This document shows, piece by piece, positions 1 through 64,000 of a stretch of DNA of 64,000 bases. Both the position numbers and the translations under genes were made by a program. The stretch's first letter is position 1. Each line of letters starts with the position of its first letter. Origin of the DNA: a virus. The notes beneath the pieces are model-generated. The model saw nothing but the letters and a program-made list of their open reading frames with translations, was not told where the DNA came from and made no database searches. The DNA lies in IMG/VR virus record IMGVR_UViG_3300022700_000179, positions 32,001 to 96,000 of that record; one strand, written 5' to 3'.

Positions 1-61
1 AAGGCCGCGTCGGCTCCTTTACAGGGGTGCTATTTACAAGAGAGCATATGAGAAAAGTCAG

Positions 62-349
62 ATGGGTGACTTTTCTATTGATGAAGTCGTATTGCACTCT
101 AAACTTATGCCGTACGGAATAATGGAATCCGGCGATGCTTACTGCCCGCGCGGCGGTTGGCATCCAATGTGGGCTGACATACGGGGACGTAAGTGGGCTG
201 AGGTAGATCCACCGGATGCCATGCGGCAACAGTTACCCGCAGGTGAACAGTATTTCCTACGTATTGATAATAAACCAGATTGGCGTTGGGAATGGGGAGA
301 GGGGGTGGATGACCAATCAGTGCTCAACACTTACTTACGTCGGAAATAG
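62..349 (+). CDS. hypothetical protein
   Basis: 95-aa ORF with ATG start, converging on the ncRNA tract; no recognised motif. Confidence 0.5.
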   Translation: MGDFSIDEVVLHSKLMPYGIMESGDAYCPRGGWHPMWADIRGRKWAEVDPPDAMRQQLPAGEQYFLRIDNKPDWRWEWGEGVDDQSVLNTYLRRK

Positions 350-360
350 GTAGTTCTTTT

Positions 361-437
361 TGATGGGAGCGACAGGAATCGAACCTGCTCTTCTGGGGAC
401 CGTACTCCACAGTGTGCTGCCTTTACACCACGCTCCC
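361..437 (-). ncRNA. tRNA-like element with aberrant 20-nt anticodon arm and a TCA 3' end
   Basis: GGGAGCG-TG-GTGT AAAGGCA GCAC-A-CTGTGGA GTACGG TCCCCAG-AAGA-GCAGG TTCGATT CCTGT-CGCTCCC-A-TCA. Confidence 0.8.
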
Positions 438-559
438 AGGTGGCCCGAAGGTGTATACCCAACAACTCCGGGCCTGCTTTGCCGGTACATAGTAACGGTT
501 GCCCACAAAAAGGGCTTCCTATCGCCGACGACGTTTAAGTTGCCGCTTCAGTTCTAACC

Positions 560-629
560 GCCCACGCTCTATCGCTGAGCTACAGGTCCATATAGAGGAC
601 CTGATGGGATTCAAACCCACGCCTTGGGC
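560..629 (-). ncRNA. circularly permuted tRNA-like domain (YrlA-type topology)
   Basis: GCCCA-AGGC-GTGGG TTTGAAT CCCAT-CAGGTCC TCTATAT GGACCTG-TA-GCTC AGCGATA GAGC-G-TGGGC: T arm, closed acceptor hairpin, D arm, open anticodon stem. Confidence 0.85.
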
Positions 630-729
630 TATATTGTCAGCAACATTCGATTCGACGAAACCGGCCAATGCTCAGCTTTGGAGAATAGCTTCAACTTTAG
701 TGGCTCGTAAACTACCGACGGCCGTATTC

Positions 730-834
730 CAGGCGGTGCTGTTGAGTACGGTTGCGTATGCCATTTCGCCATCCCTACGTAAAATGTAGGGAGCAGGATT
801 CGAACCTGCATGTCGATATGCTCACATCGCCCTG
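730..834 (-). ncRNA. circularly permuted tRNA-like domain on a long stem
   Basis: GCAGG TTCGAAT CCTGC-TCCCTAC ATTTTAC GTAGGGA-TG-GCG AAATGGCATA CGC (core about 753-809), with an imperfect enclosing stem. Confidence 0.8.
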
Positions 835-905
835 ATTTTGAATTTGAGTTTCAGCTTGTCTCCACTGCTAAGCTGCTTTGTCTTCTGCTACTACTCCGTT
901 TACAG

Positions 906-1643
906 TTACCCAAGCAAGAAGCTGAACAGTGCATCACCGACGGATTGTTTGTCGTCAACCTCCACAGAGTTGGCCTGTTCTCGGGCGAACTTCACCGCCT
1001 TGAGCATTTTCCGTGCTCGTTGCTGTAGCTCTTTCTTCCTATCCGCTGTCACAGCGCCAGACTGTTTGATGGTCGTCCAGGTTCCCACGATTTTGTCGAC
1101 CTGAACCAATTGTGTCTGTGCTGGATGTTCCGGCGTGGCCGGGAACAATACAATCGGTTCGTGTACCTTCGATTTTTTTGTGGTATCCACCGGGGCCGAC
1201 TTGAACAGTCCCGTAGCCGCATCCTTGCTCCAGGCAAAAGCTGGATCGAGTACTGGTAAGCTGTCAATAACCGTATTTAGGTCGGTTAGTTGCTTCTCCA
1301 AGAAGAGCAGGTGCGTGGCTGGTATGCGCGTTAGTAGCGTTTTACCATCCACCACTACATCTGCGTACGCATGACAGTTTGCAGCATCCTTCGCGTACAC
1401 CGTATCCATGTATTCGGTGAGCTGCTCTGCCACTTCCTGTAGCGTGTCTTCTACACGCATCTGAACGAGATGCCGTTCGGGTGGGAAGTCCTCCCCGTCC
1501 TCATCCTTTTTGGAGTAGGTTTTGGAGAAGCCTTCAAAAAGCGCCGATTTTTGCAGGGCCTTGTATTGGTCCGTGACAAAACGCATGACTCGAGTTTTGA
1601 CACCCTTTTCTACTGCGATGATCTGATGCAATTTGGTTGTCAT
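906..1643 (-). CDS. uncharacterised helical/coiled-coil protein (N-terminal KLHQIIAVEKG); candidate binder of the downstream ncRNA
   Basis: 245-aa ORF, SD AAAGGA, own promoter; resembles my recollection of a conserved DUF family (not verified). Confidence 0.85.
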   Translation of the reverse strand: MTTKLHQIIAVEKGVKTRVMRFVTDQYKALQKSALFEGFSKTYSKKDEDGEDFPPERHLVQMRVEDTLQEVAEQLTEYMDTVYAKDAANCHAYADVVVDGKTLLTRIPATHLLFLEKQLTDLNTVIDSLPVLDPAFAWSKDAATGLFKSAPVDTTKKSKVHEPIVLFPATPEHPAQTQLVQVDKIVGTWTTIKQSGAVTADRKKELQQRARKMLKAVKFAREQANSVEVDDKQSVGDALFSFLLG

Positions 1644-1683
1644 GGTTAATTCCTTTCAGGTTCAGTTTCGTTCTGTGTCCGCA

Positions 1684-1712
1684 ACAATACGGTACCTCTT
1701 TGTTGCTGTCAA
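1684..1712 (-). promoter_or_regulatory. sigma70-type promoter for ORF 906-1643 and the ncRNA
   Basis: TTGACA-N17-TATTGT. Confidence 0.7.
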
Positions 1713-1808
1713 GCAAAATTTTTGTTGCGTGATCTTTTTGGGGCTACCGCGAGGTTTTGTGGGGCCAGGAGTCAAACTGCTCCCTAACACTACCCTTACC
1801 TATGGAAG

Positions 1809-1883
1809 TGGTCGGCGCGGAGTCGGACCGAGTACCTCGTAGTTGATCAACGTCAACAAGGTGCCCCCTCTATACAGCCGATC
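1809..1883 (-). ncRNA. degenerate tRNA-like element downstream of the Pth2-like gene
   Basis: GATCGG.../CCGACC-A acceptor-like pairing, CGG TCCGACT CCG T-arm-like hairpin, long CCTTGT/ACGAGG arm. Confidence 0.35.
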
Positions 1884-1886
1884 CGA

Positions 1887-2422
1887 TCATTGCTTTACAT
1901 TTCTTGCTGCGGTTCTGGCTACGCGTAGCCTTCGTCGTAGCTTGACCCACCAGCTGGACTCCGATTTATTTAACTCCAATTTATTTATTTGCTTTTGCAT
2001 GGTTTCAATTTGCGTGGTGTACTGTTTTCTTTTATTTAAATAACTATTTATATAATGTTTCATCATGTTCTGGGATTCCAAGAAGTGCATGAAGCGGATG
2101 AGTGGTAGTTCACTTAGGTATTGTCCCCGTATAGACTTATGGCCAGGGACAACGCCCAGGGCCATCAGTTGTCCCGCGAATCTACCGTGGGACGCCTCCA
2201 CTCTGTGAATGGGCACGCCTTTGGCTTCAAGCTTGTCTGCCAGCATACTAAGCTGACTCTCAGACTCTACGCCAAGCGCGACGGCATGTGTACCGGATTT
2301 AATGTTGCCATTTGATGATTCCCCAGCAGCGTGGATTAGTTGTGCTGAGGCTACACCAACCGTAGATCTGTACGGGTGATGCAATAATGGCAGATGGGAT
2401 CGGGAGGTGTGGACTGAGTCAC
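1887..2422 (-). pseudogene. Pth2-like peptidyl-tRNA hydrolase with an apparent 1-nt frameshift near 2361
   Basis: GTG at 2422 gives MTQSTPPDPICHYCITRTDL; the next frame gives VGVASAQLIHAAGES...ALGVVPG...LSELPL; joined they give a Pth2-type HY.I.R.DLP.G...AQ..HA motif. Confidence 0.7.
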
Positions 2423-2470
2423 GGTCGCATCGATTTTTCCTTTGGCCGATTTATATTTTTCGATAAAGTA

Positions 2471-2499
2471 AACGTAACCATTCGCTGTACAGAAGTCAA
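2471..2499 (-). promoter_or_regulatory. sigma70-type promoter upstream of the Pth2-like gene
   Basis: TTGACT-N17-TACGTT. Confidence 0.5.
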
Positions 2500-2576
2500 G
2501 AAGTATTTTTGTTTTTCTTGCAACCCCTTGTCTTAGTTGGCTTTTAGGTTACGCGCACATGTAGTACTATGTAGTA

Positions 2577-3425
2577 CTATTTCGCTTTATTATATACATG
2601 ACCTTTATACATTATCTTGTCAGGTAAAGTTTTACTACTGGCGGTTGTATCTTTGCTGTTTACACTGTTGGCGACTTCGTCGAACACTTTTTTTGCGTCT
2701 TCTAGTGAGAAGTCTTCTCCTCGTGGTGAGCCGCAAGCTTTGGGGTGGCCTGCAAAGTGGATGCCCGCGACATTATTATTACCAAATTGGTAGTCATTTG
2801 ATGGGGCACAATAAATGGAGATGCTCTTAAAATGTTTTCTGTATACGACTACACAAGCGTAGCCGTCGTCATACGGTCTGCTGGGGTCGAAGCTGTCCTC
2901 TTTCCCTACTGCCCAAAGTCCTACCTTACCTTCTTTACTTACCAAATTGTTCTTCAGTGTTTGCTCTGCTTGTCTAGTGGCCTCTTTTCCTACCTTTATG
3001 TAGTTGGCCACAGGAATGCGGAGCATCTTTTTGATTTTGTCGGTGACTTCCTGGGGCTCTTTTTCCGTTCTTGGGAACCCTATGTCTTTAGCTATACTGT
3101 TAACACCAACCATAAAGGAATATGAGTCGTTCATTCGGTTTTCTACTACGGAGCTACCATTGACGTCCACCTTCTCAATTAGGTCGTAGTCGAGTTCGGG
3201 CATGGGTAATCCGGACATTCTGAATAACCCTAATAGTGTGTCTGCGTCGACATGTGTGATCTCTACGATGTCATTTGGTCCCAGCCTGGGTATTTCTGTG
3301 TTGTTGGACGGTGCTGGGTAACTGGAGTATTCTCCATGATGGTCGAAGTGCTTTACATTATCCGCCAATCCCGCTTCGATGGAGTAGTTTTTACCTGTTG
3401 CCTTGGGGACTAAAAATACTCGCAT
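2577..3425 (-). CDS. DHH-like phosphoesterase with a C-terminal tag motif
   Basis: FDHHG, THVDADT and FAGHPKACGSPRG motifs; SD GGAGG; ends PDKIMYKGHVYNKAK. Confidence 0.6.
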   Translation of the reverse strand: MRVFLVPKATGKNYSIEAGLADNVKHFDHHGEYSSYPAPSNNTEIPRLGPNDIVEITHVDADTLLGLFRMSGLPMPELDYDLIEKVDVNGSSVVENRMNDSYSFMVGVNSIAKDIGFPRTEKEPQEVTDKIKKMLRIPVANYIKVGKEATRQAEQTLKNNLVSKEGKVGLWAVGKEDSFDPSRPYDDGYACVVVYRKHFKSISIYCAPSNDYQFGNNNVAGIHFAGHPKACGSPRGEDFSLEDAKKVFDEVANSVNSKDTTASSKTLPDKIMYKGHVYNKAK

Positions 3426-3574
3426 TTGCGCCTCCTTGCTATGCTTTTACGTTTACAGTATTTGGATACGAGAACGTAACTACTTTGTGCTAGACATTTC
3501 GGGGCTATACAAGTTACTTTATTGTGTATTTTGAGCACCTTTTGGTGAACAACTGCTAAGGTGAGGCTAGCGCT

Positions 3575-4174
3575 ATGCGTCGTGTGCCCAGCTATGTCCT
3601 GTATGAAGGTTCGACTTACCAATTGGTTGTACCTAAACTTTTGCGATTTAAGGGTGCGGTATACCAGCTCGTTGAAGCTGTCATGCCAGCAAAGGCTGCC
3701 GAAGTCAAAGTAAGACAACTGCAGCGTGCGGTAGCGCGCCCGCCTACGGCAAAAATGGTGAACTCTTCTGACTGGGTTCCGGGTGAAGGTGGGATCTTGT
3801 CTTCTGTAAGCACTAAAGACGATGGACTGCCTATGTTAGTCATGTGGAATCCTATTACATCGGAAATGATGATGTCATCAGACAAAAACCTGTCTATTAT
3901 AACGCATAGTGATCTTTTTAAAAAAATGCGCCCGCAGCTCAAGGATTATCCCTTTTCACATATCCGAGATTGGGTGCGTGCTTCAGTAGATCAAAGTAAG
4001 AAGGAGGTAGCTCTCTGGCCTTGGCAGCCGCTTTTGGAGCACGTGATGTACCTGCAATCTCCAGAAGATCTTCGACAGATGGAGTCGATTCACGCACGTG
4101 GTAATCCCGTATTTGAGCAGTTGATACAGGAATTAGGTTCTGGGAACTATTCTTTCAGAACTTACAAAGTATAA
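3575..4174 (+). CDS. hypothetical protein with two N-terminal tag motifs
   Basis: PSYVLYEGSTYQLV and PKLLRFKGAVYQLV; SD GAGG. Confidence 0.75.
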   Translation: MRRVPSYVLYEGSTYQLVVPKLLRFKGAVYQLVEAVMPAKAAEVKVRQLQRAVARPPTAKMVNSSDWVPGEGGILSSVSTKDDGLPMLVMWNPITSEMMMSSDKNLSIITHSDLFKKMRPQLKDYPFSHIRDWVRASVDQSKKEVALWPWQPLLEHVMYLQSPEDLRQMESIHARGNPVFEQLIQELGSGNYSFRTYKV

Positions 4175-4190
4175 AGCGAGGACATGTAGA

Positions 4191-5705
4191 ATGCGGTTAT
4201 CAAACTTCCCGTTGCTTATCTCTTTTCGTGGTGCTAGATATGTTCTAGCGGACGAACAGCAAAAACTGGAACGGTTTCTAGCAAGCGCACAAAAGGCGTT
4301 CATCAAACTGTTGGCTACTGATGGGGCTGCGGTTTCTCTAGCAAAAGCAGCGCTGGAGAAGTATCCAGGAAAGGAGAAGGCTGCCCGCGAATATTGGATT
4401 AAGCACGCTAGGGGTTTGGATTCTGTTAAAGGTTTTCTGGGGAAGTTTGACCCTACTGGGTCAAAGCAAACAGTAATATTGCAGCGAATTCGGGATGCTG
4501 TATTTGGTGGGAACCAGTCTAAGGTTTGGGAGAAACTACATAATACTATTTTTGAGAGCTACGTAGCGTGGAAGCAGGAGAAAGCCAAAGAGCCTTTATA
4601 TCAAACTGGTCTACCAGAAGATGTAGTCCGCAAACTTTTTCCGAAGTCTTTTGCTGTAGATGTAGATCCGGACAGGAATATAGTGCAAGAATTCGAGGTT
4701 TTTGGAAGCGAGAAGCGTAGCTTAGAGCGCAAACGTCGGTCGATGTTGAAAATTATAGAAAATTGGAATAGGTTGACCGAGCAGGTCAACAAGGATCTGC
4801 AGGCGGAAGACCCTCAGCGTAGGCTCACGGCTCTTGTTACCTCTTTGATAATGGCGACGGGTATTAGAGTGGGTGGCGGGCGGACACAACTAAAAGATGA
4901 GTCTGGTAAGGCGGTAAAAGACGAGGAAGGTAATCCTGTATACATGGATACTTTTGGGGCCACCACGCTAAAGCCGGAACATATTAAATTTATCCGTGAC
5001 GACTACATGCTGATCGAGTTTCCGGGAAAAGCAGGTACGGTCAATATCGCAGGATTGTCCGACCCACAGATAGTGGCTGCTATTAAAGAACAATTGTCTA
5101 ATGTTAAGGATACGCTGTCCGGGGAGGCAGACAAGTCGGAACTTCTTTTCCGTACCAAAGATGGTCGGAAGGTTTCGGGCGATCTTGTTAATGCTTACAT
5201 ACAGAGAATATTGGGCCCAGAAGTTAGTGCACACAGCTTCCGGCATTTAAAGGCTACCGAGACTTTTTTCAGCCGATTGAAAGCCAGGGAATCCCATCTT
5301 GCTAAGAAATTGCTGGAGATCAAAAAAGCAGCTATAGATGACCTTCGTGGTCACGTCGTCAGCGAAATTTACAACGCGCTGTGGTCAACTGCGGAAGAGA
5401 CGCGGGAGATGCTTTCGCATGAAGACGTAGGGACGACCCTGGAGTACTATATCCATCCAAGGGTAATACTAAACTTTTTAAGCGGTGCGGGGTTAGACAA
5501 GGCGTTGGATGTGGTGGTTGGTGAGGGTAGGGGATTGAAACTAAAGTTTGATCCTGTTGAGTTTGTTGTCAAAATGCAGGAAAAAGTACAGGAACGGCAT
5601 ACCGCAAAAGTTTTTACAGGAAACACTACGTTTTTCCTGGGCGATAAGTTTGTTGAATATGATGTGGATGACGCTATACTTGATTTGATTGTCGAAGAAG
5701 AGTAG
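4191..5705 (+). CDS. DNA topoisomerase IB (viral/bacterial type) with an N-terminal tag motif
   Basis: Catalytic R-K-R-H-Y set in TGIRVGG, FPGKAG, HSFRHLKAT and LSHEDVGTTLEYYIHP; also FGATTL. Confidence 0.85.
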   Translation: MRLSNFPLLISFRGARYVLADEQQKLERFLASAQKAFIKLLATDGAAVSLAKAALEKYPGKEKAAREYWIKHARGLDSVKGFLGKFDPTGSKQTVILQRIRDAVFGGNQSKVWEKLHNTIFESYVAWKQEKAKEPLYQTGLPEDVVRKLFPKSFAVDVDPDRNIVQEFEVFGSEKRSLERKRRSMLKIIENWNRLTEQVNKDLQAEDPQRRLTALVTSLIMATGIRVGGGRTQLKDESGKAVKDEEGNPVYMDTFGATTLKPEHIKFIRDDYMLIEFPGKAGTVNIAGLSDPQIVAAIKEQLSNVKDTLSGEADKSELLFRTKDGRKVSGDLVNAYIQRILGPEVSAHSFRHLKATETFFSRLKARESHLAKKLLEIKKAAIDDLRGHVVSEIYNALWSTAEETREMLSHEDVGTTLEYYIHPRVILNFLSGAGLDKALDVVVGEGRGLKLKFDPVEFVVKMQEKVQERHTAKVFTGNTTFFLGDKFVEYDVDDAILDLIVEEE

Positions 5706-5744
5706 GACCCACCAAAAAAATCCCAAGAAAAACAGATCAGGGGG

Positions 5745-5772
5745 TTGATTTTTACGAATGGGGGACTACAAT
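5745..5772 (+). promoter_or_regulatory. sigma70-type promoter for the NYN gene
   Basis: TTGATT-N16-TACAAT. Confidence 0.45.
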
Positions 5773-5837
5773 CCCCGTATGACCGTACCGATCGGCTCAA
5801 TTGTGGGCCCACTAGCATCCAGAAAGCGAGATAATTC

Positions 5838-6422
5838 ATGATCAACGACAGAACCGCAATTTTCATCGATGGGGCATATTTCGACAAGTTGCTCGAACTT
5901 GAATTCGGGCGGCTCCGTGTAGACTTTAACGCCTTCGTAAATAAGGCGCTTAAAGAGGACAACGTTTTCAGAACATACTATTACCACTGTCGTCCATTTA
6001 TGAGTACAAACCCTACTCCAGAGGAACAAAAACGTTACGAAGCAAAAGAGCGGTTTTTCTCTGCTTTGTCTTCTCTGCCAAGATTCGAGGTCCGTTTGGG
6101 AAAGTTGGTGTATCGCGGTCAGGACGAAAATGATCGGCCGATTTTCATACAAAAGCTAGTAGATATTATGCTCGGGGTAGACCTAGTACGGCTGGCCGCA
6201 ACACGCCAGATTACTCGGGCACTTTTAGTGGCTGGGGACAGTGATTTCGTTCCAGCGGTTGAGGAAGCGAAGCGGCAAGGGGTGCTGTTATCTCTTTTTC
6301 ACGGCCCTTCGCGGAGTTTGAACGGTAATTCGGGAACAGTACATCGTGAACTCTGGGAAGCGTGTGACGAACGTTTTGAGATCACTCAGGAGTTTCTGAA
6401 TTCAATCCGCCGTAAGGCTTAA
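5838..6422 (+). CDS. NYN-domain (LabA/DUF88, PIN-like) ribonuclease
   Basis: AIFIDGAY, QKLVDIMLGVD and LVAGDSDFVPAV motifs. Confidence 0.9.
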   Translation: MINDRTAIFIDGAYFDKLLELEFGRLRVDFNAFVNKALKEDNVFRTYYYHCRPFMSTNPTPEEQKRYEAKERFFSALSSLPRFEVRLGKLVYRGQDENDRPIFIQKLVDIMLGVDLVRLAATRQITRALLVAGDSDFVPAVEEAKRQGVLLSLFHGPSRSLNGNSGTVHRELWEACDERFEITQEFLNSIRRKA

Positions 6423-6598
6423 ATGCATTCATGGTTAGTTGTTACCCAAGTTTTCGCTTCCTCATCCGTATCGAAGTAAGCATGTATATCTGGTTCATGC
6501 ATATTTAATGCAAGCCAGGTAGTATCTTCTTCCACTTCCATAACAAGATAGACCTTGCAGGGGCACACGTAAACTGCTTCTTCTGTCCAGTCTGTCAT
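6419..6598 (-). CDS. small hypothetical protein (59 aa, below the ORF-track cutoff)
   Basis: SD AAGGAG; MTDWTEEAVYVCPCKVYL... Confidence 0.55.
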   Translation of the reverse strand: MTDWTEEAVYVCPCKVYLVMEVEEDTTWLALNMHEPDIHAYFDTDEEAKTWVTTNHECI

Positions 6599-6765
6599 TT
6601 TTCTCTCCTTTTTAAACTCGACAGTTCCATCTCTACCTGACCTATACCGCCCGGTAGTTTACATTTTGTACGCTGACCTTGGTATAGAGTACCATGATAT
6701 GCGCACAGCAGATCAACGGGAGCCACAACTGTAAAGGACTTTGTTAGAAGAGGAGCAGTTCAATT

Positions 6766-7023
6766 ATGCCCAATCGATCCAGTGGTTCACGGTATCCTTA
6801 CATGCTCGCTGCAGATTTACTGCGCAGTGTTGGTCCTGTAAACTCAGGAGGGTTAGTTCTCACAAGAGTTGACGCCTCTGCAATTATACAGCTTGTCGCC
6901 AACGCACTATCCATTAGTAAGAAAGAACTGTCCGAGAAATTAGCTAATTACTATCTTGATAATGAGGATGCTCTAACCGAAGACTCCGCTTATACAATCC
7001 TTTCTCAATTGGCTATGCGCTAA
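6766..7023 (+). CDS. hypothetical protein
   Basis: SD AGGAG; 85 aa. Confidence 0.65.
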   Translation: MPNRSSGSRYPYMLAADLLRSVGPVNSGGLVLTRVDASAIIQLVANALSISKKELSEKLANYYLDNEDALTEDSAYTILSQLAMR

Positions 7024-7053
7024 TTTGTAAAATATACTTATATCTCGTATGAG

Positions 7054-7269
7054 ATGTCTCGATACTACATACAACGGGTATACTTTATCGCAGAGCCCGA
7101 TGAAGAGGGGCGTGTGCCCATGCTTGCAAGTGCGGTAGGTGATAGGATGTACACGGAACTCGACAAAGCGAAAGAGACCGCTTCTGCCTTAAACAGGTTG
7201 TTGGGAGTGCATGAGCGTTACAAAGTATTTTTGGCAACCATAGAGATCCCAAGAGATCAGTTAGCCTAG
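7054..7269 (+). CDS. hypothetical protein
   Basis: 71-aa ORF in a tandem run. Confidence 0.55.
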   Translation: MSRYYIQRVYFIAEPDEEGRVPMLASAVGDRMYTELDKAKETASALNRLLGVHERYKVFLATIEIPRDQLA

Positions 7270-7278
7270 GTGTGTATT

Positions 7279-7829
7279 ATGGCCAGGTCGATACTAAATC
7301 TGGGTCGGTTGCCTGATCTACGTGTGGGTATAACCCCACCGTTTTACATTGTTCCTCCGAAGGAGGAGGGTGGTACTGTAAAGGAGGGTCCGAGGATCCG
7401 TGTCCCCCTCCCAGAGCCGGAAGGCACTATCGACATTGAGGTGACTCGTTGCCAGTACTGCGGAGCCGCAATTTCTTCGGGGGATTCTATTTGCGGCAAT
7501 TGTAAAATGCCACAATAACTGCAAGAGACAGTTTACATGCCATTGGAGGCGCCAATCGGCCATACTGTGTTCGTTGTGGTCGGTCCGTAGGGACTTGGCT
7601 GGATTCGGACGGTAGAGAGCACTGTAGAAAATTTCTATCGGCTGTTGCTTATGGCTACCCTAACGGTCAGCTTTTATGTGATGAGTGTATTTACAAGGAT
7701 TCTGTTCGTCAGACCCGAAAAAAGCTTGAAAAAGGGCTTGACGACCCAGATCCATCTGGTATGGTAACGAGCAGACTAGCTGAGTTGTATCGTAATGCAG
7801 ACTTAGCTGGGACCAAGAAGAAGAGTTGA
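7279..7829 (+). pseudogene. multi zinc-ribbon protein with an apparent 1-nt frameshift near 7513
   Basis: CQYC and CGNC before TAA at 7516; the -1 frame stays open from 7515 to 7829 with CVRC and CDEC and has no start codon near its 5' end. Confidence 0.5.
7738..7765 (+). promoter_or_regulatory. candidate promoter for the Y RNA-Ro60 operon
   Basis: TTGACG-N16-TATGGT with an extended -10 TG. Confidence 0.4.
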
Positions 7830-7832
7830 CAA

Positions 7833-7894
7833 TCGGGTGATGCAGGCATCGGATACTTCGAATGGGTCAAGACTGATGTCGTCCATTTCCCCGA
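7833..7894 (+). ncRNA. Y-RNA-like repeat 1 (stem only, no tRNA module)
   Basis: TCGGGTGATGCA-GGCATCGG-ATACTTCG...CTGATGTC-GTCCATTTCCCCGA. Confidence 0.7.
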
Positions 7895-7939
7895 GGTTAA
7901 AATCATGTCTACCGTCCTGGTCCAGCACTGGTAGACTTT

Positions 7940-8082
7940 AGGTCCGGGTGATGCAGAAACGGCCTACTTCGCAATTGGTCGGTTGTCGCGGGTTCGATCC
8001 CCGCCTCCTTGGGTTATCAATCCTAGGGAGTAGCTCAGAGGACAGAGCACCGGGTAGCTGTTTTGATTGTTTCCCCGAACCT
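7940..8082 (+). ncRNA. yrlA: Y RNA, YrlA-like (putative Ro-binding stem plus permuted tRNA module)
   Basis: Shared GGGTGATGCA...TACTTCG...TTTCCCCGA frame enclosing T arm GCGGG TTCGATC CCCGC, closed acceptor hairpin CTCCTTGGG/CCTAGGGAG and D arm GCTC AGAGGACA GAGC; directly upstream of Ro60. Confidence 0.85.
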
Positions 8083-8085
8083 TTC

Positions 8086-8212
8086 CGGGTGATGCAGAGA
8101 TAAGTTACTTCGATATTTGGCATATTGAGTTTAGGTTCGATTCCTAACCATTCTACGCAAAGTAGGTGGGCCCTGGGCGGGCGCTGTTGACTTATCTTGA
8201 CTATTTCCCCGA
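8086..8212 (+). ncRNA. Y-RNA-like repeat 3 with a divergent tRNA module
   Basis: Stem GAGATAAGT/ACTTATCTT; T arm TTAGG TTCGATT CCTAA; acceptor-like hairpin; degenerate D arm. Confidence 0.8.
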
Positions 8213-8226
8213 TTTTTACTGGTATC

Positions 8227-8305
8227 TGGGTGATGCTGCCAAAAGTTACTTCGCATCTGATTTGTATCAGCTCAGCTAAAAGACTTTTGGCGATTATTTC
8301 CCCGA
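8227..8305 (+). ncRNA. Y-RNA-like repeat 4 (no tRNA module)
   Basis: Stem GCCAAAAGT/ACTTTTGGC with the same TACTTCG and TTTCCCCGA elements. Confidence 0.7.
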
Positions 8306-8371
8306 GTTTATCGCGTCCTGCGAATCCGTGCTACGACTGTGTAGTACACAAACAACATTAGAGGTGACAAA

Positions 8372-10165
8372 ATGCGTGTAGGGACTGGAAAGAGGAGCGT
8401 GACTGACCGCGCCGTGCGCGAAGCCTTGTCTCGGGCTACTGAACAGCGGTATGTAGGTGGACCGGCGTTTGATCTAGCTGATCCGGTCCAGCGTCTTATA
8501 TTTACTATCGGGTCTGGATTTTTTGGTGAGGATAAGTTTTACGACAGTCTACAGCCAACGGACGTGCAGGGTCACCGAACCGCAAAGGCGAGTTTGTCTA
8601 CCTATAAAGGTGAAACCTTAGTTCACCCTGAGAATATAAAGGATCGGTTTGGGTTTAACGAGTCTGCGCGGGATCTAGTTCGGACTATGCGTGAGATTGC
8701 TGAAGAAAAGAACTTCGAGGATTTACTAATACTAGCCAGGTGGGCGCGTGAGGACTTGAATCTTAGGCAGACGCCTATCATGGCTCTGGTTATATCTGCA
8801 CGGGCAGAGTTTGAACTGGGTCGTGGTAGTGGGTTGATTCGTAAGTATACGCCGTTGATTCTTCGTCGGGCAGACGAACCGAAACGGGCTTTTGCGGCCT
8901 ACCGTCACCTTTTCATGGAGGGGGCAGACGGTCGACGTAAAGGATCATTCCCGAAGCAATTTGCGCGTGGTTTGATTGAGTCTCTACAGCAGTTTAACGA
9001 GTATCAGATCTTGAAATATGACTCATCACGTGAGGCGCCCACTTTCAAGGATTTGGCTATTTTTCTATCACGGTACGAAGGTCGTGGAAAAGGACGCCCT
9101 CGACGATCTAATATGCGTCCATTCTCGCACGCCATGGCAAAATATTTGATTGATGGTGAGATAAACGCGAAAGCACTTCCCAAAGTGGCTGCTAGGGCGA
9201 AGCTTTTCAAGTTGAAGACGTGGTGCCCTACTGCCAAAAAACTGGCATTAGAGGGTGATGTTACTTGGGAAAATTTGATAAGCCACTTTGGTTCTACAAA
9301 GGCAACATGGGGATGGTTGATTCAAAATAGAAAATTGCCTTACATGGCAATGTTACGTAACTTGCGGAACTTAGAAAAAGTGGGCCTGTCTGATAGTGAT
9401 TGGGAGCGTGTTTACTCTTACCTTACTTCTGATGTAAATCATAGGCAGATGCCATTTCGGTTTCTGTCTGCTCGGAAAGAGGTGAGCCACCAAACTGCAC
9501 GGTCAGCTATAGATATAGCTCTGGATAAGTCGGTTCAGAACATTCCGGATTTGGGCGGTAAGACTTTTATCATGGTGGATGCCTCAGGTTCGATGGACGC
9601 GCTTGTTTCAAAACGTTCCACCATAAGCTGCAAAGAAGTTGGTATGGCGATGGCGGCGGTCTTGGCTAAGCGTGTTGGTCGTAGGGCTCGGCTCGGTGTG
9701 TTTGGGACTCGTTTCCAGCTCGTCAGCTTTTCTGAAGCGAATTCTGTCATGGCAATCGTCAACCAGCTTAAGGATGCAGGAATCCAGGTCGGCCATGCTA
9801 CTCACGCACATTTAGGCCTTGTGTGGGCGTTGGGGAAGTATACCGGCTTCAACGCGGAGGAATTTGATCGAGTTATCATCGTAAGTGACATGAACTGCTA
9901 TTCAGAGAACTTTTTACGGAACGGTACTGATTTGGTAAGCCTTTTGGCAGAATATCGTCATACGGTCAATCCGGATGTGTTTTTCTACAGCTTGAACATT
10001 TCTGGAGGTAACCAATCCCAGATGGATCCAAAAAACGACAGAACACTTTTGATGAGCGGATGGTCCGAGAAGGTCTTCCATCTGATCGCACAGTTCGAGA
10101 ATCCGGGCACATTGCCCACAATCGACGCGTTACGTGATAGGTTTAGCTATTCTACAGCTAGCTAA
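8372..10165 (+). CDS. rsr: Ro60/Rsr RNA-binding protein (TROVE + vWA)
   Basis: VTWE, LPYMAMLRNLRNL and QMPFRFLSA; vWA MIDAS DASGSM...T...VSDM; C-terminal SGWSEKVF; SD GAGGTG. Confidence 0.92.
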   Translation: MRVGTGKRSVTDRAVREALSRATEQRYVGGPAFDLADPVQRLIFTIGSGFFGEDKFYDSLQPTDVQGHRTAKASLSTYKGETLVHPENIKDRFGFNESARDLVRTMREIAEEKNFEDLLILARWAREDLNLRQTPIMALVISARAEFELGRGSGLIRKYTPLILRRADEPKRAFAAYRHLFMEGADGRRKGSFPKQFARGLIESLQQFNEYQILKYDSSREAPTFKDLAIFLSRYEGRGKGRPRRSNMRPFSHAMAKYLIDGEINAKALPKVAARAKLFKLKTWCPTAKKLALEGDVTWENLISHFGSTKATWGWLIQNRKLPYMAMLRNLRNLEKVGLSDSDWERVYSYLTSDVNHRQMPFRFLSARKEVSHQTARSAIDIALDKSVQNIPDLGGKTFIMVDASGSMDALVSKRSTISCKEVGMAMAAVLAKRVGRRARLGVFGTRFQLVSFSEANSVMAIVNQLKDAGIQVGHATHAHLGLVWALGKYTGFNAEEFDRVIIVSDMNCYSENFLRNGTDLVSLLAEYRHTVNPDVFFYSLNISGGNQSQMDPKNDRTLLMSGWSEKVFHLIAQFENPGTLPTIDALRDRFSYSTAS

Positions 10166-10178
10166 CTTTGTTGATTTG

Positions 10179-10532
10179 CTACTTCTGTCTCTTCTTCGTA
10201 GTTATCTTGTGTTTTGTCTTCCAGAAGTTGTACAGTTCCTTAATCAGTTTATCCTCCGGGATTTCCTTCTTACGTACTCTCCGATAAAAAGCAACTACAA
10301 TTAAGGCCCGCATGTCTTCAACTGAACGGATGCCTTGTTGTTCCAGGTGCATACGGAGTGGGGCCCCTTCTTTGAGCCACACTTTTTCTACGAATGACCC
10401 TACAGTTCTATAGCATTTCCATAGTTCTGCGGGCTTGTAGTTGGCGACTATTTCCACATAAGCTTTAGGCGTTCTCCGATCCAGTTCCTTCAGCCCTTCC
10501 TGAATGTTTCTCGGTTGGCTTTCGTAATACAT
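10179..10532 (-). CDS. hypothetical protein (distant resemblance to DUF6794)
   Basis: SD AAGGAG; pattern PRNIQEGLKELD...GIRSVEDM...FYRR. Confidence 0.55.
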   Translation of the reverse strand: MYYESQPRNIQEGLKELDRRTPKAYVEIVANYKPAELWKCYRTVGSFVEKVWLKEGAPLRMHLEQQGIRSVEDMRALIVVAFYRRVRKKEIPEDKLIKELYNFWKTKHKITTKKRQK

Positions 10533-10704
10533 GCGGCTCCTTCTGTGTGTACTCTTCTAGTGTGATTCCAACTTGCTTCCTTGTCAAGCCGAGTATAGTT
10601 GGGTTGGTTGAACTACCGTGAACTTGGTTATTCTATAGTGTGGAGTACCCAGTCTCTTAACGGGTACAGTTCTGTCAACAAACTTGTTTAGAGGGAGTTC
10701 CGAA

Positions 10705-11136
10705 ATGGCAACCGTAACTGTAGAAACCAGTGCAGTTTATCTCACAGTACAGAATCTCAGCAGCTGGTCCATTGTAGCGATGAACCGCAAGCTTGGACCT
10801 GGAGCCTCTGCTGACGTTCCTCGTCGGTATATTAATTACTGGCGTGCCAAAGATCTAGCCGAGCTAGTTAACAAGGGGTATATCTCTATCACCATCGATA
10901 ACCAGGTCTACTCGCTGTCGGGTTACGGTCCGTTGAGCGTAGAGTTCATCCAGGGACTGGCAGAGCCTACGGCAGCACCTTTTTCTGGGCTGCTCACTTT
11001 TGCCAACGCTGACCGTCCTGGGGTTGGTGGGATGCCTGATGGGACGATGATCTGGAATACAGATACTCTGATTCCTAATTGGGCTGATGCAACCTCGGGT
11101 ACTGGGTGGGTCGACGCTACTGGTGCAGACGTCTAA
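10705..11136 (+). CDS. putative virion structural/fibre-associated protein
   Basis: C-terminal RP...G.MIWNTDTLIPNW...WVDATGADV motif seen at fibre/spike ends; followed by a terminator. Confidence 0.6.
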   Translation: MATVTVETSAVYLTVQNLSSWSIVAMNRKLGPGASADVPRRYINYWRAKDLAELVNKGYISITIDNQVYSLSGYGPLSVEFIQGLAEPTAAPFSGLLTFANADRPGVGGMPDGTMIWNTDTLIPNWADATSGTGWVDATGADV

Positions 11137-11171
11137 TCCAGTTCTGCAGTTCGGCTGCCTTTTACTATATA

Positions 11172-11223
11172 TGCGCTGCTAGGCGGGGGGTCTAGTGTCT
11201 TCCCCGCCTAGCAGCGCACTTTT
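11172..11223 (+). terminator. intrinsic terminator
   Basis: TGCGCTGCTAGGCGGGG/CCCCGCCTAGCAGCGCA 17-bp stem then CTTTT. Confidence 0.75.
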
Positions 11224-11235
11224 GAGGTATAAAAC

Positions 11236-12243
11236 ATGAGGGTTTCTACACTTTATCCTGTACGTAAGGCACCTAGGTATGCGATGAGCATATCGACCAC
11301 TACTGCTGCGGAAGGCGAGCCGAAGATAAGTAAAGAATTGCATGAACTTATTGGTAAATTTCTACTTCGTATAGTTGAGTCTGTGGGTCCACAGAGTAGG
11401 AATCCAGTAGAAGAAATACAAGATGAACTTGCGCTTGCTCGAGTGAACTACTATTCAGATGTCGACTTCTTGCTAGATCTGTTTTCTCAAAATCCGATTA
11501 TAGGTCGGACACCGTTATCCAGCATCCTACCCGACCCAATGCCAGATGACATCTCTCTGCTAAAAGTGATCGGATCAGCCGTAGACCGTCTTTTGCTCCG
11601 GGTTGCATCCAGATGGTACAAGCATGAGTTTGGTGACGCAAAAGACAAAAAAGCGGCAGCGACCGATTTTTACGTTTATTACGACGACATACCTTATTAC
11701 GTTTTTGGTTTGGTGAAAGCTGAAGATGTGGCGCAGCTTCCTTACAGTTCGCAGGATGTACTGATACTAACGAGAAATTATTTGGACACCTTGTCCGAAC
11801 TAACGAAGGAGCATCCGGAAGCGGACGCCGCTGCTTTGCTTAAACAGTACCCACCGAGTAATAAAGATGTCAACCCAAAAGAATTGGCTGACGTAATTGG
11901 TAATGAGCCCTCTTTAGCTTTCGCAAATATCGGTCCGATTTTGAAGGAATACAAGCATGGGGATGTGTATGCAGCTGCCAGAGCTGCGTTGGACTCTGCT
12001 GTGTTTGTAAACGCTAAAGAGATAATAGAATCTGGTACTTGGAGACCCCAAGCTGTAGACCATGACACTGAGGTAGACATTCACCCCCCTGAGGGGATAG
12101 ATGACGTAACAGACGAGGAGGAAGGTGCGGAACGACCTAGTGCAGAAGAGGGTACAAAAGTAGAAAAACCCAAAAGTCCTAGTCAGAGTCCCTCTGGTCC
12201 CATGCCACCTCATAAGTTAGATCAGAGTTCAAGGCCAGTCTAG
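11236..12243 (+). CDS. hypothetical protein
   Basis: 335 aa; SD GAGG; acidic/Pro-rich tail. Confidence 0.75.
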   Translation: MRVSTLYPVRKAPRYAMSISTTTAAEGEPKISKELHELIGKFLLRIVESVGPQSRNPVEEIQDELALARVNYYSDVDFLLDLFSQNPIIGRTPLSSILPDPMPDDISLLKVIGSAVDRLLLRVASRWYKHEFGDAKDKKAAATDFYVYYDDIPYYVFGLVKAEDVAQLPYSSQDVLILTRNYLDTLSELTKEHPEADAAALLKQYPPSNKDVNPKELADVIGNEPSLAFANIGPILKEYKHGDVYAAARAALDSAVFVNAKEIIESGTWRPQAVDHDTEVDIHPPEGIDDVTDEEEGAERPSAEEGTKVEKPKSPSQSPSGPMPPHKLDQSSRPV

Positions 12244-13346
12244 TGCCTATTTACGATTATCATTATCGGACTTTGAGTCCAGACATTTGGAAGTCCGATG
12301 AGCTGACTTTGAACGCTAACACTCAGCGTTTTTTACAGGAACAGCTTTCTCGTAGGTTTAGTGAGAACAAAGGTATTTACTTGGTTGGAGATCTCACGGG
12401 CCATTATTACTCACCAACTTCCGATTTGGACTTACTAATTGTGGCACCTAGGAGTAAGGTAAAAGATTACTTACACGAAGCCGAGATGGTCAGTGGTTTT
12501 TACTTGGACAATACAGACCATCTGGTGAATTTTCATATTGTTGGGGAGGAAACCGTACCAGAAGCATTGGCGGAAAAGTTCGGACCTCTATTCAATGTAA
12601 CCGCGAATACTTGGGTCGGGCGCCGCGTGTTGGGTCTTACTGAGATGACTAATGTCGATTCACTAATGCGTACTGTAAACTGGAAATTGTATAAGAAACG
12701 TAACTCGCTCGAACTCTATCCGTATAAATGGAGAATTATATCTGAAGCTTTTTCTCAGTTAGCTAAAGACGACCGTGAGCAAGTACTTTCTACCATGAAG
12801 TATACTGCACGCAAGGTAGAAAAAAATATACGGAAAGTGCTAAAAGGCTTTAATGATGCTGCTGTTTGGAAAAATTCTTCAGTCTTTGCTTCTTCTTTAC
12901 GGGACGGCGGCCAAGACGTCGTAGACGACTTTGCTTTGTCCGGCGAACTCCCTGCCAAAGTTATGGCTGCTATTATACATCATTATAGGTATGAAGATGT
13001 GGTCGATAAGTTGGAAGATCTCCATAGTAAAATACAGAGAAGCGAAGAAGACTTTTTACGTACCACTGCACCCTCTTACAACCCTACCCCACATAATCCC
13101 GATCCTGTAGGTATCGACGCTAGTGTGCATACTGCGGATACCGCCACGCAAAAATATATGTGGCAGCGCCTTGATTTTGTTGCCGATATGATTATTAGGC
13201 ACTACGGGGGGTATGGGCAGGCGCTAGACACCGTTTTCAAAATATGTTCTTACATTTTAGAGAAGAGTCGTTACGTTGGTACTGATTCGCGGAGACGTAG
13301 GATAGTCTATCGTCTATATCGCAAGTATTACTTGCGTATTGACTAG
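12243..13346 (+). CDS. Pol-beta superfamily nucleotidyltransferase-like protein
   Basis: YLVGDLTGHYYSPTSDLDLLI (hG-x...DxD motif; G-S replaced by G-D). Confidence 0.65.
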   Translation: MPIYDYHYRTLSPDIWKSDELTLNANTQRFLQEQLSRRFSENKGIYLVGDLTGHYYSPTSDLDLLIVAPRSKVKDYLHEAEMVSGFYLDNTDHLVNFHIVGEETVPEALAEKFGPLFNVTANTWVGRRVLGLTEMTNVDSLMRTVNWKLYKKRNSLELYPYKWRIISEAFSQLAKDDREQVLSTMKYTARKVEKNIRKVLKGFNDAAVWKNSSVFASSLRDGGQDVVDDFALSGELPAKVMAAIIHHYRYEDVVDKLEDLHSKIQRSEEDFLRTTAPSYNPTPHNPDPVGIDASVHTADTATQKYMWQRLDFVADMIIRHYGGYGQALDTVFKICSYILEKSRYVGTDSRRRRIVYRLYRKYYLRID

Positions 13347-13359
13347 TTGGAGGTTCAGT

Positions 13360-13980
13360 ATGCCGTCAAGTGAGTGGAAGACGAGCCAAGTTAACGGTTA
13401 CGCAGCAGTAGTACTGAGTGGCGACACAAACGCTGTAAAGACAGCAAAGGCCGTTTACAAGGCTCTAGGTATGGCAATTCAAGATTCATCTCCAACTAGC
13501 CTTATTTTGCAGGATGTCAAAGAACCTGATATACAGGAAGTATCAGATATTGCTGAGAGCAACGGCTTGTATATAGCAAGCAAAAATGGTCCGAGGAAAT
13601 ATCTGGTACGATCAAGAAAACAAGTTCGTAAAGCTCTGCGGCTCAGTCTGCAAACAGGTAAATGGTATTTTGCGGAGTATGCTGAGGATTCTTATCCTTT
13701 GGTATACATACGCAATATGAGCATTGAAAACATCAGAAATGGTGATGCGGCGGAAGAAGCACAAATGTTCGAAGTAGAACTACTTGGGACAAATGATTCT
13801 ACACCTGTGTCTCTTACCTATAACGCACGAGATCTAGCACGTTTAGGGCTGCGTCCGGCTACCACCGAAGATTTCGCAGCGTACAGCATGATTTCACCCC
13901 CTTTAGAGCAATTAGTTCCGGCATTTGCTCGGCAGGCTCCAAACTTGGCTCACTTGGCCAATTTTAACAGAGAGTGCTAA
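13360..13980 (+). CDS. hypothetical protein
   Basis: SD GGAGG before the ATG at 13360. Confidence 0.7.
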   Translation: MPSSEWKTSQVNGYAAVVLSGDTNAVKTAKAVYKALGMAIQDSSPTSLILQDVKEPDIQEVSDIAESNGLYIASKNGPRKYLVRSRKQVRKALRLSLQTGKWYFAEYAEDSYPLVYIRNMSIENIRNGDAAEEAQMFEVELLGTNDSTPVSLTYNARDLARLGLRPATTEDFAAYSMISPPLEQLVPAFARQAPNLAHLANFNREC

Positions 13981-13986
13981 AAACTC

Positions 13987-14631
13987 ATGGCTTGTGACTT
14001 CTGCGAGAGTATCCCCCGTAGCTTGGTTGCGGAGTTGAACGATGATCTACGCGAAGGGGATGATTCTGCTGCTGTTCTAGCAGAGAGATATGATACAACT
14101 GTTGAGGCTATCGAAGTTCACGAACGGAATTGCCTATACGCTGACAATGACGGGTACGACGAACTAGATCGTATGATAAAGCAGCTAGATATTGCAGCAT
14201 CTCGTAGCATGCGTACTTATAAGGAGAATAGTAAAAATTTCGAGGCTATGGACCATTTCATAGCTCTTACTAAAGAAAAACGTGCTGCTATTGTGGCCAA
14301 AGAGCGTTTACGGCCATCTGACGAGTTTGTCAAGGAGATAGCTACTAAGATTCTGTCACCTCTGATAAAGCGAATAATAATAGTCAACACGGAGGAGGTT
14401 GAACGTCTTAGAACCGCATTGTTCTCTATTACAGACGCTCGGATACACAAGAAGATCGATCGAGCACTGAAGGACTCATTGCGCAATTCAGGTAGGAGAT
14501 TAGCGTTGGAGTGTGACGCACTGCTTCCAACCCTCCAGAAGATATTCAATGCGCAAGAGTCTACTGTAAAGGATTTGGGGCTCGATGGTGAGGCAAGTCA
14601 AGAAGACACAGCGGATCCAAAACTAAACTAG
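13987..14631 (+). CDS. Zn-binding HTH plus helical protein; possible terminase small subunit
   Basis: CDFC...LAERYDTTVEAIEVHERNC N-terminus; lies upstream of TerL; function speculative. Confidence 0.4.
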   Translation: MACDFCESIPRSLVAELNDDLREGDDSAAVLAERYDTTVEAIEVHERNCLYADNDGYDELDRMIKQLDIAASRSMRTYKENSKNFEAMDHFIALTKEKRAAIVAKERLRPSDEFVKEIATKILSPLIKRIIIVNTEEVERLRTALFSITDARIHKKIDRALKDSLRNSGRRLALECDALLPTLQKIFNAQESTVKDLGLDGEASQEDTADPKLN

Positions 14632-14745
14632 CAACAGTTCCCTCCATTTAACCGCGCCGACCCGAAACTCACAGGGAAAACATAGTTGTATATGCTGTAA
14701 ACTGGGTTGCAGACACCCTTTAGTTTGCAGGAAAGGAGCACACCT

Positions 14746-15723
14746 ATGAAAAAATCAGTGTTCAGCTTGTTGGCTTTTTACTTAATCTCTTTTTTAGGCC
14801 TGTCTGGTGTACTTGCGGATAGGGCTTCCCAGAAAAGTAGTAACTACAGTAAACTACATAAGTCGTTTTATGTAGAATCGGGTCGTACTTTGTCTTTACC
14901 CGATCCGTTGCTGAACCTGAAAAAGAAGATCCCGGAAGACGTAGTCTCTTCAGAAGAATACAAAGAGACTCGAAAAGCCCGAATTGCAGACCTAGTCGTT
15001 TCTCTTAAAGCAATCGAGGACCGTGGTGTACGGTTGCGCGATAAAGATCGTATTAAAATAGCGGACGCTGCTCTGCATGCTGAGGAGAGGACCGGGGTTG
15101 ACGCTGTGGTGATGCTGGCGGTTGGGCGTATGGAGTCTGACTTCCGGGGTCTGATGTTGCTAAATACCAGGTGTAAAGCAGGATTGCAGTTTAAGGGGTG
15201 CTTTGCTGATTGCGGTATGACGCAGCACCACGTACGCGGGGATAGGGGTAAGGTTATTCGTTATTGCAAAAAACTGAATCGTAATCCCAGACTCTCATTC
15301 TTGAAGAGCGCACAAGAAATAGCCCGGCATGTAAAGTGGTGTCTGGCCCGAAAACACCAAAAATGGCATCTGCCCCTGCGACGGTGTGTGCTAAATCGCT
15401 ACAACCAAGGGTATCGCTATAAGACTATTAGGCGTTGCCGTAAGCGGGTGTGGGATTACTACCATACCTCTAGAGCTTTAGGTGATTCTTGGAAAGAGCG
15501 TCGATTCCCATGCAAGTACTTACGCAGAGTACGCAACCAGAGCAAACCCGATTGGTACTCAGAGACTAAGAAATGCACTCGTACCCTTCGTAGATGTGTT
15601 TCTAGGGCCGCCTATTGGAAGAAGCTCACTTGTTTCGAGTATGGTGCACGTAATAAGGCACGGTTAAAAAAAAGCTGCCGTCGTTGCTATAGTATTCCCA
15701 AAATAAGTACGGATTACTACTAG
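14746..15723 (+). CDS. secreted lysozyme/SLT-like transglycosylase, Cys- and Arg-rich
   Basis: Signal-peptide-like N-terminus; AVGRMESDF, GMTQ and RYNQG motifs; SD AAGGAG. Confidence 0.6.
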   Translation: MKKSVFSLLAFYLISFLGLSGVLADRASQKSSNYSKLHKSFYVESGRTLSLPDPLLNLKKKIPEDVVSSEEYKETRKARIADLVVSLKAIEDRGVRLRDKDRIKIADAALHAEERTGVDAVVMLAVGRMESDFRGLMLLNTRCKAGLQFKGCFADCGMTQHHVRGDRGKVIRYCKKLNRNPRLSFLKSAQEIARHVKWCLARKHQKWHLPLRRCVLNRYNQGYRYKTIRRCRKRVWDYYHTSRALGDSWKERRFPCKYLRRVRNQSKPDWYSETKKCTRTLRRCVSRAAYWKKLTCFEYGARNKARLKKSCRRCYSIPKISTDYY

Positions 15724-15901
15724 CTGTCGTAGACGGTCCTCTGTTAGGTACCCACCCACCTTTTCCTCTTTTTCTTTCTTCAAATCGGATAATTAAGGTT
15801 ACTTTATAGTGTGGTGCCATTCTCACCACCTGGTGTAGTAGTTTGTTGTATTAAACCGGGTATTCGTGGTCGTAGCCTTGTTGTACCACTTCTTCATAAC
15901 A

Positions 15902-16270
15902 ATGGCTAAGTCGATCCCTCAGCCAATAGACTGGGGAATTGGTCTAAGTCTGCTCAGTTTACTTGTTTCGGTAATTGTGACCTTTATAATACTGATCCTT
16001 AAGAAGAAAAGTAGAGTAGAAGAGGAGCTGAGAAAGGCACAATTTAGCGCGTTAGAGAAGGACATATCTAATGTACTCCATACCTGTGCACGGCTGGAGG
16101 ATCAACTGAAATCTGTCGAGAGCGAGTTTAAAAGTCATTATGGCGGCTGCTCGAAGAAATTCGTATTGAAGGACGTCTATTCTGAGGTTCTACGCGCACA
16201 ACGTGAAGAAGTGCAAGATATAAAGAAGATGTTGACCCAGCAATCGGATGTAATCGAAAAGTTAAGGTAA
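15902..16270 (+). CDS. single-TM coiled-coil protein (possible lysis accessory)
   Basis: Hydrophobic IGLSLLSLLVSVIVTFIILIL then KKK and a coiled coil; next to the SLT-like gene. Confidence 0.55.
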   Translation: MAKSIPQPIDWGIGLSLLSLLVSVIVTFIILILKKKSRVEEELRKAQFSALEKDISNVLHTCARLEDQLKSVESEFKSHYGGCSKKFVLKDVYSEVLRAQREEVQDIKKMLTQQSDVIEKLR

Positions 16271-16283
16271 GGAGAATGGTGCA

Positions 16284-16793
16284 ATGGATGAGGCTAGAAA
16301 CACTGGGAACTCTACATTTCCCGCGGCAGTTGACTTGTCTGAGCTAGATGAACTGGTAGATGATGAGTTGGGGCTGGAGCCATCATCCACAGCGGATATT
16401 TTAGAAGATTCTGCGGATAAACCATTACCGCGACCGCGTTCTTCCACGGAGTACAGTAAACATTTTGGTACGCAAACCTCTTTAGACCTATGTGAGCATT
16501 GCGATGACTTATGTGATGAGAGCTGTGCTGACGTTAGTAATATTGTCGAAGCAGAATTAGTACATCCATATGACAAAATAATAAAAGAAGAAAAACGCAA
16601 TCATACTACAACAGGCGTTATCCGTATTATGCGCGCAAACGGGGACGACGAAGCAGCAGATTTACTAGAGGAAATACGTGGTCTAACTAATGATGTATCA
16701 AACGTGCTGGATGGGCTCTCTGAATTGCACAAACGGCGTACTGGTAGCTACCCCCGTCTGAGCACTCAAACTAATGATAAAGAATCTAAGTAA
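16284..16793 (+). CDS. acidic hypothetical protein
   Basis: SD AAGGAG; 169 aa. Confidence 0.7.
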   Translation: MDEARNTGNSTFPAAVDLSELDELVDDELGLEPSSTADILEDSADKPLPRPRSSTEYSKHFGTQTSLDLCEHCDDLCDESCADVSNIVEAELVHPYDKIIKEEKRNHTTTGVIRIMRANGDDEAADLLEEIRGLTNDVSNVLDGLSELHKRRTGSYPRLSTQTNDKESK

Positions 16794-16798
16794 AAGTC

Positions 16799-19291
16799 AT
16801 GCCTAAGTCTGGCAAGAAAGGTAGACAGCCTAGCATCGCTTCGTCGAGTAAGCCTAAGGCTAAGAAGAGAAAGCTAACGGAGTTCGGCTTTTCTCTCGGT
16901 GATAACGATGATGTTAAAATTGCAAAATCTAACCGTACACGTAAAGAGAGCAGCGGTTCTAAACCGAGAAAAGCAGATCAGGAAGAATACCGTAAGCTTG
17001 GGTCTGAGCTAGACAACCTGCTAAATGGTTCGGAGGATAAAACAAGTATTGATACGGTAGAGTCTGGGGGGCTTTTACCTATTCCTGATAAGGAAAATGA
17101 GTCCCCTGATCAAGACAGCAGTAAAAATAGTAGCAATAACGCCGTGTCAACTAACTATTTCGAGTTACTTGGGGATGTCGCTGATGAAGATGACTCAGAC
17201 GAGCTTCTGCCAGATGTAAAGGGCTTAGTTGAGCGCGCTATTTCTGCCGACCTAGACCCCTCCGTATTCTCCGGTTCCAGTTTTCCCGTTGCTTCTAATG
17301 TCATAGAGTTTTGTAGGGATCCAGACTTTTTAGGCTTTTCCGGAGATTTGTACCCACGGCAGGTAGAGATACTAGCGCATTATTTTAAAGATGTTTGCTA
17401 TTTTTGCAGTGACCTTGATTATATCCATAAGGTTCCCGTAAACGACCCAGTTGGCGACGTTTTAGACCGATTTGCACTTCTGCGCTTTGGCGTTTGCCCC
17501 AAATGTAAACGTAATCGGACGGAAATACTTTCTGACTGGATAAATGACCCAAGATTCGGAGAATACAACGATCTTGATCCTAACGTTGCTGCTAGCTTGC
17601 GCCCAGTACCTCCGAATGAGTTTGTTGGGGTGTGGGGACAGCGATCTGGCAAGAGTTATACCGTTGGTACGTTCGCTTTTCCCTATATCTTACATAGGTA
17701 TTTGGCTCTTCCCAATCCTACCAAATATTTTATGGTTCCATCGAATCAAGTACTAGAGGCCACATTTGTAGCCCCTACCCTGCATCAGATTACAAAATAT
17801 GTGTGGACGCCGTTCAGAGAAGCTTTTGCTGCTTCTCCTTGGTTTAAGGAAGTAAGGGAATCACTCCTTTCTGAGGGTAAACGATTAGGTACTACGCTTT
17901 ACCGTGAGGGAGAGCGCTTCATTATATTTCCTGCTAAAAATTTGGCCATTCACATACTAGCTGCGTCCAGTACCGGTCTACGTGGGGCAACGCGGCTGTT
18001 CTGTTCACTAGATGAGCTTGGTTGGTTTAACAGCGACGAGGATGGTAAGAAGCGTGCTGGAATCAAAGATGGGAATGCGGTCTTTGACGCCCTGGACAAC
18101 AGCCTTAATACCGTGCGTTCTCATGCAGACATACGGCGTGAGGACTTGCGTGATTACGACGTACTAGATGGGCATATGTTTAATATATCCAGTCCGTGTA
18201 CAGTTGGCGATCCAATTATGACCAGAGCTGCGCTCGCCCCCAGAGCGCCGAGGATGTTCTATACGCATTATGCCACGTGGGAAGTGAATCCTAAAGAAAA
18301 GGAAGAACGTATCAAAGAACGTATGGCCGGTGACATGGATCGGTTCATGCGGAACTGGGCGGCCATACCTCCACGTGCATTAAGTCCGTTTTTCTCTGAT
18401 TCTAATTTAGTGGCGAGCCTGTCAAGACCATCAGATAAGGATGAAGCACTATTCAACTATTATGTGGAAAATTATGAAATGGAGGGGGAGTCTATTATAA
18501 GGTTACGTCCGCACCTGGCGAATGTGCGCGCTGACCCATACGGTGCCCGGATTTTAGCCGTAGATAATGGTGAAGTGCAGAACTCTTTTGCTTTGTGTGT
18601 CGCAAAATATGACGCGACATTGGACAATTACTATTTTGAAGAGTTTGTAGAAGTGGCTCCGTACCGGGGCCATGTAGTGGATCTTAATTGGTGTTATGAG
18701 AATTTCATTGTTCCATTGGTTAACACTTTCAATTTTCTGCATGTGGCTTTTGACCGGTGGAATTCTTCGCATGCCTACCATGATCTTAAGACGAACCAGG
18801 GTTTCAATGCCACTACTGGAAAAGACGCGGAAATATACACGTTAAAGTGGCCAGATTTTGATGCATTCCGTGAGGATTTGCGAGGAATGCGCTTGTCGTT
18901 CCCGTCTACGGAAACAGTGCCAGATGAGTTACTTTCCATTAAAGATCTGTCGCGTAGGGCTGCAACCCCACGCGCACATATGCTATTGCAACTCACAACT
19001 GTAGAGCAATTTGGTCGAAAAGTGCTGAAACCTAATCAAGGGCAGGATGACCTTTTCCGGGTAGCCGTTTTAGCGCATCGATTCATGCGGAAGTACAAGA
19101 AGCTTTATGCAGAACACAGTATTTCCGCGCGACGTAGAGGCGACTTCCGTTCGGTTGCTATCTTCAGAGGAGCCAGTCGGCCCAATAGTGGCGGCTATAC
19201 TAGCGGCGGTCCTAAATCGGGCAGGTCTGTCGGTGTTACACGACAGCGTAGTGCGGCAATGCCCAGGAGATCGTCTGGAGGAAAATTGTGA
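16799..19291 (+). CDS. terL: terminase large subunit
   Basis: LYPRQ adenine-binding motif, Walker A GQRSGKS, Walker B CSLDELG, ISSP; nuclease AVDNG, AFDRWNS and DDLFR. Confidence 0.88.
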   Translation: MPKSGKKGRQPSIASSSKPKAKKRKLTEFGFSLGDNDDVKIAKSNRTRKESSGSKPRKADQEEYRKLGSELDNLLNGSEDKTSIDTVESGGLLPIPDKENESPDQDSSKNSSNNAVSTNYFELLGDVADEDDSDELLPDVKGLVERAISADLDPSVFSGSSFPVASNVIEFCRDPDFLGFSGDLYPRQVEILAHYFKDVCYFCSDLDYIHKVPVNDPVGDVLDRFALLRFGVCPKCKRNRTEILSDWINDPRFGEYNDLDPNVAASLRPVPPNEFVGVWGQRSGKSYTVGTFAFPYILHRYLALPNPTKYFMVPSNQVLEATFVAPTLHQITKYVWTPFREAFAASPWFKEVRESLLSEGKRLGTTLYREGERFIIFPAKNLAIHILAASSTGLRGATRLFCSLDELGWFNSDEDGKKRAGIKDGNAVFDALDNSLNTVRSHADIRREDLRDYDVLDGHMFNISSPCTVGDPIMTRAALAPRAPRMFYTHYATWEVNPKEKEERIKERMAGDMDRFMRNWAAIPPRALSPFFSDSNLVASLSRPSDKDEALFNYYVENYEMEGESIIRLRPHLANVRADPYGARILAVDNGEVQNSFALCVAKYDATLDNYYFEEFVEVAPYRGHVVDLNWCYENFIVPLVNTFNFLHVAFDRWNSSHAYHDLKTNQGFNATTGKDAEIYTLKWPDFDAFREDLRGMRLSFPSTETVPDELLSIKDLSRRAATPRAHMLLQLTTVEQFGRKVLKPNQGQDDLFRVAVLAHRFMRKYKKLYAEHSISARRRGDFRSVAIFRGASRPNSGGYTSGGPKSGRSVGVTRQRSAAMPRRSSGGKL

Positions 19292-19707
19292 TGACTAGCT
19301 ATGATTTAGTGAGGGGATTGTTAAAGGAAGCCTCTCAACCATTTGGTATAAACAGCGTCAATCGGCTTGTGGGCAATCTCCGAGTGGCGGGTATACCTGA
19401 CACTTTGGATCCTAAAAGTGAGAGAGTAGCTCGGCGTATACTTTCAGAAGCTATTAGTAGACAACAAAAGAAGCTAAGGACTGCAGACGCTGGCAGCACA
19501 AACAGTGCCACAGTAGTCCAATCTTCCAATACTGACGACCATTTTATAGAGATAGACGCCCTTATATCAGAGGGTAAATGCCCACGCTGTAAAACGCATA
19601 TGGTAGATGTAAAATTGGGTGGTTACAACCCTGACACGCGAGCGTACGAGCGTGGTATGTATTGCAAAGCCTGCCGCACGACACTGCCGATGAATTGGGG
19701 TAAGTAG
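19291..19707 (+). CDS. zinc-ribbon protein
   Basis: CPRC...YCKACR; coupled to the TerL stop codon. Confidence 0.7.
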   Translation: MTSYDLVRGLLKEASQPFGINSVNRLVGNLRVAGIPDTLDPKSERVARRILSEAISRQQKKLRTADAGSTNSATVVQSSNTDDHFIEIDALISEGKCPRCKTHMVDVKLGGYNPDTRAYERGMYCKACRTTLPMNWGK

Positions 19708-19746
19708 CTCCTGCTCTCTACCTAACCAGTGCGCCGAGGTTGCTGA

Positions 19747-22086
19747 ATGTCTATGTTCCGAATTCGATATGATATGACCGAGGGTAGACGGCTGCGCCGA
19801 ATACAAAATCGACATGCCGGATTTATGCGATCACACAGTGGTTCGCCTAAATCGAAAATGCGTCATGGGGCGGCTATGACCAACCTGACAGCACCCATGC
19901 TGGCAGGAGGTGGATTACATCAGAGATACTCCCCAGTATGGGAACGTGCAGAGGATCCAACTCTAGCTGAAGATTTTCTGCCTGCCGATAGTCAAACTCA
20001 AAATAAAATATTTCGTAACTTAATAATGTTTGACGCCATTGCTGGACCAGCAACAGAGTATTGGAAAGATCTGGCGTTTTCACCGAATGTTATATTGAGC
20101 GGGCTGGATGATGATAAGGTACTGCAATTTTACCAAGATGCGTTAGCTGCTAGTGGCATCTTGCCTATGATGCCTTCTTTGCTTTCTGACTACCTTACGT
20201 TTGGTAAGTTTGTGTTTCACATGCTTATGGATGAGAGCAAAGGTTATTGGTATGAGACCATTCCACATGATCTAGATTATGTGAGTATCAAAGTATCCCC
20301 AATACCTAGTATGCCTCCATTAATTGATTACCAGCCTAGCGAGGACCAGCGTGAGTGGGCAACCAGTTCCGATAATCGAGTGGTGGAACAGCGGCGGGAT
20401 ATGGACCCGGTTTTGGTAAACCTTCTCGCGTCTGGGCAGCCGATTCCTTTGGCCCCTGAGAATACCATGTTCCTCCCTAGGATGGTATTTGCAAATGATT
20501 ACTACGGAACGTCTTATCTTACTCGTGTAATGCCTTTCAAGATATATGAGAAAGCTGTTTTAGACGCGTCCATTGCTGGAGCCCGTCGCCGGGCCGGGCC
20601 ACTTTGGCATATTACGGTATGGCCAGATGCATCAGACGATGAAATGTCTGAAATTTTAGATATGTTTTTTGCGGCGGAAGAAGACCCAATTGGGGGCAAG
20701 GTGGTGACCCGTGAAGGAGTTATAGTAAACTCATTAGGCGGAGGTTCTGGAGAATATTGGAAGCTTTCTGACGAGTGGTCTTTTTTATCAGAAGCAAAAA
20801 TGCGGGCGTTGGGAATTTCTGAAACGTTTCTTACAGGCGAAGCAAACTGGAACTCGATGGAGGTTATCCTATCGACGTTCCTCGAGAAGGTTCGTGCTGT
20901 ACGCAACTATTTCACTCAGAAAATTATTCTAGAGAAGATTATATACCAGTTAGCTCAGATGCATGATATCCGTCACCGTTCCGAGGCGGAGTTAGCCCAT
21001 CGTATCCGTACTGGTAAAAAGAGCCGGATTGATAGCCAGCCCGAGTTCAAGCTTCCATCCATTGAATGGGATAAGGCGCTTTCTCCAGTTGCAGATCAAG
21101 ATTATATGGCGATCCTGAACGAGTTGGAAGAGAAGGGATTACCAATTCCGATTCGGATGCGTGCTCAAGTGGCGGGGTTTGATATCGACAAAGCTATGAA
21201 TTCGTTTGAGTCCGATTTGGAGACGCACAAAGAAATATACGAGCATAAAGTTGCGCTTGCTGAACTCAAAAAGCAGTACGGCTTTGATGATTCAGGTCAG
21301 TACACTGGCGGAGGCGGGGAGCTAGGCGGTGGTTTAGGTGAGCTAGGAGGTGGGTTGGGTGAGGGACTTGGTGGACTTGGTGGGGGTGAACTGGGAGGTG
21401 GAGAACTTGGGGGTGGGGGCGAACTTGGTGGAGGTGAACTGGGAGGTGGGGGAGGAGTTGAAGAGGTACCCCCATCGGCACCAGAGGGTGGACTTGAAGG
21501 TTTTGGGGCAGGAACTGAGAAATCTAGATTCCCAGTTAAAAACCAGCACAAGAGGTTTGTTGGTAATACCAGACCACATGTGGTGAACAGCCTACTCGAT
21601 CGAATTGCTTCAGTTCCTATTTGGGACGATCGTAAAGAGCTTTTTGGATTGACGCAGCGTAAGATTGCTAAGATATTAGACCGAATTGATAAAAGTGCTC
21701 CAGATATAGACCACAGAAAACAGTTCGCCAGAAAAGTGTTTTCGAAGCTGAAGAGGAACGAGGGCTTAGATCGTAGGCAAGCACAGGTTGTGCAATATCT
21801 GGCATTTCGTTTGGGATTGGTACCCCCTGTCCCAATTCCAGAAGATGATTTTGAGCCTCTGAATAAGTACTTACTCGACAAGGTCCGTGAGGACGGATTG
21901 AGTAAAGAAATTACAAAAGAGCTGAACTACGTCTCCCGTATTTCAGAGGCATGTGGTAGGGAGCACCCGTATCAAATCAAACATTCGGATTTCAATCCTG
22001 TGCTCACTCGGTTTGACCGGGCCCTTTCCGATAAACAAATTCTCACGGGTCTTACAACCAGTGTTTCTCCTTTTATTAAAGGATAG
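19747..22086 (+). CDS. portal protein
   Basis: Position after TerL; portal-like motifs YYGTSYL and RALGISETFLTGEANW. Confidence 0.75.
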   Translation: MSMFRIRYDMTEGRRLRRIQNRHAGFMRSHSGSPKSKMRHGAAMTNLTAPMLAGGGLHQRYSPVWERAEDPTLAEDFLPADSQTQNKIFRNLIMFDAIAGPATEYWKDLAFSPNVILSGLDDDKVLQFYQDALAASGILPMMPSLLSDYLTFGKFVFHMLMDESKGYWYETIPHDLDYVSIKVSPIPSMPPLIDYQPSEDQREWATSSDNRVVEQRRDMDPVLVNLLASGQPIPLAPENTMFLPRMVFANDYYGTSYLTRVMPFKIYEKAVLDASIAGARRRAGPLWHITVWPDASDDEMSEILDMFFAAEEDPIGGKVVTREGVIVNSLGGGSGEYWKLSDEWSFLSEAKMRALGISETFLTGEANWNSMEVILSTFLEKVRAVRNYFTQKIILEKIIYQLAQMHDIRHRSEAELAHRIRTGKKSRIDSQPEFKLPSIEWDKALSPVADQDYMAILNELEEKGLPIPIRMRAQVAGFDIDKAMNSFESDLETHKEIYEHKVALAELKKQYGFDDSGQYTGGGGELGGGLGELGGGLGEGLGGLGGGELGGGELGGGGELGGGELGGGGGVEEVPPSAPEGGLEGFGAGTEKSRFPVKNQHKRFVGNTRPHVVNSLLDRIASVPIWDDRKELFGLTQRKIAKILDRIDKSAPDIDHRKQFARKVFSKLKRNEGLDRRQAQVVQYLAFRLGLVPPVPIPEDDFEPLNKYLLDKVREDGLSKEITKELNYVSRISEACGREHPYQIKHSDFNPVLTRFDRALSDKQILTGLTTSVSPFIKG
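21307..21456 (+). repeat. Gly-rich (GGELG)n low-complexity repeat inside the portal gene
   Basis: GGGGELGGGLGELGGGLGEGLGGLGGGELGGGELGGGGELGGGELGGGGG. Confidence 0.9.
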
Positions 22087-22091
22087 CTAAG

Positions 22092-22535
22092 ATGCAGAAG
22101 AGAATAGCCCAAGATCCTTTGGAAGAATTAGGAGATGCAGGACTAGCAGAATTAGAAGACATCGCTAAGGAGCAAGAGGTACCAGGTGAGCCGGTGCCTG
22201 CTCCCGACGAATCAGAGATGGTCAAGGAAATCTCTGAGCATCCGAGTACAAAATGGCGGGAATATTTACAACCAATTATTCGTGCAATAAAGGCACAGTT
22301 AGGTGGTGTACCTGTATCTTTGGTGGACCCGGACATCTCTAACGACTACGTCTCCCCCCAGTTTGGTTTTAATATTACAGGGTATATCAATTTCCCTAAA
22401 GGTAGACCCGATGATGTAAGGTCGGAGTTTGGGGACTCCCCTATCCGGTTTGAGGTTTATATCGGGCCGCCAGATTACGACATCCATTATCCAGTAGAAC
22501 TCTATAGTGCAGAAGATGTAGTTAACTCTATATAA
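22092..22535 (+). CDS. hypothetical head-module protein
   Basis: 147 aa; tandem with portal. Confidence 0.7.
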   Translation: MQKRIAQDPLEELGDAGLAELEDIAKEQEVPGEPVPAPDESEMVKEISEHPSTKWREYLQPIIRAIKAQLGGVPVSLVDPDISNDYVSPQFGFNITGYINFPKGRPDDVRSEFGDSPIRFEVYIGPPDYDIHYPVELYSAEDVVNSI

Positions 22536-22568
22536 GAGTCTTTTACAAGAGACGGGGATCAGGTTCAA

Positions 22569-22967
22569 ATGCCTAAATGGAATCGTGTATGGCGCAATGT
22601 CAATGATCAGTGTCCACAATCTTGTATAAATTTTACTAATCCGGCTTTACGGCAGCAGTCCGTAGTACTAGATCAGTTTCCGTCTACTGTAGACAATATG
22701 TCGCAAGCTATGCGGATTGTAGCTGAGGGGATTGCTGAACGTGTTGGTGGAAAATCTATTGTTGTTAAGTCCGAATCTGAGCGTATACATGACGTTAGCA
22801 TGCGTCTATCGAGGGATGTAGCTAGTTTGGTTTCTATAAATTTTAGTTTTGGTGCCCAAGCAAACTATCCAGTAGAGGTTACTTATAACTATAGGGATGA
22901 CTCTGGTACCGCTAAATTCGGTGATATAGCTGAGGTGGTAGAATGGCTGGCCGTCCGCTTAAGGTAA
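22569..22967 (+). CDS. hypothetical head-module protein
   Basis: 132 aa; tandem. Confidence 0.7.
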   Translation: MPKWNRVWRNVNDQCPQSCINFTNPALRQQSVVLDQFPSTVDNMSQAMRIVAEGIAERVGGKSIVVKSESERIHDVSMRLSRDVASLVSINFSFGAQANYPVEVTYNYRDDSGTAKFGDIAEVVEWLAVRLR

Positions 22968-23194
22968 TGGAAGTCTTGTCCAATTCACCACCAAAAAAGT
23001 TAGTATATAAAGGGCGTACTTACGTTCTTGCTAAGACACGAGAAGACTTAATGTGGGAACAGGTAGAGAGACTTTTGTCTCAAATGTTAAACACGGTCAA
23101 GTCGGATCGTCCTTCGATTAGCAAAAAGAGCGGAGTCGCCGGTACATATCAAGAGCTTAAGGTCTTCCTCAAAGATCTAGGCGTCACGCTCTAG
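22967..23194 (+). CDS. small protein with tag motif
   Basis: TAATG coupling; PKKLVYKGRTYVLA. Confidence 0.7.
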   Translation: MEVLSNSPPKKLVYKGRTYVLAKTREDLMWEQVERLLSQMLNTVKSDRPSISKKSGVAGTYQELKVFLKDLGVTL

Positions 23195-23218
23195 CTTCAA
23201 CTCACACACCTCTCTGCC

Positions 23219-23268
23219 GCGACATTATCTGAATTACCAGACTGGTGTGTTGTATACCTGCAACATCA
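23219..23268 (+). promoter_or_regulatory. two GCRACATYA motifs in the scaffold-gene leader
   Basis: GCGACATTA at 23219; GCAACATCA at 23260 abutting SD GGAGG. Confidence 0.55.
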
Positions 23269-23277
23269 GGAGGTCTC

Positions 23278-25587
23278 ATGGCAACAGAGGGTAAAACGAG
23301 AGATGGACCGTCAATGACTCCAGAGGAGAAATACGCCTCTGAGTTGCTTGATACGGCGGCAAAGAAAAAGAATAAAAAACCCAAAAAGAAAAAGAAGACT
23401 GACCACGAAACCAACGTCCAGAAGTTTTTGCGTGACTTCTTCGAATTAGGGAAACCTAAGAAGAAGACCAAGAAAACTAGTCCCGGACTACCTGGTTTGT
23501 ATTGGAGAGGGGTCGAAGATTCACCCTTCTCTTATCAACCCGGTGGTGATGGTGGAGGGGATGGTGGGGGCGGTGGAAATGGTGGGTCGGCTGCGAGTGT
23601 TGCCGAGACCGAGGAGGAATTGATGCGCCAGCTCCGAAAGAAGATGGATCTAAAGGGCAAAAAGGCGGGTGGAGAGAACCCCTATGTTGGTTGGGATAAT
23701 CTTCCTAAGGGATGGACCAAAGAGTCCGTAGAGAAGTTCTGGGGTTCCCTGACTGGTGATCATGAGCACAAGTTCACAGAGTGCAGGAAGAAAATGGAAG
23801 GGAACGTAGACGATCCCGATGCTTTCTGTGCGTCGTTAAAGGATATGATGAAGGGTACTGAAGAGTGGCGGGGTAAAGGCAAAGGCGCTGCTAGTACCTC
23901 TTCACGACCGTATAGTGCTGATTCACTCGATGAAATGGGCTTCGATCCTGGACGTGCTCAAAACGAGTTCCGCCAAGAAACTGGACCGGTAGAAGAAGCC
24001 ATCCAAATCGAAGAAACCCCACCTACTGAAGTCGATCCCGAAGAAGTTGAGCCCGTTGACATGGAGGACGTATCTGCGAATCCTCCCCAAAGGGCAGATA
24101 TGGCATCAGGAGAAGAGACACAGAACGTGCCCGACGGGCCAGAAGCAATGGAGGATCCGCAGATGCAAATCCACAAGGGAACCGAAGAAATTTTTGAAGT
24201 AGATCCAAGTATGGTTGAGGAGCTAAACGTAGCCGTTGACCTGGAAGTTGGCGAGGACGATGAGGATGATTACGCGTCGCCTGTCCCGAGTGAAGGGGAT
24301 GAGATGGAAGCCGTAGAGGACGAGGAGGATGACCTGCTCGGTGACGAAGAAATTCCAGAGGTAAGCGACGAGGAAGTCGAGTACGAGCTGGAGATGGAGG
24401 CTCCTGAGGAAGATTTGGGCGAGATGGAGGAGGAAGATGAGCTGGAGGAGGCGTGCGGATCGAGAGGGGATCGCGCGAAGCTGTATAATTCTGAGCAGCC
24501 TGTCCTTGTAAAGGAAGATGATGTTGAAGTTGTTGATGAGGGACGTGGACACGCCGGTGCAACCCCTGATTCCCCGCCGACTACCTTAGAGCCCGAAGAT
24601 GCGGAGGCTCCTACACTCCCACAAAGCGACATCAAGGTACCTGCGATCGATCCTGCGGAAAAAGAGAGCACTGACGTGGTGTATGAGGTCGTAGTGCCTG
24701 CGTCGTCTTTAACGGACGAGTCGATCGATCGTATCGAGTTGGCACGCTACGGCGAGAACTCAGACGATCCAATGTATATCGTCCTCTTGGACGGCGATCC
24801 CGTTGCTAAGATTGCACTTTCAGACCAAAACCTCCCCGATGAGCACCGAGAGACCTTCCTCGATGACAACTATCCCAACTTTGTCCTTGAGGGCATGGAG
24901 CAGTTTGGTGTCCAGGCGACTTTGAAGACGGTTAACGCCCGTTTCTACGCGGCCCGTGCAAATGAGGGTGAAGTAGCCGAGTCGGTTAAGGCCCGTGTCG
25001 CCTCTGAGATGCACGAGGCGCGGCAGGTAGAGATCGGTCGGTTGAAAGACGATCTGCTGAATGTGGCCTCGGTAGTTCTGCAGGGAACTATGAAAAATTA
25101 CCTGTTGGACAACCCCCTGCGTGATGCACTGATCTCACGGTTCCATCGTGCCGGTGTGGATCCCAGTGCTGCGGTTGACGAAATTGACGATGCCTTCCGT
25201 TCAGCTGGCCAGGATTTCTTCAACACAGTTCTTGAAACAGCTGACGAGTGGCTCGGCCTCCCCAAGGAAGCCCTTGAGCACCATGTCCAGAAAATTCAGG
25301 AAATGTCGCATAGACATCCTGGATACGACATGGTTCAGGGTTACAACGAGGACGACATCCCCGAAGCAGTCGAGCCCACCCCGGAACCTCGTCAGTATGC
25401 TGCACAGGCGGCTGCACCTGCCCCAAGTGTGCCCAAGAACGTTCCCTTGCGCAGCGCGGCCCCACGAGCACCCTCCGGTGGTGGATTCAAGCAGGATAAA
25501 GAGTATTGGAAGCGTCAGCTGAACCTCAGCGGTCGTGTAGCGAACGCTTCTTTGGCTCAGTATCAGCTCCGTAACCCCAAACAGTAG
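23278..25587 (+). CDS. putative prohead scaffold/core protein (very acidic)
   Basis: SD GGAGG; long Asp/Glu-rich region and helical C-terminus; between portal and protease. Confidence 0.6.
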   Translation: MATEGKTRDGPSMTPEEKYASELLDTAAKKKNKKPKKKKKTDHETNVQKFLRDFFELGKPKKKTKKTSPGLPGLYWRGVEDSPFSYQPGGDGGGDGGGGGNGGSAASVAETEEELMRQLRKKMDLKGKKAGGENPYVGWDNLPKGWTKESVEKFWGSLTGDHEHKFTECRKKMEGNVDDPDAFCASLKDMMKGTEEWRGKGKGAASTSSRPYSADSLDEMGFDPGRAQNEFRQETGPVEEAIQIEETPPTEVDPEEVEPVDMEDVSANPPQRADMASGEETQNVPDGPEAMEDPQMQIHKGTEEIFEVDPSMVEELNVAVDLEVGEDDEDDYASPVPSEGDEMEAVEDEEDDLLGDEEIPEVSDEEVEYELEMEAPEEDLGEMEEEDELEEACGSRGDRAKLYNSEQPVLVKEDDVEVVDEGRGHAGATPDSPPTTLEPEDAEAPTLPQSDIKVPAIDPAEKESTDVVYEVVVPASSLTDESIDRIELARYGENSDDPMYIVLLDGDPVAKIALSDQNLPDEHRETFLDDNYPNFVLEGMEQFGVQATLKTVNARFYAARANEGEVAESVKARVASEMHEARQVEIGRLKDDLLNVASVVLQGTMKNYLLDNPLRDALISRFHRAGVDPSAAVDEIDDAFRSAGQDFFNTVLETADEWLGLPKEALEHHVQKIQEMSHRHPGYDMVQGYNEDDIPEAVEPTPEPRQYAAQAAAPAPSVPKNVPLRSAAPRAPSGGGFKQDKEYWKRQLNLSGRVANASLAQYQLRNPKQ

Positions 25588-25616
25588 TCTTTGATTTTTA
25601 GTCGTGCTCTGCACGC

Positions 25617-25649
25617 GGAGGCAGGGTTGAATCCAACCCTGCCTCCTTT
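25617..25649 (+). terminator. hairpin, probable terminator or attenuator
   Basis: GGAGGCAGGGTTG AATC CAACCCTGCCTCC TTT. Confidence 0.6.
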
Positions 25650-25679
25650 GGAGGGCGCGAGCCACAAGGAGCAGTTTGG

Positions 25680-26510
25680 ATGTTGACTCTTCCCAATATA
25701 TATACAAGCTCTCACAGAATAGTTTCTAGCGGTCGCGGGATACATGTTGGTGACACTTTCTTTTCCCAAACACAGAATGGGGACATATATTACGATGAGC
25801 CTAATTTTATAGAGGGCCATCGGCTAGAAACGCTTCGCGCAAACGGCGGTTCTAGCATACGTATAGCTGGAACAGAACTAGGCAAAGTATCACAAAACTG
25901 TGCTTGCGGTTTTTTGGACGTGTCATGGTTACCTTTGGCCGCGAAAGCGTACAAGATAAGTCCCGATATTAAAGATTATGTCTTGGTAGACATCCCAATT
26001 GTACTGGCGAACGTACCTAATAGAAACGGCGACTGCTTTACTTACAAAGAACTCACTACCTTCCGTCCAATTATTGGCATGCCGGCGTTCAAGACGTTCT
26101 ATGGCAAGCCCGCACACCAGGATCACGATAATATGGATCCGACGCGTGCAAAGGGGGTTATTTTCGATGCAACACTTACCCCCTTCCGCGGCGTTTGGCA
26201 TGTAAAAATACTAAAAGGCTTCGACCGTACCAAGGATCCGCGTCTTGCAAAACTGGTTCGCCAGAAATCACGCATTGGCCATTCAATGGGTGCGTTGGTT
26301 GAGCGGACTGAATGCGGGTTACCATGGTGTAACTTCCATTCAGATGGGCGTATAACTTGTGACCATATTAATGGAGGTCAGGGTAAGGGGGATATTATTA
26401 AGGGACATCTAGTCTATGAGAACATGATGGACTACTATTTTGTGGAATGTAGTTCAGTAGAAGATCCAGCATATCCGATCGCTCTTTCTCGAGAAATATG
26501 GGGAGTGTAA
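25680..26510 (+). CDS. prohead (capsid maturation) protease
   Basis: PNRNGDCF, GKPAHQDH, KGVIFDA, HSMGA and ECSSVEDPA, a His/Ser herpes-HK97-type protease pattern. Confidence 0.8.
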   Translation: MLTLPNIYTSSHRIVSSGRGIHVGDTFFSQTQNGDIYYDEPNFIEGHRLETLRANGGSSIRIAGTELGKVSQNCACGFLDVSWLPLAAKAYKISPDIKDYVLVDIPIVLANVPNRNGDCFTYKELTTFRPIIGMPAFKTFYGKPAHQDHDNMDPTRAKGVIFDATLTPFRGVWHVKILKGFDRTKDPRLAKLVRQKSRIGHSMGALVERTECGLPWCNFHSDGRITCDHINGGQGKGDIIKGHLVYENMMDYYFVECSSVEDPAYPIALSREIWGV

Positions 26511-26514
26511 CGAA

Positions 26515-27402
26515 ATGAATCCTCCGTCCCAGATAAAGTATAAGGGCACCATTTACAAGCTTAGATCTGCAGGGGATGTTCAGGTCTCTCCGGGCAGTCC
26601 AGTGGGACCGGAGGGGGTATTATTGATTGAACGTCAATACCCTACGGAATCTCGGGCATTGTATATCGACAACGATGGTGATTTCTTTGCCAAAATAAAG
26701 CTCAATTGGCACAAGAGTAATGTGTTTGACGAGTTAACATTTGATCTTTCTCCGGCAGGAGCGAAAGAGTTTTTTGATAGCCTCAAAACAGAAAGTGACG
26801 GTAAGCTGAGCGCTAAGATACCGGACGAGCAAGTTAGGCAATTGTGGGGGCCAGCTGTGCCAAAAACGCCGGAGGGTGTGGATCCCAAAAAAGTCATAGA
26901 TGTAAGTGGGCACTACATAAAGGTATCTGATCTTCCGGCTGACATAAAGCGGGAAGCTGCATACACATTTGAGGGTCTTCTTCGGGAAGAATTGGCAAGT
27001 ATAAGTAAAATAGAAGGTCGATTCTGCTCCGATCCTTTTAGCGTAATGGGCTTGCGCTACAATGTTCCAGAACATGTAGTTCAGCTGTTTGCAGAGACGC
27101 TTACAAACGCTATGAACGAGTATTTAAGAGAGCAATTCAACACACAGGCTACGGTAGACATAAATGTAGCGGACTCCTGTGGTCCTGTAGACGGGCATGG
27201 GGGTATATACGTATTCGGTAATGGTAGAGAGGAACTTAATAACTTACGTGTACATTTAGAGGGGAACGTTTTGTTACCTGTATGGCGGGAAGTGTGGAAT
27301 AGGTATCAGCAGGGAGAGATACCTGTTGGAGAAAAGCAAAGAGCGTTGGCTTCTTTCAAAGTCAAAGTACTAGCTGCAGTTCGTCCGGAGAACGGTCAGT
27401 AG
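26515..27402 (+). CDS. hypothetical protein with N-terminal tag motif
   Basis: PSQIKYKGTIYKL. Confidence 0.75.
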   Translation: MNPPSQIKYKGTIYKLRSAGDVQVSPGSPVGPEGVLLIERQYPTESRALYIDNDGDFFAKIKLNWHKSNVFDELTFDLSPAGAKEFFDSLKTESDGKLSAKIPDEQVRQLWGPAVPKTPEGVDPKKVIDVSGHYIKVSDLPADIKREAAYTFEGLLREELASISKIEGRFCSDPFSVMGLRYNVPEHVVQLFAETLTNAMNEYLREQFNTQATVDINVADSCGPVDGHGGIYVFGNGREELNNLRVHLEGNVLLPVWREVWNRYQQGEIPVGEKQRALASFKVKVLAAVRPENGQ

Positions 27403-27415
27403 GAGATACAGAATC

Positions 27416-28159
27416 ATGACACAAAAGACAAAAAATAGTGATTTGTCATTTAGCGAGCTTCTAAACCTGACTTCCGTTTCTGCGGCTAAAGGTGACAAGA
27501 AAAATAAGGTTAAGGACGAGCGGCAACCTGGATCAATTCCGGACGACATACGCCGTAGAATGAGTGATCCACTAGCCGATATTTTTTCAGAAAAGGGAAT
27601 GGATCTCTACGGAAAAGCCGTTTCTGCTATACAGAAAGAGTTAAAACAAATATTCGACGAGGGTATTTCAGACCTCAGCTCTGTTATCCACAAAAAGCTT
27701 GGTGAGTTTGGGTACGAGGAGTCGGTAGATCATTTCCGTCCCTGGATGTCTTCGATAATCGATGATGTCAAGGAAAAGGGAATGGGAGAGGTAACTGGTG
27801 CCCTTGAGGATATGCTGAGTCAGATGTCAACGGATTACGCAGAGGGCGAAGAAGAAACCGAGGGTGATGCACTACTGAGTGTAGATACCCCTGAAGTTGG
27901 CGACGAAGAGGTAGAGGTCGTTGAAGAGGAGAAGGTGGAAGAACCGGAAGAACCGGAAGCAGCTCCAGAGGGTGGCGAGGAGTTGGACTTAGGTTCCCTT
28001 CTAGGTGGAGAGGAGACCCCTGCAGCTGAAGCGTCCAGCAGTGGTGAGCGTAGATATAAACCCACGCCAGTTGTCAAGGAAGTTTTTGCGTCTTCTCGTA
28101 GGCGCCATCGCCTTTTGGAAGCGGCTTCTAATTGCCTTGATGAGTTGGACCGCGACTAA
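27416..28159 (+). CDS. acidic hypothetical head-module protein
   Basis: SD AGGAG; 247 aa. Confidence 0.75.
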   Translation: MTQKTKNSDLSFSELLNLTSVSAAKGDKKNKVKDERQPGSIPDDIRRRMSDPLADIFSEKGMDLYGKAVSAIQKELKQIFDEGISDLSSVIHKKLGEFGYEESVDHFRPWMSSIIDDVKEKGMGEVTGALEDMLSQMSTDYAEGEEETEGDALLSVDTPEVGDEEVEVVEEEKVEEPEEPEAAPEGGEELDLGSLLGGEETPAAEASSSGERRYKPTPVVKEVFASSRRRHRLLEAASNCLDELDRD

Positions 28160-28174
28160 TCCAGGAGGCAAGTG

Positions 28175-28648
28175 ATGCCCAAGATTCCAGAGGAGATACA
28201 GTATAAAGGGTGCCGCTACGTATTAGCTGGGCGTAAACGTGGGCGCAAATCTGCTACTATTAAGGACAGTGGCTACCGACACGATGGCATCTTGTTTTAC
28301 ATAAATGTTCTCTGCCGAAGTAAGACAGGGAACGACTTGCCGTCTAGATTTGCAACTAGAGTAAATACAATCCCGGAAGGTATCTCACTTAATGAGCAGG
28401 AAACCGTAGCTGCGAAAAAAGCCATTGGAGATAGTGGCAAAAAGAAAGACAGCAATCTGTGGCACATACTAGTACGAGATGAGGGTTGGTTTTGGGCGGA
28501 TGATCCTAAGAGTGTACAAAACGCTGTACCGATCCAGCAGACGTTGGATCTCGTTGAAAAGTATCGCGAGTGGGACCGCCCAGGAACCAATCCTTTAATC
28601 TATGCGGAGATCGTCACAAAAGTTGTTGGCGGCCGTAAAAGGGATTAG
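28175..28648 (+). CDS. hypothetical protein with N-terminal tag motif
   Basis: PEEIQYKGCRYVLA; SD AGGAGG. Confidence 0.75.
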   Translation: MPKIPEEIQYKGCRYVLAGRKRGRKSATIKDSGYRHDGILFYINVLCRSKTGNDLPSRFATRVNTIPEGISLNEQETVAAKKAIGDSGKKKDSNLWHILVRDEGWFWADDPKSVQNAVPIQQTLDLVEKYREWDRPGTNPLIYAEIVTKVVGGRKRD

Positions 28649-28651
28649 TAC

Positions 28652-29707
28652 GTGTTAGTAGTCTCCTCTGACAATTTCTCTGACTACGTCAAGGAATACG
28701 ATCGCCGTGTTCTTGAGGGAATCAGTAAGAAAAATGAGGGAGAATATGGTGGTATAGACTTGATTGTTGAGGATTGGGGTGGGTCTCCCACTTTCCCAGG
28801 TATCGCACTCCTCATTAAAAGATTCGACTTGAATCTGCCTAGTACGGTAGAGGAACTGCAAGAAGATTTTGATGATGTGGCCGATCTGATTAGCTCGTTA
28901 GAGTTTAAGGTAATGAATAAAGTAGTTCGGCCTATTAACAATCTCAGTGAGGTAACAAGGGTAGGGGGCGTTTACTCCGTTGGATGGGATGGAAGAAAAC
29001 TAGCTCTTATGTTCAATGCCGGCCCATCTGAGGTAGAAGATCTAATGTCGGTGAAGGATAGGATAAACGTTGCTACTACACAGCAAGAAAATGCTGAGCT
29101 GCTCCGATGTGTACGTTCAGCGGTAGACCACATTAAGTCCGCGGACCTCGGCAGAGCTTCAGAGGTAGATGCTCAGCACCTCAATGAGGCAATAGACATA
29201 CTCGAAATATGTGGACTTTCAGACAAAACTAAGGACGTACGGTTGGCGCTCAAGAGTTTTGACAGCAACATAGAATCCGCTAGAGAGTATATTTATGGCC
29301 CTACTGGCCATGGCACAAACCGTGGCGCCCTGTACGATTTAATCACTTTCGCTGAGTCCCTCGAGAAAAATGTTGAGTCCGGACCGTTAGAGCAAGGTAA
29401 TTCCAGGAGTCTTCTAATGCACCCGATTTCGCCTTACATCGTCTATCAAGGTTCGGTATACAAGAAGGTAGCTTACGACCTCCCTAAGGATATGAAAGGC
29501 GTAGAAAAATGTAAGCCCGAGGATTTTGATCCTAAGCGTGATCCTGCCGACCAAGAATGGTGTACGTACAGTTACGACGGTAAACTGCGCGGTCGTTTTA
29601 GAAAGAAGAAGGACGCGTTACAGCACAAAGTATTTTTGATTAACATGTATTGGCAGAAGGGAAAGGGCAAGAATAAACCTAAGGGTAAATATTGGCGTAA
29701 GAAGTAG
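28652..29707 (+). CDS. modular protein with tag motif and a KC...WCxY...G domain
   Basis: SPYIVYQGSVYKKVA; KCKPEDFDPKRDPADQEWCTYSYDGKLRGR. Confidence 0.75.
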   Translation: MLVVSSDNFSDYVKEYDRRVLEGISKKNEGEYGGIDLIVEDWGGSPTFPGIALLIKRFDLNLPSTVEELQEDFDDVADLISSLEFKVMNKVVRPINNLSEVTRVGGVYSVGWDGRKLALMFNAGPSEVEDLMSVKDRINVATTQQENAELLRCVRSAVDHIKSADLGRASEVDAQHLNEAIDILEICGLSDKTKDVRLALKSFDSNIESAREYIYGPTGHGTNRGALYDLITFAESLEKNVESGPLEQGNSRSLLMHPISPYIVYQGSVYKKVAYDLPKDMKGVEKCKPEDFDPKRDPADQEWCTYSYDGKLRGRFRKKKDALQHKVFLINMYWQKGKGKNKPKGKYWRKK

Positions 29708-29773
29708 CTGGCTACTTCACTTCATCCATCCGACAAAGTATATACTTACATTATAGTAGTCACGTAGAAGCCA

Positions 29774-29885
29774 GCGACATTACCCTGCAACATCATCACG
29801 GCTTCACCTCGCAACATCAGACGGAAGCAACATTAATCGAGACGGACACTGTTGGTCTGTCCGGACTCTGCGGTCAGCAACATCA
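29774..29885 (+). repeat. five GCRACATYA motifs in the capsid-operon leader
   Basis: Copies at 29774, 29787, 29811, 29827 and 29877. Confidence 0.75.
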
Positions 29886-30024
29886 TTTCAGAGCGCAGGT
29901 TTCGTCCAGGTCGACAGCTAACTGGGAGGCAAGATTAACATTGCTTAGTACCTCTCCACGTCCTGAAAGCAATTGACCTGGTTTCAGGTCGTATCTGTTT
30001 AACCTGTTTTTGGAGGAAAGCCAA

Positions 30025-30780
30025 ATGGCACTGCTTCCCAACGCGTCTGTGAAGACGAAGGTAGACTTCACTCGCAGCCGGTTTGAATGGAAGCGCCAGT
30101 TTGAGGTTGCCGCTACCGCGAATATCGTGGAAGAGGGGTCTCTGCTGCAGCGCATTCCTGACGCCGCCGGTCTGAAAGAGGTGGTCGATCTCAGCACGAA
30201 TGCAGGTTCCCTGCGTCCGGCTGGTATTTCCCTGCAATCTCGAATCTCTGCTACCACTTTCGCGTGGGTAGAGGAGGTCGTGGTTCCTAGTGGTGCGCCA
30301 TACACGGTGCAGCTCAGCAAGACCAACATCATCGATTCTGGTGGTGGCATCGCTGAGGCCGCTGCGTGGGACTACAACGCATCTGCGTACCTGAATGTAG
30401 TAGCGGGTGCTCCTCTTGGTACTCAGTTTGAGGTTGTCCCTCTAACTGGTCTTACCACATTCAACGTGGCCGAAGCGGGTCACAGCGTTCGTATGATCTA
30501 CCGCTACAACTTGACTGCTATTGAGCGGGATGAGTTGCTGCGGCAGTCGCACGTAAACCGCGGAGCCGAGGATCAGTTCGGTCTCATGACCGTCGCTCAG
30601 GGGCACTGCGTGGTTTACACGACCATGTATGATGCACAAGAGAAGTACCTAGTAGGGGACCAGCTGACTCTCGATAACAACGGTCTGTTCTCTAAGTCTG
30701 GGGCTACGAATTTTGGAGTGGTCATTTCGGTTCCGACCGCTTCCGATCCGTACCTGGGCGTTGAATACGACGCTGCTTAA
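30025..30780 (+). CDS. putative capsid decoration/cement protein
   Basis: Immediately upstream of the MCP; beta-rich; C-terminal GVVISVPTASDPYLGVEY; SD GGAGG. Confidence 0.65.
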   Translation: MALLPNASVKTKVDFTRSRFEWKRQFEVAATANIVEEGSLLQRIPDAAGLKEVVDLSTNAGSLRPAGISLQSRISATTFAWVEEVVVPSGAPYTVQLSKTNIIDSGGGIAEAAAWDYNASAYLNVVAGAPLGTQFEVVPLTGLTTFNVAEAGHSVRMIYRYNLTAIERDELLRQSHVNRGAEDQFGLMTVAQGHCVVYTTMYDAQEKYLVGDQLTLDNNGLFSKSGATNFGVVISVPTASDPYLGVEYDAA

Positions 30781-30805
30781 TAGCTGATCCAAAGGAGACT
30801 TTCTA

Positions 30806-31951
30806 ATGAAGACTTTCTCACGGAAACCATCTCTTCGGGATCGGCAGGGAAACGATATCGCCCATGGTAAGGCCTTCAAGGCTAACCCCCGTACGGGTAG
30901 TATGTCGTTTTCTGACAGCACGCCGCTGGTCGGATCCAATGGAGAGTACAATGCAGGTAGTGACCGTCAGCTGGCCGAGGTTGTTGACGGTATCGTAAAA
31001 TTGGCTCGTCGTGGTGAGATTCACTACGAGGCGGGCACTGAAACCACTGCACAGGATGTGTCAGCCTGGAATCAGGAAGGCCATCTCGTGCAGGCAGCCC
31101 TGGCAGAGCGCGTGCCTTCGCAGGAAGGTCCGTTCCAGGTGCTTGGTGAAGTTTTCACCGACTCCGTTTCTGAAACCATGGGCCGCATGGGCTTCACCAA
31201 CAAGGTGGTAGCCCAGCAGGACGTGGCTGAGGGTGGAACGGCACGTGTGCGCATCCGCCAGAAGGATGTCACTTCCTGGCTGATGCTGACCGACGGTCAC
31301 ACCGTTGAGTCCCTCATCCGTCAGAAGTACATCTATCCACGTGGCTACAACATCGAAACCCTCGTTATGATGGGTGAGGATGAGATCCACGAGGCTGGTG
31401 CACAGATCATCGAGGAAAAGTACAACGATGCGTTGGAAGCCACGATGGTCCGTGACGACAACATTACTAAGTTCCTGCTGGACCAGGCGGCAGACACACA
31501 GAATGACGTGATTGCTTTTAACGCATTCACTCCGAATGTGTTTGTTACCCTGCGTAACCAGATCTGGCAGTGGAGCCTCCCCGTCCCGCATTGCCTTATG
31601 GCTATCGACTTGTGGGACGACTTGTTCGCTGACCAGGACTGGGCACGTTGGTATTCGCCAATCGAGAAGCACGAACTGGCAGTCGAGGGTAAACTCGGTC
31701 GGCTTGCTGACATCGAGATTATTACCGACGGCTTCCGTTATGACACCTTGCAGGTCCTCGACCCTGGCGAGGTTTACTTCTTGAGTTCTCCAGCAACTCT
31801 GGGTGTGAAGGCCAACATGATCGCGCTGAATAGCACGGTTGTTGACCAGCGCATGCTCGGACGCGCTGCTCGCGGGTGGTTCATCTTCCTGCGGCAGGCA
31901 ACCATCATCGGTAACGCTAATGGCGTTTCCAAGGGTATCCGTCTCTCCTAG
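30806..31951 (+). CDS. major capsid protein (HK97 fold inferred)
   Basis: 381 aa, SD AAGGAG, after protease and decoration genes, EGKLGRLADIEIITD P-domain-like pattern, strong terminator downstream. Confidence 0.8.
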   Translation: MKTFSRKPSLRDRQGNDIAHGKAFKANPRTGSMSFSDSTPLVGSNGEYNAGSDRQLAEVVDGIVKLARRGEIHYEAGTETTAQDVSAWNQEGHLVQAALAERVPSQEGPFQVLGEVFTDSVSETMGRMGFTNKVVAQQDVAEGGTARVRIRQKDVTSWLMLTDGHTVESLIRQKYIYPRGYNIETLVMMGEDEIHEAGAQIIEEKYNDALEATMVRDDNITKFLLDQAADTQNDVIAFNAFTPNVFVTLRNQIWQWSLPVPHCLMAIDLWDDLFADQDWARWYSPIEKHELAVEGKLGRLADIEIITDGFRYDTLQVLDPGEVYFLSSPATLGVKANMIALNSTVVDQRMLGRAARGWFIFLRQATIIGNANGVSKGIRLS

Positions 31952-31967
31952 TTCGGAAACCTGATTC

Positions 31968-32003
31968 GTTCCCGGGGGAGCCACAACTCCCCCGGGAACT
32001 TTT
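31968..32003 (+). terminator. intrinsic terminator after the MCP gene
   Basis: GTTCCCGGGGGAG CCACAA CTCCCCCGGGAAC TTTT. Confidence 0.85.
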
Positions 32004-32097
32004 CCTCCCTAGTTTAGGCTGTTTAATGAGATTCTCCGTGGGATCTGATTAAACGGTCCGAACTCAAAAAGTTCATTCACGATAGTAGGAGTCGCTG

Positions 32098-32280
32098 ATG
32101 TCGAATATGCCCCCCACCAAAATTAAGCATAAAGGCTATACTTACGTGCGTGCCGGTTTGTATAGAACTGCAGATTTAAGTTCTGCTCTACAGTCTGATG
32201 TGCTTTTGATAAATCAGGTTATGAAGGCTCTGCAGGCCGGTAATCTGGACGAAATAGAGCCAATCTTGAGTCAGCCGTAA
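32098..32280 (+). CDS. small protein with tag motif (may extend to 32312 if one base is missing)
   Basis: PTKIKHKGYTYVRA; SD AGGAG. Confidence 0.65.
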   Translation: MSNMPPTKIKHKGYTYVRAGLYRTADLSSALQSDVLLINQVMKALQAGNLDEIEPILSQP

Positions 32281-32322
32281 TCAGCCTTAAGAGGTATAAG
32301 AATCAACCTTAAGAGGTGTAAA

Positions 32323-32982
32323 ATGGGAAATACTCAACAAAAGATAAAGTACAGAGGCGCAACCTACGTCTTGGTAGACAGCGCTCCCCCAAAAGAGATC
32401 ACCTATAAAGGCGCCAAATATGTACTGGCAGCCAAGGTACAGTTCACGGAAGAAGAGCGCCGTGAAGCAGAAAAGCAAGTAGTAGAGAAATATGAGCATG
32501 GGCAACAACTACTTGACTTGTGGCCGCGTGTAACGGGGATACTTGATTCTGCTAGGCAGGCATTGGATAATTACGAAAATGCTTTGGCGCAGTCTGCAGA
32601 AGCTGCTAGAAAGGCGTTTTTTGATACTGAGGGTGGACTCAAAGCTATTACGAGGGGCAACTATGACCAACACATCAGTGATCTACTTACCGATCCTGAC
32701 TATGTCCAAACTATTCTCAATAATGTGAGTGATAGGATTGCTAAATCTAGAGCTTTACTGCAGAAGGCCCTCGAATTCAGGCGACTGTTCGAGACAGCCG
32801 TTTACACAGAGACGAGCAACATGATTGATCCTGACATTGTAGAAGACGTAACTAAACACAAGAAGACAGAAATAGACAAAAATACCCGCAAAAATTTAGA
32901 GTATATAATTAAACATTGGCCTGAAGACGCCGCGAATAAACTACCGAACGAACTGCGCGAACTGTACAGGAAACTGCACTAG
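32323..32982 (+). CDS. helical protein with two N-terminal tag motifs
   Basis: QKIKYRGATYVLV and PKEITYKGAKYVLA. Confidence 0.8.
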   Translation: MGNTQQKIKYRGATYVLVDSAPPKEITYKGAKYVLAAKVQFTEEERREAEKQVVEKYEHGQQLLDLWPRVTGILDSARQALDNYENALAQSAEAARKAFFDTEGGLKAITRGNYDQHISDLLTDPDYVQTILNNVSDRIAKSRALLQKALEFRRLFETAVYTETSNMIDPDIVEDVTKHKKTEIDKNTRKNLEYIIKHWPEDAANKLPNELRELYRKLH

Positions 32983-32993
32983 GTAGCTGTTTC

Positions 32994-34259
32994 ATGCGAC
33001 TTTGGCTGGACGACGACCCCAATCGTGCCGTACCTTCAGGGGTCGACGTAATAGTACGTACGGCCGACGAAGCAATAAAGTGGATTGCTTCTGGTCAGAT
33101 AACAGCAGTTTCTCTGGATCACGATTTGGGTAAATCTTCTGCTAGCTCTCCTGTAGATCCTGGCACCGGTTATGACGTAGCTCGGTGGATTGAGGAAAAA
33201 GCGTACACAGGTGAGTTGCCTCGTATTCAATGGTCAGTGCATAGCGCAAACCCAGTTGGTGCCAAGAGAATGGAGGACGCGCTGAACAACGCAAACCATT
33301 TTTGGTCCCAACACGAAGATACAGTAAAAGAAGCTGACGGCCGCAATATCTATGAACTTGTTCGTACTATGCCGCCTACCGAGGACGGTGTGATGATCGA
33401 TACTCTCAATTTGGCAGGACAAGAGGATGCCATGTTTTCCAAAGATGACGCGTTAAAAGCCGCTGAAGAGCTAGAGATTGACTGGGATGCTGTAGATTTT
33501 ACACCAGAAGCTCTCATGAAAGGAATGAACGTAGAGTTGGAGCATGGCACTCGGTATGACGACGCTAACGTGACCGACGACGAGATGCTGCCTACGGCAA
33601 AAATTGCTTTGGCACATTTGTACGAGTTTGCTGACTACTACGAAAGACTAGAGCGTATGGAGCAGGAGGCTATGAAAGAAACTAGTATTTTACCTGCACA
33701 TGTAAAATATAAGGGAGCTGACTACTATTTAGCAGGTAAAGGTCGCATGCCTAAGGAAATGCGGCAGGGATGGGAGTCCGGTGACTGGGCTGAGTTTACC
33801 ATTCCGGAGACAGGCGAGCATGGGATGGGAAGGATCATTTGGTTTGTGAAGTATGGTGATAAGGGCGCGGCGGTAATTCCAGTCAAGGCGATAAAAGACG
33901 ATAGAGGCGAATGGTGGCCTGTTCCGGGACAGCAGGAGTATCTGCTACAATTAGAAGATTTGAAGCGAATTGATTATCCCGGTGAGCTATTACAGAATAT
34001 CAAACCTAAGTTCAAGGAACTATCCCAAGATACAGCCGACATTGCAGGGGACCAACCTACTCTGTTTCTCCATAGAGATCCGGCGACAAAGCACCACTAC
34101 GTGGAGCATCCTAGTATTCCTACCGCATCTTCTCTGCCTAGAGTCATTACTTTCGGGGGTGCCAAATACGAACGCTACGTAGAATTTCCAAAATACATAC
34201 ATTTTAATGGTACCAAGTACGTCCTAGCAGGTTGCCAAGGTGAACGAGGAGCGATGTAA
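32994..34259 (+). CDS. multidomain protein: cyclic-phosphate-processing receiver-like domain, DUF5661-like domain and three tag motifs
   Basis: LWLDD...SLDHDLG...TGYDVARWI...VHSANPVGAKRM; GMNVELEH...KIALAHLYEFADYYERL. Confidence 0.75.
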   Translation: MRLWLDDDPNRAVPSGVDVIVRTADEAIKWIASGQITAVSLDHDLGKSSASSPVDPGTGYDVARWIEEKAYTGELPRIQWSVHSANPVGAKRMEDALNNANHFWSQHEDTVKEADGRNIYELVRTMPPTEDGVMIDTLNLAGQEDAMFSKDDALKAAEELEIDWDAVDFTPEALMKGMNVELEHGTRYDDANVTDDEMLPTAKIALAHLYEFADYYERLERMEQEAMKETSILPAHVKYKGADYYLAGKGRMPKEMRQGWESGDWAEFTIPETGEHGMGRIIWFVKYGDKGAAVIPVKAIKDDRGEWWPVPGQQEYLLQLEDLKRIDYPGELLQNIKPKFKELSQDTADIAGDQPTLFLHRDPATKHHYVEHPSIPTASSLPRVITFGGAKYERYVEFPKYIHFNGTKYVLAGCQGERGAM

Positions 34260-34984
34260 TGCCTAGTCAGCGTATAATGTACAAAGGTCAAGTTTACAGA
34301 CTGGCTGATACCAGTAACATTAACGTAGAGCAGAAAATTCAAGAAGTTATTCCTATAGTTAAAAAGTATATGCAGTCTGCGGGTATTGGAACTGGGGAGC
34401 CTGAATTTGACGATTATGATGCTATGGCTATGGCAGACATACTTGTTCATGCTATTTTGCACGCTGAGCTGTTCAACGAGGGACCGTACGAACATAAAGG
34501 ATTCATCGAATGGCGTGAGCAGAACTATCCAAAGTCGAAGGTGGGGGCCGGGGTTTACGACGTTGTAATGTATATGGGTATGAATGCTCCTGGGCTCCTA
34601 GACAAAGCTGTGGACGTATTGAAAGGACCCACAAAGTTTGATGAGGAATCTGCGGCTCCAGATCAAATTAGTTACAAAGGTGCAGTATACAAGCAAGCTG
34701 TGCAAGGACAGGAACTGAACCCGAGACAGCTAGCGGACAAAATTATTATCCAAGCAGAGAACACGCAAAAAGAACTGAACGAAAAGTTAGCAGTTGCTAA
34801 ACAGTCACTAGAGAATGCTGTTTCTAGCGAGGAAAGCGAGACTGCAACCGAACGACTAAGCAACATCTTGAAGGAAGCAGAGTCTGCTTACAACCAAGTT
34901 TGGCGGCTGCTGTACGCAATGGAAAACTTTGCTACTACAAAGACAACTAACACTGAGGAAAAGAAAGAAGACGAAGAAGAGTAA
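34259..34984 (+). CDS. modular protein with two tag motifs
   Basis: QRIMYKGQVYRLA and PDQISYKGAVYKQA. Confidence 0.8.
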   Translation: MPSQRIMYKGQVYRLADTSNINVEQKIQEVIPIVKKYMQSAGIGTGEPEFDDYDAMAMADILVHAILHAELFNEGPYEHKGFIEWREQNYPKSKVGAGVYDVVMYMGMNAPGLLDKAVDVLKGPTKFDEESAAPDQISYKGAVYKQAVQGQELNPRQLADKIIIQAENTQKELNEKLAVAKQSLENAVSSEESETATERLSNILKEAESAYNQVWRLLYAMENFATTKTTNTEEKKEDEEE

Positions 34985-37239
34985 TGTCTGTCTTCTCTCT
35001 GGACAATAAATCCTTTTCCGAGTGGCTGGAATCCAATCCAGATTATGATTATGTGCTAGAGTCTCTTCGCAAAGGGGTAGAAGAATTCTATAAAGAGTTT
35101 GTGAACGAGGGTAAGTACTCGGATTGGGTGTTTAATACCGATAACGGTATCAAGTCGACAGTCGGTGATGAATCCCGCCGTCTTTACGACGAATCGAAAG
35201 AAATTATCTATTCTGCGGATCCAAACCAACTACCTAAATTAGCTGGAAACGTGGAGGAAGCCCTCAACTACCTAAAAGATTCTATTGATGGTCGTAACTA
35301 CATGCATGGCGTTCCAGCTCGTCTGAAAAGACTTCGACACAGGATTCATGAAATTGTGGACAGGTTTTCACAACCTACAAAGGTGCAAGCAATGCCTTAC
35401 GACCAGGAGTTAGGTCCTGAGTACCGATACGAAATTGAGATGACTGGACCGGAGATGGCTCTGTTATCTACTTGGACTTCTGGTATGGGACCTCTATACG
35501 CTTTGGTTAGTCGTTTATACCGTGACCAAGGTCGTGCAACAGCGTCTGAACGTGAGCTAGATGAAGTATTGGATGCGGCAGGAATGACTATATCCGATGC
35601 GGTAGAGGGCATTACAGAAGATGATAAAGTTGTGGCCCGAGGGATCATCAAGAAACTGAGTAAGGTACTCGATGTTCCTGAGAACGAGTTGCTAGAGATC
35701 TCTGCCGCAGCCGACTCACCTATCGAATACTACAGGCAGGTTTTTGTAAACACGTTCGACGATTTATATAAGAACCTTTTTGGTCCATATGCTACGTATT
35801 TGGTGGAAGACACGGGTACGCTAGAATCGGCGGCCCGTCGAGTAAGATACAGGCTGGGGGATCTACGCGAAAATCCTTCAAACAAGCTAGTTGATCAGTT
35901 AGAGAGGGATTTAACTTCTTTCTATAACGCTTTGGATGCAGGGTTTGCAGCTTCTGGCGATAAACTCAGCTACAAACACCGTGGTTATAGGGAAGTTTTT
36001 CGCAGAATACTAGAAACCATACGAAGGATATTAGGAACAAAAGAGTATGCTGAAGGGGAAGAGCCAGAGCCGCCCCTGCGCTATCCCAACAGACCACCAT
36101 TTCGTGATATGGGACCTTTTAATAGAAAATCCAGCCGCAGTGAAAAGGGAGAGACAAAGATGGAATTACCCAAGGAAATCAAATATAACGGGTTGAAGTA
36201 TGTACGTGCTGAGAATCCTGCACGTCCAGAGAAGAGTGCTCTTGATGAGGGGAAGATTCGTAAAGAGCTGGAATCGCAGTTTGGAGGCAATGTCCCCGCG
36301 CAGGAGTATAAATACCTCGACACCGTCAGCGGACCGAGCGGTAACCAATCAGACGCAGTAACGGACACTAAAGAAATGAACAAACGCCGTGAGGATGCCC
36401 TTAAAGGGAAGGGCTCAAACGACCAATCTGACCTGAACTCCAATACACCAAACAAGATCAAGTATGCGGGTTTGGTGTACGTGAAGGCAGAACCAGAAAA
36501 GCAATCTGCAGCTACAACTTTACCTCCGCGAATTAAATACGCAGGTCGTGAGTATGTACGAGTTGGGTACGAGGATGCCGGTGAGTACAAATCGGATGAC
36601 ATGACGACTTGGAAGCCGGGTGAGGAAAAGGGCAAAAGTAAAAAGCTTGATGACTATTTTAGTCCCAGCGATTCCGGCAAAGCCGACTATTCTGAAAGGA
36701 TGCCCAACAGCGAAGTGGATTTCGATAAAGCATCCGAAGGTATCGATCCGGCTTCCAGTGAACCCGGTCCAGAAAAGGGCGGCGGCGAGAACATGCCTAA
36801 CGAGGAGCAGTCAAAAGAGACGGCCAAGGGTATGCCACGCCTAGACGGTGATGAGGACCGCATACCGACCGCAGCGAGTTCTCAGCCGCAGAGCATCAAC
36901 TACGCTGGACATCGCTACGTTAAGGTAAGCGAGGCAGAGGCACGTAGAATTCTGGCAGCCAAGAAGAAGGAAAAGAAAACGGATCTGCCCAAAGGTTGGT
37001 CTAATAAATCTGCTAAAAAATTCTACGAAGATGCAGGTGCTACTGTTACCAAATGTGCCCGTGAAGTGAAAAAGCTCAAAAAGGAGGGTGACAAGAAATG
37101 CAAGGATGTTGATGATCCTAAGGCGTTTTGTACTACCCTGGAGGGGCTTTACGATGAAGATGGCGACGAAAAATCCAAGAGCACGAAGTCTAAAGGCAAG
37201 AAAGATAACGGGTCCAAAGACAAAAAATCCAAAAAGTAG
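34984..37239 (+). CDS. large modular protein with four tag motifs; probably continues to 38095 across a frameshift
   Basis: PKEIKYNGLKYVRA, PNKIKYAGLVYVKA, PPRIKYAGREYVRV and PQSINYAGHRYVKV. Confidence 0.8.
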   Translation: MSVFSLDNKSFSEWLESNPDYDYVLESLRKGVEEFYKEFVNEGKYSDWVFNTDNGIKSTVGDESRRLYDESKEIIYSADPNQLPKLAGNVEEALNYLKDSIDGRNYMHGVPARLKRLRHRIHEIVDRFSQPTKVQAMPYDQELGPEYRYEIEMTGPEMALLSTWTSGMGPLYALVSRLYRDQGRATASERELDEVLDAAGMTISDAVEGITEDDKVVARGIIKKLSKVLDVPENELLEISAAADSPIEYYRQVFVNTFDDLYKNLFGPYATYLVEDTGTLESAARRVRYRLGDLRENPSNKLVDQLERDLTSFYNALDAGFAASGDKLSYKHRGYREVFRRILETIRRILGTKEYAEGEEPEPPLRYPNRPPFRDMGPFNRKSSRSEKGETKMELPKEIKYNGLKYVRAENPARPEKSALDEGKIRKELESQFGGNVPAQEYKYLDTVSGPSGNQSDAVTDTKEMNKRREDALKGKGSNDQSDLNSNTPNKIKYAGLVYVKAEPEKQSAATTLPPRIKYAGREYVRVGYEDAGEYKSDDMTTWKPGEEKGKSKKLDDYFSPSDSGKADYSERMPNSEVDFDKASEGIDPASSEPGPEKGGGENMPNEEQSKETAKGMPRLDGDEDRIPTAASSQPQSINYAGHRYVKVSEAEARRILAAKKKEKKTDLPKGWSNKSAKKFYEDAGATVTKCAREVKKLKKEGDKKCKDVDDPKAFCTTLEGLYDEDGDEKSKSTKSKGKKDNGSKDKKSKK

Positions 37240-38095
37240 CTCTGTTCAAAGGCGGGCGGTCATAGAAAAATGTGACAAGAAGGATCTTGATCCTGATGAG
37301 CCGAAGAGCGAGCAGAAGTGGTGTTTGTATACTCATGATGGGGATAAGCTTTTAGGTAGGCATCCTACTAAGGAAGACGCTGTGGATCAAGAAAAAGCAA
37401 TTCATGCAGGGTCTGCCAATAGACGTATTATGTATAAGGGAGCTACGTACGTCTTGGCAGCGGCGCCTCTTGTTAAAAGTACTAGCGGCTTTCTTGCAGT
37501 AGAAATAGGCCCCACTACTGCAACGGGCGACATAGTAGAAGCTATACGCATGTTCTTGCAGGACACTAAGCGTGACTATGCAACTATCCAACTTGGTAAG
37601 TATCTGGTAGAGAACGCTCCCGGCTCAGACTTTGTTGGGGTACGTGGCTTGTACTACAACAGTTTTAACAAGTCTTGGCAGGAAAGCCCCATTCCCTCAG
37701 CGCAGTATACGACGGGTAAAGAAGACACTGCTGAGCAGATTGTGCAAGATTGGCTAGATGACCGTTGGTCAGCTGGTATGAACGCTACGGGTTCGGTGGC
37801 ACCTAGGTCGATTCGTTACAAAGGTGTCAAATATGTCTTAGCTGCCAATCCTGCTATTATGTGGTCGCCCCAAGAAGCGACAGCCATGTTCTTCGAGCAA
37901 CTTGTATCAGAGATGGACAAGCTCAATTCTATGATTGCTGACGCTACGAAAAAGGATCCTAAATCTGGTAACGACTACGTTGTAGTGTGGGCCCAGCCCC
38001 TCAATCAGCAGCTGAAAAAGATAGATACTTACCTGTCTCAAGTGCACAAATCGTTGAAGCAGAATCTTCCAAAGCAGCAGTCGCCTTCTGATTAA
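37229..38095 (+). CDS. +1-frame continuation with a KC...WCLY domain and two tag motifs
   Basis: No credible start or SD before the domain; frame switch at the A5 run (37231-37235); RRIMYKGATYVLA and PRSIRYKGVKYVLA. Confidence 0.65.
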   Translation, partial: PKSSSVQRRAVIEKCDKKDLDPDEPKSEQKWCLYTHDGDKLLGRHPTKEDAVDQEKAIHAGSANRRIMYKGATYVLAAAPLVKSTSGFLAVEIGPTTATGDIVEAIRMFLQDTKRDYATIQLGKYLVENAPGSDFVGVRGLYYNSFNKSWQESPIPSAQYTTGKEDTAEQIVQDWLDDRWSAGMNATGSVAPRSIRYKGVKYVLAANPAIMWSPQEATAMFFEQLVSEMDKLNSMIADATKKDPKSGNDYVVVWAQPLNQQLKKIDTYLSQVHKSLKQNLPKQQSPSD

Positions 38096-38121
38096 CCACA
38101 GCTTATGGTAGCCTTACTACT

Positions 38122-38439
38122 ATGGAACGTGTATCCGATATAAAAAAGACACTCTCAGACTTAGATATTTCTGAACCAGAGTCTGTGGGGCGCTTTTACG
38201 TCGTAGCCTTAGTTACAGGTCTCTCCCTTTCCTTGTCTAAGGTCGATTTTAAGTACATGCCCTCTATAAAACAAACTTGTGTGCATATATTGTATGGCCA
38301 TATACCTACAATATTTACTGTAGTCCAGGAACACAAAAAGGAACTAATGCTTGAACTCGGTGTTCTTCTACGAAAGGGGCCGAGGATGTATAGAAAATCG
38401 GCTCTACGGGAGCTAGCAACCTACGGTAAAGATAAATGA
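38122..38439 (+). CDS. hypothetical protein
   Basis: 105 aa; ATGA overlap with the next gene. Confidence 0.6.
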   Translation: MERVSDIKKTLSDLDISEPESVGRFYVVALVTGLSLSLSKVDFKYMPSIKQTCVHILYGHIPTIFTVVQEHKKELMLELGVLLRKGPRMYRKSALRELATYGKDK

Positions 38440-38720
38440 GCAGTCCAACAAAGATAATTTATAGGGGTGCTACTTACGTTCTCGCCGACGCCGCGTTAGA
38501 AAAATTCTCCGAGAAGGCCCGTGTGGTTATACCAAAGCTGTTTGAACTTTGGGTAGGTGACGAATCTAATTTCAAGAACCTGAAAGCTGTTTTCGGCGGT
38601 CAACCAGCAGACATTATAACAGATCGGCTCCGTGACAAGTTCAGCACAGATCTGGCAGACATTGCTACATTGATTGTGGACTTTGGTCCTGCAGCAGAAA
38701 GACTCTCGAGCGATGACTAA
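38436..38720 (+). CDS. small protein with tag motif
   Basis: PTKIIYRGATYVLA. Confidence 0.75.
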   Translation: MSSPTKIIYRGATYVLADAALEKFSEKARVVIPKLFELWVGDESNFKNLKAVFGGQPADIITDRLRDKFSTDLADIATLIVDFGPAAERLSSDD

Positions 38721-40101
38721 TCACGAAGCTGGAAACGATGTAGATGTTGCTGCGGATGGTGTTATGCCTTTGTTGGAGGTCGGGCAACAGGTAGAGACTC
38801 CTTTAGGCCACGGCCGTATTAGTGATATTAGTCTTGTGGCTTCAGACTATGGGACCCAGGTTGAGATGGAGCCTAAGATTATGGTTGATCTCGACGATCC
38901 TGAGGAAGGTATTCCTAATACTATACAAGTTTGTATGTGTAAGCTTGGACTTGGCGACGAGAAAAAAGAAGCTATAATTCGAAAAGAATTCAGTAGGCTT
39001 TGGCCACCGATCACGGATGAGATACCCCAAGATTCCAGAATGATCGTAGATGTCCAAAACGAATTTGCGGAGACATCCAACATGACTACTCCCAGAGACA
39101 CCGAAATTAAACAGTTTCATAAATTGTATCTAGGTGCCCTACAGTCAGATTCGCTGGACCCTTCAATTCTCCGGGATATCCAGTTAGTTGCTTACAAAAA
39201 ATATGTTGATCTTTCTAGAGGATCTAAGAAAATAAGGGGCCGTATCGGGGATAGCGAAGAAGGCATGGTGGTCGATGTAGGGGCAGACGGCGGCAATGAA
39301 TCTGCGGTCATCTTAAAAAAGAAGAAGGGCGACGAGGGGTTTACTCGCCTACTACTTTTCCTACCCGACAGCGATTCGCTAAAATGGGTCGCAGTTCCCG
39401 AGGACGTAGAGTTTGATGGATATGATGGCAGGGATGATCTGGGGGTAGAGCCACACGTCTACGATGACATGCGTTTAAACAGTCCTGAGTTGCATACGAT
39501 CCGTAGACTTCCGGAAACCTATCTACCGCATGACCCGAATTACCCTTCCAGCATAACCACTACATTATGGAGGCCAACGATTCGTATGACACCGATCCGC
39601 TATTATAACACCCGTGAGGGGGCACTGGAAGTTAAACCTGAACATGCTCCCGAAAATGAAGAAAACTTGGAAGCAAACCAACAGGATTTGGTTAACTATC
39701 CTACTCCGGACTTTGTGCCACATGAGCATCACATGGCGCCATATGAGTCGGGGCAGCCAGTGTATGAGTATAGGGAAGACAAACGTCATCCGCATGCGCC
39801 AGAATTTATAGAACCCACAGACGAATTGGTGCAATCCGCGGCCGATTTCTGGAGAGAGTACACGTTGGCACGTCAACGTTACAATCCGGCTTTTGGTTCC
39901 CACTTGAACAAAGACGTACACCAGTTTGTAAAGGATTTTATGTCTCTGAAGGACATGTCCAGAGATGACGCTTTGGATTTACTCCGTTACATGGTGCAAG
40001 TAGGGTATTTTCCTCCAAGTGTATACGATTCAACTGTAGACACCTTCGCAGCAGATGACGTTGGTATGACCACTCGGACGCACTACACCAACGATGCGTA
40101 G
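38713..40101 (+). CDS. hypothetical acidic protein
   Basis: ATG at 38713 overlapping the previous gene. Confidence 0.75.
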   Translation: MTNHEAGNDVDVAADGVMPLLEVGQQVETPLGHGRISDISLVASDYGTQVEMEPKIMVDLDDPEEGIPNTIQVCMCKLGLGDEKKEAIIRKEFSRLWPPITDEIPQDSRMIVDVQNEFAETSNMTTPRDTEIKQFHKLYLGALQSDSLDPSILRDIQLVAYKKYVDLSRGSKKIRGRIGDSEEGMVVDVGADGGNESAVILKKKKGDEGFTRLLLFLPDSDSLKWVAVPEDVEFDGYDGRDDLGVEPHVYDDMRLNSPELHTIRRLPETYLPHDPNYPSSITTTLWRPTIRMTPIRYYNTREGALEVKPEHAPENEENLEANQQDLVNYPTPDFVPHEHHMAPYESGQPVYEYREDKRHPHAPEFIEPTDELVQSAADFWREYTLARQRYNPAFGSHLNKDVHQFVKDFMSLKDMSRDDALDLLRYMVQVGYFPPSVYDSTVDTFAADDVGMTTRTHYTNDA

Positions 40102-41440
40102 TCCCACACCGACCATAATAGAATTCCGTGGTGCATTTTATTGTATTGCGGATTCTGATGATGAGTTCGTTCAAGAGGTCGTCCTTAAGAAACTAAAGGA
40201 AAAGGGGCTGGACCTGCCTGAAGAGATCCTTAGGGGTCCAGAAGAAACCGGCGAGCAGTATATCCCTGAGCTTACACCAAAAGATATAGAAGAAACAACG
40301 GAAGAAGTCACTGCGGTAACCCAAGCTGCCAGAGCACATGCTGAAGGCCTACTTCAAACGAATGGCATAGATTACGACCCAGATATTATCTACTCTGTCA
40401 ATTTTCCTGAACTTTCCGAGGATAGGGGTTTTGTGGTTGAAGGTGAAGAGGGAGTGGAGGTAAGGTTCAAAGTTAACAAGGGTAATCTGTCACATTTTGA
40501 TGGCAGCGCTTGTATTTTTGATTACCGCTTTCCAGAGAGTATCTGGAGTCAGGTAAGGGATCGACTTCTAGGTCGAGGACGGATCACGCCCGGTGGACAT
40601 GAGCTGGTCGAATTTATTTTCCAGTTTTGCAATCATAACTTTGGTGTGTCCGCGCAAAAGGGTGCGTTGTTCGACGAACTGATTGCAGCCATTGGTTTTG
40701 TACAAGATCCGTCAAAAGTAAAAACTGATGCTTCTCGAAGACTGGAGCCGGTAGGCGGTACCCTTGAGGAGAGGCAAGAGCAAGTACTTGACTGGCTGAA
40801 AGAAATTATTCAAGAGGAAAACCAGCGCGGTAAAGGTGAGAGAACCAATTGGAATAATGAGGGTAGTGTACTAAGTACACTTAAATTTTATAGAGGCGAA
40901 AAGTTTATAAGCAAAGAACAGTATGACGAGATACTGAATTGGTTGGACACCGATTTTAGATCAATAATGGATGCCGCTGTAGCCAGGGCTCAGGGTAGTG
41001 GTGGTGGAGCGGCGGAGTCTGGTGGAGGACTAGTTAAGACCGTCGAAGAGTATGTCAAAGATCTAGCTGGTCAAGCTGGATACAATGGTCCAATACATTC
41101 GTACATTGATAAGAATACTGGTTTAATTGCATCTCAAATCGAAGCCCCCTACCGATTTGTGTACTTCCTTGAGAGGCAGGCCGGCGGAAACGTCAAGCTG
41201 GTTAGGGCATCAATGCGTTTTTGTGACTATGACTACAGCGTAGATGACCCAGCTGACGCAGTAGAGCTACTAAAGCACGATGTCACTTTCGGAATGGCGT
41301 ATAAAAATGCAGTGAATCCCAAAAAGTCTAAGCGTTACAGGAAGAAGTCCTTCGAGGATCACGTCCGGGACTACGTTTCGCAACAGGCCAAGCAGATGCA
41401 AGAGCAAGCCGGCGGCGAAGTCGAGGAGCCCATAGTGTAG
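40094..41440 (+). CDS. hypothetical protein with N-terminal tag motif
   Basis: PTIIEFRGAFYCIA. Confidence 0.75.
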   Translation: MRSPTPTIIEFRGAFYCIADSDDEFVQEVVLKKLKEKGLDLPEEILRGPEETGEQYIPELTPKDIEETTEEVTAVTQAARAHAEGLLQTNGIDYDPDIIYSVNFPELSEDRGFVVEGEEGVEVRFKVNKGNLSHFDGSACIFDYRFPESIWSQVRDRLLGRGRITPGGHELVEFIFQFCNHNFGVSAQKGALFDELIAAIGFVQDPSKVKTDASRRLEPVGGTLEERQEQVLDWLKEIIQEENQRGKGERTNWNNEGSVLSTLKFYRGEKFISKEQYDEILNWLDTDFRSIMDAAVARAQGSGGGAAESGGGLVKTVEEYVKDLAGQAGYNGPIHSYIDKNTGLIASQIEAPYRFVYFLERQAGGNVKLVRASMRFCDYDYSVDDPADAVELLKHDVTFGMAYKNAVNPKKSKRYRKKSFEDHVRDYVSQQAKQMQEQAGGEVEEPIV

Positions 41441-41546
41441 CTTCGCCCACATTTCGAGATCGTATATCTGCGGTCACCCTCCAAACTTTTCTCACCCCGT
41501 TATCTTAACGTGTTGTTTTTGTTAAGGATCTATTTTAGATAAATCC

Positions 41547-41574
41547 TTGACAATGTCGCACCCTTTCGTACAAT
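41547..41574 (+). promoter_or_regulatory. sigma70-type promoter
   Basis: TTGACA-N16-TACAAT. Confidence 0.65.
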
Positions 41575-41711
41575 CGGATCTACCTTGCGAACAAATCTAC
41601 GCATAGACTGGCGCGATACCAGGACTACTCTTTTCCTAGTCGTATAGGAACACTGGGCTGAACTGGGACGAGTAGTATCTCGTCCCCAACATCACTTGAC
41701 GGGGGTTCCCT

Positions 41712-43052
41712 ATGACAGAAGGGCTGCGGGCTTGCGTTCTGCAGGCGACGAATGGGTTTACTGTACCTGACCTCACCAAAAAACGGATCTTGAGATTAAT
41801 AGCTCTATATTCGTGCAGGCTTATCTCATCAAAAGATTATCGTAAAGCTGTTAAGCGGGTCTTCCCCAAAAATACTTGTATGCAAGCTAAACTTCTGTAT
41901 TTAAAGGACTACTTGGAACATTCTACTATTAGAAATGACCTTTTCCGTGCAATCTACGAGCTTGTTCAGCATACCAAATTGCACGATAAGTTTATCCTTA
42001 CTACGGCGCTCGAGTATGGGCTAGAGCCAGAGGAACTGTTGGCCTTTTACCGGATACTGAATGCCGGTGAGCACACTAAAATTCGCGATTTGGAAGTACC
42101 GCCAAGTGAGTGGGACTTAAATCGAATTGCAGATCTGATGATGTATTTGGACCGCATCATCACTAATTTTGCACGTAGATACCTAACCTACGTCCTTACC
42201 CATGATAGATCCAAAGAGAACATTGCAGACCTGGCGGGGGATCTTCGTACGCAGGCCATGAAAGTGATACGTGAGTATGAAGTGGCTAACCTTACCGAAG
42301 ACCATATGACTAAAATGGTAGTCAGAAGCGTTCGCCATTTTGCAGCGAACCAGGCAGAGTCATATGGCAGGGAAAAACGAGCAGCTGTAAAACGTGTCAA
42401 GCACAAAGATCTTTACCGAATTGCTTGGTACTTGAATATTCAGGACATGACTATTACTCCGGTACGTGTTCGACCGGATATTGAGGATCGAGTACGCATA
42501 CATGGCAATATGTGCGTGAAGGTTTCCATGCCCAGCAAGGATAAACAACTAATACACCTGAAACGGCTTTACGAGACTGAGGAGGAAGCATACAGCGCTT
42601 TAGAACTGCGACGTCTTGGTAAATACAGTAAACGTCACCACTACATCGACTTGTCTCCCCGTCAACGTGATGAATTTCGGAAGACGTCCACATCTATTTA
42701 CAAAACTGTCGAGGGAGAGGATGGTGAATCCCTACCATTGGTCGAACGCCTTCCAGATGAGTCTAGCGAATTTAGCGTAGAGCCAGATGATTCCTTTGAG
42801 CATCTGCTACGTACCGCCGACGTGACTGTTCGGGAATTCGCGACATTAGTCAGTGACCCACATGATCCCTTCTTTCTGTCCTATGCTGCTTCCGTTGGTG
42901 TTGATCCCGGTACGTGTAGTTGCAAGAAGTTAGGTAAACTGGTTTGTTCTTTTTTGGGAACTACAAAAGACAAAGTGCGCAGTGGCCTATTAGACACCCC
43001 ATGCTCAATTTGGACGCAGGAACAAATAGGGCAGTTGACGCAGCAAACGTAG
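41712..43052 (+). CDS. divergent sigma70-like factor
   Basis: Region-2-like DLAGDLRTQAMKVIREYE...VRHFAANQAESYGREKR; region-3.2-like SIYKTVEGEDGESLPLVERLPD. Confidence 0.45.
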   Translation: MTEGLRACVLQATNGFTVPDLTKKRILRLIALYSCRLISSKDYRKAVKRVFPKNTCMQAKLLYLKDYLEHSTIRNDLFRAIYELVQHTKLHDKFILTTALEYGLEPEELLAFYRILNAGEHTKIRDLEVPPSEWDLNRIADLMMYLDRIITNFARRYLTYVLTHDRSKENIADLAGDLRTQAMKVIREYEVANLTEDHMTKMVVRSVRHFAANQAESYGREKRAAVKRVKHKDLYRIAWYLNIQDMTITPVRVRPDIEDRVRIHGNMCVKVSMPSKDKQLIHLKRLYETEEEAYSALELRRLGKYSKRHHYIDLSPRQRDEFRKTSTSIYKTVEGEDGESLPLVERLPDESSEFSVEPDDSFEHLLRTADVTVREFATLVSDPHDPFFLSYAASVGVDPGTCSCKKLGKLVCSFLGTTKDKVRSGLLDTPCSIWTQEQIGQLTQQT

Positions 43053-43061
43053 GAGTAGTCA

Positions 43062-43769
43062 ATGTCTCAGCTAAACCACCTGATTTTTCACATTGCTAGC
43101 GTAACACCAGACTATGCGGGCGACGGGTTTCCTCCAGTGTCTGCCCACAGAATTGTCAGCGTAGCGTCTTGTCTATTAACACAAGAAGGGCCTGCTAATA
43201 GTGCAAACGTACATTTTGACGCCAACACACTAGTACCAAAGAAGGTCAAGGAGCGGGATCTCGTCAGATCGTTCTTCGCTAGTGTGACAGAAGGACGAAA
43301 ACTGGTGTCTGCTTTTAGTTCTATCTATTCAATTCCGGTGCTGATTTACCGTGCCCTATACCACGCTGTTCCAGAGGCAAGCAACTTTTTCCGACAGCGT
43401 GCTTTTTACGATAACCCGTTTGAGGGGCATATAGATCTTGCCTTCATTCTGTCCAATGGTGGGGCAGTAAACGGTCCTAATTTTAACGAGCTGGCCCAGA
43501 CTATGGCCCTTCCGCCCTTCAAACGTTCTGATGTATCGGAATCATTCCGAAAAGGAGAACTAGCGCCCATAGAAGCCCAGCTTGGTTTGGACGTTTTGGT
43601 CCTTACCTTGTCCTTCTTGCGATTTAGCTACGTATCAGGTGATCTACCGCTGGATTCTTACCAGGAGGTAGGCAAGAAAGTTTTGAAGGAGTTTGCAGGC
43701 GATATCGCTCTTTGCCGAGATTATCTGAATCGAATGAGTCCAAAGAAATTTTTCTGCGTAGGGAGCTGA
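43062..43769 (+). CDS. PolB-exonuclease-related DEDD protein with degenerate catalytic residues
   Basis: FHIASVTPD (expected FDIETVPD), FPP...HRIVSVA, PVLIYRAL, HIDL, LDVL. Confidence 0.65.
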   Translation: MSQLNHLIFHIASVTPDYAGDGFPPVSAHRIVSVASCLLTQEGPANSANVHFDANTLVPKKVKERDLVRSFFASVTEGRKLVSAFSSIYSIPVLIYRALYHAVPEASNFFRQRAFYDNPFEGHIDLAFILSNGGAVNGPNFNELAQTMALPPFKRSDVSESFRKGELAPIEAQLGLDVLVLTLSFLRFSYVSGDLPLDSYQEVGKKVLKEFAGDIALCRDYLNRMSPKKFFCVGS

Positions 43770-44219
43770 CTACCACATTTGTGCTTTGGGATCGTCGCCT
43801 AGCCGCAAAGCCTTGACCAACCTTTGAATATCATTCTCATACGTCTGTGCCCTGTTCCATCTTTCCCCACATACTAAGCAAGTTACCTTACCTTCCTCCC
43901 CCTTGAAGTGCCGCGTTCCGCAGGATGGACACACTTGACAGGTTTGGCACACGTGAGGGGCCCTGTCCAGGTGGTGCCAGGGACTGTCAGCTCGGTGGCT
44001 AACCTCTCCAGTACATACCTGACAGATAGTTCTGGCTTCATGCTTTCTGTGGTGGTACAGGGCCAGCTCGATTTCGAATGCGTCCATCGAATGCCAGATA
44101 TTCCCACATTCTGTGCACAGGATACGCTCCCCGACCCCTTTGCTCTTGGTGTTGATATAGTTCCCGTGTTGCAGGGAGTGTCGGTGTTCACAAATGGGAC
44201 ATGTTTTTAGGTCAGGCAT
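43770..44219 (-). CDS. multi-CxxC zinc-finger protein
   Basis: Six CxxC pairs; SD GGAGG. Confidence 0.75.
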   Translation of the reverse strand: MPDLKTCPICEHRHSLQHGNYINTKSKGVGERILCTECGNIWHSMDAFEIELALYHHRKHEARTICQVCTGEVSHRADSPWHHLDRAPHVCQTCQVCPSCGTRHFKGEEGKVTCLVCGERWNRAQTYENDIQRLVKALRLGDDPKAQMW

Positions 44220-44247
44220 GATTACCTCCGTTCGTTGGTGTACTACG

Positions 44248-44276
44248 AAGGTAACCTCTTATTCGGTGTGTGTCAA
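44248..44276 (-). promoter_or_regulatory. sigma70-type promoter
   Basis: TTGACA-N17-TACCTT. Confidence 0.6.
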
Positions 44277-44282
44277 GGTGTG

Positions 44283-44735
44283 TTAGTGTAGGGGACTGTA
44301 AGATTGCTGAATCTTTGTGAAGTTGCTGACGACGTCTACATGCCTGGGTTCGCTGTCCAGGATTACCTCGTTGTCTGCGGTGTCAATGTGGAATACTCTT
44401 GCTATACCGTATTGACCTGCTACAAGATATAACTGCAAGGACCATACTTTAAGCGCATTGCTCCTGACCCACTCCGGGTAGTAATCCAGCCGGAATTTAC
44501 CTAGACCTTGGCAAGAAGGACTGAATCGAACCTCCAAACATGTCTCGTTGCTACTCACATCCGGTCTTATTTGGATATATTGGGGTGACACTTTTTGTAT
44601 AAATTTTTCTGCCTGTCGTGTAGATGGTAATACAACAGATGCGGTAGGAACCTCCGGCATTTCCCATCCGTATACATCGAACACTACACTGGACATGATG
44701 CACTTACAGTCCAAGCGGAGCGTGAGTTCTTGCAT
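44283..44735 (-). CDS. hypothetical protein
   Basis: TAATG coupling with the upstream gene. Confidence 0.65.
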   Translation of the reverse strand: MQELTLRLDCKCIMSSVVFDVYGWEMPEVPTASVVLPSTRQAEKFIQKVSPQYIQIRPDVSSNETCLEVRFSPSCQGLGKFRLDYYPEWVRSNALKVWSLQLYLVAGQYGIARVFHIDTADNEVILDSEPRHVDVVSNFTKIQQSYSPLH

Positions 44736-45073
44736 TAGTTCACCATGTTTCCGCTATTAGACTCAGCGCTGGGGAAGGATAAATTTATCCCCCACCCAAT
44801 ATCGAGTGTATCTGCCAGCTCGTTGATGAAGTCAGGATCATTTGCCTCTTTCAAACATTGAAGAAAAACAGGTACAACCTGCCGCATTGCTAAGTCCATG
44901 GCATACTTGAATATAATGCTGCATACGTCCATTCTATTTAGATCTTTATAATTATTTAGTCTATCCAATACTTCTTCCAGGCCGGTGTTTCCTTCTAAGT
45001 TCTCTTTCAGCGCCTCTTTGAAGGCTACGATAAAGTCGAGGTGCCTGGAAATGTTTTCATTGTTGACCATCAT
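44735..45073 (-). CDS. hypothetical protein
   Basis: SD GAGG; 112 aa. Confidence 0.7.
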   Translation of the reverse strand: MMVNNENISRHLDFIVAFKEALKENLEGNTGLEEVLDRLNNYKDLNRMDVCSIIFKYAMDLAMRQVVPVFLQCLKEANDPDFINELADTLDIGWGINLSFPSAESNSGNMVN

Positions 45074-45084
45074 ACGAACCTCTC

Positions 45085-45639
45085 CTATTGCAGTTTTTCT
45101 TGCCGTGGGCGATCTTGTGGGACGGCTTCATGCAGCCACTCAATCCAGAATCGCCACTGTTCAGGAACTTGATTTTTGTTTATGGCTTCTACCAGTAGCG
45201 TAGGCATCCAGTTAGGCCGTGCAGGTTTGTGTAGTAAAGGCATGCCTGCTTCTTTAGGGGTCCTATTGTTTTTCTTTTGATTGCAAGGTTCGCACGCAGT
45301 TACGATATTGCCCCATGTAGTTTTTCCACCCCTCGATCGGGGCACAACGTGGTCGTAGGTAAGCAGTTTTTCTTTGAACCGTTTTCCGCAGTATTGGCAT
45401 CGCCATTGATCTCTGGCATATATATGCCATCGATCCATAGGAACCTTTTGTAGGAACTTATGATTGTTACACGTCAACCGTATAACAGCCGGCATCTTTG
45501 CATCTATGTACTTAGAGCGTAGAGGGATATCGTAACATGCAACAACCTCGACCTTTTCTAGTATCCAAGCCGTTACTGCATCTCGCCAGCGAACGAGACG
45601 TATGGGTTCATATCCTCGATTTAACAAAAGCGTCTGCAT
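45085..45639 (-). CDS. HNH endonuclease (McrA-like)
   Basis: TLLLNRGYEP, RDQWRCQYCG and LTYDHVVPRSRGGKTTWGNIVTACEPCNQKK. Confidence 0.92.
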   Translation of the reverse strand: MQTLLLNRGYEPIRLVRWRDAVTAWILEKVEVVACYDIPLRSKYIDAKMPAVIRLTCNNHKFLQKVPMDRWHIYARDQWRCQYCGKRFKEKLLTYDHVVPRSRGGKTTWGNIVTACEPCNQKKNNRTPKEAGMPLLHKPARPNWMPTLLVEAINKNQVPEQWRFWIEWLHEAVPQDRPRQEKLQ

Positions 45640-45650
45640 TTTACATAACC

Positions 45651-46430
45651 TTAGTATTTTTGTTCCATCGTTTCATCGTGTAAAAGTTTTCTAGTATAGT
45701 AGTGATCTCTAGCCCATACGCTCTTCCAGTATATAGCACTTATGCCTGTGGGTGTAAAGGAGCTGTTGTGAGATTCGACATTCAGCAAGTCATTGTGCTC
45801 TTTAACGCATTCCATTACAGACTGTGCTAATATCAATACTTCATCGGCGATTTTTTCAATTGGTAGCGTTGCGTCCAAAACAGCAGTACAGACTGTACTA
45901 GTACGTAAATGACGCGCGAGCTTTAGATACTCACCAGCTATTTTCTTCTGGAACTCTATCTTTTCGTATATCTCTTTTGTTCCGCCCCTAGCATCAACTC
46001 TGTTCATAGCCTCCTCTTCCTTTCCAGCCATGTCCAACAGTATGGTAAGGTGAGGAGGTGCAGCTGCTAGGTAACGGTATATACCGGCCAACCATTCTTT
46101 TGTAAGGCTTTGTCCTTGATATACTTCCCAAGATAAATGATAGCGGTCACATACCACTATTTTCTCCTCCTCTATCCAGGGAACGATCTTTCCCCAGTAG
46201 TGCTCGTATCGGTCCAGTAAGAATTGCGCGGCTAGTGTTTCCGGTTGTGTGCACACGAATTCGCCAGATAGGCACTTCCGGATCAACTTCCCGATTGGGG
46301 AGTCAGTAGGTTCAAAAGTGAACTCAGCCTTTTTACCTAACTTGATTAATCTCTCGGTTAGCAACTTGGCCTGAGTGGTATGACCGGAACCATCTATACC
46401 TTCAAAAACAACGAAAATTGGGGTTGTCAT
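45651..46430 (-). CDS. tmk: thymidylate kinase (P-loop Lys replaced by His)
   Basis: FEGIDGSGHTTQ, FEP, DRYEH, VVCDRY, PHLTILLD. Confidence 0.85.
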   Translation of the reverse strand: MTTPIFVVFEGIDGSGHTTQAKLLTERLIKLGKKAEFTFEPTDSPIGKLIRKCLSGEFVCTQPETLAAQFLLDRYEHYWGKIVPWIEEEKIVVCDRYHLSWEVYQGQSLTKEWLAGIYRYLAAAPPHLTILLDMAGKEEEAMNRVDARGGTKEIYEKIEFQKKIAGEYLKLARHLRTSTVCTAVLDATLPIEKIADEVLILAQSVMECVKEHNDLLNVESHNSSFTPTGISAIYWKSVWARDHYYTRKLLHDETMEQKY

Positions 46431-46442
46431 TGTTTGTCCCTT

Positions 46443-46652
46443 CTAAACAAACAGGGTTGTTAGTATAGCTACTATTACGGTCAGTACTGTCCCTATAAGG
46501 AATCCACGCCAAAAACTATAATAGGCTACCGCATCTAGTAGATTGAAGAATAGCGATTCGCCGACTTCTCCGTGGTGTTTGTTTATTAAACTCCGTAGTT
46601 GGTCCGATGTGTTCTCAATAAATTCCTGGTCTTTCTTGTAATCGTCAGTCAT
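46443..46652 (-). CDS. small membrane protein
   Basis: C-terminal TM helix. Confidence 0.65.
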   Translation of the reverse strand: MTDDYKKDQEFIENTSDQLRSLINKHHGEVGESLFFNLLDAVAYYSFWRGFLIGTVLTVIVAILTTLFV

Positions 46653-47281
46653 TTCGTTTTGTTGTCCGCAACTATGATGTATTCAATAGCCGAGTTTACG
46701 TAGTTTTCTCCTGCTTTAATCACAGAAATGGCTTTCTCTAGGATCTTCAACGTTCGAGCAGTTACATACCCTTCTGCCGACAACTCAGTGTCTGTAGTGT
46801 AGTTTTGTAATCTGACTTGGACCCTGAAAGCAGCGTCGGCTGTCAATGCATCATTATAAGCTAACAGCTCCGCAACCTTGTGTTCATCCCATGTAATTGG
46901 CTTGCCTTCGATTGGCATACGTAGTCGATTTAATCTCGTTGCGCATTTCTCCAAAGAATAACCATCTTCGGTGCGCCACTTTTCTATTAATTTAGTGATT
47001 TCCTTTCTAGGCAGAGGTTCAGCTGCTTGGTACGTGTTGGATCTGTCTTCTGCATTCCTGTGTTTTTGTAAGTAACCGGCATAGAAATTTCTTACGCCCT
47101 TTCCTGTGCAGTATGCACGTCCTGGTTTTAAAGAATAACCGCACCAGTTCAGGTGTCTGGCTATTTTTGTCCACTCTTTTTTGGTTAAGTCTCCTGAAAG
47201 GGGTAGTCGCAACTGGTTTAGCTGTTTTTGTATTTCCTCAAATATTAATGTGTTGTGTTCTTTTGTATAACTGTAGCCCAT
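46649..47281 (-). CDS. protein with two recombinase-domain-like HTH motifs
   Basis: IARHLNWCGYSLKPGRAY and CATRLNRLRMPIEGKPITW. Confidence 0.5.
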   Translation of the reverse strand: MGYSYTKEHNTLIFEEIQKQLNQLRLPLSGDLTKKEWTKIARHLNWCGYSLKPGRAYCTGKGVRNFYAGYLQKHRNAEDRSNTYQAAEPLPRKEITKLIEKWRTEDGYSLEKCATRLNRLRMPIEGKPITWDEHKVAELLAYNDALTADAAFRVQVRLQNYTTDTELSAEGYVTARTLKILEKAISVIKAGENYVNSAIEYIIVADNKTK

Positions 47282-47306
47282 CTGGCGTAGTCTCCCTAAC
47301 TGTTAG

Positions 47307-47669
47307 CTAGTGTAGTTTGTCGGTTGTGGTAATAATTCGGCTTTGTCCTTCTAGAAGAAACTTGCACATCATGTAGTTCAGCGTGTTTAGTCTATTATTT
47401 AGTGCCTGTGCTGTAGTAAGGTCATTTTGCTGCGCTGCTTTGTTCGCGGTACTGATGATACTTATAGTTGATGTGGCCCCCGCTAAGAATCCGGCAATAA
47501 ATTCCTTATTTACTCCTTCCAGTGCGTTCTGAATGTGCTCGGGTGCTTTAGCCGCCCCTTCAACAAGGACAGGATCCTGTTCCAGTGCAGTTTTTAGTCC
47601 TTCTAGTTGTTCCTCTGTCAACGGGGCTAGTGGGTTGATTCTCTTCGGCTCTTCTTTGTTTCCGTCCAT
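47307..47669 (-). CDS. hypothetical protein
   Basis: SD AAGGAG. Confidence 0.7.
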   Translation of the reverse strand: MDGNKEEPKRINPLAPLTEEQLEGLKTALEQDPVLVEGAAKAPEHIQNALEGVNKEFIAGFLAGATSTISIISTANKAAQQNDLTTAQALNNRLNTLNYMMCKFLLEGQSRIITTTDKLH

Positions 47670-47692
47670 TTTGTTCTCCTTTTACAGTTTCG

Positions 47693-48493
47693 TTAGCTGC
47701 TCCATCCATCCATAGCTTCTGAATCATTTTCTAGTTCGTCCAACTCCTTTTTCATATTTGATAGTACTTTGTGGCTGTTCTCTATCGTAGCTTTTGTTCT
47801 TTTTATAGCATAGTGTGCGCTACCTGATCTTAGTACGTACCTTACTGCTTTACCCAGTCTTTCGCCATTATATGTCTCGATTTTGACTCCACTTGTAAGC
47901 TCGAACTTATTGACAGCTCTATTTAGTCTTTCGTAGTTGTATTTAAACTCATTTTCTCCTGTCCTTGCTTTTTTACCCTTTTCGTATGCTTTGGTTAACT
48001 CATTTTTTATCTCGTTTTTTGGTATGTAGTTTCTAAACTTCTGTTCGGTTTGTTCGTGTGCCCGACGTAGGATTGCAGCGACAAAGTTTCTATCTAATGG
48101 AATAGGGTCCAGTGATTTTGCCTTCTTGACTACGCTAAGACGTCCCTTTTTTGGCGATAGCATTCCCCATGTCTCCGGTAATTCACCCTCCTTGACGTAG
48201 GCTGGATCCGAAATCACAAGCCACCAATAGTCACAGTACTGTGCTATCTCCTCAGCTTTCTCTGGAGTCCTGCGTTCCTTTAGCCAGTCATTTCGGCTAA
48301 CCTTTATTTCAAATCCGTGTAACTCTAGACCACGACTTGGCCATAGCCCCAATACAATTGCATCGGCCGCCCGCGTATGAGCTGTGCCTGTGGTATTGTG
48401 TACGTTGGAGAAAAGTGCATACTGACCTTTCGGATACCTTTTTTCCAGCAGTTCGATCAGACGAAACTCCGTCCACACACTATCAACACTCAT
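47693..48493 (-). CDS. MmcB-like PD-(D/E)XK nuclease
   Basis: RAADAIVLGLWPSRG...GFEIKVSRNDWLKE...CDYWWLV...ELPETWG. Confidence 0.8.
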   Translation of the reverse strand: MSVDSVWTEFRLIELLEKRYPKGQYALFSNVHNTTGTAHTRAADAIVLGLWPSRGLELHGFEIKVSRNDWLKERRTPEKAEEIAQYCDYWWLVISDPAYVKEGELPETWGMLSPKKGRLSVVKKAKSLDPIPLDRNFVAAILRRAHEQTEQKFRNYIPKNEIKNELTKAYEKGKKARTGENEFKYNYERLNRAVNKFELTSGVKIETYNGERLGKAVRYVLRSGSAHYAIKRTKATIENSHKVLSNMKKELDELENDSEAMDGWSS

Positions 48494-48755
48494 CTGTTCT
48501 CCCTCTTACTTTACATGCGACAAAGTCTACAGTAGGAAAGTCTACAGTAGGCGGGTTGTTTGTTGGACGGTACTTGTACATCGTTAGGAGTTTATCTGCG
48601 CCGTGATCTACATAACTATAATAAACGTACACCCCCGGAGGATATACAAATCCTACGTCAACACTGTTTGTAGGTTTTTCGGGTTCACGTAGGTTTCCGT
48701 CTTCTATGAATCCTTCATTCATAATTAGCTGGACGCGTTGTTTGAAGTGATCCAT
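48483..48755 (-). CDS. hypothetical protein
   Basis: 90 aa in the tandem array. Confidence 0.55.
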   Translation of the reverse strand: MDHFKQRVQLIMNEGFIEDGNLREPEKPTNSVDVGFVYPPGVYVYYSYVDHGADKLLTMYKYRPTNNPPTVDFPTVDFVACKVRGRTDEC

Positions 48756-48843
48756 AAATTCAAACTTCCTTGTACTTTATACTAAGAGGGCCGTGCTACC
48801 CACAAAATAAAAGCACGGCCCTCCTAGTGCGTAGTATTAGGTG

Positions 48844-49974
48844 CTAGGCTGCCACTTTCTCATCCTTTTGTCGTACCCTAAAGCGTAAAGCCAGTCCATC
48901 TCGCATGGGCATTCTGGCCCATAGCTTCTGCTTAGACTTGCTCTCCTTCCAACCAGTTTCCCAGGTTTTATCCTTGACCCAAGATGCCTTGAGCGGTTCA
49001 CCTGGCTCGTTCCCGGATAGCCAATCCAGCAGTTTTTTCTCGGGGACATTCTTTTGGAGAGCGTGCTTGAAGAAAGCCCAGTGAGTGGCACGGTATTGGA
49101 AACGAATTGCTTTTTGGAGGAACCGTAGTCTTTTATCTAGAGATACTGCCTGGTCATGGCCTTCCTGGCTGGTCTCAAATGGGGCGTACTCCCCGGTCAG
49201 CTCGAATCCATCCAGTGCTGTTTCCATAGCCCATACAGAGATCTTTTTCTCTTTCCCTACCTTGTGTCGTTTGGGGTATGGAGCTGATTCAATTTCTAAC
49301 GTATCTCTGAGCCGTTTGATTTCCTTTCGAAGGAAGCTCATCTGATCTTTTAGACGTGCGTCTGCTGCCAGGGCGAGAAGATGGGGCGATCCGTAAAAGC
49401 TGGGCCACCTGTTGGGGTTGATGAAATGCTGGAACTTAATCGTATTCGTAGCATTCGCCAACTTTTTGAGCAGCTCCGGCTCGATACCGGTCTGTACCAG
49501 CTCGAGACTGTGCCAGCCTTCATACCATTCTCCTGTAACGTCTTGAATCATGAAATATCGAGGAGCACCAATAGTGCCGTCAGATTTCATGATGTTCATG
49601 TCTTCGATGAGGATTGAGAAGGAAAACACTTCCTGATTAGCGGATAAGCCCATCGCCCGTCCGTGCCGATTGTCCTTGCTGGGGATGTACTCTCCTTCGG
49701 TTAGTGTAGCTGCGCGCCGCGTCTTGTACTCCGGGATGTTCAGGACTACTCGGTGTTCAACGAGTCGAGATAGCAGACAGGCGAGATCCAGGTTTGTGAC
49801 GGGGTCGCCAGCGGGGTCTACGTAGGCAATGCCTGGCTTTCGGCTGTCTAGATCGAACGACCATGAATCAAGAAGTCGATTTGCGACTGCACGTACATCT
49901 TGCGTTCGATCACTTAGTTTCTGTAGTTCTTCTTTGAAAGTCCTTCTGATTTTACGTGTCTTGTCTTTGCTCAT
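48844..49974 (-). CDS. hypothetical protein
   Basis: 376 aa; SD AAGGAG; 12-bp hairpin downstream (48786-48822). Confidence 0.8.
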   Translation of the reverse strand: MSKDKTRKIRRTFKEELQKLSDRTQDVRAVANRLLDSWSFDLDSRKPGIAYVDPAGDPVTNLDLACLLSRLVEHRVVLNIPEYKTRRAATLTEGEYIPSKDNRHGRAMGLSANQEVFSFSILIEDMNIMKSDGTIGAPRYFMIQDVTGEWYEGWHSLELVQTGIEPELLKKLANATNTIKFQHFINPNRWPSFYGSPHLLALAADARLKDQMSFLRKEIKRLRDTLEIESAPYPKRHKVGKEKKISVWAMETALDGFELTGEYAPFETSQEGHDQAVSLDKRLRFLQKAIRFQYRATHWAFFKHALQKNVPEKKLLDWLSGNEPGEPLKASWVKDKTWETGWKESKSKQKLWARMPMRDGLALRFRVRQKDEKVAA

Positions 49975-50066
49975 CTTGGTACTCCTTGTCCAGCGAGCGG
50001 GTTTATGCGTTCTCGGGAACGTTGATGCTATACTTGTAAGTACTATTTGCTTTTGCGCAAGGTCTA

Positions 50067-50636
50067 CTACGAAATTAAGCAGTCTTTTTTCGTCTTTACC
50101 TTATGTCGTTGCAGTGTGGCTGCACGTTTATACACACCAGCTTTCTTAATACTTTCCCACAGATCACCTACGTACTCTCCAATTTTTTTGTACGGTGTTA
50201 GGCCTACATAAATCATCTCTGAGCCCTGTCGAGATATCTCTAGGGTATTTTTTCTCAAACCAATAATTCGAACTATTACACCAATATCAAAAGGACTTTT
50301 TTCCTGGAGCTGCCTAGCTAGGGGGTCTTTCTTGAAATTTTGTACTGAGGTTGGGTGAATAGACGTAACTACGTATCTTTTGTAGTCTCTCTCGTAATCC
50401 CAGTCTTTAGAGAACGCAACAATATCTCCTACTTGCAACGGGGATAACGTAGCAGCTAGTTTGTACTCGTAGCGTTGCTGCTCTTCTTCCGACTCTTTGA
50501 TCCGTTTACTTAGTCCTTTTATTCGCCGCTGGACCATATGTATATGATCTTGGTACACTCGTGCTTCGTTGCTCTCTACGTTTATCAATTCGCCAGTATC
50601 TAGTTTTCCTGGCGGGACAACCATCTTACCGGTCAT
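50067..50636 (-). CDS. hypothetical protein
   Basis: 189 aa. Confidence 0.65.
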   Translation of the reverse strand: MTGKMVVPPGKLDTGELINVESNEARVYQDHIHMVQRRIKGLSKRIKESEEEQQRYEYKLAATLSPLQVGDIVAFSKDWDYERDYKRYVVTSIHPTSVQNFKKDPLARQLQEKSPFDIGVIVRIIGLRKNTLEISRQGSEMIYVGLTPYKKIGEYVGDLWESIKKAGVYKRAATLQRHKVKTKKDCLIS

Positions 50637-50770
50637 TTTTACGATTATCCTGTTTGGTACGTTTATGTCCGCGGCCTATCCTTATACAAGCGATCCCAAG
50701 TAGAATAAGCCCCAGCCCAGATAGAAAATAGATTAAATCCTGTTTGTCTACCATGGAAGTTATCACTGCT

Positions 50771-51256
50771 CTATTTGATACCTTTTGCCTTTTCCAGGCT
50801 AGCCTCCAGTGCTTTTCTGACACGGCTCTTTTGTATCATATTGTTTAATGTTATGTAGACCAGTGCGAGCCGCGCTGCCTCTTCATTATCTCCAAAAGCT
50901 ACGGTTCCGTTAATGCTTATCGCTTGCCAACTCCCGTCTTCTTTTTCTTCACAGTGGCACATTCTACGTACTAGCCCGCCTGCTTCCATCGTTGCCTTTA
51001 CTCGTGCTATTTCCGGCAACCTATGCTGCAGACGGATGTCCTCAGCGATAGCTCTAACATTGTCTTTTATTTGCGTGAGACCTTCATCTTCGTTAGTAGC
51101 CCATACGGTATTGTTGAACCTGTACGGTTTTTGCAGTCCCTCGATTTTAATTACATAGGCTGCACAGTACAAATCTCCATGTTCGAGGAGTTGGAACTTT
51201 AGCGAATCCCGGGTAGCTTCTTTTTTCTTAGCTATCCAGTTTTTCTTTTTACTCAT
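50771..51256 (-). CDS. hypothetical protein
   Basis: 161 aa; overlaps the upstream stop. Confidence 0.7.
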   Translation of the reverse strand: MSKKKNWIAKKKEATRDSLKFQLLEHGDLYCAAYVIKIEGLQKPYRFNNTVWATNEDEGLTQIKDNVRAIAEDIRLQHRLPEIARVKATMEAGGLVRRMCHCEEKEDGSWQAISINGTVAFGDNEEAARLALVYITLNNMIQKSRVRKALEASLEKAKGIK

Positions 51257-51533
51257 TTTTGTCGACCACTACTTGTTTAAATTCCTGATAGTACGCCAGT
51301 ACCTTGTTTACGGTGGATTCAAAGCTGTTGTTTTCGGTAGTCTTGTGCAGTCTGGTAGCTAGACCTGTCAACTCTACTGCTGCCTTGTGGTTTAGGTACG
51401 TTTCTATTACCCGGATCCCATAAAGTAGTACGGTTAATTTTTTATTCTCTTCTGTGTATCTTCCTAGCATATTGCTTATGGAGTGCCGTAAAGCATTCAT
51501 AGAGGTTAGCTTTAGTTGCGGAGTGCTTGACAT
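51249..51533 (-). CDS. hypothetical protein
   Basis: SD GGAGG. Confidence 0.65.
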   Translation of the reverse strand: MSSTPQLKLTSMNALRHSISNMLGRYTEENKKLTVLLYGIRVIETYLNHKAAVELTGLATRLHKTTENNSFESTVNKVLAYYQEFKQVVVDKNE

Positions 51534-51596
51534 TGTTATTCCTCCCTACAATGTTTACAGTTTACTCCTCTGCGGTCCCAGTTAACCAGATTATAG

Positions 51597-52217
51597 TCAG
51601 ACGACATTGTTTATCTCGTCGACCAACTTATATCGTAGACACTGTTTTGCTGTCCAGTTTACGTCGTGCTTGAGTATTTCATCCAGTTTCTCCGGAGGTA
51701 CTCTTGTGTGTTCAACATATGCTTTTTTGATAAGGTTCATATCAGTACGTACGTCCTTTATAAAATCCTCGGCTTCACTGGCTTTGCCCCAAAACCCCGT
51801 TTTCAATTGGTGGATCATCATCGTTGCATGGGGCCTTATAATTCTACGATCGCCACCAATAACAGGGAAAGTAGCGGCACTTGCTACCCTGCCGCTTACC
51901 ACTGTGATTACAGGTGCCTCTGTTTGTAATACCGCGTCCAGCATTGATAACCCTGCTGATAGGTATCCACCTTGGCTCTCTACATGTAAATAGATTGGGA
52001 TAGGATCTTGCAGTCCGTAACGAATCCGCTTTGCTGCAAGTACGGCGTCTAGTTCGTGTAATGCTCTTTCTACCCTAAGAGACGCCTCGAACGATATGTC
52101 GGCGCACAGATATATTCTATTATCAACGGTTTCAACTCCACCGTCACTGCTTGGAAAAGACTCGTCATTACTAGTGTCGTGTTTGGTGTCTGCGTTGCTC
52201 AAGTTAGTATCCCTCAT
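51597..52217 (-). CDS. clpP: ClpP-like protease
   Basis: PIYLHVESQGG, SGRVASAAT (Ser), MMIHQ (His), AKQCLRYKLVDEI. Confidence 0.85.
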   Translation of the reverse strand: MRDTNLSNADTKHDTSNDESFPSSDGGVETVDNRIYLCADISFEASLRVERALHELDAVLAAKRIRYGLQDPIPIYLHVESQGGYLSAGLSMLDAVLQTEAPVITVVSGRVASAATFPVIGGDRRIIRPHATMMIHQLKTGFWGKASEAEDFIKDVRTDMNLIKKAYVEHTRVPPEKLDEILKHDVNWTAKQCLRYKLVDEINNVV

Positions 52218-52241
52218 CGCGCTGCATTTTGGGTCTTCAGA

Positions 52242-53249
52242 TTACACTATACGGTTTATCCGTGCTATCCAGCTCTGTTCGTACTGTCGAACTGCTAAGT
52301 CGTCTACTGTACAATCCCACCCCTCTTTAGTTCCGAAGAAACCTTCTTTTTGTACAGGGTACCAGTGATACAGACTGCGATTGGCCTCGTACCAGAATGG
52401 GTACTCATTACAACACGGGCATTTTTCTACTAGTGGTGCTTGAACCAGCTCTTCATCTTTGTCACTAAAGCGGTCGTCTTTTACGATGAGTGGTTTACCG
52501 AATACTTTGTGGTGCTCCAATTGCGCGCGGGTAAGCATCTTCAGTATATTCATTACATCTGGTGGGTATGAAAGTGGCAAGCCTACCTCTTTGCCATGCT
52601 CACCATGCATAGCGGTATCGTAGCTATGCTTTTTGATTAGGTTATGCAGCCATATCCAGTATGTATCCAGTATGCGTGTAGGTACTCCAGTAGAACCAAG
52701 GTAGTAACAAGAGTGTGCAACCATCCTGCTGCGACTACCAACCGGTAACGTAGCTGTGCCAAAAGCTGTGGCAAACCCGTAGCTATATACATATAAACGT
52801 AGCCCAGTTGGGTAGTCATTTACGGCTGTTGGCCTGATTTTACAGAATGGACATCGTGGTAGTGGTCGTTCCGTTTTACCTTGTTGCTCTTCACTGGATT
52901 CACTGTTGTTACTATCATCTAGTGCAGGCTCTACTACAGATTCTATAGAGCCTATATAACGACTGGGTAGCGTAATGATGGTACCAGTACGGACATATTT
53001 TGCTGCTTCTATTGCCCTTGCCATTTCCAACTTTGATTCGTATCCCTTTAACGGATCTACTCTCATTTTTGTGTCTAATTGTAGCCTAGCCTCTATTTCC
53101 CATTCTTGTACTGTGCCCCGAAATGTCCGTATTCCGTAAGGGTTTTTTGTGCACTTATGGTATAGTCTGCCATCACCGCGTTTGGACCATTTTTGTGACG
53201 GGTGTTTGCCACACCAAGGGCATTTAGTATTTACAGTTCTGTTAAACAT
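52242..53249 (-). CDS. hypothetical protein with several CPxC motifs
   Basis: CPWC, CPFC and CPCC. Confidence 0.65.
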   Translation of the reverse strand: MFNRTVNTKCPWCGKHPSQKWSKRGDGRLYHKCTKNPYGIRTFRGTVQEWEIEARLQLDTKMRVDPLKGYESKLEMARAIEAAKYVRTGTIITLPSRYIGSIESVVEPALDDSNNSESSEEQQGKTERPLPRCPFCKIRPTAVNDYPTGLRLYVYSYGFATAFGTATLPVGSRSRMVAHSCYYLGSTGVPTRILDTYWIWLHNLIKKHSYDTAMHGEHGKEVGLPLSYPPDVMNILKMLTRAQLEHHKVFGKPLIVKDDRFSDKDEELVQAPLVEKCPCCNEYPFWYEANRSLYHWYPVQKEGFFGTKEGWDCTVDDLAVRQYEQSWIARINRIV

Positions 53250-53568
53250 GCTTTATGGAGTATCCGGTACCCTGTTTTCTGAATGTCCATTCTCCATAGA
53301 ACTTATCTTCTAATACTAGAGCTTTTTTAAGCGTATCTTGCAGTTCAGAGAGAAACATACAGTAGGTACATCTTTCATGGCAATCTTTGAACAGTAGTCG
53401 TGGTAAAGACCTTCCATGTTTCTTAAAACCTATGTATTGGAGGGTTGCGTGGAATTTGTAGTTGTCACGCCACTCTATGCTGGTTACAGTACGTTTCTGC
53501 GACGGTAGTAAATTTCCGTCTTTGTCAAAGGGTATCCTCCAGGTCTTAGCTGCGCCGGCAGGGGCCAA
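53242..53568 (-). CDS. hypothetical phage protein
   Basis: IPFDKDGNL...WRDNYKF...GEWTFRKQG. Confidence 0.65.
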   Translation of the reverse strand: MAPAGAAKTWRIPFDKDGNLLPSQKRTVTSIEWRDNYKFHATLQYIGFKKHGRSLPRLLFKDCHERCTYCMFLSELQDTLKKALVLEDKFYGEWTFRKQGTGYSIKHV

Positions 53569-53571
53569 CCT

Positions 53572-53790
53572 CTACATCCCCTCTGCTTTTTCAAGGCTTC
53601 TTAGTTTTGCGTAGTAGTCGTTCATCCATTTATTGACGTCTTCTCTTGGGCGTCTTGGGTAGAACAGTTGATTGCGTTTGTAGTCAATGTTCTCACCCGG
53701 TAGCTTCATCGACCGTATTTTTTCCCTTTCTTCGTTAGTAATACCCCCAACTCCAGCTTCAGGCAAATCCTGAAAATCAGCTAGGCTCAT
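53572..53790 (-). CDS. hypothetical protein
   Basis: SD GAGGAG; ATGA coupling. Confidence 0.65.
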   Translation of the reverse strand: MSLADFQDLPEAGVGGITNEEREKIRSMKLPGENIDYKRNQLFYPRRPREDVNKWMNDYYAKLRSLEKAEGM

Positions 53791-54155
53791 TTATCTCTCC
53801 TCAGATGCGTGCGCCACTTAGTTCCCATTTTATGGACGCATGTGCTCAAGAAGGGGATTAGCTCCTCCTCTACAAACACGGCTTCACCGCTGTCTGCATC
53901 GTAGCGCTCCCTAGCTTGTTTTACAGCATCGTCGTAGTCCATCAATGGTAGAAGATACATTATCCCTGGGTCTACAACAGGCAACTCCATAATCTCGTCC
54001 CACATAGGGTGGTCGGGATCATACCGTCCTAAAATCACGCCGGGCAGTTCCATGCAATACTCGCACCCGGGATATAATTCTAATACATACCAACTGCCAT
54101 CTGGCCCTGCGATTCTGGCACCTATATTACCTCCGATACAGCCGCATGCCCCCAT
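53787..54155 (-). CDS. hypothetical protein
   Basis: SD AGGAG; CGC and CEYC. Confidence 0.7.
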   Translation of the reverse strand: MGACGCIGGNIGARIAGPDGSWYVLELYPGCEYCMELPGVILGRYDPDHPMWDEIMELPVVDPGIMYLLPLMDYDDAVKQARERYDADSGEAVFVEEELIPFLSTCVHKMGTKWRTHLRRDK

Positions 54156-54440
54156 CGGTTAGCTCCTGTGCTCTGCGTGTACTGGTATGTACATATCTAG
54201 AAATACTTTACGGTCTAGTACAAGTTCCTTTCCTCCTCCTTCTATTGGATAAAAGCAGACGTCTTTCTTGCGTAGTCTACTTACTCTTACTTTGTTGTCC
54301 TGTTTGTCTTTCCAAATGCTACGTTTCTTAATCTTCACTGCTGCTTTCCTCGTTTAGTGGCTTCTGTTGTATACACAGCCAGTGCTAGACCTAACGGGTG
54401 TAATACTAGTCGGTTTACCTCAAAAAGCAAGCCCCATCTT

Positions 54441-55154
54441 TTACTTTTCTACGGCGATGTACTTACAGCCTTCCACGCTACCGTATATTTGAATGTCTAC
54501 ACTTATTTGCGCTTCTACTTCTACTGAGGTCTCTGTTTTACGTAGTTCGCTGTAGTCAGCATTAATCTTGTGGTTAAGCTCTAGCTCATGTGGAAGTACT
54601 ATTATGTTGTTCTCTGGTACCACCCGTAGTGTATCGTAACGAAAACAATCTGTCAAAATATTTACAGCCCGATCTTTGTCTGTGTGCCGGTTTTCTAGAA
54701 GCGTACCGGCGTAGCCTTCTTCCAACATTCCTCTTTCTACCACTGGTGAATAGACCATCCCAATTGCCGACAACTGCCGTAGATCATTTAGAATGCTGGC
54801 TGGTACAATAATATTATGATCGAGCAGTGAGCCGCCTAGCATGCTCCTTAGCGTCTCTAGCGAGAACCCATCCATCGTGCTTCTATCAAAACTTTCATAG
54901 GCAAAGTCAAAAAAGGCACGTTCAGCGTAATTTGAAATAGTACCAACCAGGTTGTTGATAATGTACTCATGGTATATACTATTGATCTCTCCATTTGGTA
55001 GTTCAGAGTATTCCATCCATTGAAATGGTCCTAGTATGCGAAATATTGGTTTTTTGTTTACGTCGTTTTTTGCGACTCGGATGGCTTTTGGTAGGAGTTC
55101 TACCTTTTTAAATTCGTCTAGTGCATCCTGTATAAGTTGTTCGCTCTGCATCAC
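54441..55154 (-). CDS. truncated major-capsid-protein paralog
   Basis: YSPVVERGMLEEGYAGTL...ILTDCFRYDTLRVV aligns with MCP YSPIEKHELAVEGKLGRL...IITDGFRYDTLQVL. Confidence 0.75.
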   Translation of the reverse strand: MMQSEQLIQDALDEFKKVELLPKAIRVAKNDVNKKPIFRILGPFQWMEYSELPNGEINSIYHEYIINNLVGTISNYAERAFFDFAYESFDRSTMDGFSLETLRSMLGGSLLDHNIIVPASILNDLRQLSAIGMVYSPVVERGMLEEGYAGTLLENRHTDKDRAVNILTDCFRYDTLRVVPENNIIVLPHELELNHKINADYSELRKTETSVEVEAQISVDIQIYGSVEGCKYIAVEK

Positions 55155-55239
55155 TTGCCTCTTATCGTGTTACTCTTCACGGACGTTAACTAGTTCTGTC
55201 GTTTGCTGTCTCTCAAGTTGATGGTCTATAAACTGGTTA

Positions 55240-55914
55240 TCACTTTAGTTTTCCTTTCTGCAACGCTTTCGAGTTAATCACACAGACTCCATCAGATCTC
55301 TCACGTAAGTAGACCGGACCGTCTACGTCCGCAAAATAGTTTTTGTAGTCTGTCTTAGGTTGATAGGTAGCGTTCGGATGCAGTAATACATTCGCACCGC
55401 AATCTGAACACGTAAGTCGGTACCCGTGATTAGGATCTTCGGGACTTGTATATATCTCCCCCTTTGGCTTGTACTCTTGTTTTACATACATGGGTCCAGA
55501 ACAGGCAGTGCACGTATAATCGCACTGAACGCTAATATCGTAAGGGATGCCTCTTAAAATAACTCTCCGGTGTTTGAGTGGATCGTCTTTGAGTGGATCG
55601 TCATAGCACACATATACGCACCCAAAGTGTACACTATAATAAAATTCCTTCTTGCAGTCATTACATACGTAGACAGCAAATGTAGTATTCGGATTACCTG
55701 GGCAGTCAGGAACATCATCCTCCGGTACTCGCGGAAACCAGCCCATGCAGGTAGAGATTACCCCCTCCGATTTATCCAGGTCGACACTGCCACAAAACGG
55801 GCACTCGGGATTATTCCAGTCCAGATCTGGGTCTGGTCGTTCTTGTACGTAGTCAATTAGGTTACCTTTGTTGAATTGCATTGTCGTATTACTTCTCCTT
55901 GGTATCGCCACCAT
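55240..55914 (-). CDS. multi zinc-ribbon protein
   Basis: CPFC, CNDC, CTAC and CSDC; likely start at the internal MQFNKG. Confidence 0.7.
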   Translation of the reverse strand: MVAIPRRSNTTMQFNKGNLIDYVQERPDPDLDWNNPECPFCGSVDLDKSEGVISTCMGWFPRVPEDDVPDCPGNPNTTFAVYVCNDCKKEFYYSVHFGCVYVCYDDPLKDDPLKHRRVILRGIPYDISVQCDYTCTACSGPMYVKQEYKPKGEIYTSPEDPNHGYRLTCSDCGANVLLHPNATYQPKTDYKNYFADVDGPVYLRERSDGVCVINSKALQKGKLK

Positions 55915-56099
55915 CTTTTACGTAACGTTCAGCATCCTGTTTCGCAGGTCCTCAGTTTCTACCAACGTTTTCTCCTTAATGGGGATCAACCGCTAGTAGG
56001 TGTTCCATGATAAAGTCATACTTACCGCAGTTGGGGCACGGAAGGTATCGCTTGGTTTTAAGTTCAATCGTCATTGTTATTTCTCCTAGCAACAAAAAA

Positions 56100-56212
56100 C
56101 AGATCGGGTGGGATTCGAACCCACACCTCTGGACACTGGCCCAGCGTTCCTACCTGAAGCAGTTTCACGAACGGTACCTGTTTCGATTCACTACTTCTAA
56201 ACTACCGACCTG
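56100..56212 (-). ncRNA. tRNA-like RNA with a ~42-nt hairpin in the D loop and a 6-nt anticodon loop
   Basis: AGGTCGG-TA-GTTT A[GAAGTAGT...ACTGCTTC]AGGTAG GAAC-G-CTGGG CCAGTG TCCAG-AGGT-GTGGG TTCGAAT CCCAC-CCGATCT-G-TTTTTT. Confidence 0.75.
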
Positions 56213-56301
56213 GGTGCTATTTGGATCCGCTACACCAAGGCGGCTTGTGGTGGGATGCGCAGTGCCGTCGCACATGAACATCATCCACCAATCTCTATAG
56301 C

Positions 56302-56523
56302 TCACGAACTTGTCTCTTTAGCTTGCTCCGAAGACTTAATTGTTTCTATCGAAGTGCCGCAAAATGGACACGAGACCACAAGAGCGTAAACCGGATCTGG
56401 ATAACCACAGTGGAGTGATATGTAATAGCCGTCCGTGTCATTGTCTGCATCTTTAGCGGTCATCCACCGAATGAAATATTCTGCATCCGAACAACAACCC
56501 TTAAAACCGTCTGGGTGTGGCAT
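56302..56523 (-). CDS. small Cys-rich protein
   Basis: GCC and CPFCG. Confidence 0.6.
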   Translation of the reverse strand: MPHPDGFKGCCSDAEYFIRWMTAKDADNDTDGYYISLHCGYPDPVYALVVSCPFCGTSIETIKSSEQAKETSS

Positions 56524-56526
56524 AAT

Positions 56527-57045
56527 TTACTCTGGATTTTCTGGATTTACATCATGAATCTCGATATAATAATCGGCTGTTACTATTGATGTCAATCTGT
56601 ATGGATGGTTTTCGTCATCGTATTTGTGCACCGGAACGCCGTCGTTTCCATCAGCGTTACGTTTACGGCAGTAACTTTTCGCCAACTCAATGTCATCGAA
56701 GACAGCTTTAATTCGGTAGTCTGAGTAATCACCAGATACAACAATATAAATGCTACTCATCCTCTCACTCCTTTTATCATACTCCCCAGATGCTACCAGA
56801 TCTCCGTATTTCTGCCAACGGCGAATCATCTCTTCAGCGATCTCTAGCCTTTCTGCTGGTGTGAAAAACTCTTCCGGTCTAAAATCAGGCAACATACCTT
56901 CTCTAAATCTGGTGGCATCTTCTCTTCGTTCAAGCATATCGTCGAACCCACCAGTTAAATCGAGGTCAGGTGACAATCCAACTACACCAAAATATGTGTT
57001 AACAATCTTGCCGCTTTGGAGTCTCCATTTATCTCGACTATTCAT
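56527..57045 (-). CDS. hypothetical protein
   Basis: ATGA coupling; IYIVVSGDYSDYRIKAVF module. Confidence 0.7.
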   Translation of the reverse strand: MNSRDKWRLQSGKIVNTYFGVVGLSPDLDLTGGFDDMLERREDATRFREGMLPDFRPEEFFTPAERLEIAEEMIRRWQKYGDLVASGEYDKRSERMSSIYIVVSGDYSDYRIKAVFDDIELAKSYCRKRNADGNDGVPVHKYDDENHPYRLTSIVTADYYIEIHDVNPENPE

Positions 57046-57401
57046 TTTCGTGCGTCCTCGTTCTCATCCCAACCGTGCTTCCCACCCGATAGTTTTTCGC
57101 GGTTCATCTGTGCAAGATCTTCAAGCGAGAGTCCAACCAGGTGGGTCATGATGGACAGATAGTAAAGACAGTCCCCAAGTTCGGCGATCAGCTTGTCCTT
57201 GTTCGGTTCGTGCCCCGGTTTCCACAATACCTTTTTGATATGGTCGAGGGTCTCACCAGCTTCACCTGCAAGTCCCATTGATGCGTGGAGTAGTTGTTCG
57301 CCTGGAAGCTCGTCAACGCTTTGCCATGTCTTCAACGCCCGAGACTGGAATTCATCGGGTAAATGTGGATAACAAAAACGATTAAGGTTGTTCGTATTCA
57401 T
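57042..57401 (-). CDS. MazG-like nucleotide pyrophosphohydrolase
   Basis: MGLAGEAGETLDHIKK...AELGDCLYYL...NREKL. Confidence 0.88.
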   Translation of the reverse strand: MNTNNLNRFCYPHLPDEFQSRALKTWQSVDELPGEQLLHASMGLAGEAGETLDHIKKVLWKPGHEPNKDKLIAELGDCLYYLSIMTHLVGLSLEDLAQMNREKLSGGKHGWDENEDARK

Positions 57402-58585
57402 TCGTTTTCCTCCAATCTACAGAACCCTAGATCGCACAGTTCAAGAATCACTTTTTCAGCATCAGCCTTCATGCAGTCCGATTTATCTGCAACCCTTTCC
57501 AGAAAGTCGTGCTCGATCACCCAGAGGCCATGATCGCTCGTATCACGCGGAACGGGTTTGGCGCTCTGACCGTGACCGCATTCTTCTCGTTGACCTGTCG
57601 TATGAACAGGGAAGGGGCCAAGCAGCTCGAACGGCGTGTTCGCAAGACGGATGACACCCTCTTTCGTGTCTGTTACGTAGATACGCTTTTCGCCCCAACT
57701 CTCCCGCGCGATCCAAACCTCTTGTGTTTGTGCAATGGGTGGACTCACTGCACTACCCGTAAAAGGCGGTTTACCTGCAGGCTCGGAATTTGTCTTGGGT
57801 GTGTATCCTTGATTTGTCATAGTTTCCTCCGTTTCGTGTTGGGTTTGATGGGTGTACTTACACTCAACAATTTTGTCGCTAGCGATACGAGCGATGCGCT
57901 TTCGCTCGCTGTCAAAGCAATCACTGCAAATATCACAGTGTGTATGCTCCCGGCACCACTTACACTCGACAACATGGTCGCAACAATCATCCAGAAGTTC
58001 GTCGCGTTCTTTACGTAGGCGTTCAATTTCGTATATAACGCGTTTATTTTCTTCTTCGATGTCGCGGGGGCGCTCGACTAGTTCTCCGCAAGCGCACACA
58101 GTAGGTTTGCTGGGCTGTTGGTTAGAGTCTTTTTGATCATCCTGCTGCGAGTCAATAATGTCGCGGACGTACCTGCGTAGGTCCTCTAGCATCACCGCTA
58201 CGTCAGTGTTCGCCTCCAAAGGGGCCTGGTCCTCATTCCGCGCACAAACAGTCTCCAGTTTAGATAGGATGGATTCCAAGTCAGGAATAGACACCATCTG
58301 TGTTTCCGCCGCAGGCTTATCAGACATCTTTTCTGTACCCTCCTTTGTTGAATACTTGTTCAGCCAGTCTACGTATTGTTCGGCCAACTCAGGATTGGAC
58401 ACGAACGAGTCCCATGCTTCTTCTGTGTCAATTTCGATCGGCTGAGGCAGGGGTTGGCCAGGATCGACTTTGCCTATGCACACCCAAATTGGTTCCAGGT
58501 TTTGCCTCACGTCAAACCACCTTTTAATCTCAGCGTCCCATTCAAGAGCCTCGCCGATATTATCAAACTGGTGAATGAGTTTCAT
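57398..58585 (-). CDS. mosaic hypothetical protein (in-frame fusion of small modules)
   Basis: Start at MKLIHQ; internal SD+ATG at MSDKP and MTNQG. Confidence 0.65.
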   Translation of the reverse strand: MKLIHQFDNIGEALEWDAEIKRWFDVRQNLEPIWVCIGKVDPGQPLPQPIEIDTEEAWDSFVSNPELAEQYVDWLNKYSTKEGTEKMSDKPAAETQMVSIPDLESILSKLETVCARNEDQAPLEANTDVAVMLEDLRRYVRDIIDSQQDDQKDSNQQPSKPTVCACGELVERPRDIEEENKRVIYEIERLRKERDELLDDCCDHVVECKWCREHTHCDICSDCFDSERKRIARIASDKIVECKYTHQTQHETEETMTNQGYTPKTNSEPAGKPPFTGSAVSPPIAQTQEVWIARESWGEKRIYVTDTKEGVIRLANTPFELLGPFPVHTTGQREECGHGQSAKPVPRDTSDHGLWVIEHDFLERVADKSDCMKADAEKVILELCDLGFCRLEENE

Positions 58586-58590
58586 GATTT

Positions 58591-59178
58591 TTATCTCTCC
58601 GCTCTTACCTTCTTCAATTGGTGCAACGTCGCCGAGCACATATCTCTTTGTTCATTTACAGTCGCATCATATGCAGGACGCCACCAATCCAACGGACTGT
58701 CCAACGCAAACTCCAAGAAGTCAATGGCGCCATCTAACCAGTCTGGCTTAATATCAATTGGCACATTCATAATACGACTATATTTTTCACACACTGGATA
58801 GAATCCCACTTTTCCGTCACCTTTTGTAGCTCGTTCGTGTAGGAATTCTTCCTGAGCTTTTCGTTTCAGAATATCCCATTGCTGCGGATCGTCAGGCAAT
58901 GCAGAGTCGCCTTTTTCTTGTCTATCCGATAATTGTTCTAGTACCATAACGTCGGTAGTTACAAAGTAAAACCTTCCGCCTAGAGCACGATAAAGGTACT
59001 GCCGCCAGGATATTCTTTTTTCTGTACACCCCTCTACCAATTCCCCATCCTTCCACTTGTAGCCATTACCTACGGTGAAGAACAGGTGGTCCATAACTCG
59101 GTAGCGGTCGAGTTCATCGAATCCGAACAGGTTGGGGTAACTCCACAGGGACTCAAATATGGTGTCTTCAAACGTCAT
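58591..59178 (-). CDS. hypothetical phage protein
   Basis: SD GGAG; DHLFFTVGNGYKWKDGEL. Confidence 0.75.
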   Translation of the reverse strand: MTFEDTIFESLWSYPNLFGFDELDRYRVMDHLFFTVGNGYKWKDGELVEGCTEKRISWRQYLYRALGGRFYFVTTDVMVLEQLSDRQEKGDSALPDDPQQWDILKRKAQEEFLHERATKGDGKVGFYPVCEKYSRIMNVPIDIKPDWLDGAIDFLEFALDSPLDWWRPAYDATVNEQRDMCSATLHQLKKVRAER

Positions 59179-59191
59179 GTGCTCACTCCCG

Positions 59192-59968
59192 TTATAGCTT
59201 ATCTACACAGTATTTACAGCGCGTCGGTCCACCAGAGATAAGAACACCACAATCAAGGCACGCGCGAACCGTGGTCCATGGACCAATGTGCATGGTATCC
59301 TCACCGAACTGCCGTACGACGGGATCCTCTGTGACGCCGTTACAGCACATATCCATGTAAGCTGTAATAACAGCGCGCCTGCCGCGATCGGCGCTGCGTT
59401 CTGTTTCGGTTTGGTCAGGACTAGGCACAACTCCTAGAAACTGGTCCTTGTCTTCATTTGGCGGTTGCCTAACTACTGCTTCTCTTCCACCAACATTTAT
59501 TTTAGATCCTTCACCAATACAATCATTCTCCTGCGGTGGGATAGGTTCTGGCTTTTCTACGCCTGCACGGTGCCATGGAACCACATAAACAGCATCAAAT
59601 TCTATTTGATCATCCTCCCATTTCACCGTCCAACAGTCTTTGATGTTCAATATGTAACCAGCATTATGAGGTGGACTAAAAGCGTGTACGGTTATATCGA
59701 ATGGCCTGGTTTGTTGAGGCGCGTCGACCGCCTTCCCACTTAGTATCTTGTCTACGGCTGCTCCCCAAAGTATGCCGTGAACCCTCACAGCTCCGGTTTC
59801 CACTGCTGAATGGCACCCAATTCCATGTACTTCTACGTAGTCTTGGATTACCTCAACAACTACATTGTCTGCCACTCCAAAAGAGTAAAGTACACGACAG
59901 CCAATATGCTCAAAAGATGAAAAAGCGAACAGTGCTCGTGTTCTCATGTGCTCACTCCTCGATGCCAA
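59192..59968 (-). CDS. hypothetical protein with C-terminal CLDC...CKYC zinc finger
   Basis: 258-aa ORF; likely start at MRTRAL. Confidence 0.65.
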   Translation of the reverse strand: MASRSEHMRTRALFAFSSFEHIGCRVLYSFGVADNVVVEVIQDYVEVHGIGCHSAVETGAVRVHGILWGAAVDKILSGKAVDAPQQTRPFDITVHAFSPPHNAGYILNIKDCWTVKWEDDQIEFDAVYVVPWHRAGVEKPEPIPPQENDCIGEGSKINVGGREAVVRQPPNEDKDQFLGVVPSPDQTETERSADRGRRAVITAYMDMCCNGVTEDPVVRQFGEDTMHIGPWTTVRACLDCGVLISGGPTRCKYCVDKL

Positions 59969-60173
59969 TGATTTCCCAACAAGGTAGTTCGTCTTCGTGG
60001 CTCTTTAATCCTTCTGGAGTAGCTGTCAGGTTGGAGAACTTCACGTAGAAGTCTCCAGCTTTGGAATATATTACCAAGTTGTTTATGATTCCTCTCATAA
60101 GTCCCATACAAGTTTTAAGCGTTACCTCGCCATTGCGCACGTGTGGGATTAGCCTTGGAAGCAGTTTATTCAC
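59952..60173 (-). CDS. hypothetical protein
   Basis: SD AAGGAG. Confidence 0.6.
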   Translation of the reverse strand: MNKLLPRLIPHVRNGEVTLKTCMGLMRGIINNLVIYSKAGDFYVKFSNLTATPEGLKSHEDELPCWEIIGIEE

Positions 60174-60195
60174 TTTCTTGCTCCTTCATGACAGC

Positions 60196-60390
60196 CTATT
60201 CATACAATTCAGATAGCTTATTGATCAACTCATTGTACTTCGCTATCTTGGTCTCGTTGCGCTTTATGTACACATCATAACTTGGAGGGACCGTAGCTAA
60301 CATTTTCCCACAGAAATTCTTTTCTGTTCGCAAGGTGAATAATATCATATTCAACTCTTCGGGCGCCAGATTTACTTGCATAGTACTCAC
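60196..60390 (-). CDS. hypothetical protein
   Basis: SD GAGGAG; GTGA coupling. Confidence 0.6.
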   Translation of the reverse strand: MSTMQVNLAPEELNMILFTLRTEKNFCGKMLATVPPSYDVYIKRNETKIAKYNELINKLSELYE

Positions 60391-61088
60391 TCCTCATTAT
60401 TCTCGTCTTTACTGCCTGCCAGTGTTGCAACACGTTTTCGCTCGTCCTCAAAACAATTTAAGCACACTTCAACATGGCCCGTCTGACCACACCACCTACA
60501 TGGGATCCCGCGGTAGTCGAAATCTTGTGCTTCTTCTAGGTCATCCTTTACTTGCTCAAACATCTTACGATGAACTAGCCCGCTTGGGTGTTCTTTGACA
60601 ACGGCTGGGCGTGGACGCGCCTTTAGGCCATCAGGGCCACCAATATAAGCATCACAATCTAGACAGACAAAAGCGTCACACCTAGTTTCGATTAGATCAC
60701 TGCCACATCTCGGGCAGTTTATAGTGACCAGTTTTGGTCCTCTTGCAGCCGATTCTCTTTCCATTTCTCTAGTAGTGTCTTGCATAGCGTTTGCTTCTTC
60801 GTGCTCATCCAAGTAAGCTTCACAGTTAGAGCACACCAGGTAAGTAGTAGTTCCTTTCACTTCAGAGTGCATAGGTGGATCAATGCGTCCACAACTATGG
60901 CATTGCCACTTTTTGTAGGGATTCATATTTTTGTAGTCGATCTTGTACGTTCGTTCTGGAACACTTTTGTCTACGTGTGAATAAGTTTTCTGGTTGTTTA
61001 GTTCCCACGAAGAGATCTCGCCTACCGGGAACGAGTCGTTATTTTTGTTTGCCATCGACGTACACCTTAAGTAGTGGTGGTTGGGCAT
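60387..61088 (-). CDS. multi zinc-ribbon protein
   Basis: Six CxxC pairs; likely start at MANKNN. Confidence 0.7.
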   Translation of the reverse strand: MPNHHYLRCTSMANKNNDSFPVGEISSWELNNQKTYSHVDKSVPERTYKIDYKNMNPYKKWQCHSCGRIDPPMHSEVKGTTTYLVCSNCEAYLDEHEEANAMQDTTREMERESAARGPKLVTINCPRCGSDLIETRCDAFVCLDCDAYIGGPDGLKARPRPAVVKEHPSGLVHRKMFEQVKDDLEEAQDFDYRGIPCRWCGQTGHVEVCLNCFEDERKRVATLAGSKDENNEE

Positions 61089-61350
61089 CTCTCGAACCTA
61101 GTATCCACATTGAATCTACGGGAAGCTGGATCCGAGCTGCTCGGAGCATCCACCGAAGTGGCGGACCGTTTTCAGAAGGAAGTAGCATACCTTGGCATAG
61201 GTCAACATACACCTCGACTAGTGGTTCTGGTCCATCCTCTGCGATACTGATTTCCTTCTTTCGCAGAAAGATTTGCCCGTCGTAATCAGGATGATTATTT
61301 GCGCGGAACGGAAGCTCGTTCGAGTCTATCATGGATGGCTCCTCTGGCAT
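61039..61350 (-). CDS. hypothetical protein
   Basis: Tandem array. Confidence 0.55.
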   Translation of the reverse strand: MPEEPSMIDSNELPFRANNHPDYDGQIFLRKKEISIAEDGPEPLVEVYVDLCQGMLLPSENGPPLRWMLRAARIQLPVDSMWILGSRDAQPPLLKVYVDGKQK

Positions 61351-61877
61351 GGTCCTGAGTTCTTAACGTGCCCACACCACGTACATTTATTTGTGTCAGT
61401 CTGACTCTGGTTCGTGGCCTGTGCCTTCTGGTTAGTAGGCTGTGTTCGTAACTCCCGAGATACATCGGCCATAGTCAAGGAGTGCATTTGTTCTGCCAAC
61501 GAAGATAGTTTATCAAGACGACTGCGAAGCGCTTGCACTGTTTCTATCGAGCCTACTTCGTGGAGTAGATCAGCTTCCTCTTCCAACGCCTGTATCTCCT
61601 GTTCGCGGTCAGCGACCAGGGTACGCAACCGCTCTACTTCGGCCTCGCTTGCTTGCAATGCCATGCGGGAACGCGCGGAATCGTCATTAGCAATTCGGCT
61701 CTTCTGGATCAATTCCTGATGTGACTGCTCTAAGTCCTGGTATGCTTGTACTAGAGAATCAAAGTTCATTCCCTGCCACTGTGGTTCATACTCACCACAA
61801 CGACCACAACGTGAGGGCTTACCAATGTACTGGTGAGGTACGCACTGTACAATGAATTGCTCTGGTTCGCTGCTCAT
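61329..61877 (-). CDS. coiled-coil hypothetical protein
   Basis: Heptad-rich middle region; CGRC. Confidence 0.7.
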   Translation of the reverse strand: MSSEPEQFIVQCVPHQYIGKPSRCGRCGEYEPQWQGMNFDSLVQAYQDLEQSHQELIQKSRIANDDSARSRMALQASEAEVERLRTLVADREQEIQALEEEADLLHEVGSIETVQALRSRLDKLSSLAEQMHSLTMADVSRELRTQPTNQKAQATNQSQTDTNKCTWCGHVKNSGPCQRSHP

Positions 61878-62416
61878 AGCTTATCGTCCTCTACCGCCTT
61901 GGTTAGCAGGCTGTCTATCTCGGCTTGTGCTTCTGGTCTACTCAATCCTAATGGGGGTACGTCGATCTCCTGCCAGGCAACTGTTACCATCAATTGTGGT
62001 GGGTTCGGGTGAAATAACGCGCGTACTAACTGAGTGATTTCTGTGTAGGTAATAGATACTTTACCGCGACAAAAAAGACGGAGCCAGTCTACGTCTAGCC
62101 CACCGCGCTCTGCCAAGTCTTCTACGGTTTTGTTGGGGTCGTACGCCAACGCATACAAAACATTGATCCGCATTTGTTCCACGGCATAGCGCTGGTCTAG
62201 AGTAAACTCGTAGATCTTTTCTGCGGTATGTCGATGAAAGTCTTTTTGGTTTTCTTTACTCATGGTACTTGCTCTCCAATGCGCGAACCCAGCTATTCCA
62301 ATCCTCAATACATGCTTGCTTCGTGTGCTGATGTGATTCCAGATGGAACATTGCCGGACACAAAGTTGGTTTGGGGTGTTTGAGCACAAACTCGAAGTAC
62401 CCACTTTGTGGTTCAA
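61874..62416 (-). CDS. XRE-like HTH protein
   Basis: TVEDLAERGGLDVDWLRLFCRGKVSITYTEITQLVRAL; likely start at MSKENQ. Confidence 0.6.
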   Translation of the reverse strand: MNHKVGTSSLCSNTPNQLCVRQCSIWNHISTRSKHVLRIGIAGFAHWRASTMSKENQKDFHRHTAEKIYEFTLDQRYAVEQMRINVLYALAYDPNKTVEDLAERGGLDVDWLRLFCRGKVSITYTEITQLVRALFHPNPPQLMVTVAWQEIDVPPLGLSRPEAQAEIDSLLTKAVEDDKL

Positions 62417-62454
62417 CGACAGGCCGTTCGCGGCAGTTTACACAAGGAAGCGGT

Positions 62455-62970
62455 TTAGGAATCTTTTTTGTCAGGATGCTTTTTCGTGTATTCGTGTATC
62501 AGATTGTTCCATCTTTTCCACCACACACTAAGCGCCATTCGACGATCTTGAGTAGATGTAACGGAAAAATAAATTAAATAGTCTTCACACTTACGTGGAC
62601 ATTGTACTGCCAACAGGCCCTCCTCTGGGAATATTGCAACAGGCAAGCTGCCGCAGTCTGGGCACGGCAGTGGTTCTGGGAAAGCCAACTGGGTCGATTC
62701 TTTTACGTCACTGATCTCTTGTCCAAGTTTCGTAAGGTGATTTAAGATATGGTCACAAGATTTCCAAACCTCAGTTGCAACATTGAACTCCGCCTGGCCC
62801 ATGTGACTCGGTTTTTCGTTCTCTTTAAGTTTGGTGGAGTCGTGAAACCGTGATATAGCTGTCCTGATGTTTCCAGCTACCGAGGTCTTGTGCTCGTCGG
62901 GAGTATCTTCAGACCAGCAGATACTTGCAATGTACCGCTCTACCCATTCTCTAACTTGATCGTCAGTCAT
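62455..62970 (-). CDS. hypothetical protein with Lar-like zinc ribbon
   Basis: PLPCPDCG...VQCPRKC...ALSVWWKRWN. Confidence 0.6.
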   Translation of the reverse strand: MTDDQVREWVERYIASICWSEDTPDEHKTSVAGNIRTAISRFHDSTKLKENEKPSHMGQAEFNVATEVWKSCDHILNHLTKLGQEISDVKESTQLAFPEPLPCPDCGSLPVAIFPEEGLLAVQCPRKCEDYLIYFSVTSTQDRRMALSVWWKRWNNLIHEYTKKHPDKKDS

Positions 62971-63305
62971 GAGGTCTTCTCCTTTGATTCTACTAAGTAG
63001 TCAAACCAACCAGTCACGTCCACACCACGATCAACCAACCGCACCCAGGGCCTAGTCGAGTTGTGAGAATAGGTGAAGTGTTCGATAAAATCACCCCTCG
63101 ACATAGTTCCCAGCTTACCGTCGTCGGGAAGCACCATGTCTGGTTTGTTTTCGCTGTACGAAGGCGGTGTGCCACTGACCCACCACACACGATCTGATTC
63201 AACCTTCACCACAATTGCTCGGTACGTGAACATTTCAGTGAAGTAGTCCCCTACTTGGGGATCGAGTAGGGCTTGGTAAGTCTCTTCTTTGGTGTAATTG
63301 GACAT
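62967..63305 (-). CDS. hypothetical protein
   Basis: ATGA coupling with the downstream gene. Confidence 0.7.
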   Translation of the reverse strand: MSNYTKEETYQALLDPQVGDYFTEMFTYRAIVVKVESDRVWWVSGTPPSYSENKPDMVLPDDGKLGTMSRGDFIEHFTYSHNSTRPWVRLVDRGVDVTGWFDYLVESKEKTS

Positions 63306-63427
63306 AGCGTTGTCTCAGTCTCTGGAACGTGGTTGTCCGTACCAAACATACCACCATCCCACGTGGAGTGCGGCCACCACTACAATTGCTACGAGTAGAA
63401 TTAGTGTGTTCTTCATGCGCAATCCCT

Positions 63428-63757
63428 TTAGCTTCCAGAGCAAGGCCACCCATACCAAACATACCACCAACCTGCGTGGAGCGCAGCCGCCACTCCAGTA
63501 ACCGCCAGTAAAATTAGTGGATATTTAACGCACCTTTTTCTAAGTAACATTGTTGTCCAAGTGTACAAATCCAATTCGGCATCGGGCCCAACTATCACCC
63601 AAGCCAAAAACCAGAGTACAGTAAATAGGACTAACGCATACTTAATCCCGGAATAGAGTTCGAATAATCTGCACGCGGCTTCTTCAGTCATGACAGCACC
63701 CCCAAAATAAATCCAATGAGTCCGCACATTGAGCTTATAGCAATCAATAACAGCCAA
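63428..63757 (-). CDS. membrane protein
   Basis: Two TM segments; likely start at MTEEAA. Confidence 0.6.
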   Translation of the reverse strand: MAVIDCYKLNVRTHWIYFGGAVMTEEAACRLFELYSGIKYALVLFTVLWFLAWVIVGPDAELDLYTWTTMLLRKRCVKYPLILLAVTGVAAALHAGWWYVWYGWPCSGS

Positions 63758-63930
63758 GTAGGACGAGAGTCAAGTTTTTCTATAACGGCAATATCGACTT
63801 TTGCTTGGTTTACGTCGTAGTAAACAAGTGCTTTCCTAGCGTAGGGTGGCATGTCTACAGGCTGTTCGGCATCTATATCAACTACTTGATTACTCATCGG
63901 TGCTATTCCTTTCGGTAACGTAACCCGCAC
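63688..63930 (-). CDS. small membrane protein
   Basis: C-terminal TM helix. Confidence 0.55.
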   Translation of the reverse strand: MRVTLPKGIAPMSNQVVDIDAEQPVDMPPYARKALVYYDVNQAKVDIAVIEKLDSRPTWLLLIAISSMCGLIGFILGVLS

Positions 63931-64000
63931 TTCCTACAATGTTAGGTGTGAGTGGGCGTGTTACGTACCATCCACAGTTCTGGCACTCTACTAAGTGATA

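What the first reader, a model, noticed from the sequence alone, without database searches (positions are those of the whole stretch)
529..1674. 6-nt-periodic A-rich tracts occur in the ncRNA and over the gene's own RBS, suggesting autoregulation
Seen on the - strand: AAGCTG AAACTC AAATTC AAAATC (about 834-857), CCACTA AAGTTG AAGCTA (about 686-703) and GAACTG AAGCGG CAACTT AAACGT (about 531-554) alternate with the tRNA modules. The short 5' leader of ORF 906-1643 reads AGAACG AAACTG AACCTG AAAGGA, with the last unit being the SD. Inference: an oligomeric protein binds one hexamer per subunit, by analogy with TRAP or Hfq rings. It would coat the ncRNA, and free protein would block its own RBS.
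Basis: partly seen in the sequence, partly recalled or inferred. Interest (0 to 1): 0.82.

Follow-up and report, generated by a model that had tools for sequence, protein, structure and literature searches.

The report
Six-base repeat track in phage RNA
The six-base A-rich repeats are a real, conserved, apparently unpaired motif (A-R-N-Y-U-N, usually four in a row) of an undescribed phage RNA made of tRNA look-alikes. The RNA always follows a gene of unknown function (DUF7873). Copies of the motif beside that gene's ribosome-binding site suggest, but do not prove, that the protein binds the RNA and limits its own synthesis.

Summary
**Observation: confirmed.** All four tracts are at the stated coordinates. 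In this window alone the periodicity is only nominally significant.

**Across the family it is strong.**
- I compared 67 non-redundant DUF7873 loci. In 63 the gene is followed by back-to-front tRNA look-alikes.
- The 5' flank of the first look-alike has strong 6-nt periodicity (lag-6 z 14.7; 13.2 without this window).
- The usual layout is helix P1, then (A-R-N-Y-U-N)x4.
- P1 and the tRNA-like arms covary. The hexamers stay unpaired in the consensus fold, and their variable positions 3 and 6 covary with nothing. That fits direct sequence readout.
- A search for P1 plus four units in 2.9 million viral contigs found 7 sites. Six lie just after a DUF7873 gene.

**Leaders.** Two or more such units occur in 24% of DUF7873 leaders, against about 2% of shuffles and 3% of other leaders. 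They usually sit 0-10 nt before the ribosome-binding site, as here (1668-1657).

- Tract 3 is a composite: one unit, a stem strand and a separate UUAAACG motif.
- Several proposed units (AGAACG, AAAGGA, CCACTA) do not fit the family motif.

**Not shown:** binding, oligomeric state and autoregulation are untested.

This scan has already reported the same gene-RNA pair and its hexamers on other genomes.

The parts
1684..1712 (-). Sigma-70-like promoter: TTGACA, 17 nt, TATTGT. It predicts a 5' leader of about 34 nt.
   Evidence: 10 of 12 matches. The transcription start is inferred, not mapped.
1644..1677 (-). 5' leader of the DUF7873 mRNA. Two family-type units, AAACTG (1668-1663) and AACCTG (1662-1657), are followed directly by the ribosome-binding site AAAGGA (1656-1651).
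   Evidence: two-unit score 11.7; 1-nt gap to the ribosome-binding site. Perfect two-unit chains occur about 0.23 times per kb in the window.
906..1643 (-). DUF7873 protein gene (245 aa), the candidate partner of the RNA.
   Evidence: Pfam PF25283, E 4.3e-94. AlphaFold2 pLDDT 96.1. No clear fold match. The profile finds 2727 clusters at 50% identity.
859..873 (-). 5' strands of basal helices P0 (GCUUAGC, 873-867) and P1 (UGGAGA, 864-859).
   Evidence: Fold. P1 covaries across 22 loci.
834..857 (-).
   Evidence: 27 of 63 loci have exactly four units. Unpaired in the consensus fold. Mean predicted unpaired probability here is 0.65.
754..809 (-). Module 1 core: T arm, 7-bp acceptor hairpin closed by the loop AUUUUAC, then D arm. 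This is a back-to-front tRNA look-alike with no anticodon.
   Evidence: Arms covary.
670..697 (-). H3 units AAGUUG (697-692) and AAGCUA (691-686), P1 3' strand UCUCCA (684-679), then H3' unit AAGCUG plus AGC (678-670), which forms the P0 3' strand.
646..652 (-). AAUCGAA, an instance of the conserved RAUCGAM motif 5' of module 2.
   Evidence: sequence listings. It resembles the Ro-binding motif GNCGAAN0-1G quoted in PMC4201824 but does not match it.
536..644 (-). Module 2, a second back-to-front tRNA look-alike. T arm to acceptor is 620-583, D arm about 582-566.
   Evidence: Rfam YrlA 34 bits, E 5e-5, below the gathering score of 69. Custom scan.
531..554 (-). It is a composite: one conserved unit (A)GAACUGA (554-549), the stem strand GCGGCAAC, and the conserved motif UUAAACG (538-532).
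364..437 (-). tRNA-shaped element with an abnormal anticodon arm at the 3' end of the RNA region.
   Evidence: ARAGORN tRNA-???. Rfam tRNA 46.3 bits.

Best explanation
**What it is.** The hexamers are sequence-specific recognition units (A-R-N-Y-U-N; positions 1, 2, 4 and 5 constrained, 3 and 6 free). They form a mostly unpaired track in a conserved phage RNA of about 500 nt.

**Layout.** Helix P1 is followed by four units, then a back-to-front, anticodon-less tRNA look-alike, then two units, the return strand of P1 and one more unit. A second tRNA look-alike follows with a single unit after it.

**How it most likely works.**
- The RNA is probably co-transcribed with the DUF7873 gene just upstream.
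- DUF7873 most likely docks on the track, one unit per binding site.
- In this phage, and in about a quarter of its relatives, two or three units also lie directly upstream of the gene's ribosome-binding site.
- Protein not bound to the RNA could then sit on its own leader and block ribosome entry. This is the autogenous control used by ribosomal proteins, or the titration seen with CsrA and CsrB.

**Shown here:** conservation, periodicity, absence of a covarying partner, linkage to the gene, and enrichment in leaders.

**Inferred:** who binds, the stoichiometry, and repression.

**My odds**
- Real functional element: 0.95
- Read as unpaired sequence: 0.7
- Reader is DUF7873: 0.5
- Autoregulation in this phage: 0.3
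For: - **Periodicity.** Lag-6 periodicity in the 5' flank of module 1 gives z 14.7 (13.2 without this window). Lag 12 gives z 8.2. The 3' flank gives z 8.2.
- **Anatomy.** P1, then one nucleotide, then units; 27 of 63 loci have exactly four.
- **Consensus fold.** RNAalifold on 22 loci pairs P1, T arm, acceptor and D arm with many compensatory changes and leaves the hexamers unpaired. The named structure is 88% paired against 69% in shuffles, 0 of 500.
- **No covariation.** Variable hexamer positions covary neither with the 3' units nor within the track.
- **Linkage.** 63 of 67 non-redundant DUF7873 loci have the tRNA-like module downstream. The reverse pattern search gave 7 hits, 6 right after a DUF7873 gene and 1 in a coding AQAQ repeat.
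- **Distant homologues** keep the period but change the word: AACUUU/AUCUUU in a Klebsiella phage and AGCGUU x4 in Ralstonia phage RSL1. A Vibrio phage appears to keep P1 and the track while lacking the first tRNA-like insert.
- **Leaders.** AA at lag 6 gives z 5.5. Two units or more at score 10 or above occur in 24% of leaders, against 1.7% of shuffles and 3% of 267 control leaders (Mann-Whitney p 4e-8). The chain ends -1 to +5 nt from the ribosome-binding site in 11 of 18.
- **Transcription.** A promoter sits just upstream of the leader, and no terminator-like site lies between the gene and the RNA.
Against: - No direct evidence exists that DUF7873 binds RNA. Its confident model matches no known RNA-binding fold, and the family is uncharacterised.
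- Its oligomeric state is unknown.
- About 75% of family leaders lack two clear units. One actinophage clade has different period-7 AACGAC repeats.
- The unit pattern is self-complementary when shifted by one base, so helices need no covariation to form.
  - Thermodynamic folds pair about 60% of track bases.
  - Native tracks fold slightly better than swapped ones (-0.96 kcal/mol, p 0.01).
  - The first 5' unit and the last 3' unit can extend P1 by 4 bp (17/22 and 13/22 at the central pairs).
- Leaders match their own tracks better than other loci's tracks (P 0.003), but shared base composition could explain that.
Confidence: 0.45

Rival explanations
1. The hexamers are purely architectural RNA. 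Their self-complementary pattern lets the tracks form irregular helices or tertiary contacts that space and orient the tRNA-like domains. No protein reads them. The leader copies are an unrelated A-rich translation enhancer.
For: - The pattern is its own reverse complement shifted by one base (one search finds the same run on both strands).
- The minimum-energy fold of the window pairs AGCUGAAACU with AGUUGAAGCU.
- R-U pairs at 16-211 and 19-208 are always possible.
- Native tracks fold better than swapped ones by 0.96 kcal/mol.
Against: - Real helices in the same RNA covary strongly, while the hexamers conserve sequence instead.
- The central pairs of the second unit pair are met in only 7/21 and 9/21 loci.
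- There are four 5' units against two 3' units.
- Position-6 bases show no complementarity.
- Leader enrichment is specific against other leaders of the same phages.
Confidence: 0.2
2. A host factor reads the units, not DUF7873. Candidates are Hfq (A-R-N motif), ribosomal protein S1 or RNase E. DUF7873 would act elsewhere, for example on the tRNA-like domains.
For: - The first half of each unit is A-R-N, the known Hfq distal-face word (established knowledge of Hfq).
- Every third base is free.
- The hosts of these phages are very diverse, which would suit a universal factor.
Against: - Only alternate triplets are A-R-N, and Hfq prefers contiguous ones.
- The word changes with the DUF7873 lineage (AGCGUU, AACUUU), which fits co-evolution with a phage-encoded reader.
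- Hosts include actinobacteria and cyanobacteria, whose Hfq is absent or atypical (from my own knowledge).
- The motif is exclusive to DUF7873 loci.
Confidence: 0.15
3. The track is a start-less mini-message. ARN-YUN reads as alternating Lys/Arg/Asn/Ser and Leu/Phe codons (here KLKLKFKIRAM-stop), decoded in a tmRNA-like way next to a tRNA-like domain.
For: - Positions 3 and 6 are free, like wobble positions.
- The window has an in-frame UGA after 11 codons, and the Vibrio phage reads KLKLKLK-stop.
- Acceptor loops in many homologues encode NCCA.
Against: - An in-frame stop before the T arm occurs in only 17 of 36 loci.
- The same units occur in the 3' flank, after module 2 and in the untranslated leader.
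- No tmRNA model reaches its threshold here; there is only a 15.7-bit partial hit.
- The window's acceptor has A3-U70, not G3-U70.
- 32% of position-3 bases are pyrimidines.
Confidence: 0.05
4. Chance. A-rich sequence read with a flexible rule.
For: - In the window alone, strict rules show no enrichment.
Against: - Family-wide periodicity without any motif rule gives z 13-15.
- The pattern search is nearly exclusive to DUF7873 loci.
Confidence: 0.02

Closest known systems
YrlA-type bacterial and phage Y RNAs with Ro60/Rsr (Rfam RF02553; Chen et al. 2014, PMC4201824)
   Same: - A non-coding RNA whose core is a tRNA look-alike: T arm, closed acceptor stem, D arm, no anticodon.
- The core is carried on a basal stem that serves as a protein platform.
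- The 7-bp acceptor, with NCCA in many homologues, recalls M. smegmatis YrlA, which RNase P cleaves and which receives CCA (PMC4201824).
- Module 2 gives a weak YrlA hit.
   Different: - Scores lie well below the gathering threshold (34 against 69 bits).
- Two modules stand in tandem.
- The platform is a hexamer track rather than the Ro-binding helix.
- The linked protein is DUF7873, not a TROVE protein.
- 4 of 5 complete DUF7873 phages lack Ro60.
- This phage has a separate Ro60 gene with its own Y-RNA-like element 7 kb away.
TRAP with the trp leader (11 (G/U)AG repeats spaced by 2-3 nt)
   Same: Short words repeated at a 5-6 nt period in unpaired RNA, one word per subunit, including occlusion of a ribosome-binding site (established knowledge of TRAP).
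   Different: - DUF7873 has no match to the TRAP family.
- There are only 4 + 2 + 1 units.
- The word is bipartite (AR and YU).
- No ring or oligomer has been shown.
CsrA/RsmE with the sponge RNAs CsrB/RsmZ, and autogenous control by ribosomal proteins
   Same: Same logic: a structured RNA carries several copies of a site that also lies over a ribosome-binding site, so protein not held by the RNA represses translation, including its own.
   Different: - The motif is not GGA in hairpin loops.
- The protein is unrelated.
- The RNA is encoded in the same transcription unit as the protein.
- Binding is untested.
Hfq distal-face (A-R-N)n motif
   Same: An A-R-N word with a free third base.
   Different: A-R-N alternates with Y-U-N rather than repeating directly. 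The word varies with the phage protein lineage.

Membership tests
YrlA / Y RNA (RF02553) | Reaches Rfam's gathering score | tested here: not met
   34 bits against 69 for 644-536. Homologous loci score 27.8-37.1 bits.
YrlA / Y RNA (RF02553) | tRNA-like domain: T arm, closed acceptor stem, D arm | tested here: met
   the arms covary.
YrlA / Y RNA (RF02553) | Encoded next to and bound by Ro60/Rsr | tested here: not met
   No TROVE match in 4 of 5 complete DUF7873 phages. In this window Ro60 lies 7 kb away on the other strand with its own YrlA-like element. Binding itself cannot be tested here.
YrlA / Y RNA (RF02553) | Ro-binding helix with GNCGAAN0-1G (PMC4201824) | tested here: inconclusive
   A conserved RAUCGAM motif lies 5' of module 2 (AAUCGAA at 652-646). 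It is similar but not identical.
TRAP-type repeat-binding system | Protein of the TRAP family | tested here: not met
   Pfam finds only DUF7873. Fold searches list no TRAP, but a fold-search absence does not exclude it.
TRAP-type repeat-binding system | Many trinucleotide repeats with 2-3 nt spacers in unpaired RNA | tested here: inconclusive
   Units recur at a strict 6-nt period and are unpaired in the consensus. There are only 4 + 2 + 1, and the word is bipartite.
Hfq (A-R-N)n site | Three or more contiguous A-R-N triplets | tested here: not met
   A-R-N alternates with Y-U-N.
CsrA/CsrB-type sponge | GGA motifs in hairpin loops and over the ribosome-binding site | tested here: not met
   The units lack GGA.
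tmRNA | Tag reading frame ending in a stop codon, plus Ala identity (G3-U70) | tested here: not met
   An in-frame stop occurs in 17 of 36 loci. The window's acceptor has A3-U70. Only a 15.7-bit partial tmRNA hit.
Autogenous translational control by site mimicry | A copy of the RNA's protein site overlaps or abuts the gene's own ribosome-binding site | tested here: met
   Window units 1668-1657 abut the ribosome-binding site. Across the family the figure is 24% against 2-3% in controls.
Autogenous translational control by site mimicry | The protein binds both sites and represses translation | not testable with these tools
   Needs binding and reporter assays. The complex predictor was closed.

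The most novel reading that the evidence does not exclude
DUF7873 assembles one subunit per hexamer on a track of set length and so builds an undescribed phage RNA-protein particle. The particle displays two anticodon-less tRNA mimics that RNase P can process and that can carry CCA. It could act as a decoy or adaptor for host tRNA-directed enzymes or defences. Its protein-to-RNA ratio would be set by the protein repressing its own mRNA through leader copies of the same hexamer.
Probability: 0.25. Interest if true: 0.85.

Novelty: new variant of a known kind. Interest (0 to 1): 0.68.

Why it matters
- **Size of the family.** DUF7873 is large: 2727 clusters at 50% identity. It occurs in phages of actinobacteria, cyanobacteria, rhizobia, vibrios and enterobacteria, and no paper in the searched library mentions it.
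- **A testable handle.** The hexamer track is the first concrete hypothesis for this protein: a defined 24-nt RNA ligand.
- **Annotation.** The RNA appears to be misannotated in several public phage records, as small ORFs or as a suppressor tRNA, which the motif could help correct.
- **If binding holds.** It would define a second, Ro60-independent class of particles built on tRNA mimics, with built-in dosage control.

Tried and rejected
- **Complex prediction.** Oligomeric state is therefore untested.
- **Fold searches.** Foldseek against PDB and BFVD gave nothing at E <= 1e-3. VIA-align's best hit was 3kdq, a protein of unknown function (Z 8.9, rmsd 8.3, 147 residues aligned). The rest were generic helical hairpins. 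A profile search of PDB sequences and the ESM Atlas found only DUF7873 itself or unnamed phage proteins.
- **5' units pairing with 3' units.** Tested in every register by cross-sequence permutation. The top z was 2.6 among 432 column pairs, which is noise. Continuing P1 into the hexamers is no better than permuted partners.
- **Hairpins inside the track.** No complementarity between position-6 bases.
- **Coding reading.** Rejected as the main explanation.
- **Strict AA-period-6 rule in the window alone.** Not enriched.
- **Papers.** Searches for DUF7873, YrlA with phage, and permuted tRNA with phage found no description of this RNA.

Full report
**Context.** The window is bases 32001-96000 of a 105.7-kb viral contig. 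On the minus strand a sigma-70-like promoter (1712-1684) precedes a leader of about 34 nt. The 245-aa ORF 1643-906 is a full-length DUF7873 protein (PF25283, E 4.3e-94). Downstream, 905-360 folds far better than shuffles (z -4.25). It holds two back-to-front tRNA look-alikes, each running T arm, 7-bp acceptor hairpin, D arm. One of them gives a sub-threshold Rfam YrlA hit (34 bits). An odd tRNA-shaped element follows at 437-364. No terminator-like site separates the gene from the RNA.

**Observation.** Within the window alone the evidence is modest:
- Strict AA-at-period-6 runs occur at the genomic rate.
- A rule fitted after the fact gives P of about 0.008.
- With the family rule, the only run of 3 or more perfect units in 128 kb of both strands is 857-840.

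**Comparative test.** tblastn found DUF7873 in 75 phage records. IMG/VR gave 80 or more further loci. I reduced these to 67 representatives below 80% protein identity.
- In 63 of them a back-to-front tRNA-like module follows the stop codon. Usually there are two, 150-190 nt apart.
- A motif-free autocorrelation of 'A followed by purine' in the 5' flank of module 1 peaks sharply at lag 6 (209 against 92.7, z 14.7) and at lag 12 (z 8.2).
- Dropping this window changes little (z 13.2). The 3' flank gives z 8.2.
- The anatomy is regular: helix P1 (often GGAGCR paired with YGCUCC), one nucleotide, then usually four units A-R-N-Y-U-N. The tRNA-like core follows, then two units, one nucleotide, the P1 return strand and one more unit.
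Tract 2 is the two 3' units preceded by a non-unit (CCACTA).
- Tract 3 is a composite: one conserved unit after module 2, a stem strand and a separately conserved UUAAACG.

**Paired or not.**
- RNAalifold on 22 loci pairs P1, T arm, acceptor and D arm with many compensatory changes. It leaves both hexamer tracts unpaired.
- Counting a named structure confirms the real helices: 88% paired against 69% in shuffles (0 of 500), and 35-50% when the partners are slid.
- For the hexamers, the first 5' unit and the last 3' unit can add four pairs to P1. Two R-U pairs are always possible; the central pairs are met in 17/22 and 13/22 loci.
- The next unit pair is not a helix (7/21 and 9/21).
- Permutation tests find no covariation of the variable positions 3 and 6, either between tracts or within the track.
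- Swapping tracks between loci costs only 0.96 kcal/mol.

The pattern is therefore conserved as sequence, with every third base free, and not as pairing. That points to direct readout. A caveat is that the pattern is self-complementary when shifted by one base, so a structural role cannot be excluded.

**Link to the protein.**
- A search of 2.9 million viral contigs for GGAGCNC followed by four units found 7 sites. Six lie 30-390 nt after a DUF7873 gene on the same strand. The seventh is a coding AQAQ repeat.
- Distant homologues keep the period but change the word. A Klebsiella jumbo phage has AACUUU/AUCUUU, and Ralstonia phage RSL1 has AGCGUU four times.
- A Vibrio phage appears to keep P1 and the track without the first tRNA-like insert. 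The track would then be the more constant part.
- Ro60 is absent from 4 of 5 complete DUF7873 phages. This phage has its own Ro60 and a Y-RNA-like element elsewhere.

**Leaders.**
- Across 67 leaders, AA autocorrelation peaks at lag 6 (62 against 32.6, z 5.5). A control stretch upstream shows nothing.
- I built a weight matrix from the RNA units of other loci. It finds two consecutive units (score 10 or above) in 24% of DUF7873 leaders. The figure is 1.7% for dinucleotide shuffles and 3% for 267 other leaders from the same contigs (Mann-Whitney p 4e-8).
- The chain usually ends -1 to +5 nt from the ribosome-binding site (11 of 18). In this window AAACTG AACCTG is followed by AAAGGA.
- Most family leaders lack two clear units. 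One actinophage clade has period-7 AACGAC repeats instead. Mimicry of the leader is therefore frequent but not universal.

**The protein.** AlphaFold2 gives a confident model (pLDDT 96.1, pTM 0.74) of long helices and a long beta hairpin. Foldseek and VIA-align find no convincing relative. Nothing shows RNA binding or oligomerisation, and the complex predictor was closed. The family is large (2727 clusters) and absent from the searched literature.

**Interpretation.** The best reading is a protein-docking track for DUF7873, with leader copies that allow autogenous repression. This works like ribosomal-protein or CsrA/CsrB control and resembles TRAP in format. It is a member of none of these families. 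The rivals are a purely architectural role, a host reader such as Hfq, and a codon-like mini-message. The units do read as (K/R/N/S)(L/F), but only 17 of 36 loci have an in-frame stop before the T arm, and the same units occur in untranslated places.

**Earlier work in this scan.** Other agents' notes describe the same DUF7873-RNA pair, its hexamers and copies beside the ribosome-binding site on other genomes. I read those notes only, on which the analyses above rest. My results agree with them.

Noticed in passing
L001-L090, acceptor loops of the modules (e.g. L006 about 3399-3405; L018, L037, L047): In many homologues the loop that closes the 7-bp acceptor stem begins NCCA (ACCA, TCCA, GCCA). 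This suggests RNase P cleavage and a CCA 3' end, as reported for M. smegmatis YrlA (PMC4201824). The window's loops (ATTTTAC, TCTATAT) lack CCA.
   Followed up: partly
L010 3441-3650 (Microcoleus phage My-WqHQDG): A HEARO/OMEGA-type RNA (129 bits) lies right after the DUF7873 gene, where the tRNA-mimic RNA is expected. No module was detected there, so it may be an insertion or a replacement.
   Followed up: no
L006 575-1103 (Gordonia phage Phendrix); L001/L002 5016-5334: A tmRNA (89 bits) lies between annotated tRNA genes with no annotation of its own. Permuted tmRNA hits (about 60 bits) lie 1.8 kb downstream of DUF7873 in two IMG/VR contigs. DUF7873 loci often sit inside phage tRNA/tmRNA clusters.
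   Followed up: no
L091 2512-2591 (Klebsiella phage FBKp24); L007 3226-3694 (Gordonia phage Ziko): Public annotation places a 'tRNA-Sup-TTA' and small hypothetical ORFs inside the stretch that holds the tRNA-mimic RNA. These are probably misannotations of the RNA.
   Followed up: no
L093 about 2310-2460 (Vibrio phage D517): The first module appears to keep P1, four units (AAACTA AAACTC AAACTA AAATGA) and the 3' units. A small hairpin stands where the tRNA-like core should be. The leader carries the same word, AAACTA.
   Followed up: partly
window 532-538 and 646-652 (minus strand): Two further conserved motifs of the RNA family: UUAAACG 3' of module 2, and RAUCGAM 5' of module 2. The second resembles the Ro-binding GNCGAA motif of YrlA.
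   Followed up: partly
window 834-857 (minus strand) and homologous tracks: The track reads as alternating Lys/Arg/Asn/Ser and Leu/Phe codons (here KLKLKFKI RAM stop). The conserved N-terminal Lys-Leu of DUF7873 is itself encoded by a unit-like AAATTG at 1634-1629.
   Followed up: partly
window 7944-8081 (+) and 8372-10165 (+); 5838-6422 (+): The same phage carries a Ro60 homologue (TROVE plus Ro60 vWA domains), preceded by a YrlA-like RNA (35.7 bits), and an NYN-domain ribonuclease. This is a second, separate RNA-protein system within 10 kb.
   Followed up: partly
L005, L026, L055, L056, L077 leaders: An actinophage clade has two or three AACGAC repeats at about 7-nt spacing in the DUF7873 leader. 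They differ from the ARNYUN units of the same phages' RNAs.
   Followed up: no

Follow-up and report, generated by a model that had tools for sequence, protein, structure and literature searches.

A capsid targeting sequence (CTS) was reportedly described by Mullaney and Black in 1996 for the internal proteins IPI-III and Alt of phage T4. The sorting of dozens of head proteins in giant phages is, to our knowledge, largely unexplained, and only the 10-residue leader of T4 has been worked out. This CTS is an N-terminal leader of 10 residues, which ends in a gp21 site and is removed (PMC9026906). In phiKZ and SPN3US dozens of head proteins are packed, some of them with protease-removed propeptides thought to act in targeting (PMC10052503, PMC5694885), and 42 head proteins of SPN3US are uncleaved and carry no known targeting signal (PMC10052503). 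A common 14-residue label is not described in this literature on giant-phage and T4 heads (PMC10052503, PMC5694885, PMC9026906).

Here we describe a tag peptide that is a clade-specific, previously undescribed address or docking label of an uncultured giant phage. The consensus P-x-x-I-x-Y-K-G-x-x-Y-x-L-A characterizes the tag, which is 14-20 residues long and present on about two dozen otherwise unrelated proteins, the genes for most of which lie among the head-assembly genes. The window, i.e. the whole stretch of 64,000 nt analysed here, is part of a 105.7-kb contig representing about 30% of a ~350-kb jumbo phage. The setting is of the T4 CTS type, with a prohead protease of the gp21/assemblin fold and acidic scaffold-like genes.

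Occurrence of the tag in the window

Six-frame translation of the window disclosed 11 matches to the strict pattern P..I.[YF].G..Y..A, every one in the frame of a long ORF, 10 of them on the + strand and one on the - strand (2583-2624). Shuffled controls gave none (mean 0.0, maximum 0 in 300 residue shuffles and 100 nucleotide shuffles), and a looser pattern was matched 14 times against 0.09-0.16 expected. Copies were then called with an iterated HMM, in which clear copies scored at least 15.7 bits and the next best score was 7.8. The window contains 22 clear and 3 degenerate copies (G codons of the latter at 3608, 29450, and 34158), a total of 25 that are spread over 16 ORFs and invariably read in the coding frame. 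Scanning of the contig and of relatives, as had been proposed, yielded 29 clear copies on 23 proteins of the contig and located the tag in close relatives as well.

The claim of the original prediction, that the tag recurs on unrelated ORFs, is upheld by these counts, and its tally of 24 copies in 15 ORFs was reproduced for every ORF. It fell short by one copy, at 5-46, in a gene that begins before the window. Its ORF coordinates need small corrections; those starting at 22967 and 28175 are corrected to 22943-23194 and 28172-28648, and position 37229 has no start codon, the ORF being open in frame from 37088, with ATG at 37154 and 37160. The reported absence of the tag between 43.8 and 64 kb was confirmed by the HMM, which found none onward in the same strand block to the contig end either.

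Tag copies in the window are the following:

5..46 (+), tag PRRLLYRGAIYKRA, N-terminal in a 120-aa gene beginning 14 nt before the window; HMM 17.4 bits
2583..2624 (-), tag at the C-terminus of ORF 2577-3425(-), 282 aa, a single residue short of the stop, with DTTASSKTL ahead; 20.7 bits
3587..3628 (+), degenerate tag PSYVLYEGSTYQLV in ORF 3575-4174, the leading member of two tags in tandem; 6.8 bits
3632..3673 (+), tag in ORF 3575-4174, in tandem with the preceding entry; 18.8 bits
4209..4250 (+), tag, N-terminus of topoisomerase IB (ORF 4191-5705); in the complete relative G001 an orthologue of 43% identity is tagged too
22991..23032 (+), tag in the 83-aa ORF 22943-23194, between the portal and a scaffold-like gene; retained in orthologues
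26524..26565 (+), tag, N-terminus of ORF 26515-27402, immediately 3' of the prohead protease; retained in 5 orthologues
28187..28228 (+), tag, N-terminus of ORF 28172-28648
29429..29470 (+), degenerate tag SPYIVYQGSVYKKV in ORF 28652-29707; 7.8 bits
32113..32154 (+), tag, N-terminus of the 60-aa ORF 32098-32280; 31.6 bits
32335..32376 (+), tag in ORF 32323-32982, the leading member of two tags in tandem; 25.9 bits
32389..32430 (+), tag in ORF 32323-32982, in tandem with the preceding entry; 30.5 bits
33693..33734 (+), tag in ORF 32994-34259 (cREC_REC and DUF5661), between DUF5661 and a further domain; modelled hairpin E236-239/E242-246
34137..34178 (+), degenerate tag in ORF 32994-34259, with IPTASSL ahead; modelled hairpin; 7.0 bits
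34188..34229 (+), tag close to the C-terminus of ORF 32994-34259; modelled hairpin
34265..34306 (+), tag, N-terminus of ORF 34259-34984; 20.6 bits
34658..34699 (+), tag, internal in ORF 34259-34984, with EESAA ahead
36169..36210 (+), tag 1 of 4 in ORF 34984-37239 (751 aa), low-complexity C-terminal half
36448..36489 (+), tag 2 of 4, ORF 34984-37239
36523..36564 (+), tag 3 of 4, ORF 34984-37239, with KQSAATTL ahead; 15.7 bits
36886..36927 (+), tag 4 of 4, ORF 34984-37239, with IPTAASSQ ahead; 17.2 bits
37418..37459 (+), tag 1 in the ORF open in frame from 37088 (ATG 37154) to 38095; 25.0 bits
37802..37843 (+), tag 2 in the ORF open in frame from 37088 (ATG 37154) to 38095
38445..38486 (+), tag, N-terminus of the 94-aa ORF 38436-38720
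40109..40150 (+), tag, N-terminus of ORF 40094-41440

Linkers of the TA/SA type, remarked on earlier, are real in the sense that stretches rich in S, T, and A precede internal copies, 17 of 44 of which have Ser at position -10.

Selection on the peptide and search for known families

All synonymous codons occur at the conserved tag residues P, I, Y, G, Y, and A, including four for each of Pro, Gly, and Ala and both for Tyr. Because synonymous codons vary at conserved positions, selection acts at the level of the peptide. Nucleotide identity between copies averages 50%, with a maximum of 74% over 42 nt. A dispersed DNA repeat translated by accident was rejected on the basis of this mean identity and of the restriction of copies to coding frames. 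Between orthologues, the tag shows 54% identity vs 41% in the remainder of the protein.

Pfam matches in 30 tagged or neighbouring proteins leave the tag uncovered, and no PHROGs family covers it. A PDB profile search with the tag returned just two carbonic-anhydrase matches (E 0.3-0.4), and an Atlas search nothing usable. A known repeat with another function, which had been named among the findings that would speak against the proposal, was sought in Pfam, PHROGs, and PDB, and no family was found there to cover the tag. With the tag profile, hairpins such as PQTITYNGETYQL were also matched within large repeats of surface proteins from Lactococcus and Streptococcus suis. These MucBP/LPXTG beta-hairpin repeats were discarded as chance look-alikes, their strands being inside repeat domains of 90-140 residues in cell-wall-anchored proteins and not free tags.

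Position of the tag and its distribution in relatives

Among 119 non-redundant copies, 66 are N-terminal (55%), 44 internal, and 9 C-terminal, on carrier proteins without other similarity, in agreement with the prediction of a portable module that unrelated proteins bear at their ends or between their domains. Tags are located exactly at points of gene fusion or fission and of domain shuffling, and pairs in tandem, spaced by 13-25 residues, are frequent. Some orthologues retain the tag, as topoisomerase IB does at 43% identity, and others have gained or lost it. The domain of ORF 28172-28648 makes up the C-terminal half of a longer protein in relatives L002 and L013, where the tag is internal. 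Orthologues of ORF 28652-29707 carry a clear tag in L001, L007, and L009 and none in the others, while those of ORF 40094-41440 are tagged in L002 and untagged in L008 and L009. A sigma-70 (region 2), a kinase-like AAA_33, and an HTH domain were each found on one of 94 tagged metagenomic proteins. The phage also encodes Ro60, a NYN domain protein, and a CCA-adding enzyme, all without the tag.

All relatives with 75-92% identity in the major capsid protein (MCP) carry the tag, and it was found neither in five cultured jumbo relatives nor in 67 more distant head loci (930 kb). The tag is restricted to one phage clade. In the complete relative of 349.8 kb, 33 matches are confined to four islands, the head module being the largest.

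The tag in the head module

Further features of the head module are listed below:

19747..22086 (+), portal protein carrying an additional C-terminal domain and a Gly-rich tether
23245..25587 (+), scaffold-like protein, untagged, 780 aa, very acidic; candidate partner of the basic tag
25680..26510 (+), prohead maturation protease, T4 gp21/herpesvirus assemblin fold
30806..31951 (+), MCP
31091..31105 (+), conserved A-A-L-A-E, MCP residues 96-100, a candidate maturation cleavage site

The protease model aligns with T4 gp21 (5jbl_A; Z 10.1, rmsd 2.9 Å over 131 residues), and herpesvirus assemblins rank next. The protein matches PHROG 18299 (head maturation protease), its His149 and Ser202 are invariant across 24 homologues, and acidic scaffold-like genes flank it. 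For comparison, the MCP of PaBG loses ~20% of its mass on maturation (PMC7412058). Twelve of the 19 genes at 22.9-41.5 kb are tagged, interleaved with the portal, protease, scaffold-like, and MCP genes, while the opposite-strand block has the tag on none of its 57 genes (Fisher test on tagged and untagged genes of the two strand blocks, p = 2e-5). This concentration of the tag in the head module, beside a gp21-like prohead protease, supports part of the original reading.

This gene context, together with the analogy to T4, suggests that the tag may be a head-loading label like the CTS, which we consider the best reading and give somewhat less than an even chance. Counting against it, about 11 tagged genes of the contig are outside the head module, on both strands, some of them for enzymes that act in nucleic-acid metabolism, a set that would likewise suit docking at a different site. 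It nevertheless appears unlikely that the hairpin is a general docking tag unrelated to the capsid, plugging proteins into one non-virion partner such as a replication or transcription factory protein, a clamp-like ring, or a host protein. Such a partner would accommodate the eleven outlying genes, the topoisomerase IB and the RNA-repair-type cREC/DUF5661 protein, as well as the sigma-70 region 2, AAA_33, and HTH proteins tagged in metagenomic relatives. However, most copies are on ORFans within the head module, the complete relative limits its tags to four islands of a 350-kb genome, and the untagged 57-gene block encodes thymidylate kinase and a ClpP-like protease.

Predicted hairpin structure and charge

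In AlphaFold2 models of ORF 32994, each of the three tags forms a two-strand hairpin that stands alone in a linker and is not packed against the confident domains, with the turn at the invariant Gly of the tag. The earlier idea of a beta-hairpin agrees with these three models and with the alternating sequence pattern, although pLDDT is below 50; as far as models of such low confidence indicate, the tag fits a free beta-hairpin. It is improbable that hairpins pair or stack within and between proteins, building one internal body or condensate with no separate receptor. The common tandem pairs do recall stacking beta-hairpin repeats, one protein has four copies on a disordered string, and the sequence pattern predicts a hydrophobic hairpin face (I, Y, Y, L), but most tagged proteins have a single copy and AlphaFold2 does not confidently pack the copies of ORF 32994 together.

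Net charge of the tag core averages +2.4, in a phage whose scaffold-like proteins, themselves untagged, are strongly acidic. Tagged proteins are no more basic than untagged ones. Together with two to three conserved aromatics, this charge would suit a nucleic-acid-binding mini-motif, a basic aromatic hairpin that anchors proteins to phage DNA or to an RNA, and several tagged proteins act on nucleic acids. We regard this as very improbable, since conservation peaks on the hydrophobic face and the Gly turn, while basic positions vary (K, R, N, T, and others). Moreover, Pfam and PDB profile searches gave no match to a known nucleic-acid-binding family, and Ro60, the NYN domain protein, and the CCA-adding enzyme, which the phage also encodes, carry no copy.

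Residues following the tag

Cleavage by the protease at Ala, releasing domains, had been put forward in the original prediction and finds no support as a general feature, as L-A-[DE] is present in only 16 and x-A-E in 14 of the 119 copies. An acidic residue (Asp or Glu) follows the tag Ala in 41% of these copies vs 15% background, and this position (+7) shows no conservation among orthologous tags. The acidic bias reaches +10 and may represent a helix cap or an acidic linker. If tags are cleaved at all, the cut would come after Glu or Asp, as in the conserved A-L-A-E of MCP, and in a minority of tags only. The least probable explanation is a pure protease-recognition or polyprotein-processing module, marking prohead-protease cuts in multi-domain precursors and having no targeting role, because tags at domain junctions, the acidic residue after Ala, the MCP motif, and the gp21 fold of the protease are outweighed by the scarcity of cleavage-like strings, the variable +7 residue, the reach of the acidic bias, and terminal copies (1-9 residues from the stop, 2-13 after Met) that would free nothing useful.

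Proposed role and comparison with known systems

If the tag loads proteins into the head, a portable, basic, and amphipathic beta-hairpin of ~14 residues, usually placed after a Ser/Thr/Ala/Pro linker, would act as a common address label. One receptor at the prohead core or the inner capsid surface would bind it in head assembly, the obvious candidates being the capsid protein and the scaffold-like proteins, which are very acidic and untagged. Binding would recruit about two dozen different proteins into the head, among them small ORFan proteins, topoisomerase IB, and the cREC/DUF5661 protein. Tandem or multiple copies could provide avidity, and tagged proteins could leave the head with the DNA at ejection. 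The minority of copies ending in L-A-E or L-A-D may in addition be substrates of the gp21-like protease.

It is possible, if doubtful, that the clade runs a general, encapsulin-like cargo-loading system, in which a single hairpin label and one prohead receptor would pack more than 20 proteins for delivery with the DNA. The label could be at either end, between domains, or in multiple copies, cargo would include topoisomerase IB and the RNA-repair-type phosphoesterase, with a sigma factor added in relatives, and new cargo would be acquired by gaining the label. A short, sequence-defined label on about two dozen proteins offers a directly testable handle on head sorting, and with it the proteins packaged by uncultured phages could be predicted from their sequences alone. 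The label is possibly also a tool for loading foreign proteins into capsids, and cargo repertoires may evolve through shuffling of small modules at tag boundaries.

Like the T4 CTS, the tag is a short portable peptide common to unrelated proteins, mostly N-terminal, and proposed to load varied cargo for ejection. Unlike that leader at the extreme N-terminus, only 66 of 119 tags are N-terminal and up to four copies occur per protein, and the tag is a predicted beta-hairpin of 14 residues, mostly without a cleavage-type site after it. The N-terminal propeptides on head and ejection proteins of phiKZ and SPN3US differ in being long and sharing no short motif. Encapsulin cargo-loading peptides are likewise short terminal peptides on unrelated cargo enzymes and are recognized on the inside of an HK97-fold shell protein; however, they belong to prokaryotic nanocompartments and usually occur as one C-terminal copy, and binding of the tag to MCP is only a candidate interaction. 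Encapsulation peptides of bacterial microcompartments are also short, amphipathic, and lineage-specific, found at ends or between domains of unrelated enzymes with poorly conserved linkers, but they are amphipathic helices on BMC shell or scaffold proteins, whereas the viral tag is predicted to be a hairpin.

Tag copies and their genomic context

The window spans bases 32001-96000 of a 105,713-bp linear viral contig that represents ~30% of a genome according to CheckV. Its major capsid protein (MCP) is 25-30% identical to those of the cultured jumbo phages PaBG, Lu11, BcepSauron, Vibrio GR11A and Erwinia jumbo phages. Close relatives in IMG/VR number 13 (MCP identity 75-92%), including one complete genome of 349,793 bp with terminal repeats, and beyond them the next MCPs are at most 36% identical. 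Megablast of window positions 30-42 kb gave no match among GenBank phages. PHROG profiles place the head module on the + strand of the window, and from 43.8 kb onward genes lie on the - strand.

Genes of the head module
16799-19291, +, large terminase (PHROG profile)
19747-22086, +, portal (PHROG profile)
23245-25587, +, acidic scaffold-like protein of 780 aa (listed in head module)
25680-26510, +, head maturation protease (PHROG profile)
30010-30780, +, structural protein (weak similarity to PaBG gp81, E 1e-4)
30806-31951, +, MCP (PHROG profile)

In the six-frame translation of the window, the strict pattern of the tag (P..I.[YF].G..Y..A) has 11 matches, every one in the frame of a long ORF, and the pattern is absent from 300 residue shuffles and 100 nucleotide shuffles. 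With an HMM built iteratively from the contig and its relatives, 29 copies score at least 15.7 bits in the contig, the next score being 7.8. The window holds 22 clear and three degenerate copies in 16 ORFs. All copy counts per ORF in the original prediction were reproduced, and an extra copy was found at 5-46; three of its ORF coordinates shift slightly, two of them to 22943 and 28172, and the one given as 37229 to a frame starting at 37088/37154. The absence of tags noted for 43.8-64 kb holds for that interval and further along the same strand block. Tagged genes amount to 0 of 57 in the opposite-strand block vs 23 of 102 elsewhere (Fisher p = 2e-5). A ClpP-like protease (51597-52217, -) and a thymidylate kinase (45651-46430, -) lie within this untagged block, where the majority of the remaining genes have no Pfam match.

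Between 22.9 and 41.5 kb, 12 of 19 genes are tagged; they are interleaved with portal, protease, scaffold-like and MCP genes, and fill the 10 kb downstream of MCP. Eleven tagged contig genes are found outside the head module, on both strands, and some tagged proteins are nucleic-acid enzymes, with a sigma factor among those of relatives. For these reasons the tag may dock proteins at some site other than the head. Loading into the head is the best-supported reading on the basis of gene context, and we put it forward tentatively.

No clear common promoter motif emerged from an inspection of the regions upstream of tagged and head genes. By eye, many apparent tRNA genes were noticed in upstream regions at 7.6-19 kb of the contig (loci L020 and L021), a part that precedes the window. 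At contig 10294-11628, next to tagged genes, lies a gene for a CCA-adding enzyme that has an HD domain.

Organization and evolution of tagged proteins

In 82 unique copies the consensus reads [S/T/K/N]-x-[P/A]-P-x-x-[IVL]-[KR]-[YF]-[KRN]-G-x-x-Y-[V]-[LR]-[AV]. Gly and the second Tyr are invariant among the collected copies, partly owing to the method of collection, and the net charge of the core averages +2.4. Of 119 non-redundant copies, 66 lie near the N-terminus, starting 2-13 residues past the initiator Met, 9 lie near the C-terminus, ending 1-9 residues ahead of the stop, and the other 44 are internal. The TA/SA linkers noticed previously are indeed present, as S/T/A-rich stretches (TASS, SAA, TAASS) that precede internal and C-terminal copies. 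Tandem pairs spaced by 13-25 residues are common, and in ORF 34984-37239 four tags are spread along a low-complexity region. The end of this ORF is overlapped by 80-150 nt by an ORF with tags at 37418 and 37802. The segment 37088-37239 is A-rich and Lys-coding, and could represent an unusual overlap, a programmed frameshift fusing both ORFs, or a sequence error.

Copies occur across unrelated downstream domains, which bears out the proposal of one portable module on unrelated proteins; a structural element of a single domain family is rejected on this ground. A dispersed DNA repeat is rejected as well, since the conserved residues (Pro, Ile, Tyr, Gly, Tyr and Ala) are encoded by every synonymous codon and nucleotide identity between copies averages 50%; the tag is thus a peptide module.

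Tag position is usually kept in orthologues (families 22943, 26515, 28172, 32098, 32323, 32994 and 34259), and identity in orthologues is 54% for tags vs 41% for the rest of the protein. The tag of topoisomerase IB (4191-5705; Pfam Topoisom_I, E 8e-15) is N-terminal here and in the complete relative, where it is retained at 43% identity. PaBG has a topoisomerase I gene too, near that of the MCP, yet no tag was found anywhere in its genome.

Tags are also gained and lost among orthologues. ORF 22092 has no tag in this phage and has one in L002 and L013, two loci of relatives, while ORF 40094 is tagged here and in L002 and untagged in the relatives' loci L008 and L009. Furthermore, tags mark points of gene fusion and fission. 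In L013 and L002, a longer protein of 315 aa has the tag inside it, and its C-terminal half is the counterpart of ORF 28172, whose tag is N-terminal. For the contig gene 4265-5656, which precedes the window, similarity to the counterpart in the complete relative is limited to the domain ahead of the tag. In relatives, DUF5661 proteins have between one and three tags, after which come other small modules. Besides three tags, ORF 32994-34259 contains cREC_REC (cyclic-phosphate-processing receiver), DUF5661 and another small beta domain; cREC_REC and DUF5661 are encoded by separate genes in relatives.

Distribution among phages and databases

The tag is present in every close relative, with 79 matches in 14 loci, all on the MCP strand. 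In the complete relative, 33 matches are confined to four islands (174-181, 218-220, 260-263 and 276-293 kb), the last of which is the head module. Whole genomes of PaBG, GR11A, Lu11, BcepSauron and RHEph12 (1.19 Mb) gave 0-1 weak matches, and no match reached 12 bits in 67 head loci (930 kb) from more distant relatives.

An exhaustive profile search through 1.84 billion representative proteins disclosed 101 proteins at E ≤0.001, nearly all of them small, multi-tag, hypothetical and metagenomic. Four long outliers are bacterial surface proteins or similar (e.g. Lactococcus LPXTG, Streptococcus suis MucBP). In these a similar strand pair sits inside a large repeat, so they are considered chance look-alikes, and a known surface-protein repeat is rejected. 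Few Pfam domains occur in the 94 tagged metagenomic proteins: DUF5661 (2), Sigma70_r2 (1), AAA_33 (1) and HTH_28 (1). The sigma-70 region 2 domain belongs to a multi-tag protein (E 3e-15), and the AAA_33 domain is kinase-like.

Apart from proteins of the contig itself, a word-indexed profile search over 5.8 billion proteins recovered just 3-4 close relatives, and a search for related loci in viral and metagenome contigs with one tagged protein found none. A back-translated DNA pattern for I-[KR]-[YF]-K-G-x-x-Y-V-L-A had three matches in IMG/VR, all from one unrelated family (GQTIKFKGLRYVLAY, without Pro and in single copy), which were taken as chance. Pfam, PHROG and PDB have no entry covering the tag, and profile searches of Protein Atlas and PDB with it gave nothing usable. 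The tag is clade-specific and undescribed.

Predicted structure and further shared modules

Hydrophobic and polar residues alternate on either side of the K/N-G turn, a pattern that would place I, Y, Y and L on one face of a hairpin with a two-residue turn. AlphaFold2 modelled all three tags of ORF 32994-34259 as two-strand hairpins with the turn at Gly, in linkers that lie apart from the confidently modelled cREC_REC and DUF5661 domains. Because pLDDT is <50 in these hairpins, the beta-hairpin fold is likely but not established.

Two additional modules were observed. The second one, of ~60 residues (L-P-K-G-W-[TS]-x-K-S-x-x-x-F-[WY]...C...D-D-P-x-A-F-C-x-[ST]-L), is likewise portable, occurs in relatives on DUF5661/tag proteins, was not found in out-group loci and has no Pfam match; it could be a partner of the tag. 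The third is E-K-C-x(2,3)-D-[FL]-D-P...W-C-x-Y-[ST]-x-D-G-x-L-x-G-R...K-x-D-A. Its two copies are 46% identical over 41 residues (E 2e-9), and each adjoins a tag.

Positions of the second and third modules
23677-23886, second module, ORF 23245 (scaffold-like), residues 145-214
36991-37185, second module, ORF 34984 (four-tag protein), residues 670-734
29501-29620, third module, ORF 28652, residues 284-323
37262-37384, third module, ORF from 37154, residues 37-77

Candidate receptors, cleavage and comparison with T4

The basic hairpin suggests one possible pairing, with the very acidic, untagged scaffold-like proteins (23245 and 27416). Isoelectric points do not differ between tagged and untagged proteins, and a signature of basic internal proteins is therefore not seen. 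In the portal (19747-22086), a long Gly-rich tract (GGGEL-like) follows the conserved core and leads to an extra C-terminal domain of ~190 residues, conserved within the clade at 39-56% identity. With an expected orientation towards the inside of the capsid, this domain is a candidate for a receptor on a tether. Co-folding of MCP (47-row alignment) with a 42-residue tag alignment gave ipSAE values of 0.00 and 0.01, which carry no verdict on binding in either direction. Neither the PaBG sheath protein nor PF04984 matched a tail sheath in the complete relative, whose tail module was thus not located.

Protease cleavage at Ala had been proposed to release the domains of tagged proteins. Within the clade, residues 96-100 of the MCP read A-A-L-A-E ([LMF]-[AN]-[ED] in the wider family), and PaBG MCP loses ~20% of its mass on maturation (PMC7412058), making a protease site of the L-A-E type plausible. 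The residue after the tag Ala is Asp/Glu in 41% of copies (background 15%). L-A-[DE] is present in 16 of 119 copies and x-A-E in 14 of 119, the residue after Ala is not conserved between orthologous tags, and the acidic bias runs on to +10. Cleavage at Ala as a general way of release is thus unsupported; cutting after the acidic residue that comes next could affect a subset of tags at most, and this part of the original prediction is weak.

The model of the head maturation protease (core pLDDT >90) has its best match in gp21, the T4 prohead protease (5jbl_A, Z 10.1, rmsd 2.9 Å over 131 residues), followed by herpesvirus assemblins, and its His149 and Ser202 are invariant in 24 homologues. In T4, unrelated internal proteins reach the scaffolding core by means of a 10-residue capsid targeting sequence, which gp21 removes; changing its final Glu to Asp stops cutting and leaves targeting unaffected (PMC9026906). 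By analogy with this targeting sequence and gp21, the likeliest role of the tag would be the docking of cargo onto a prohead component.
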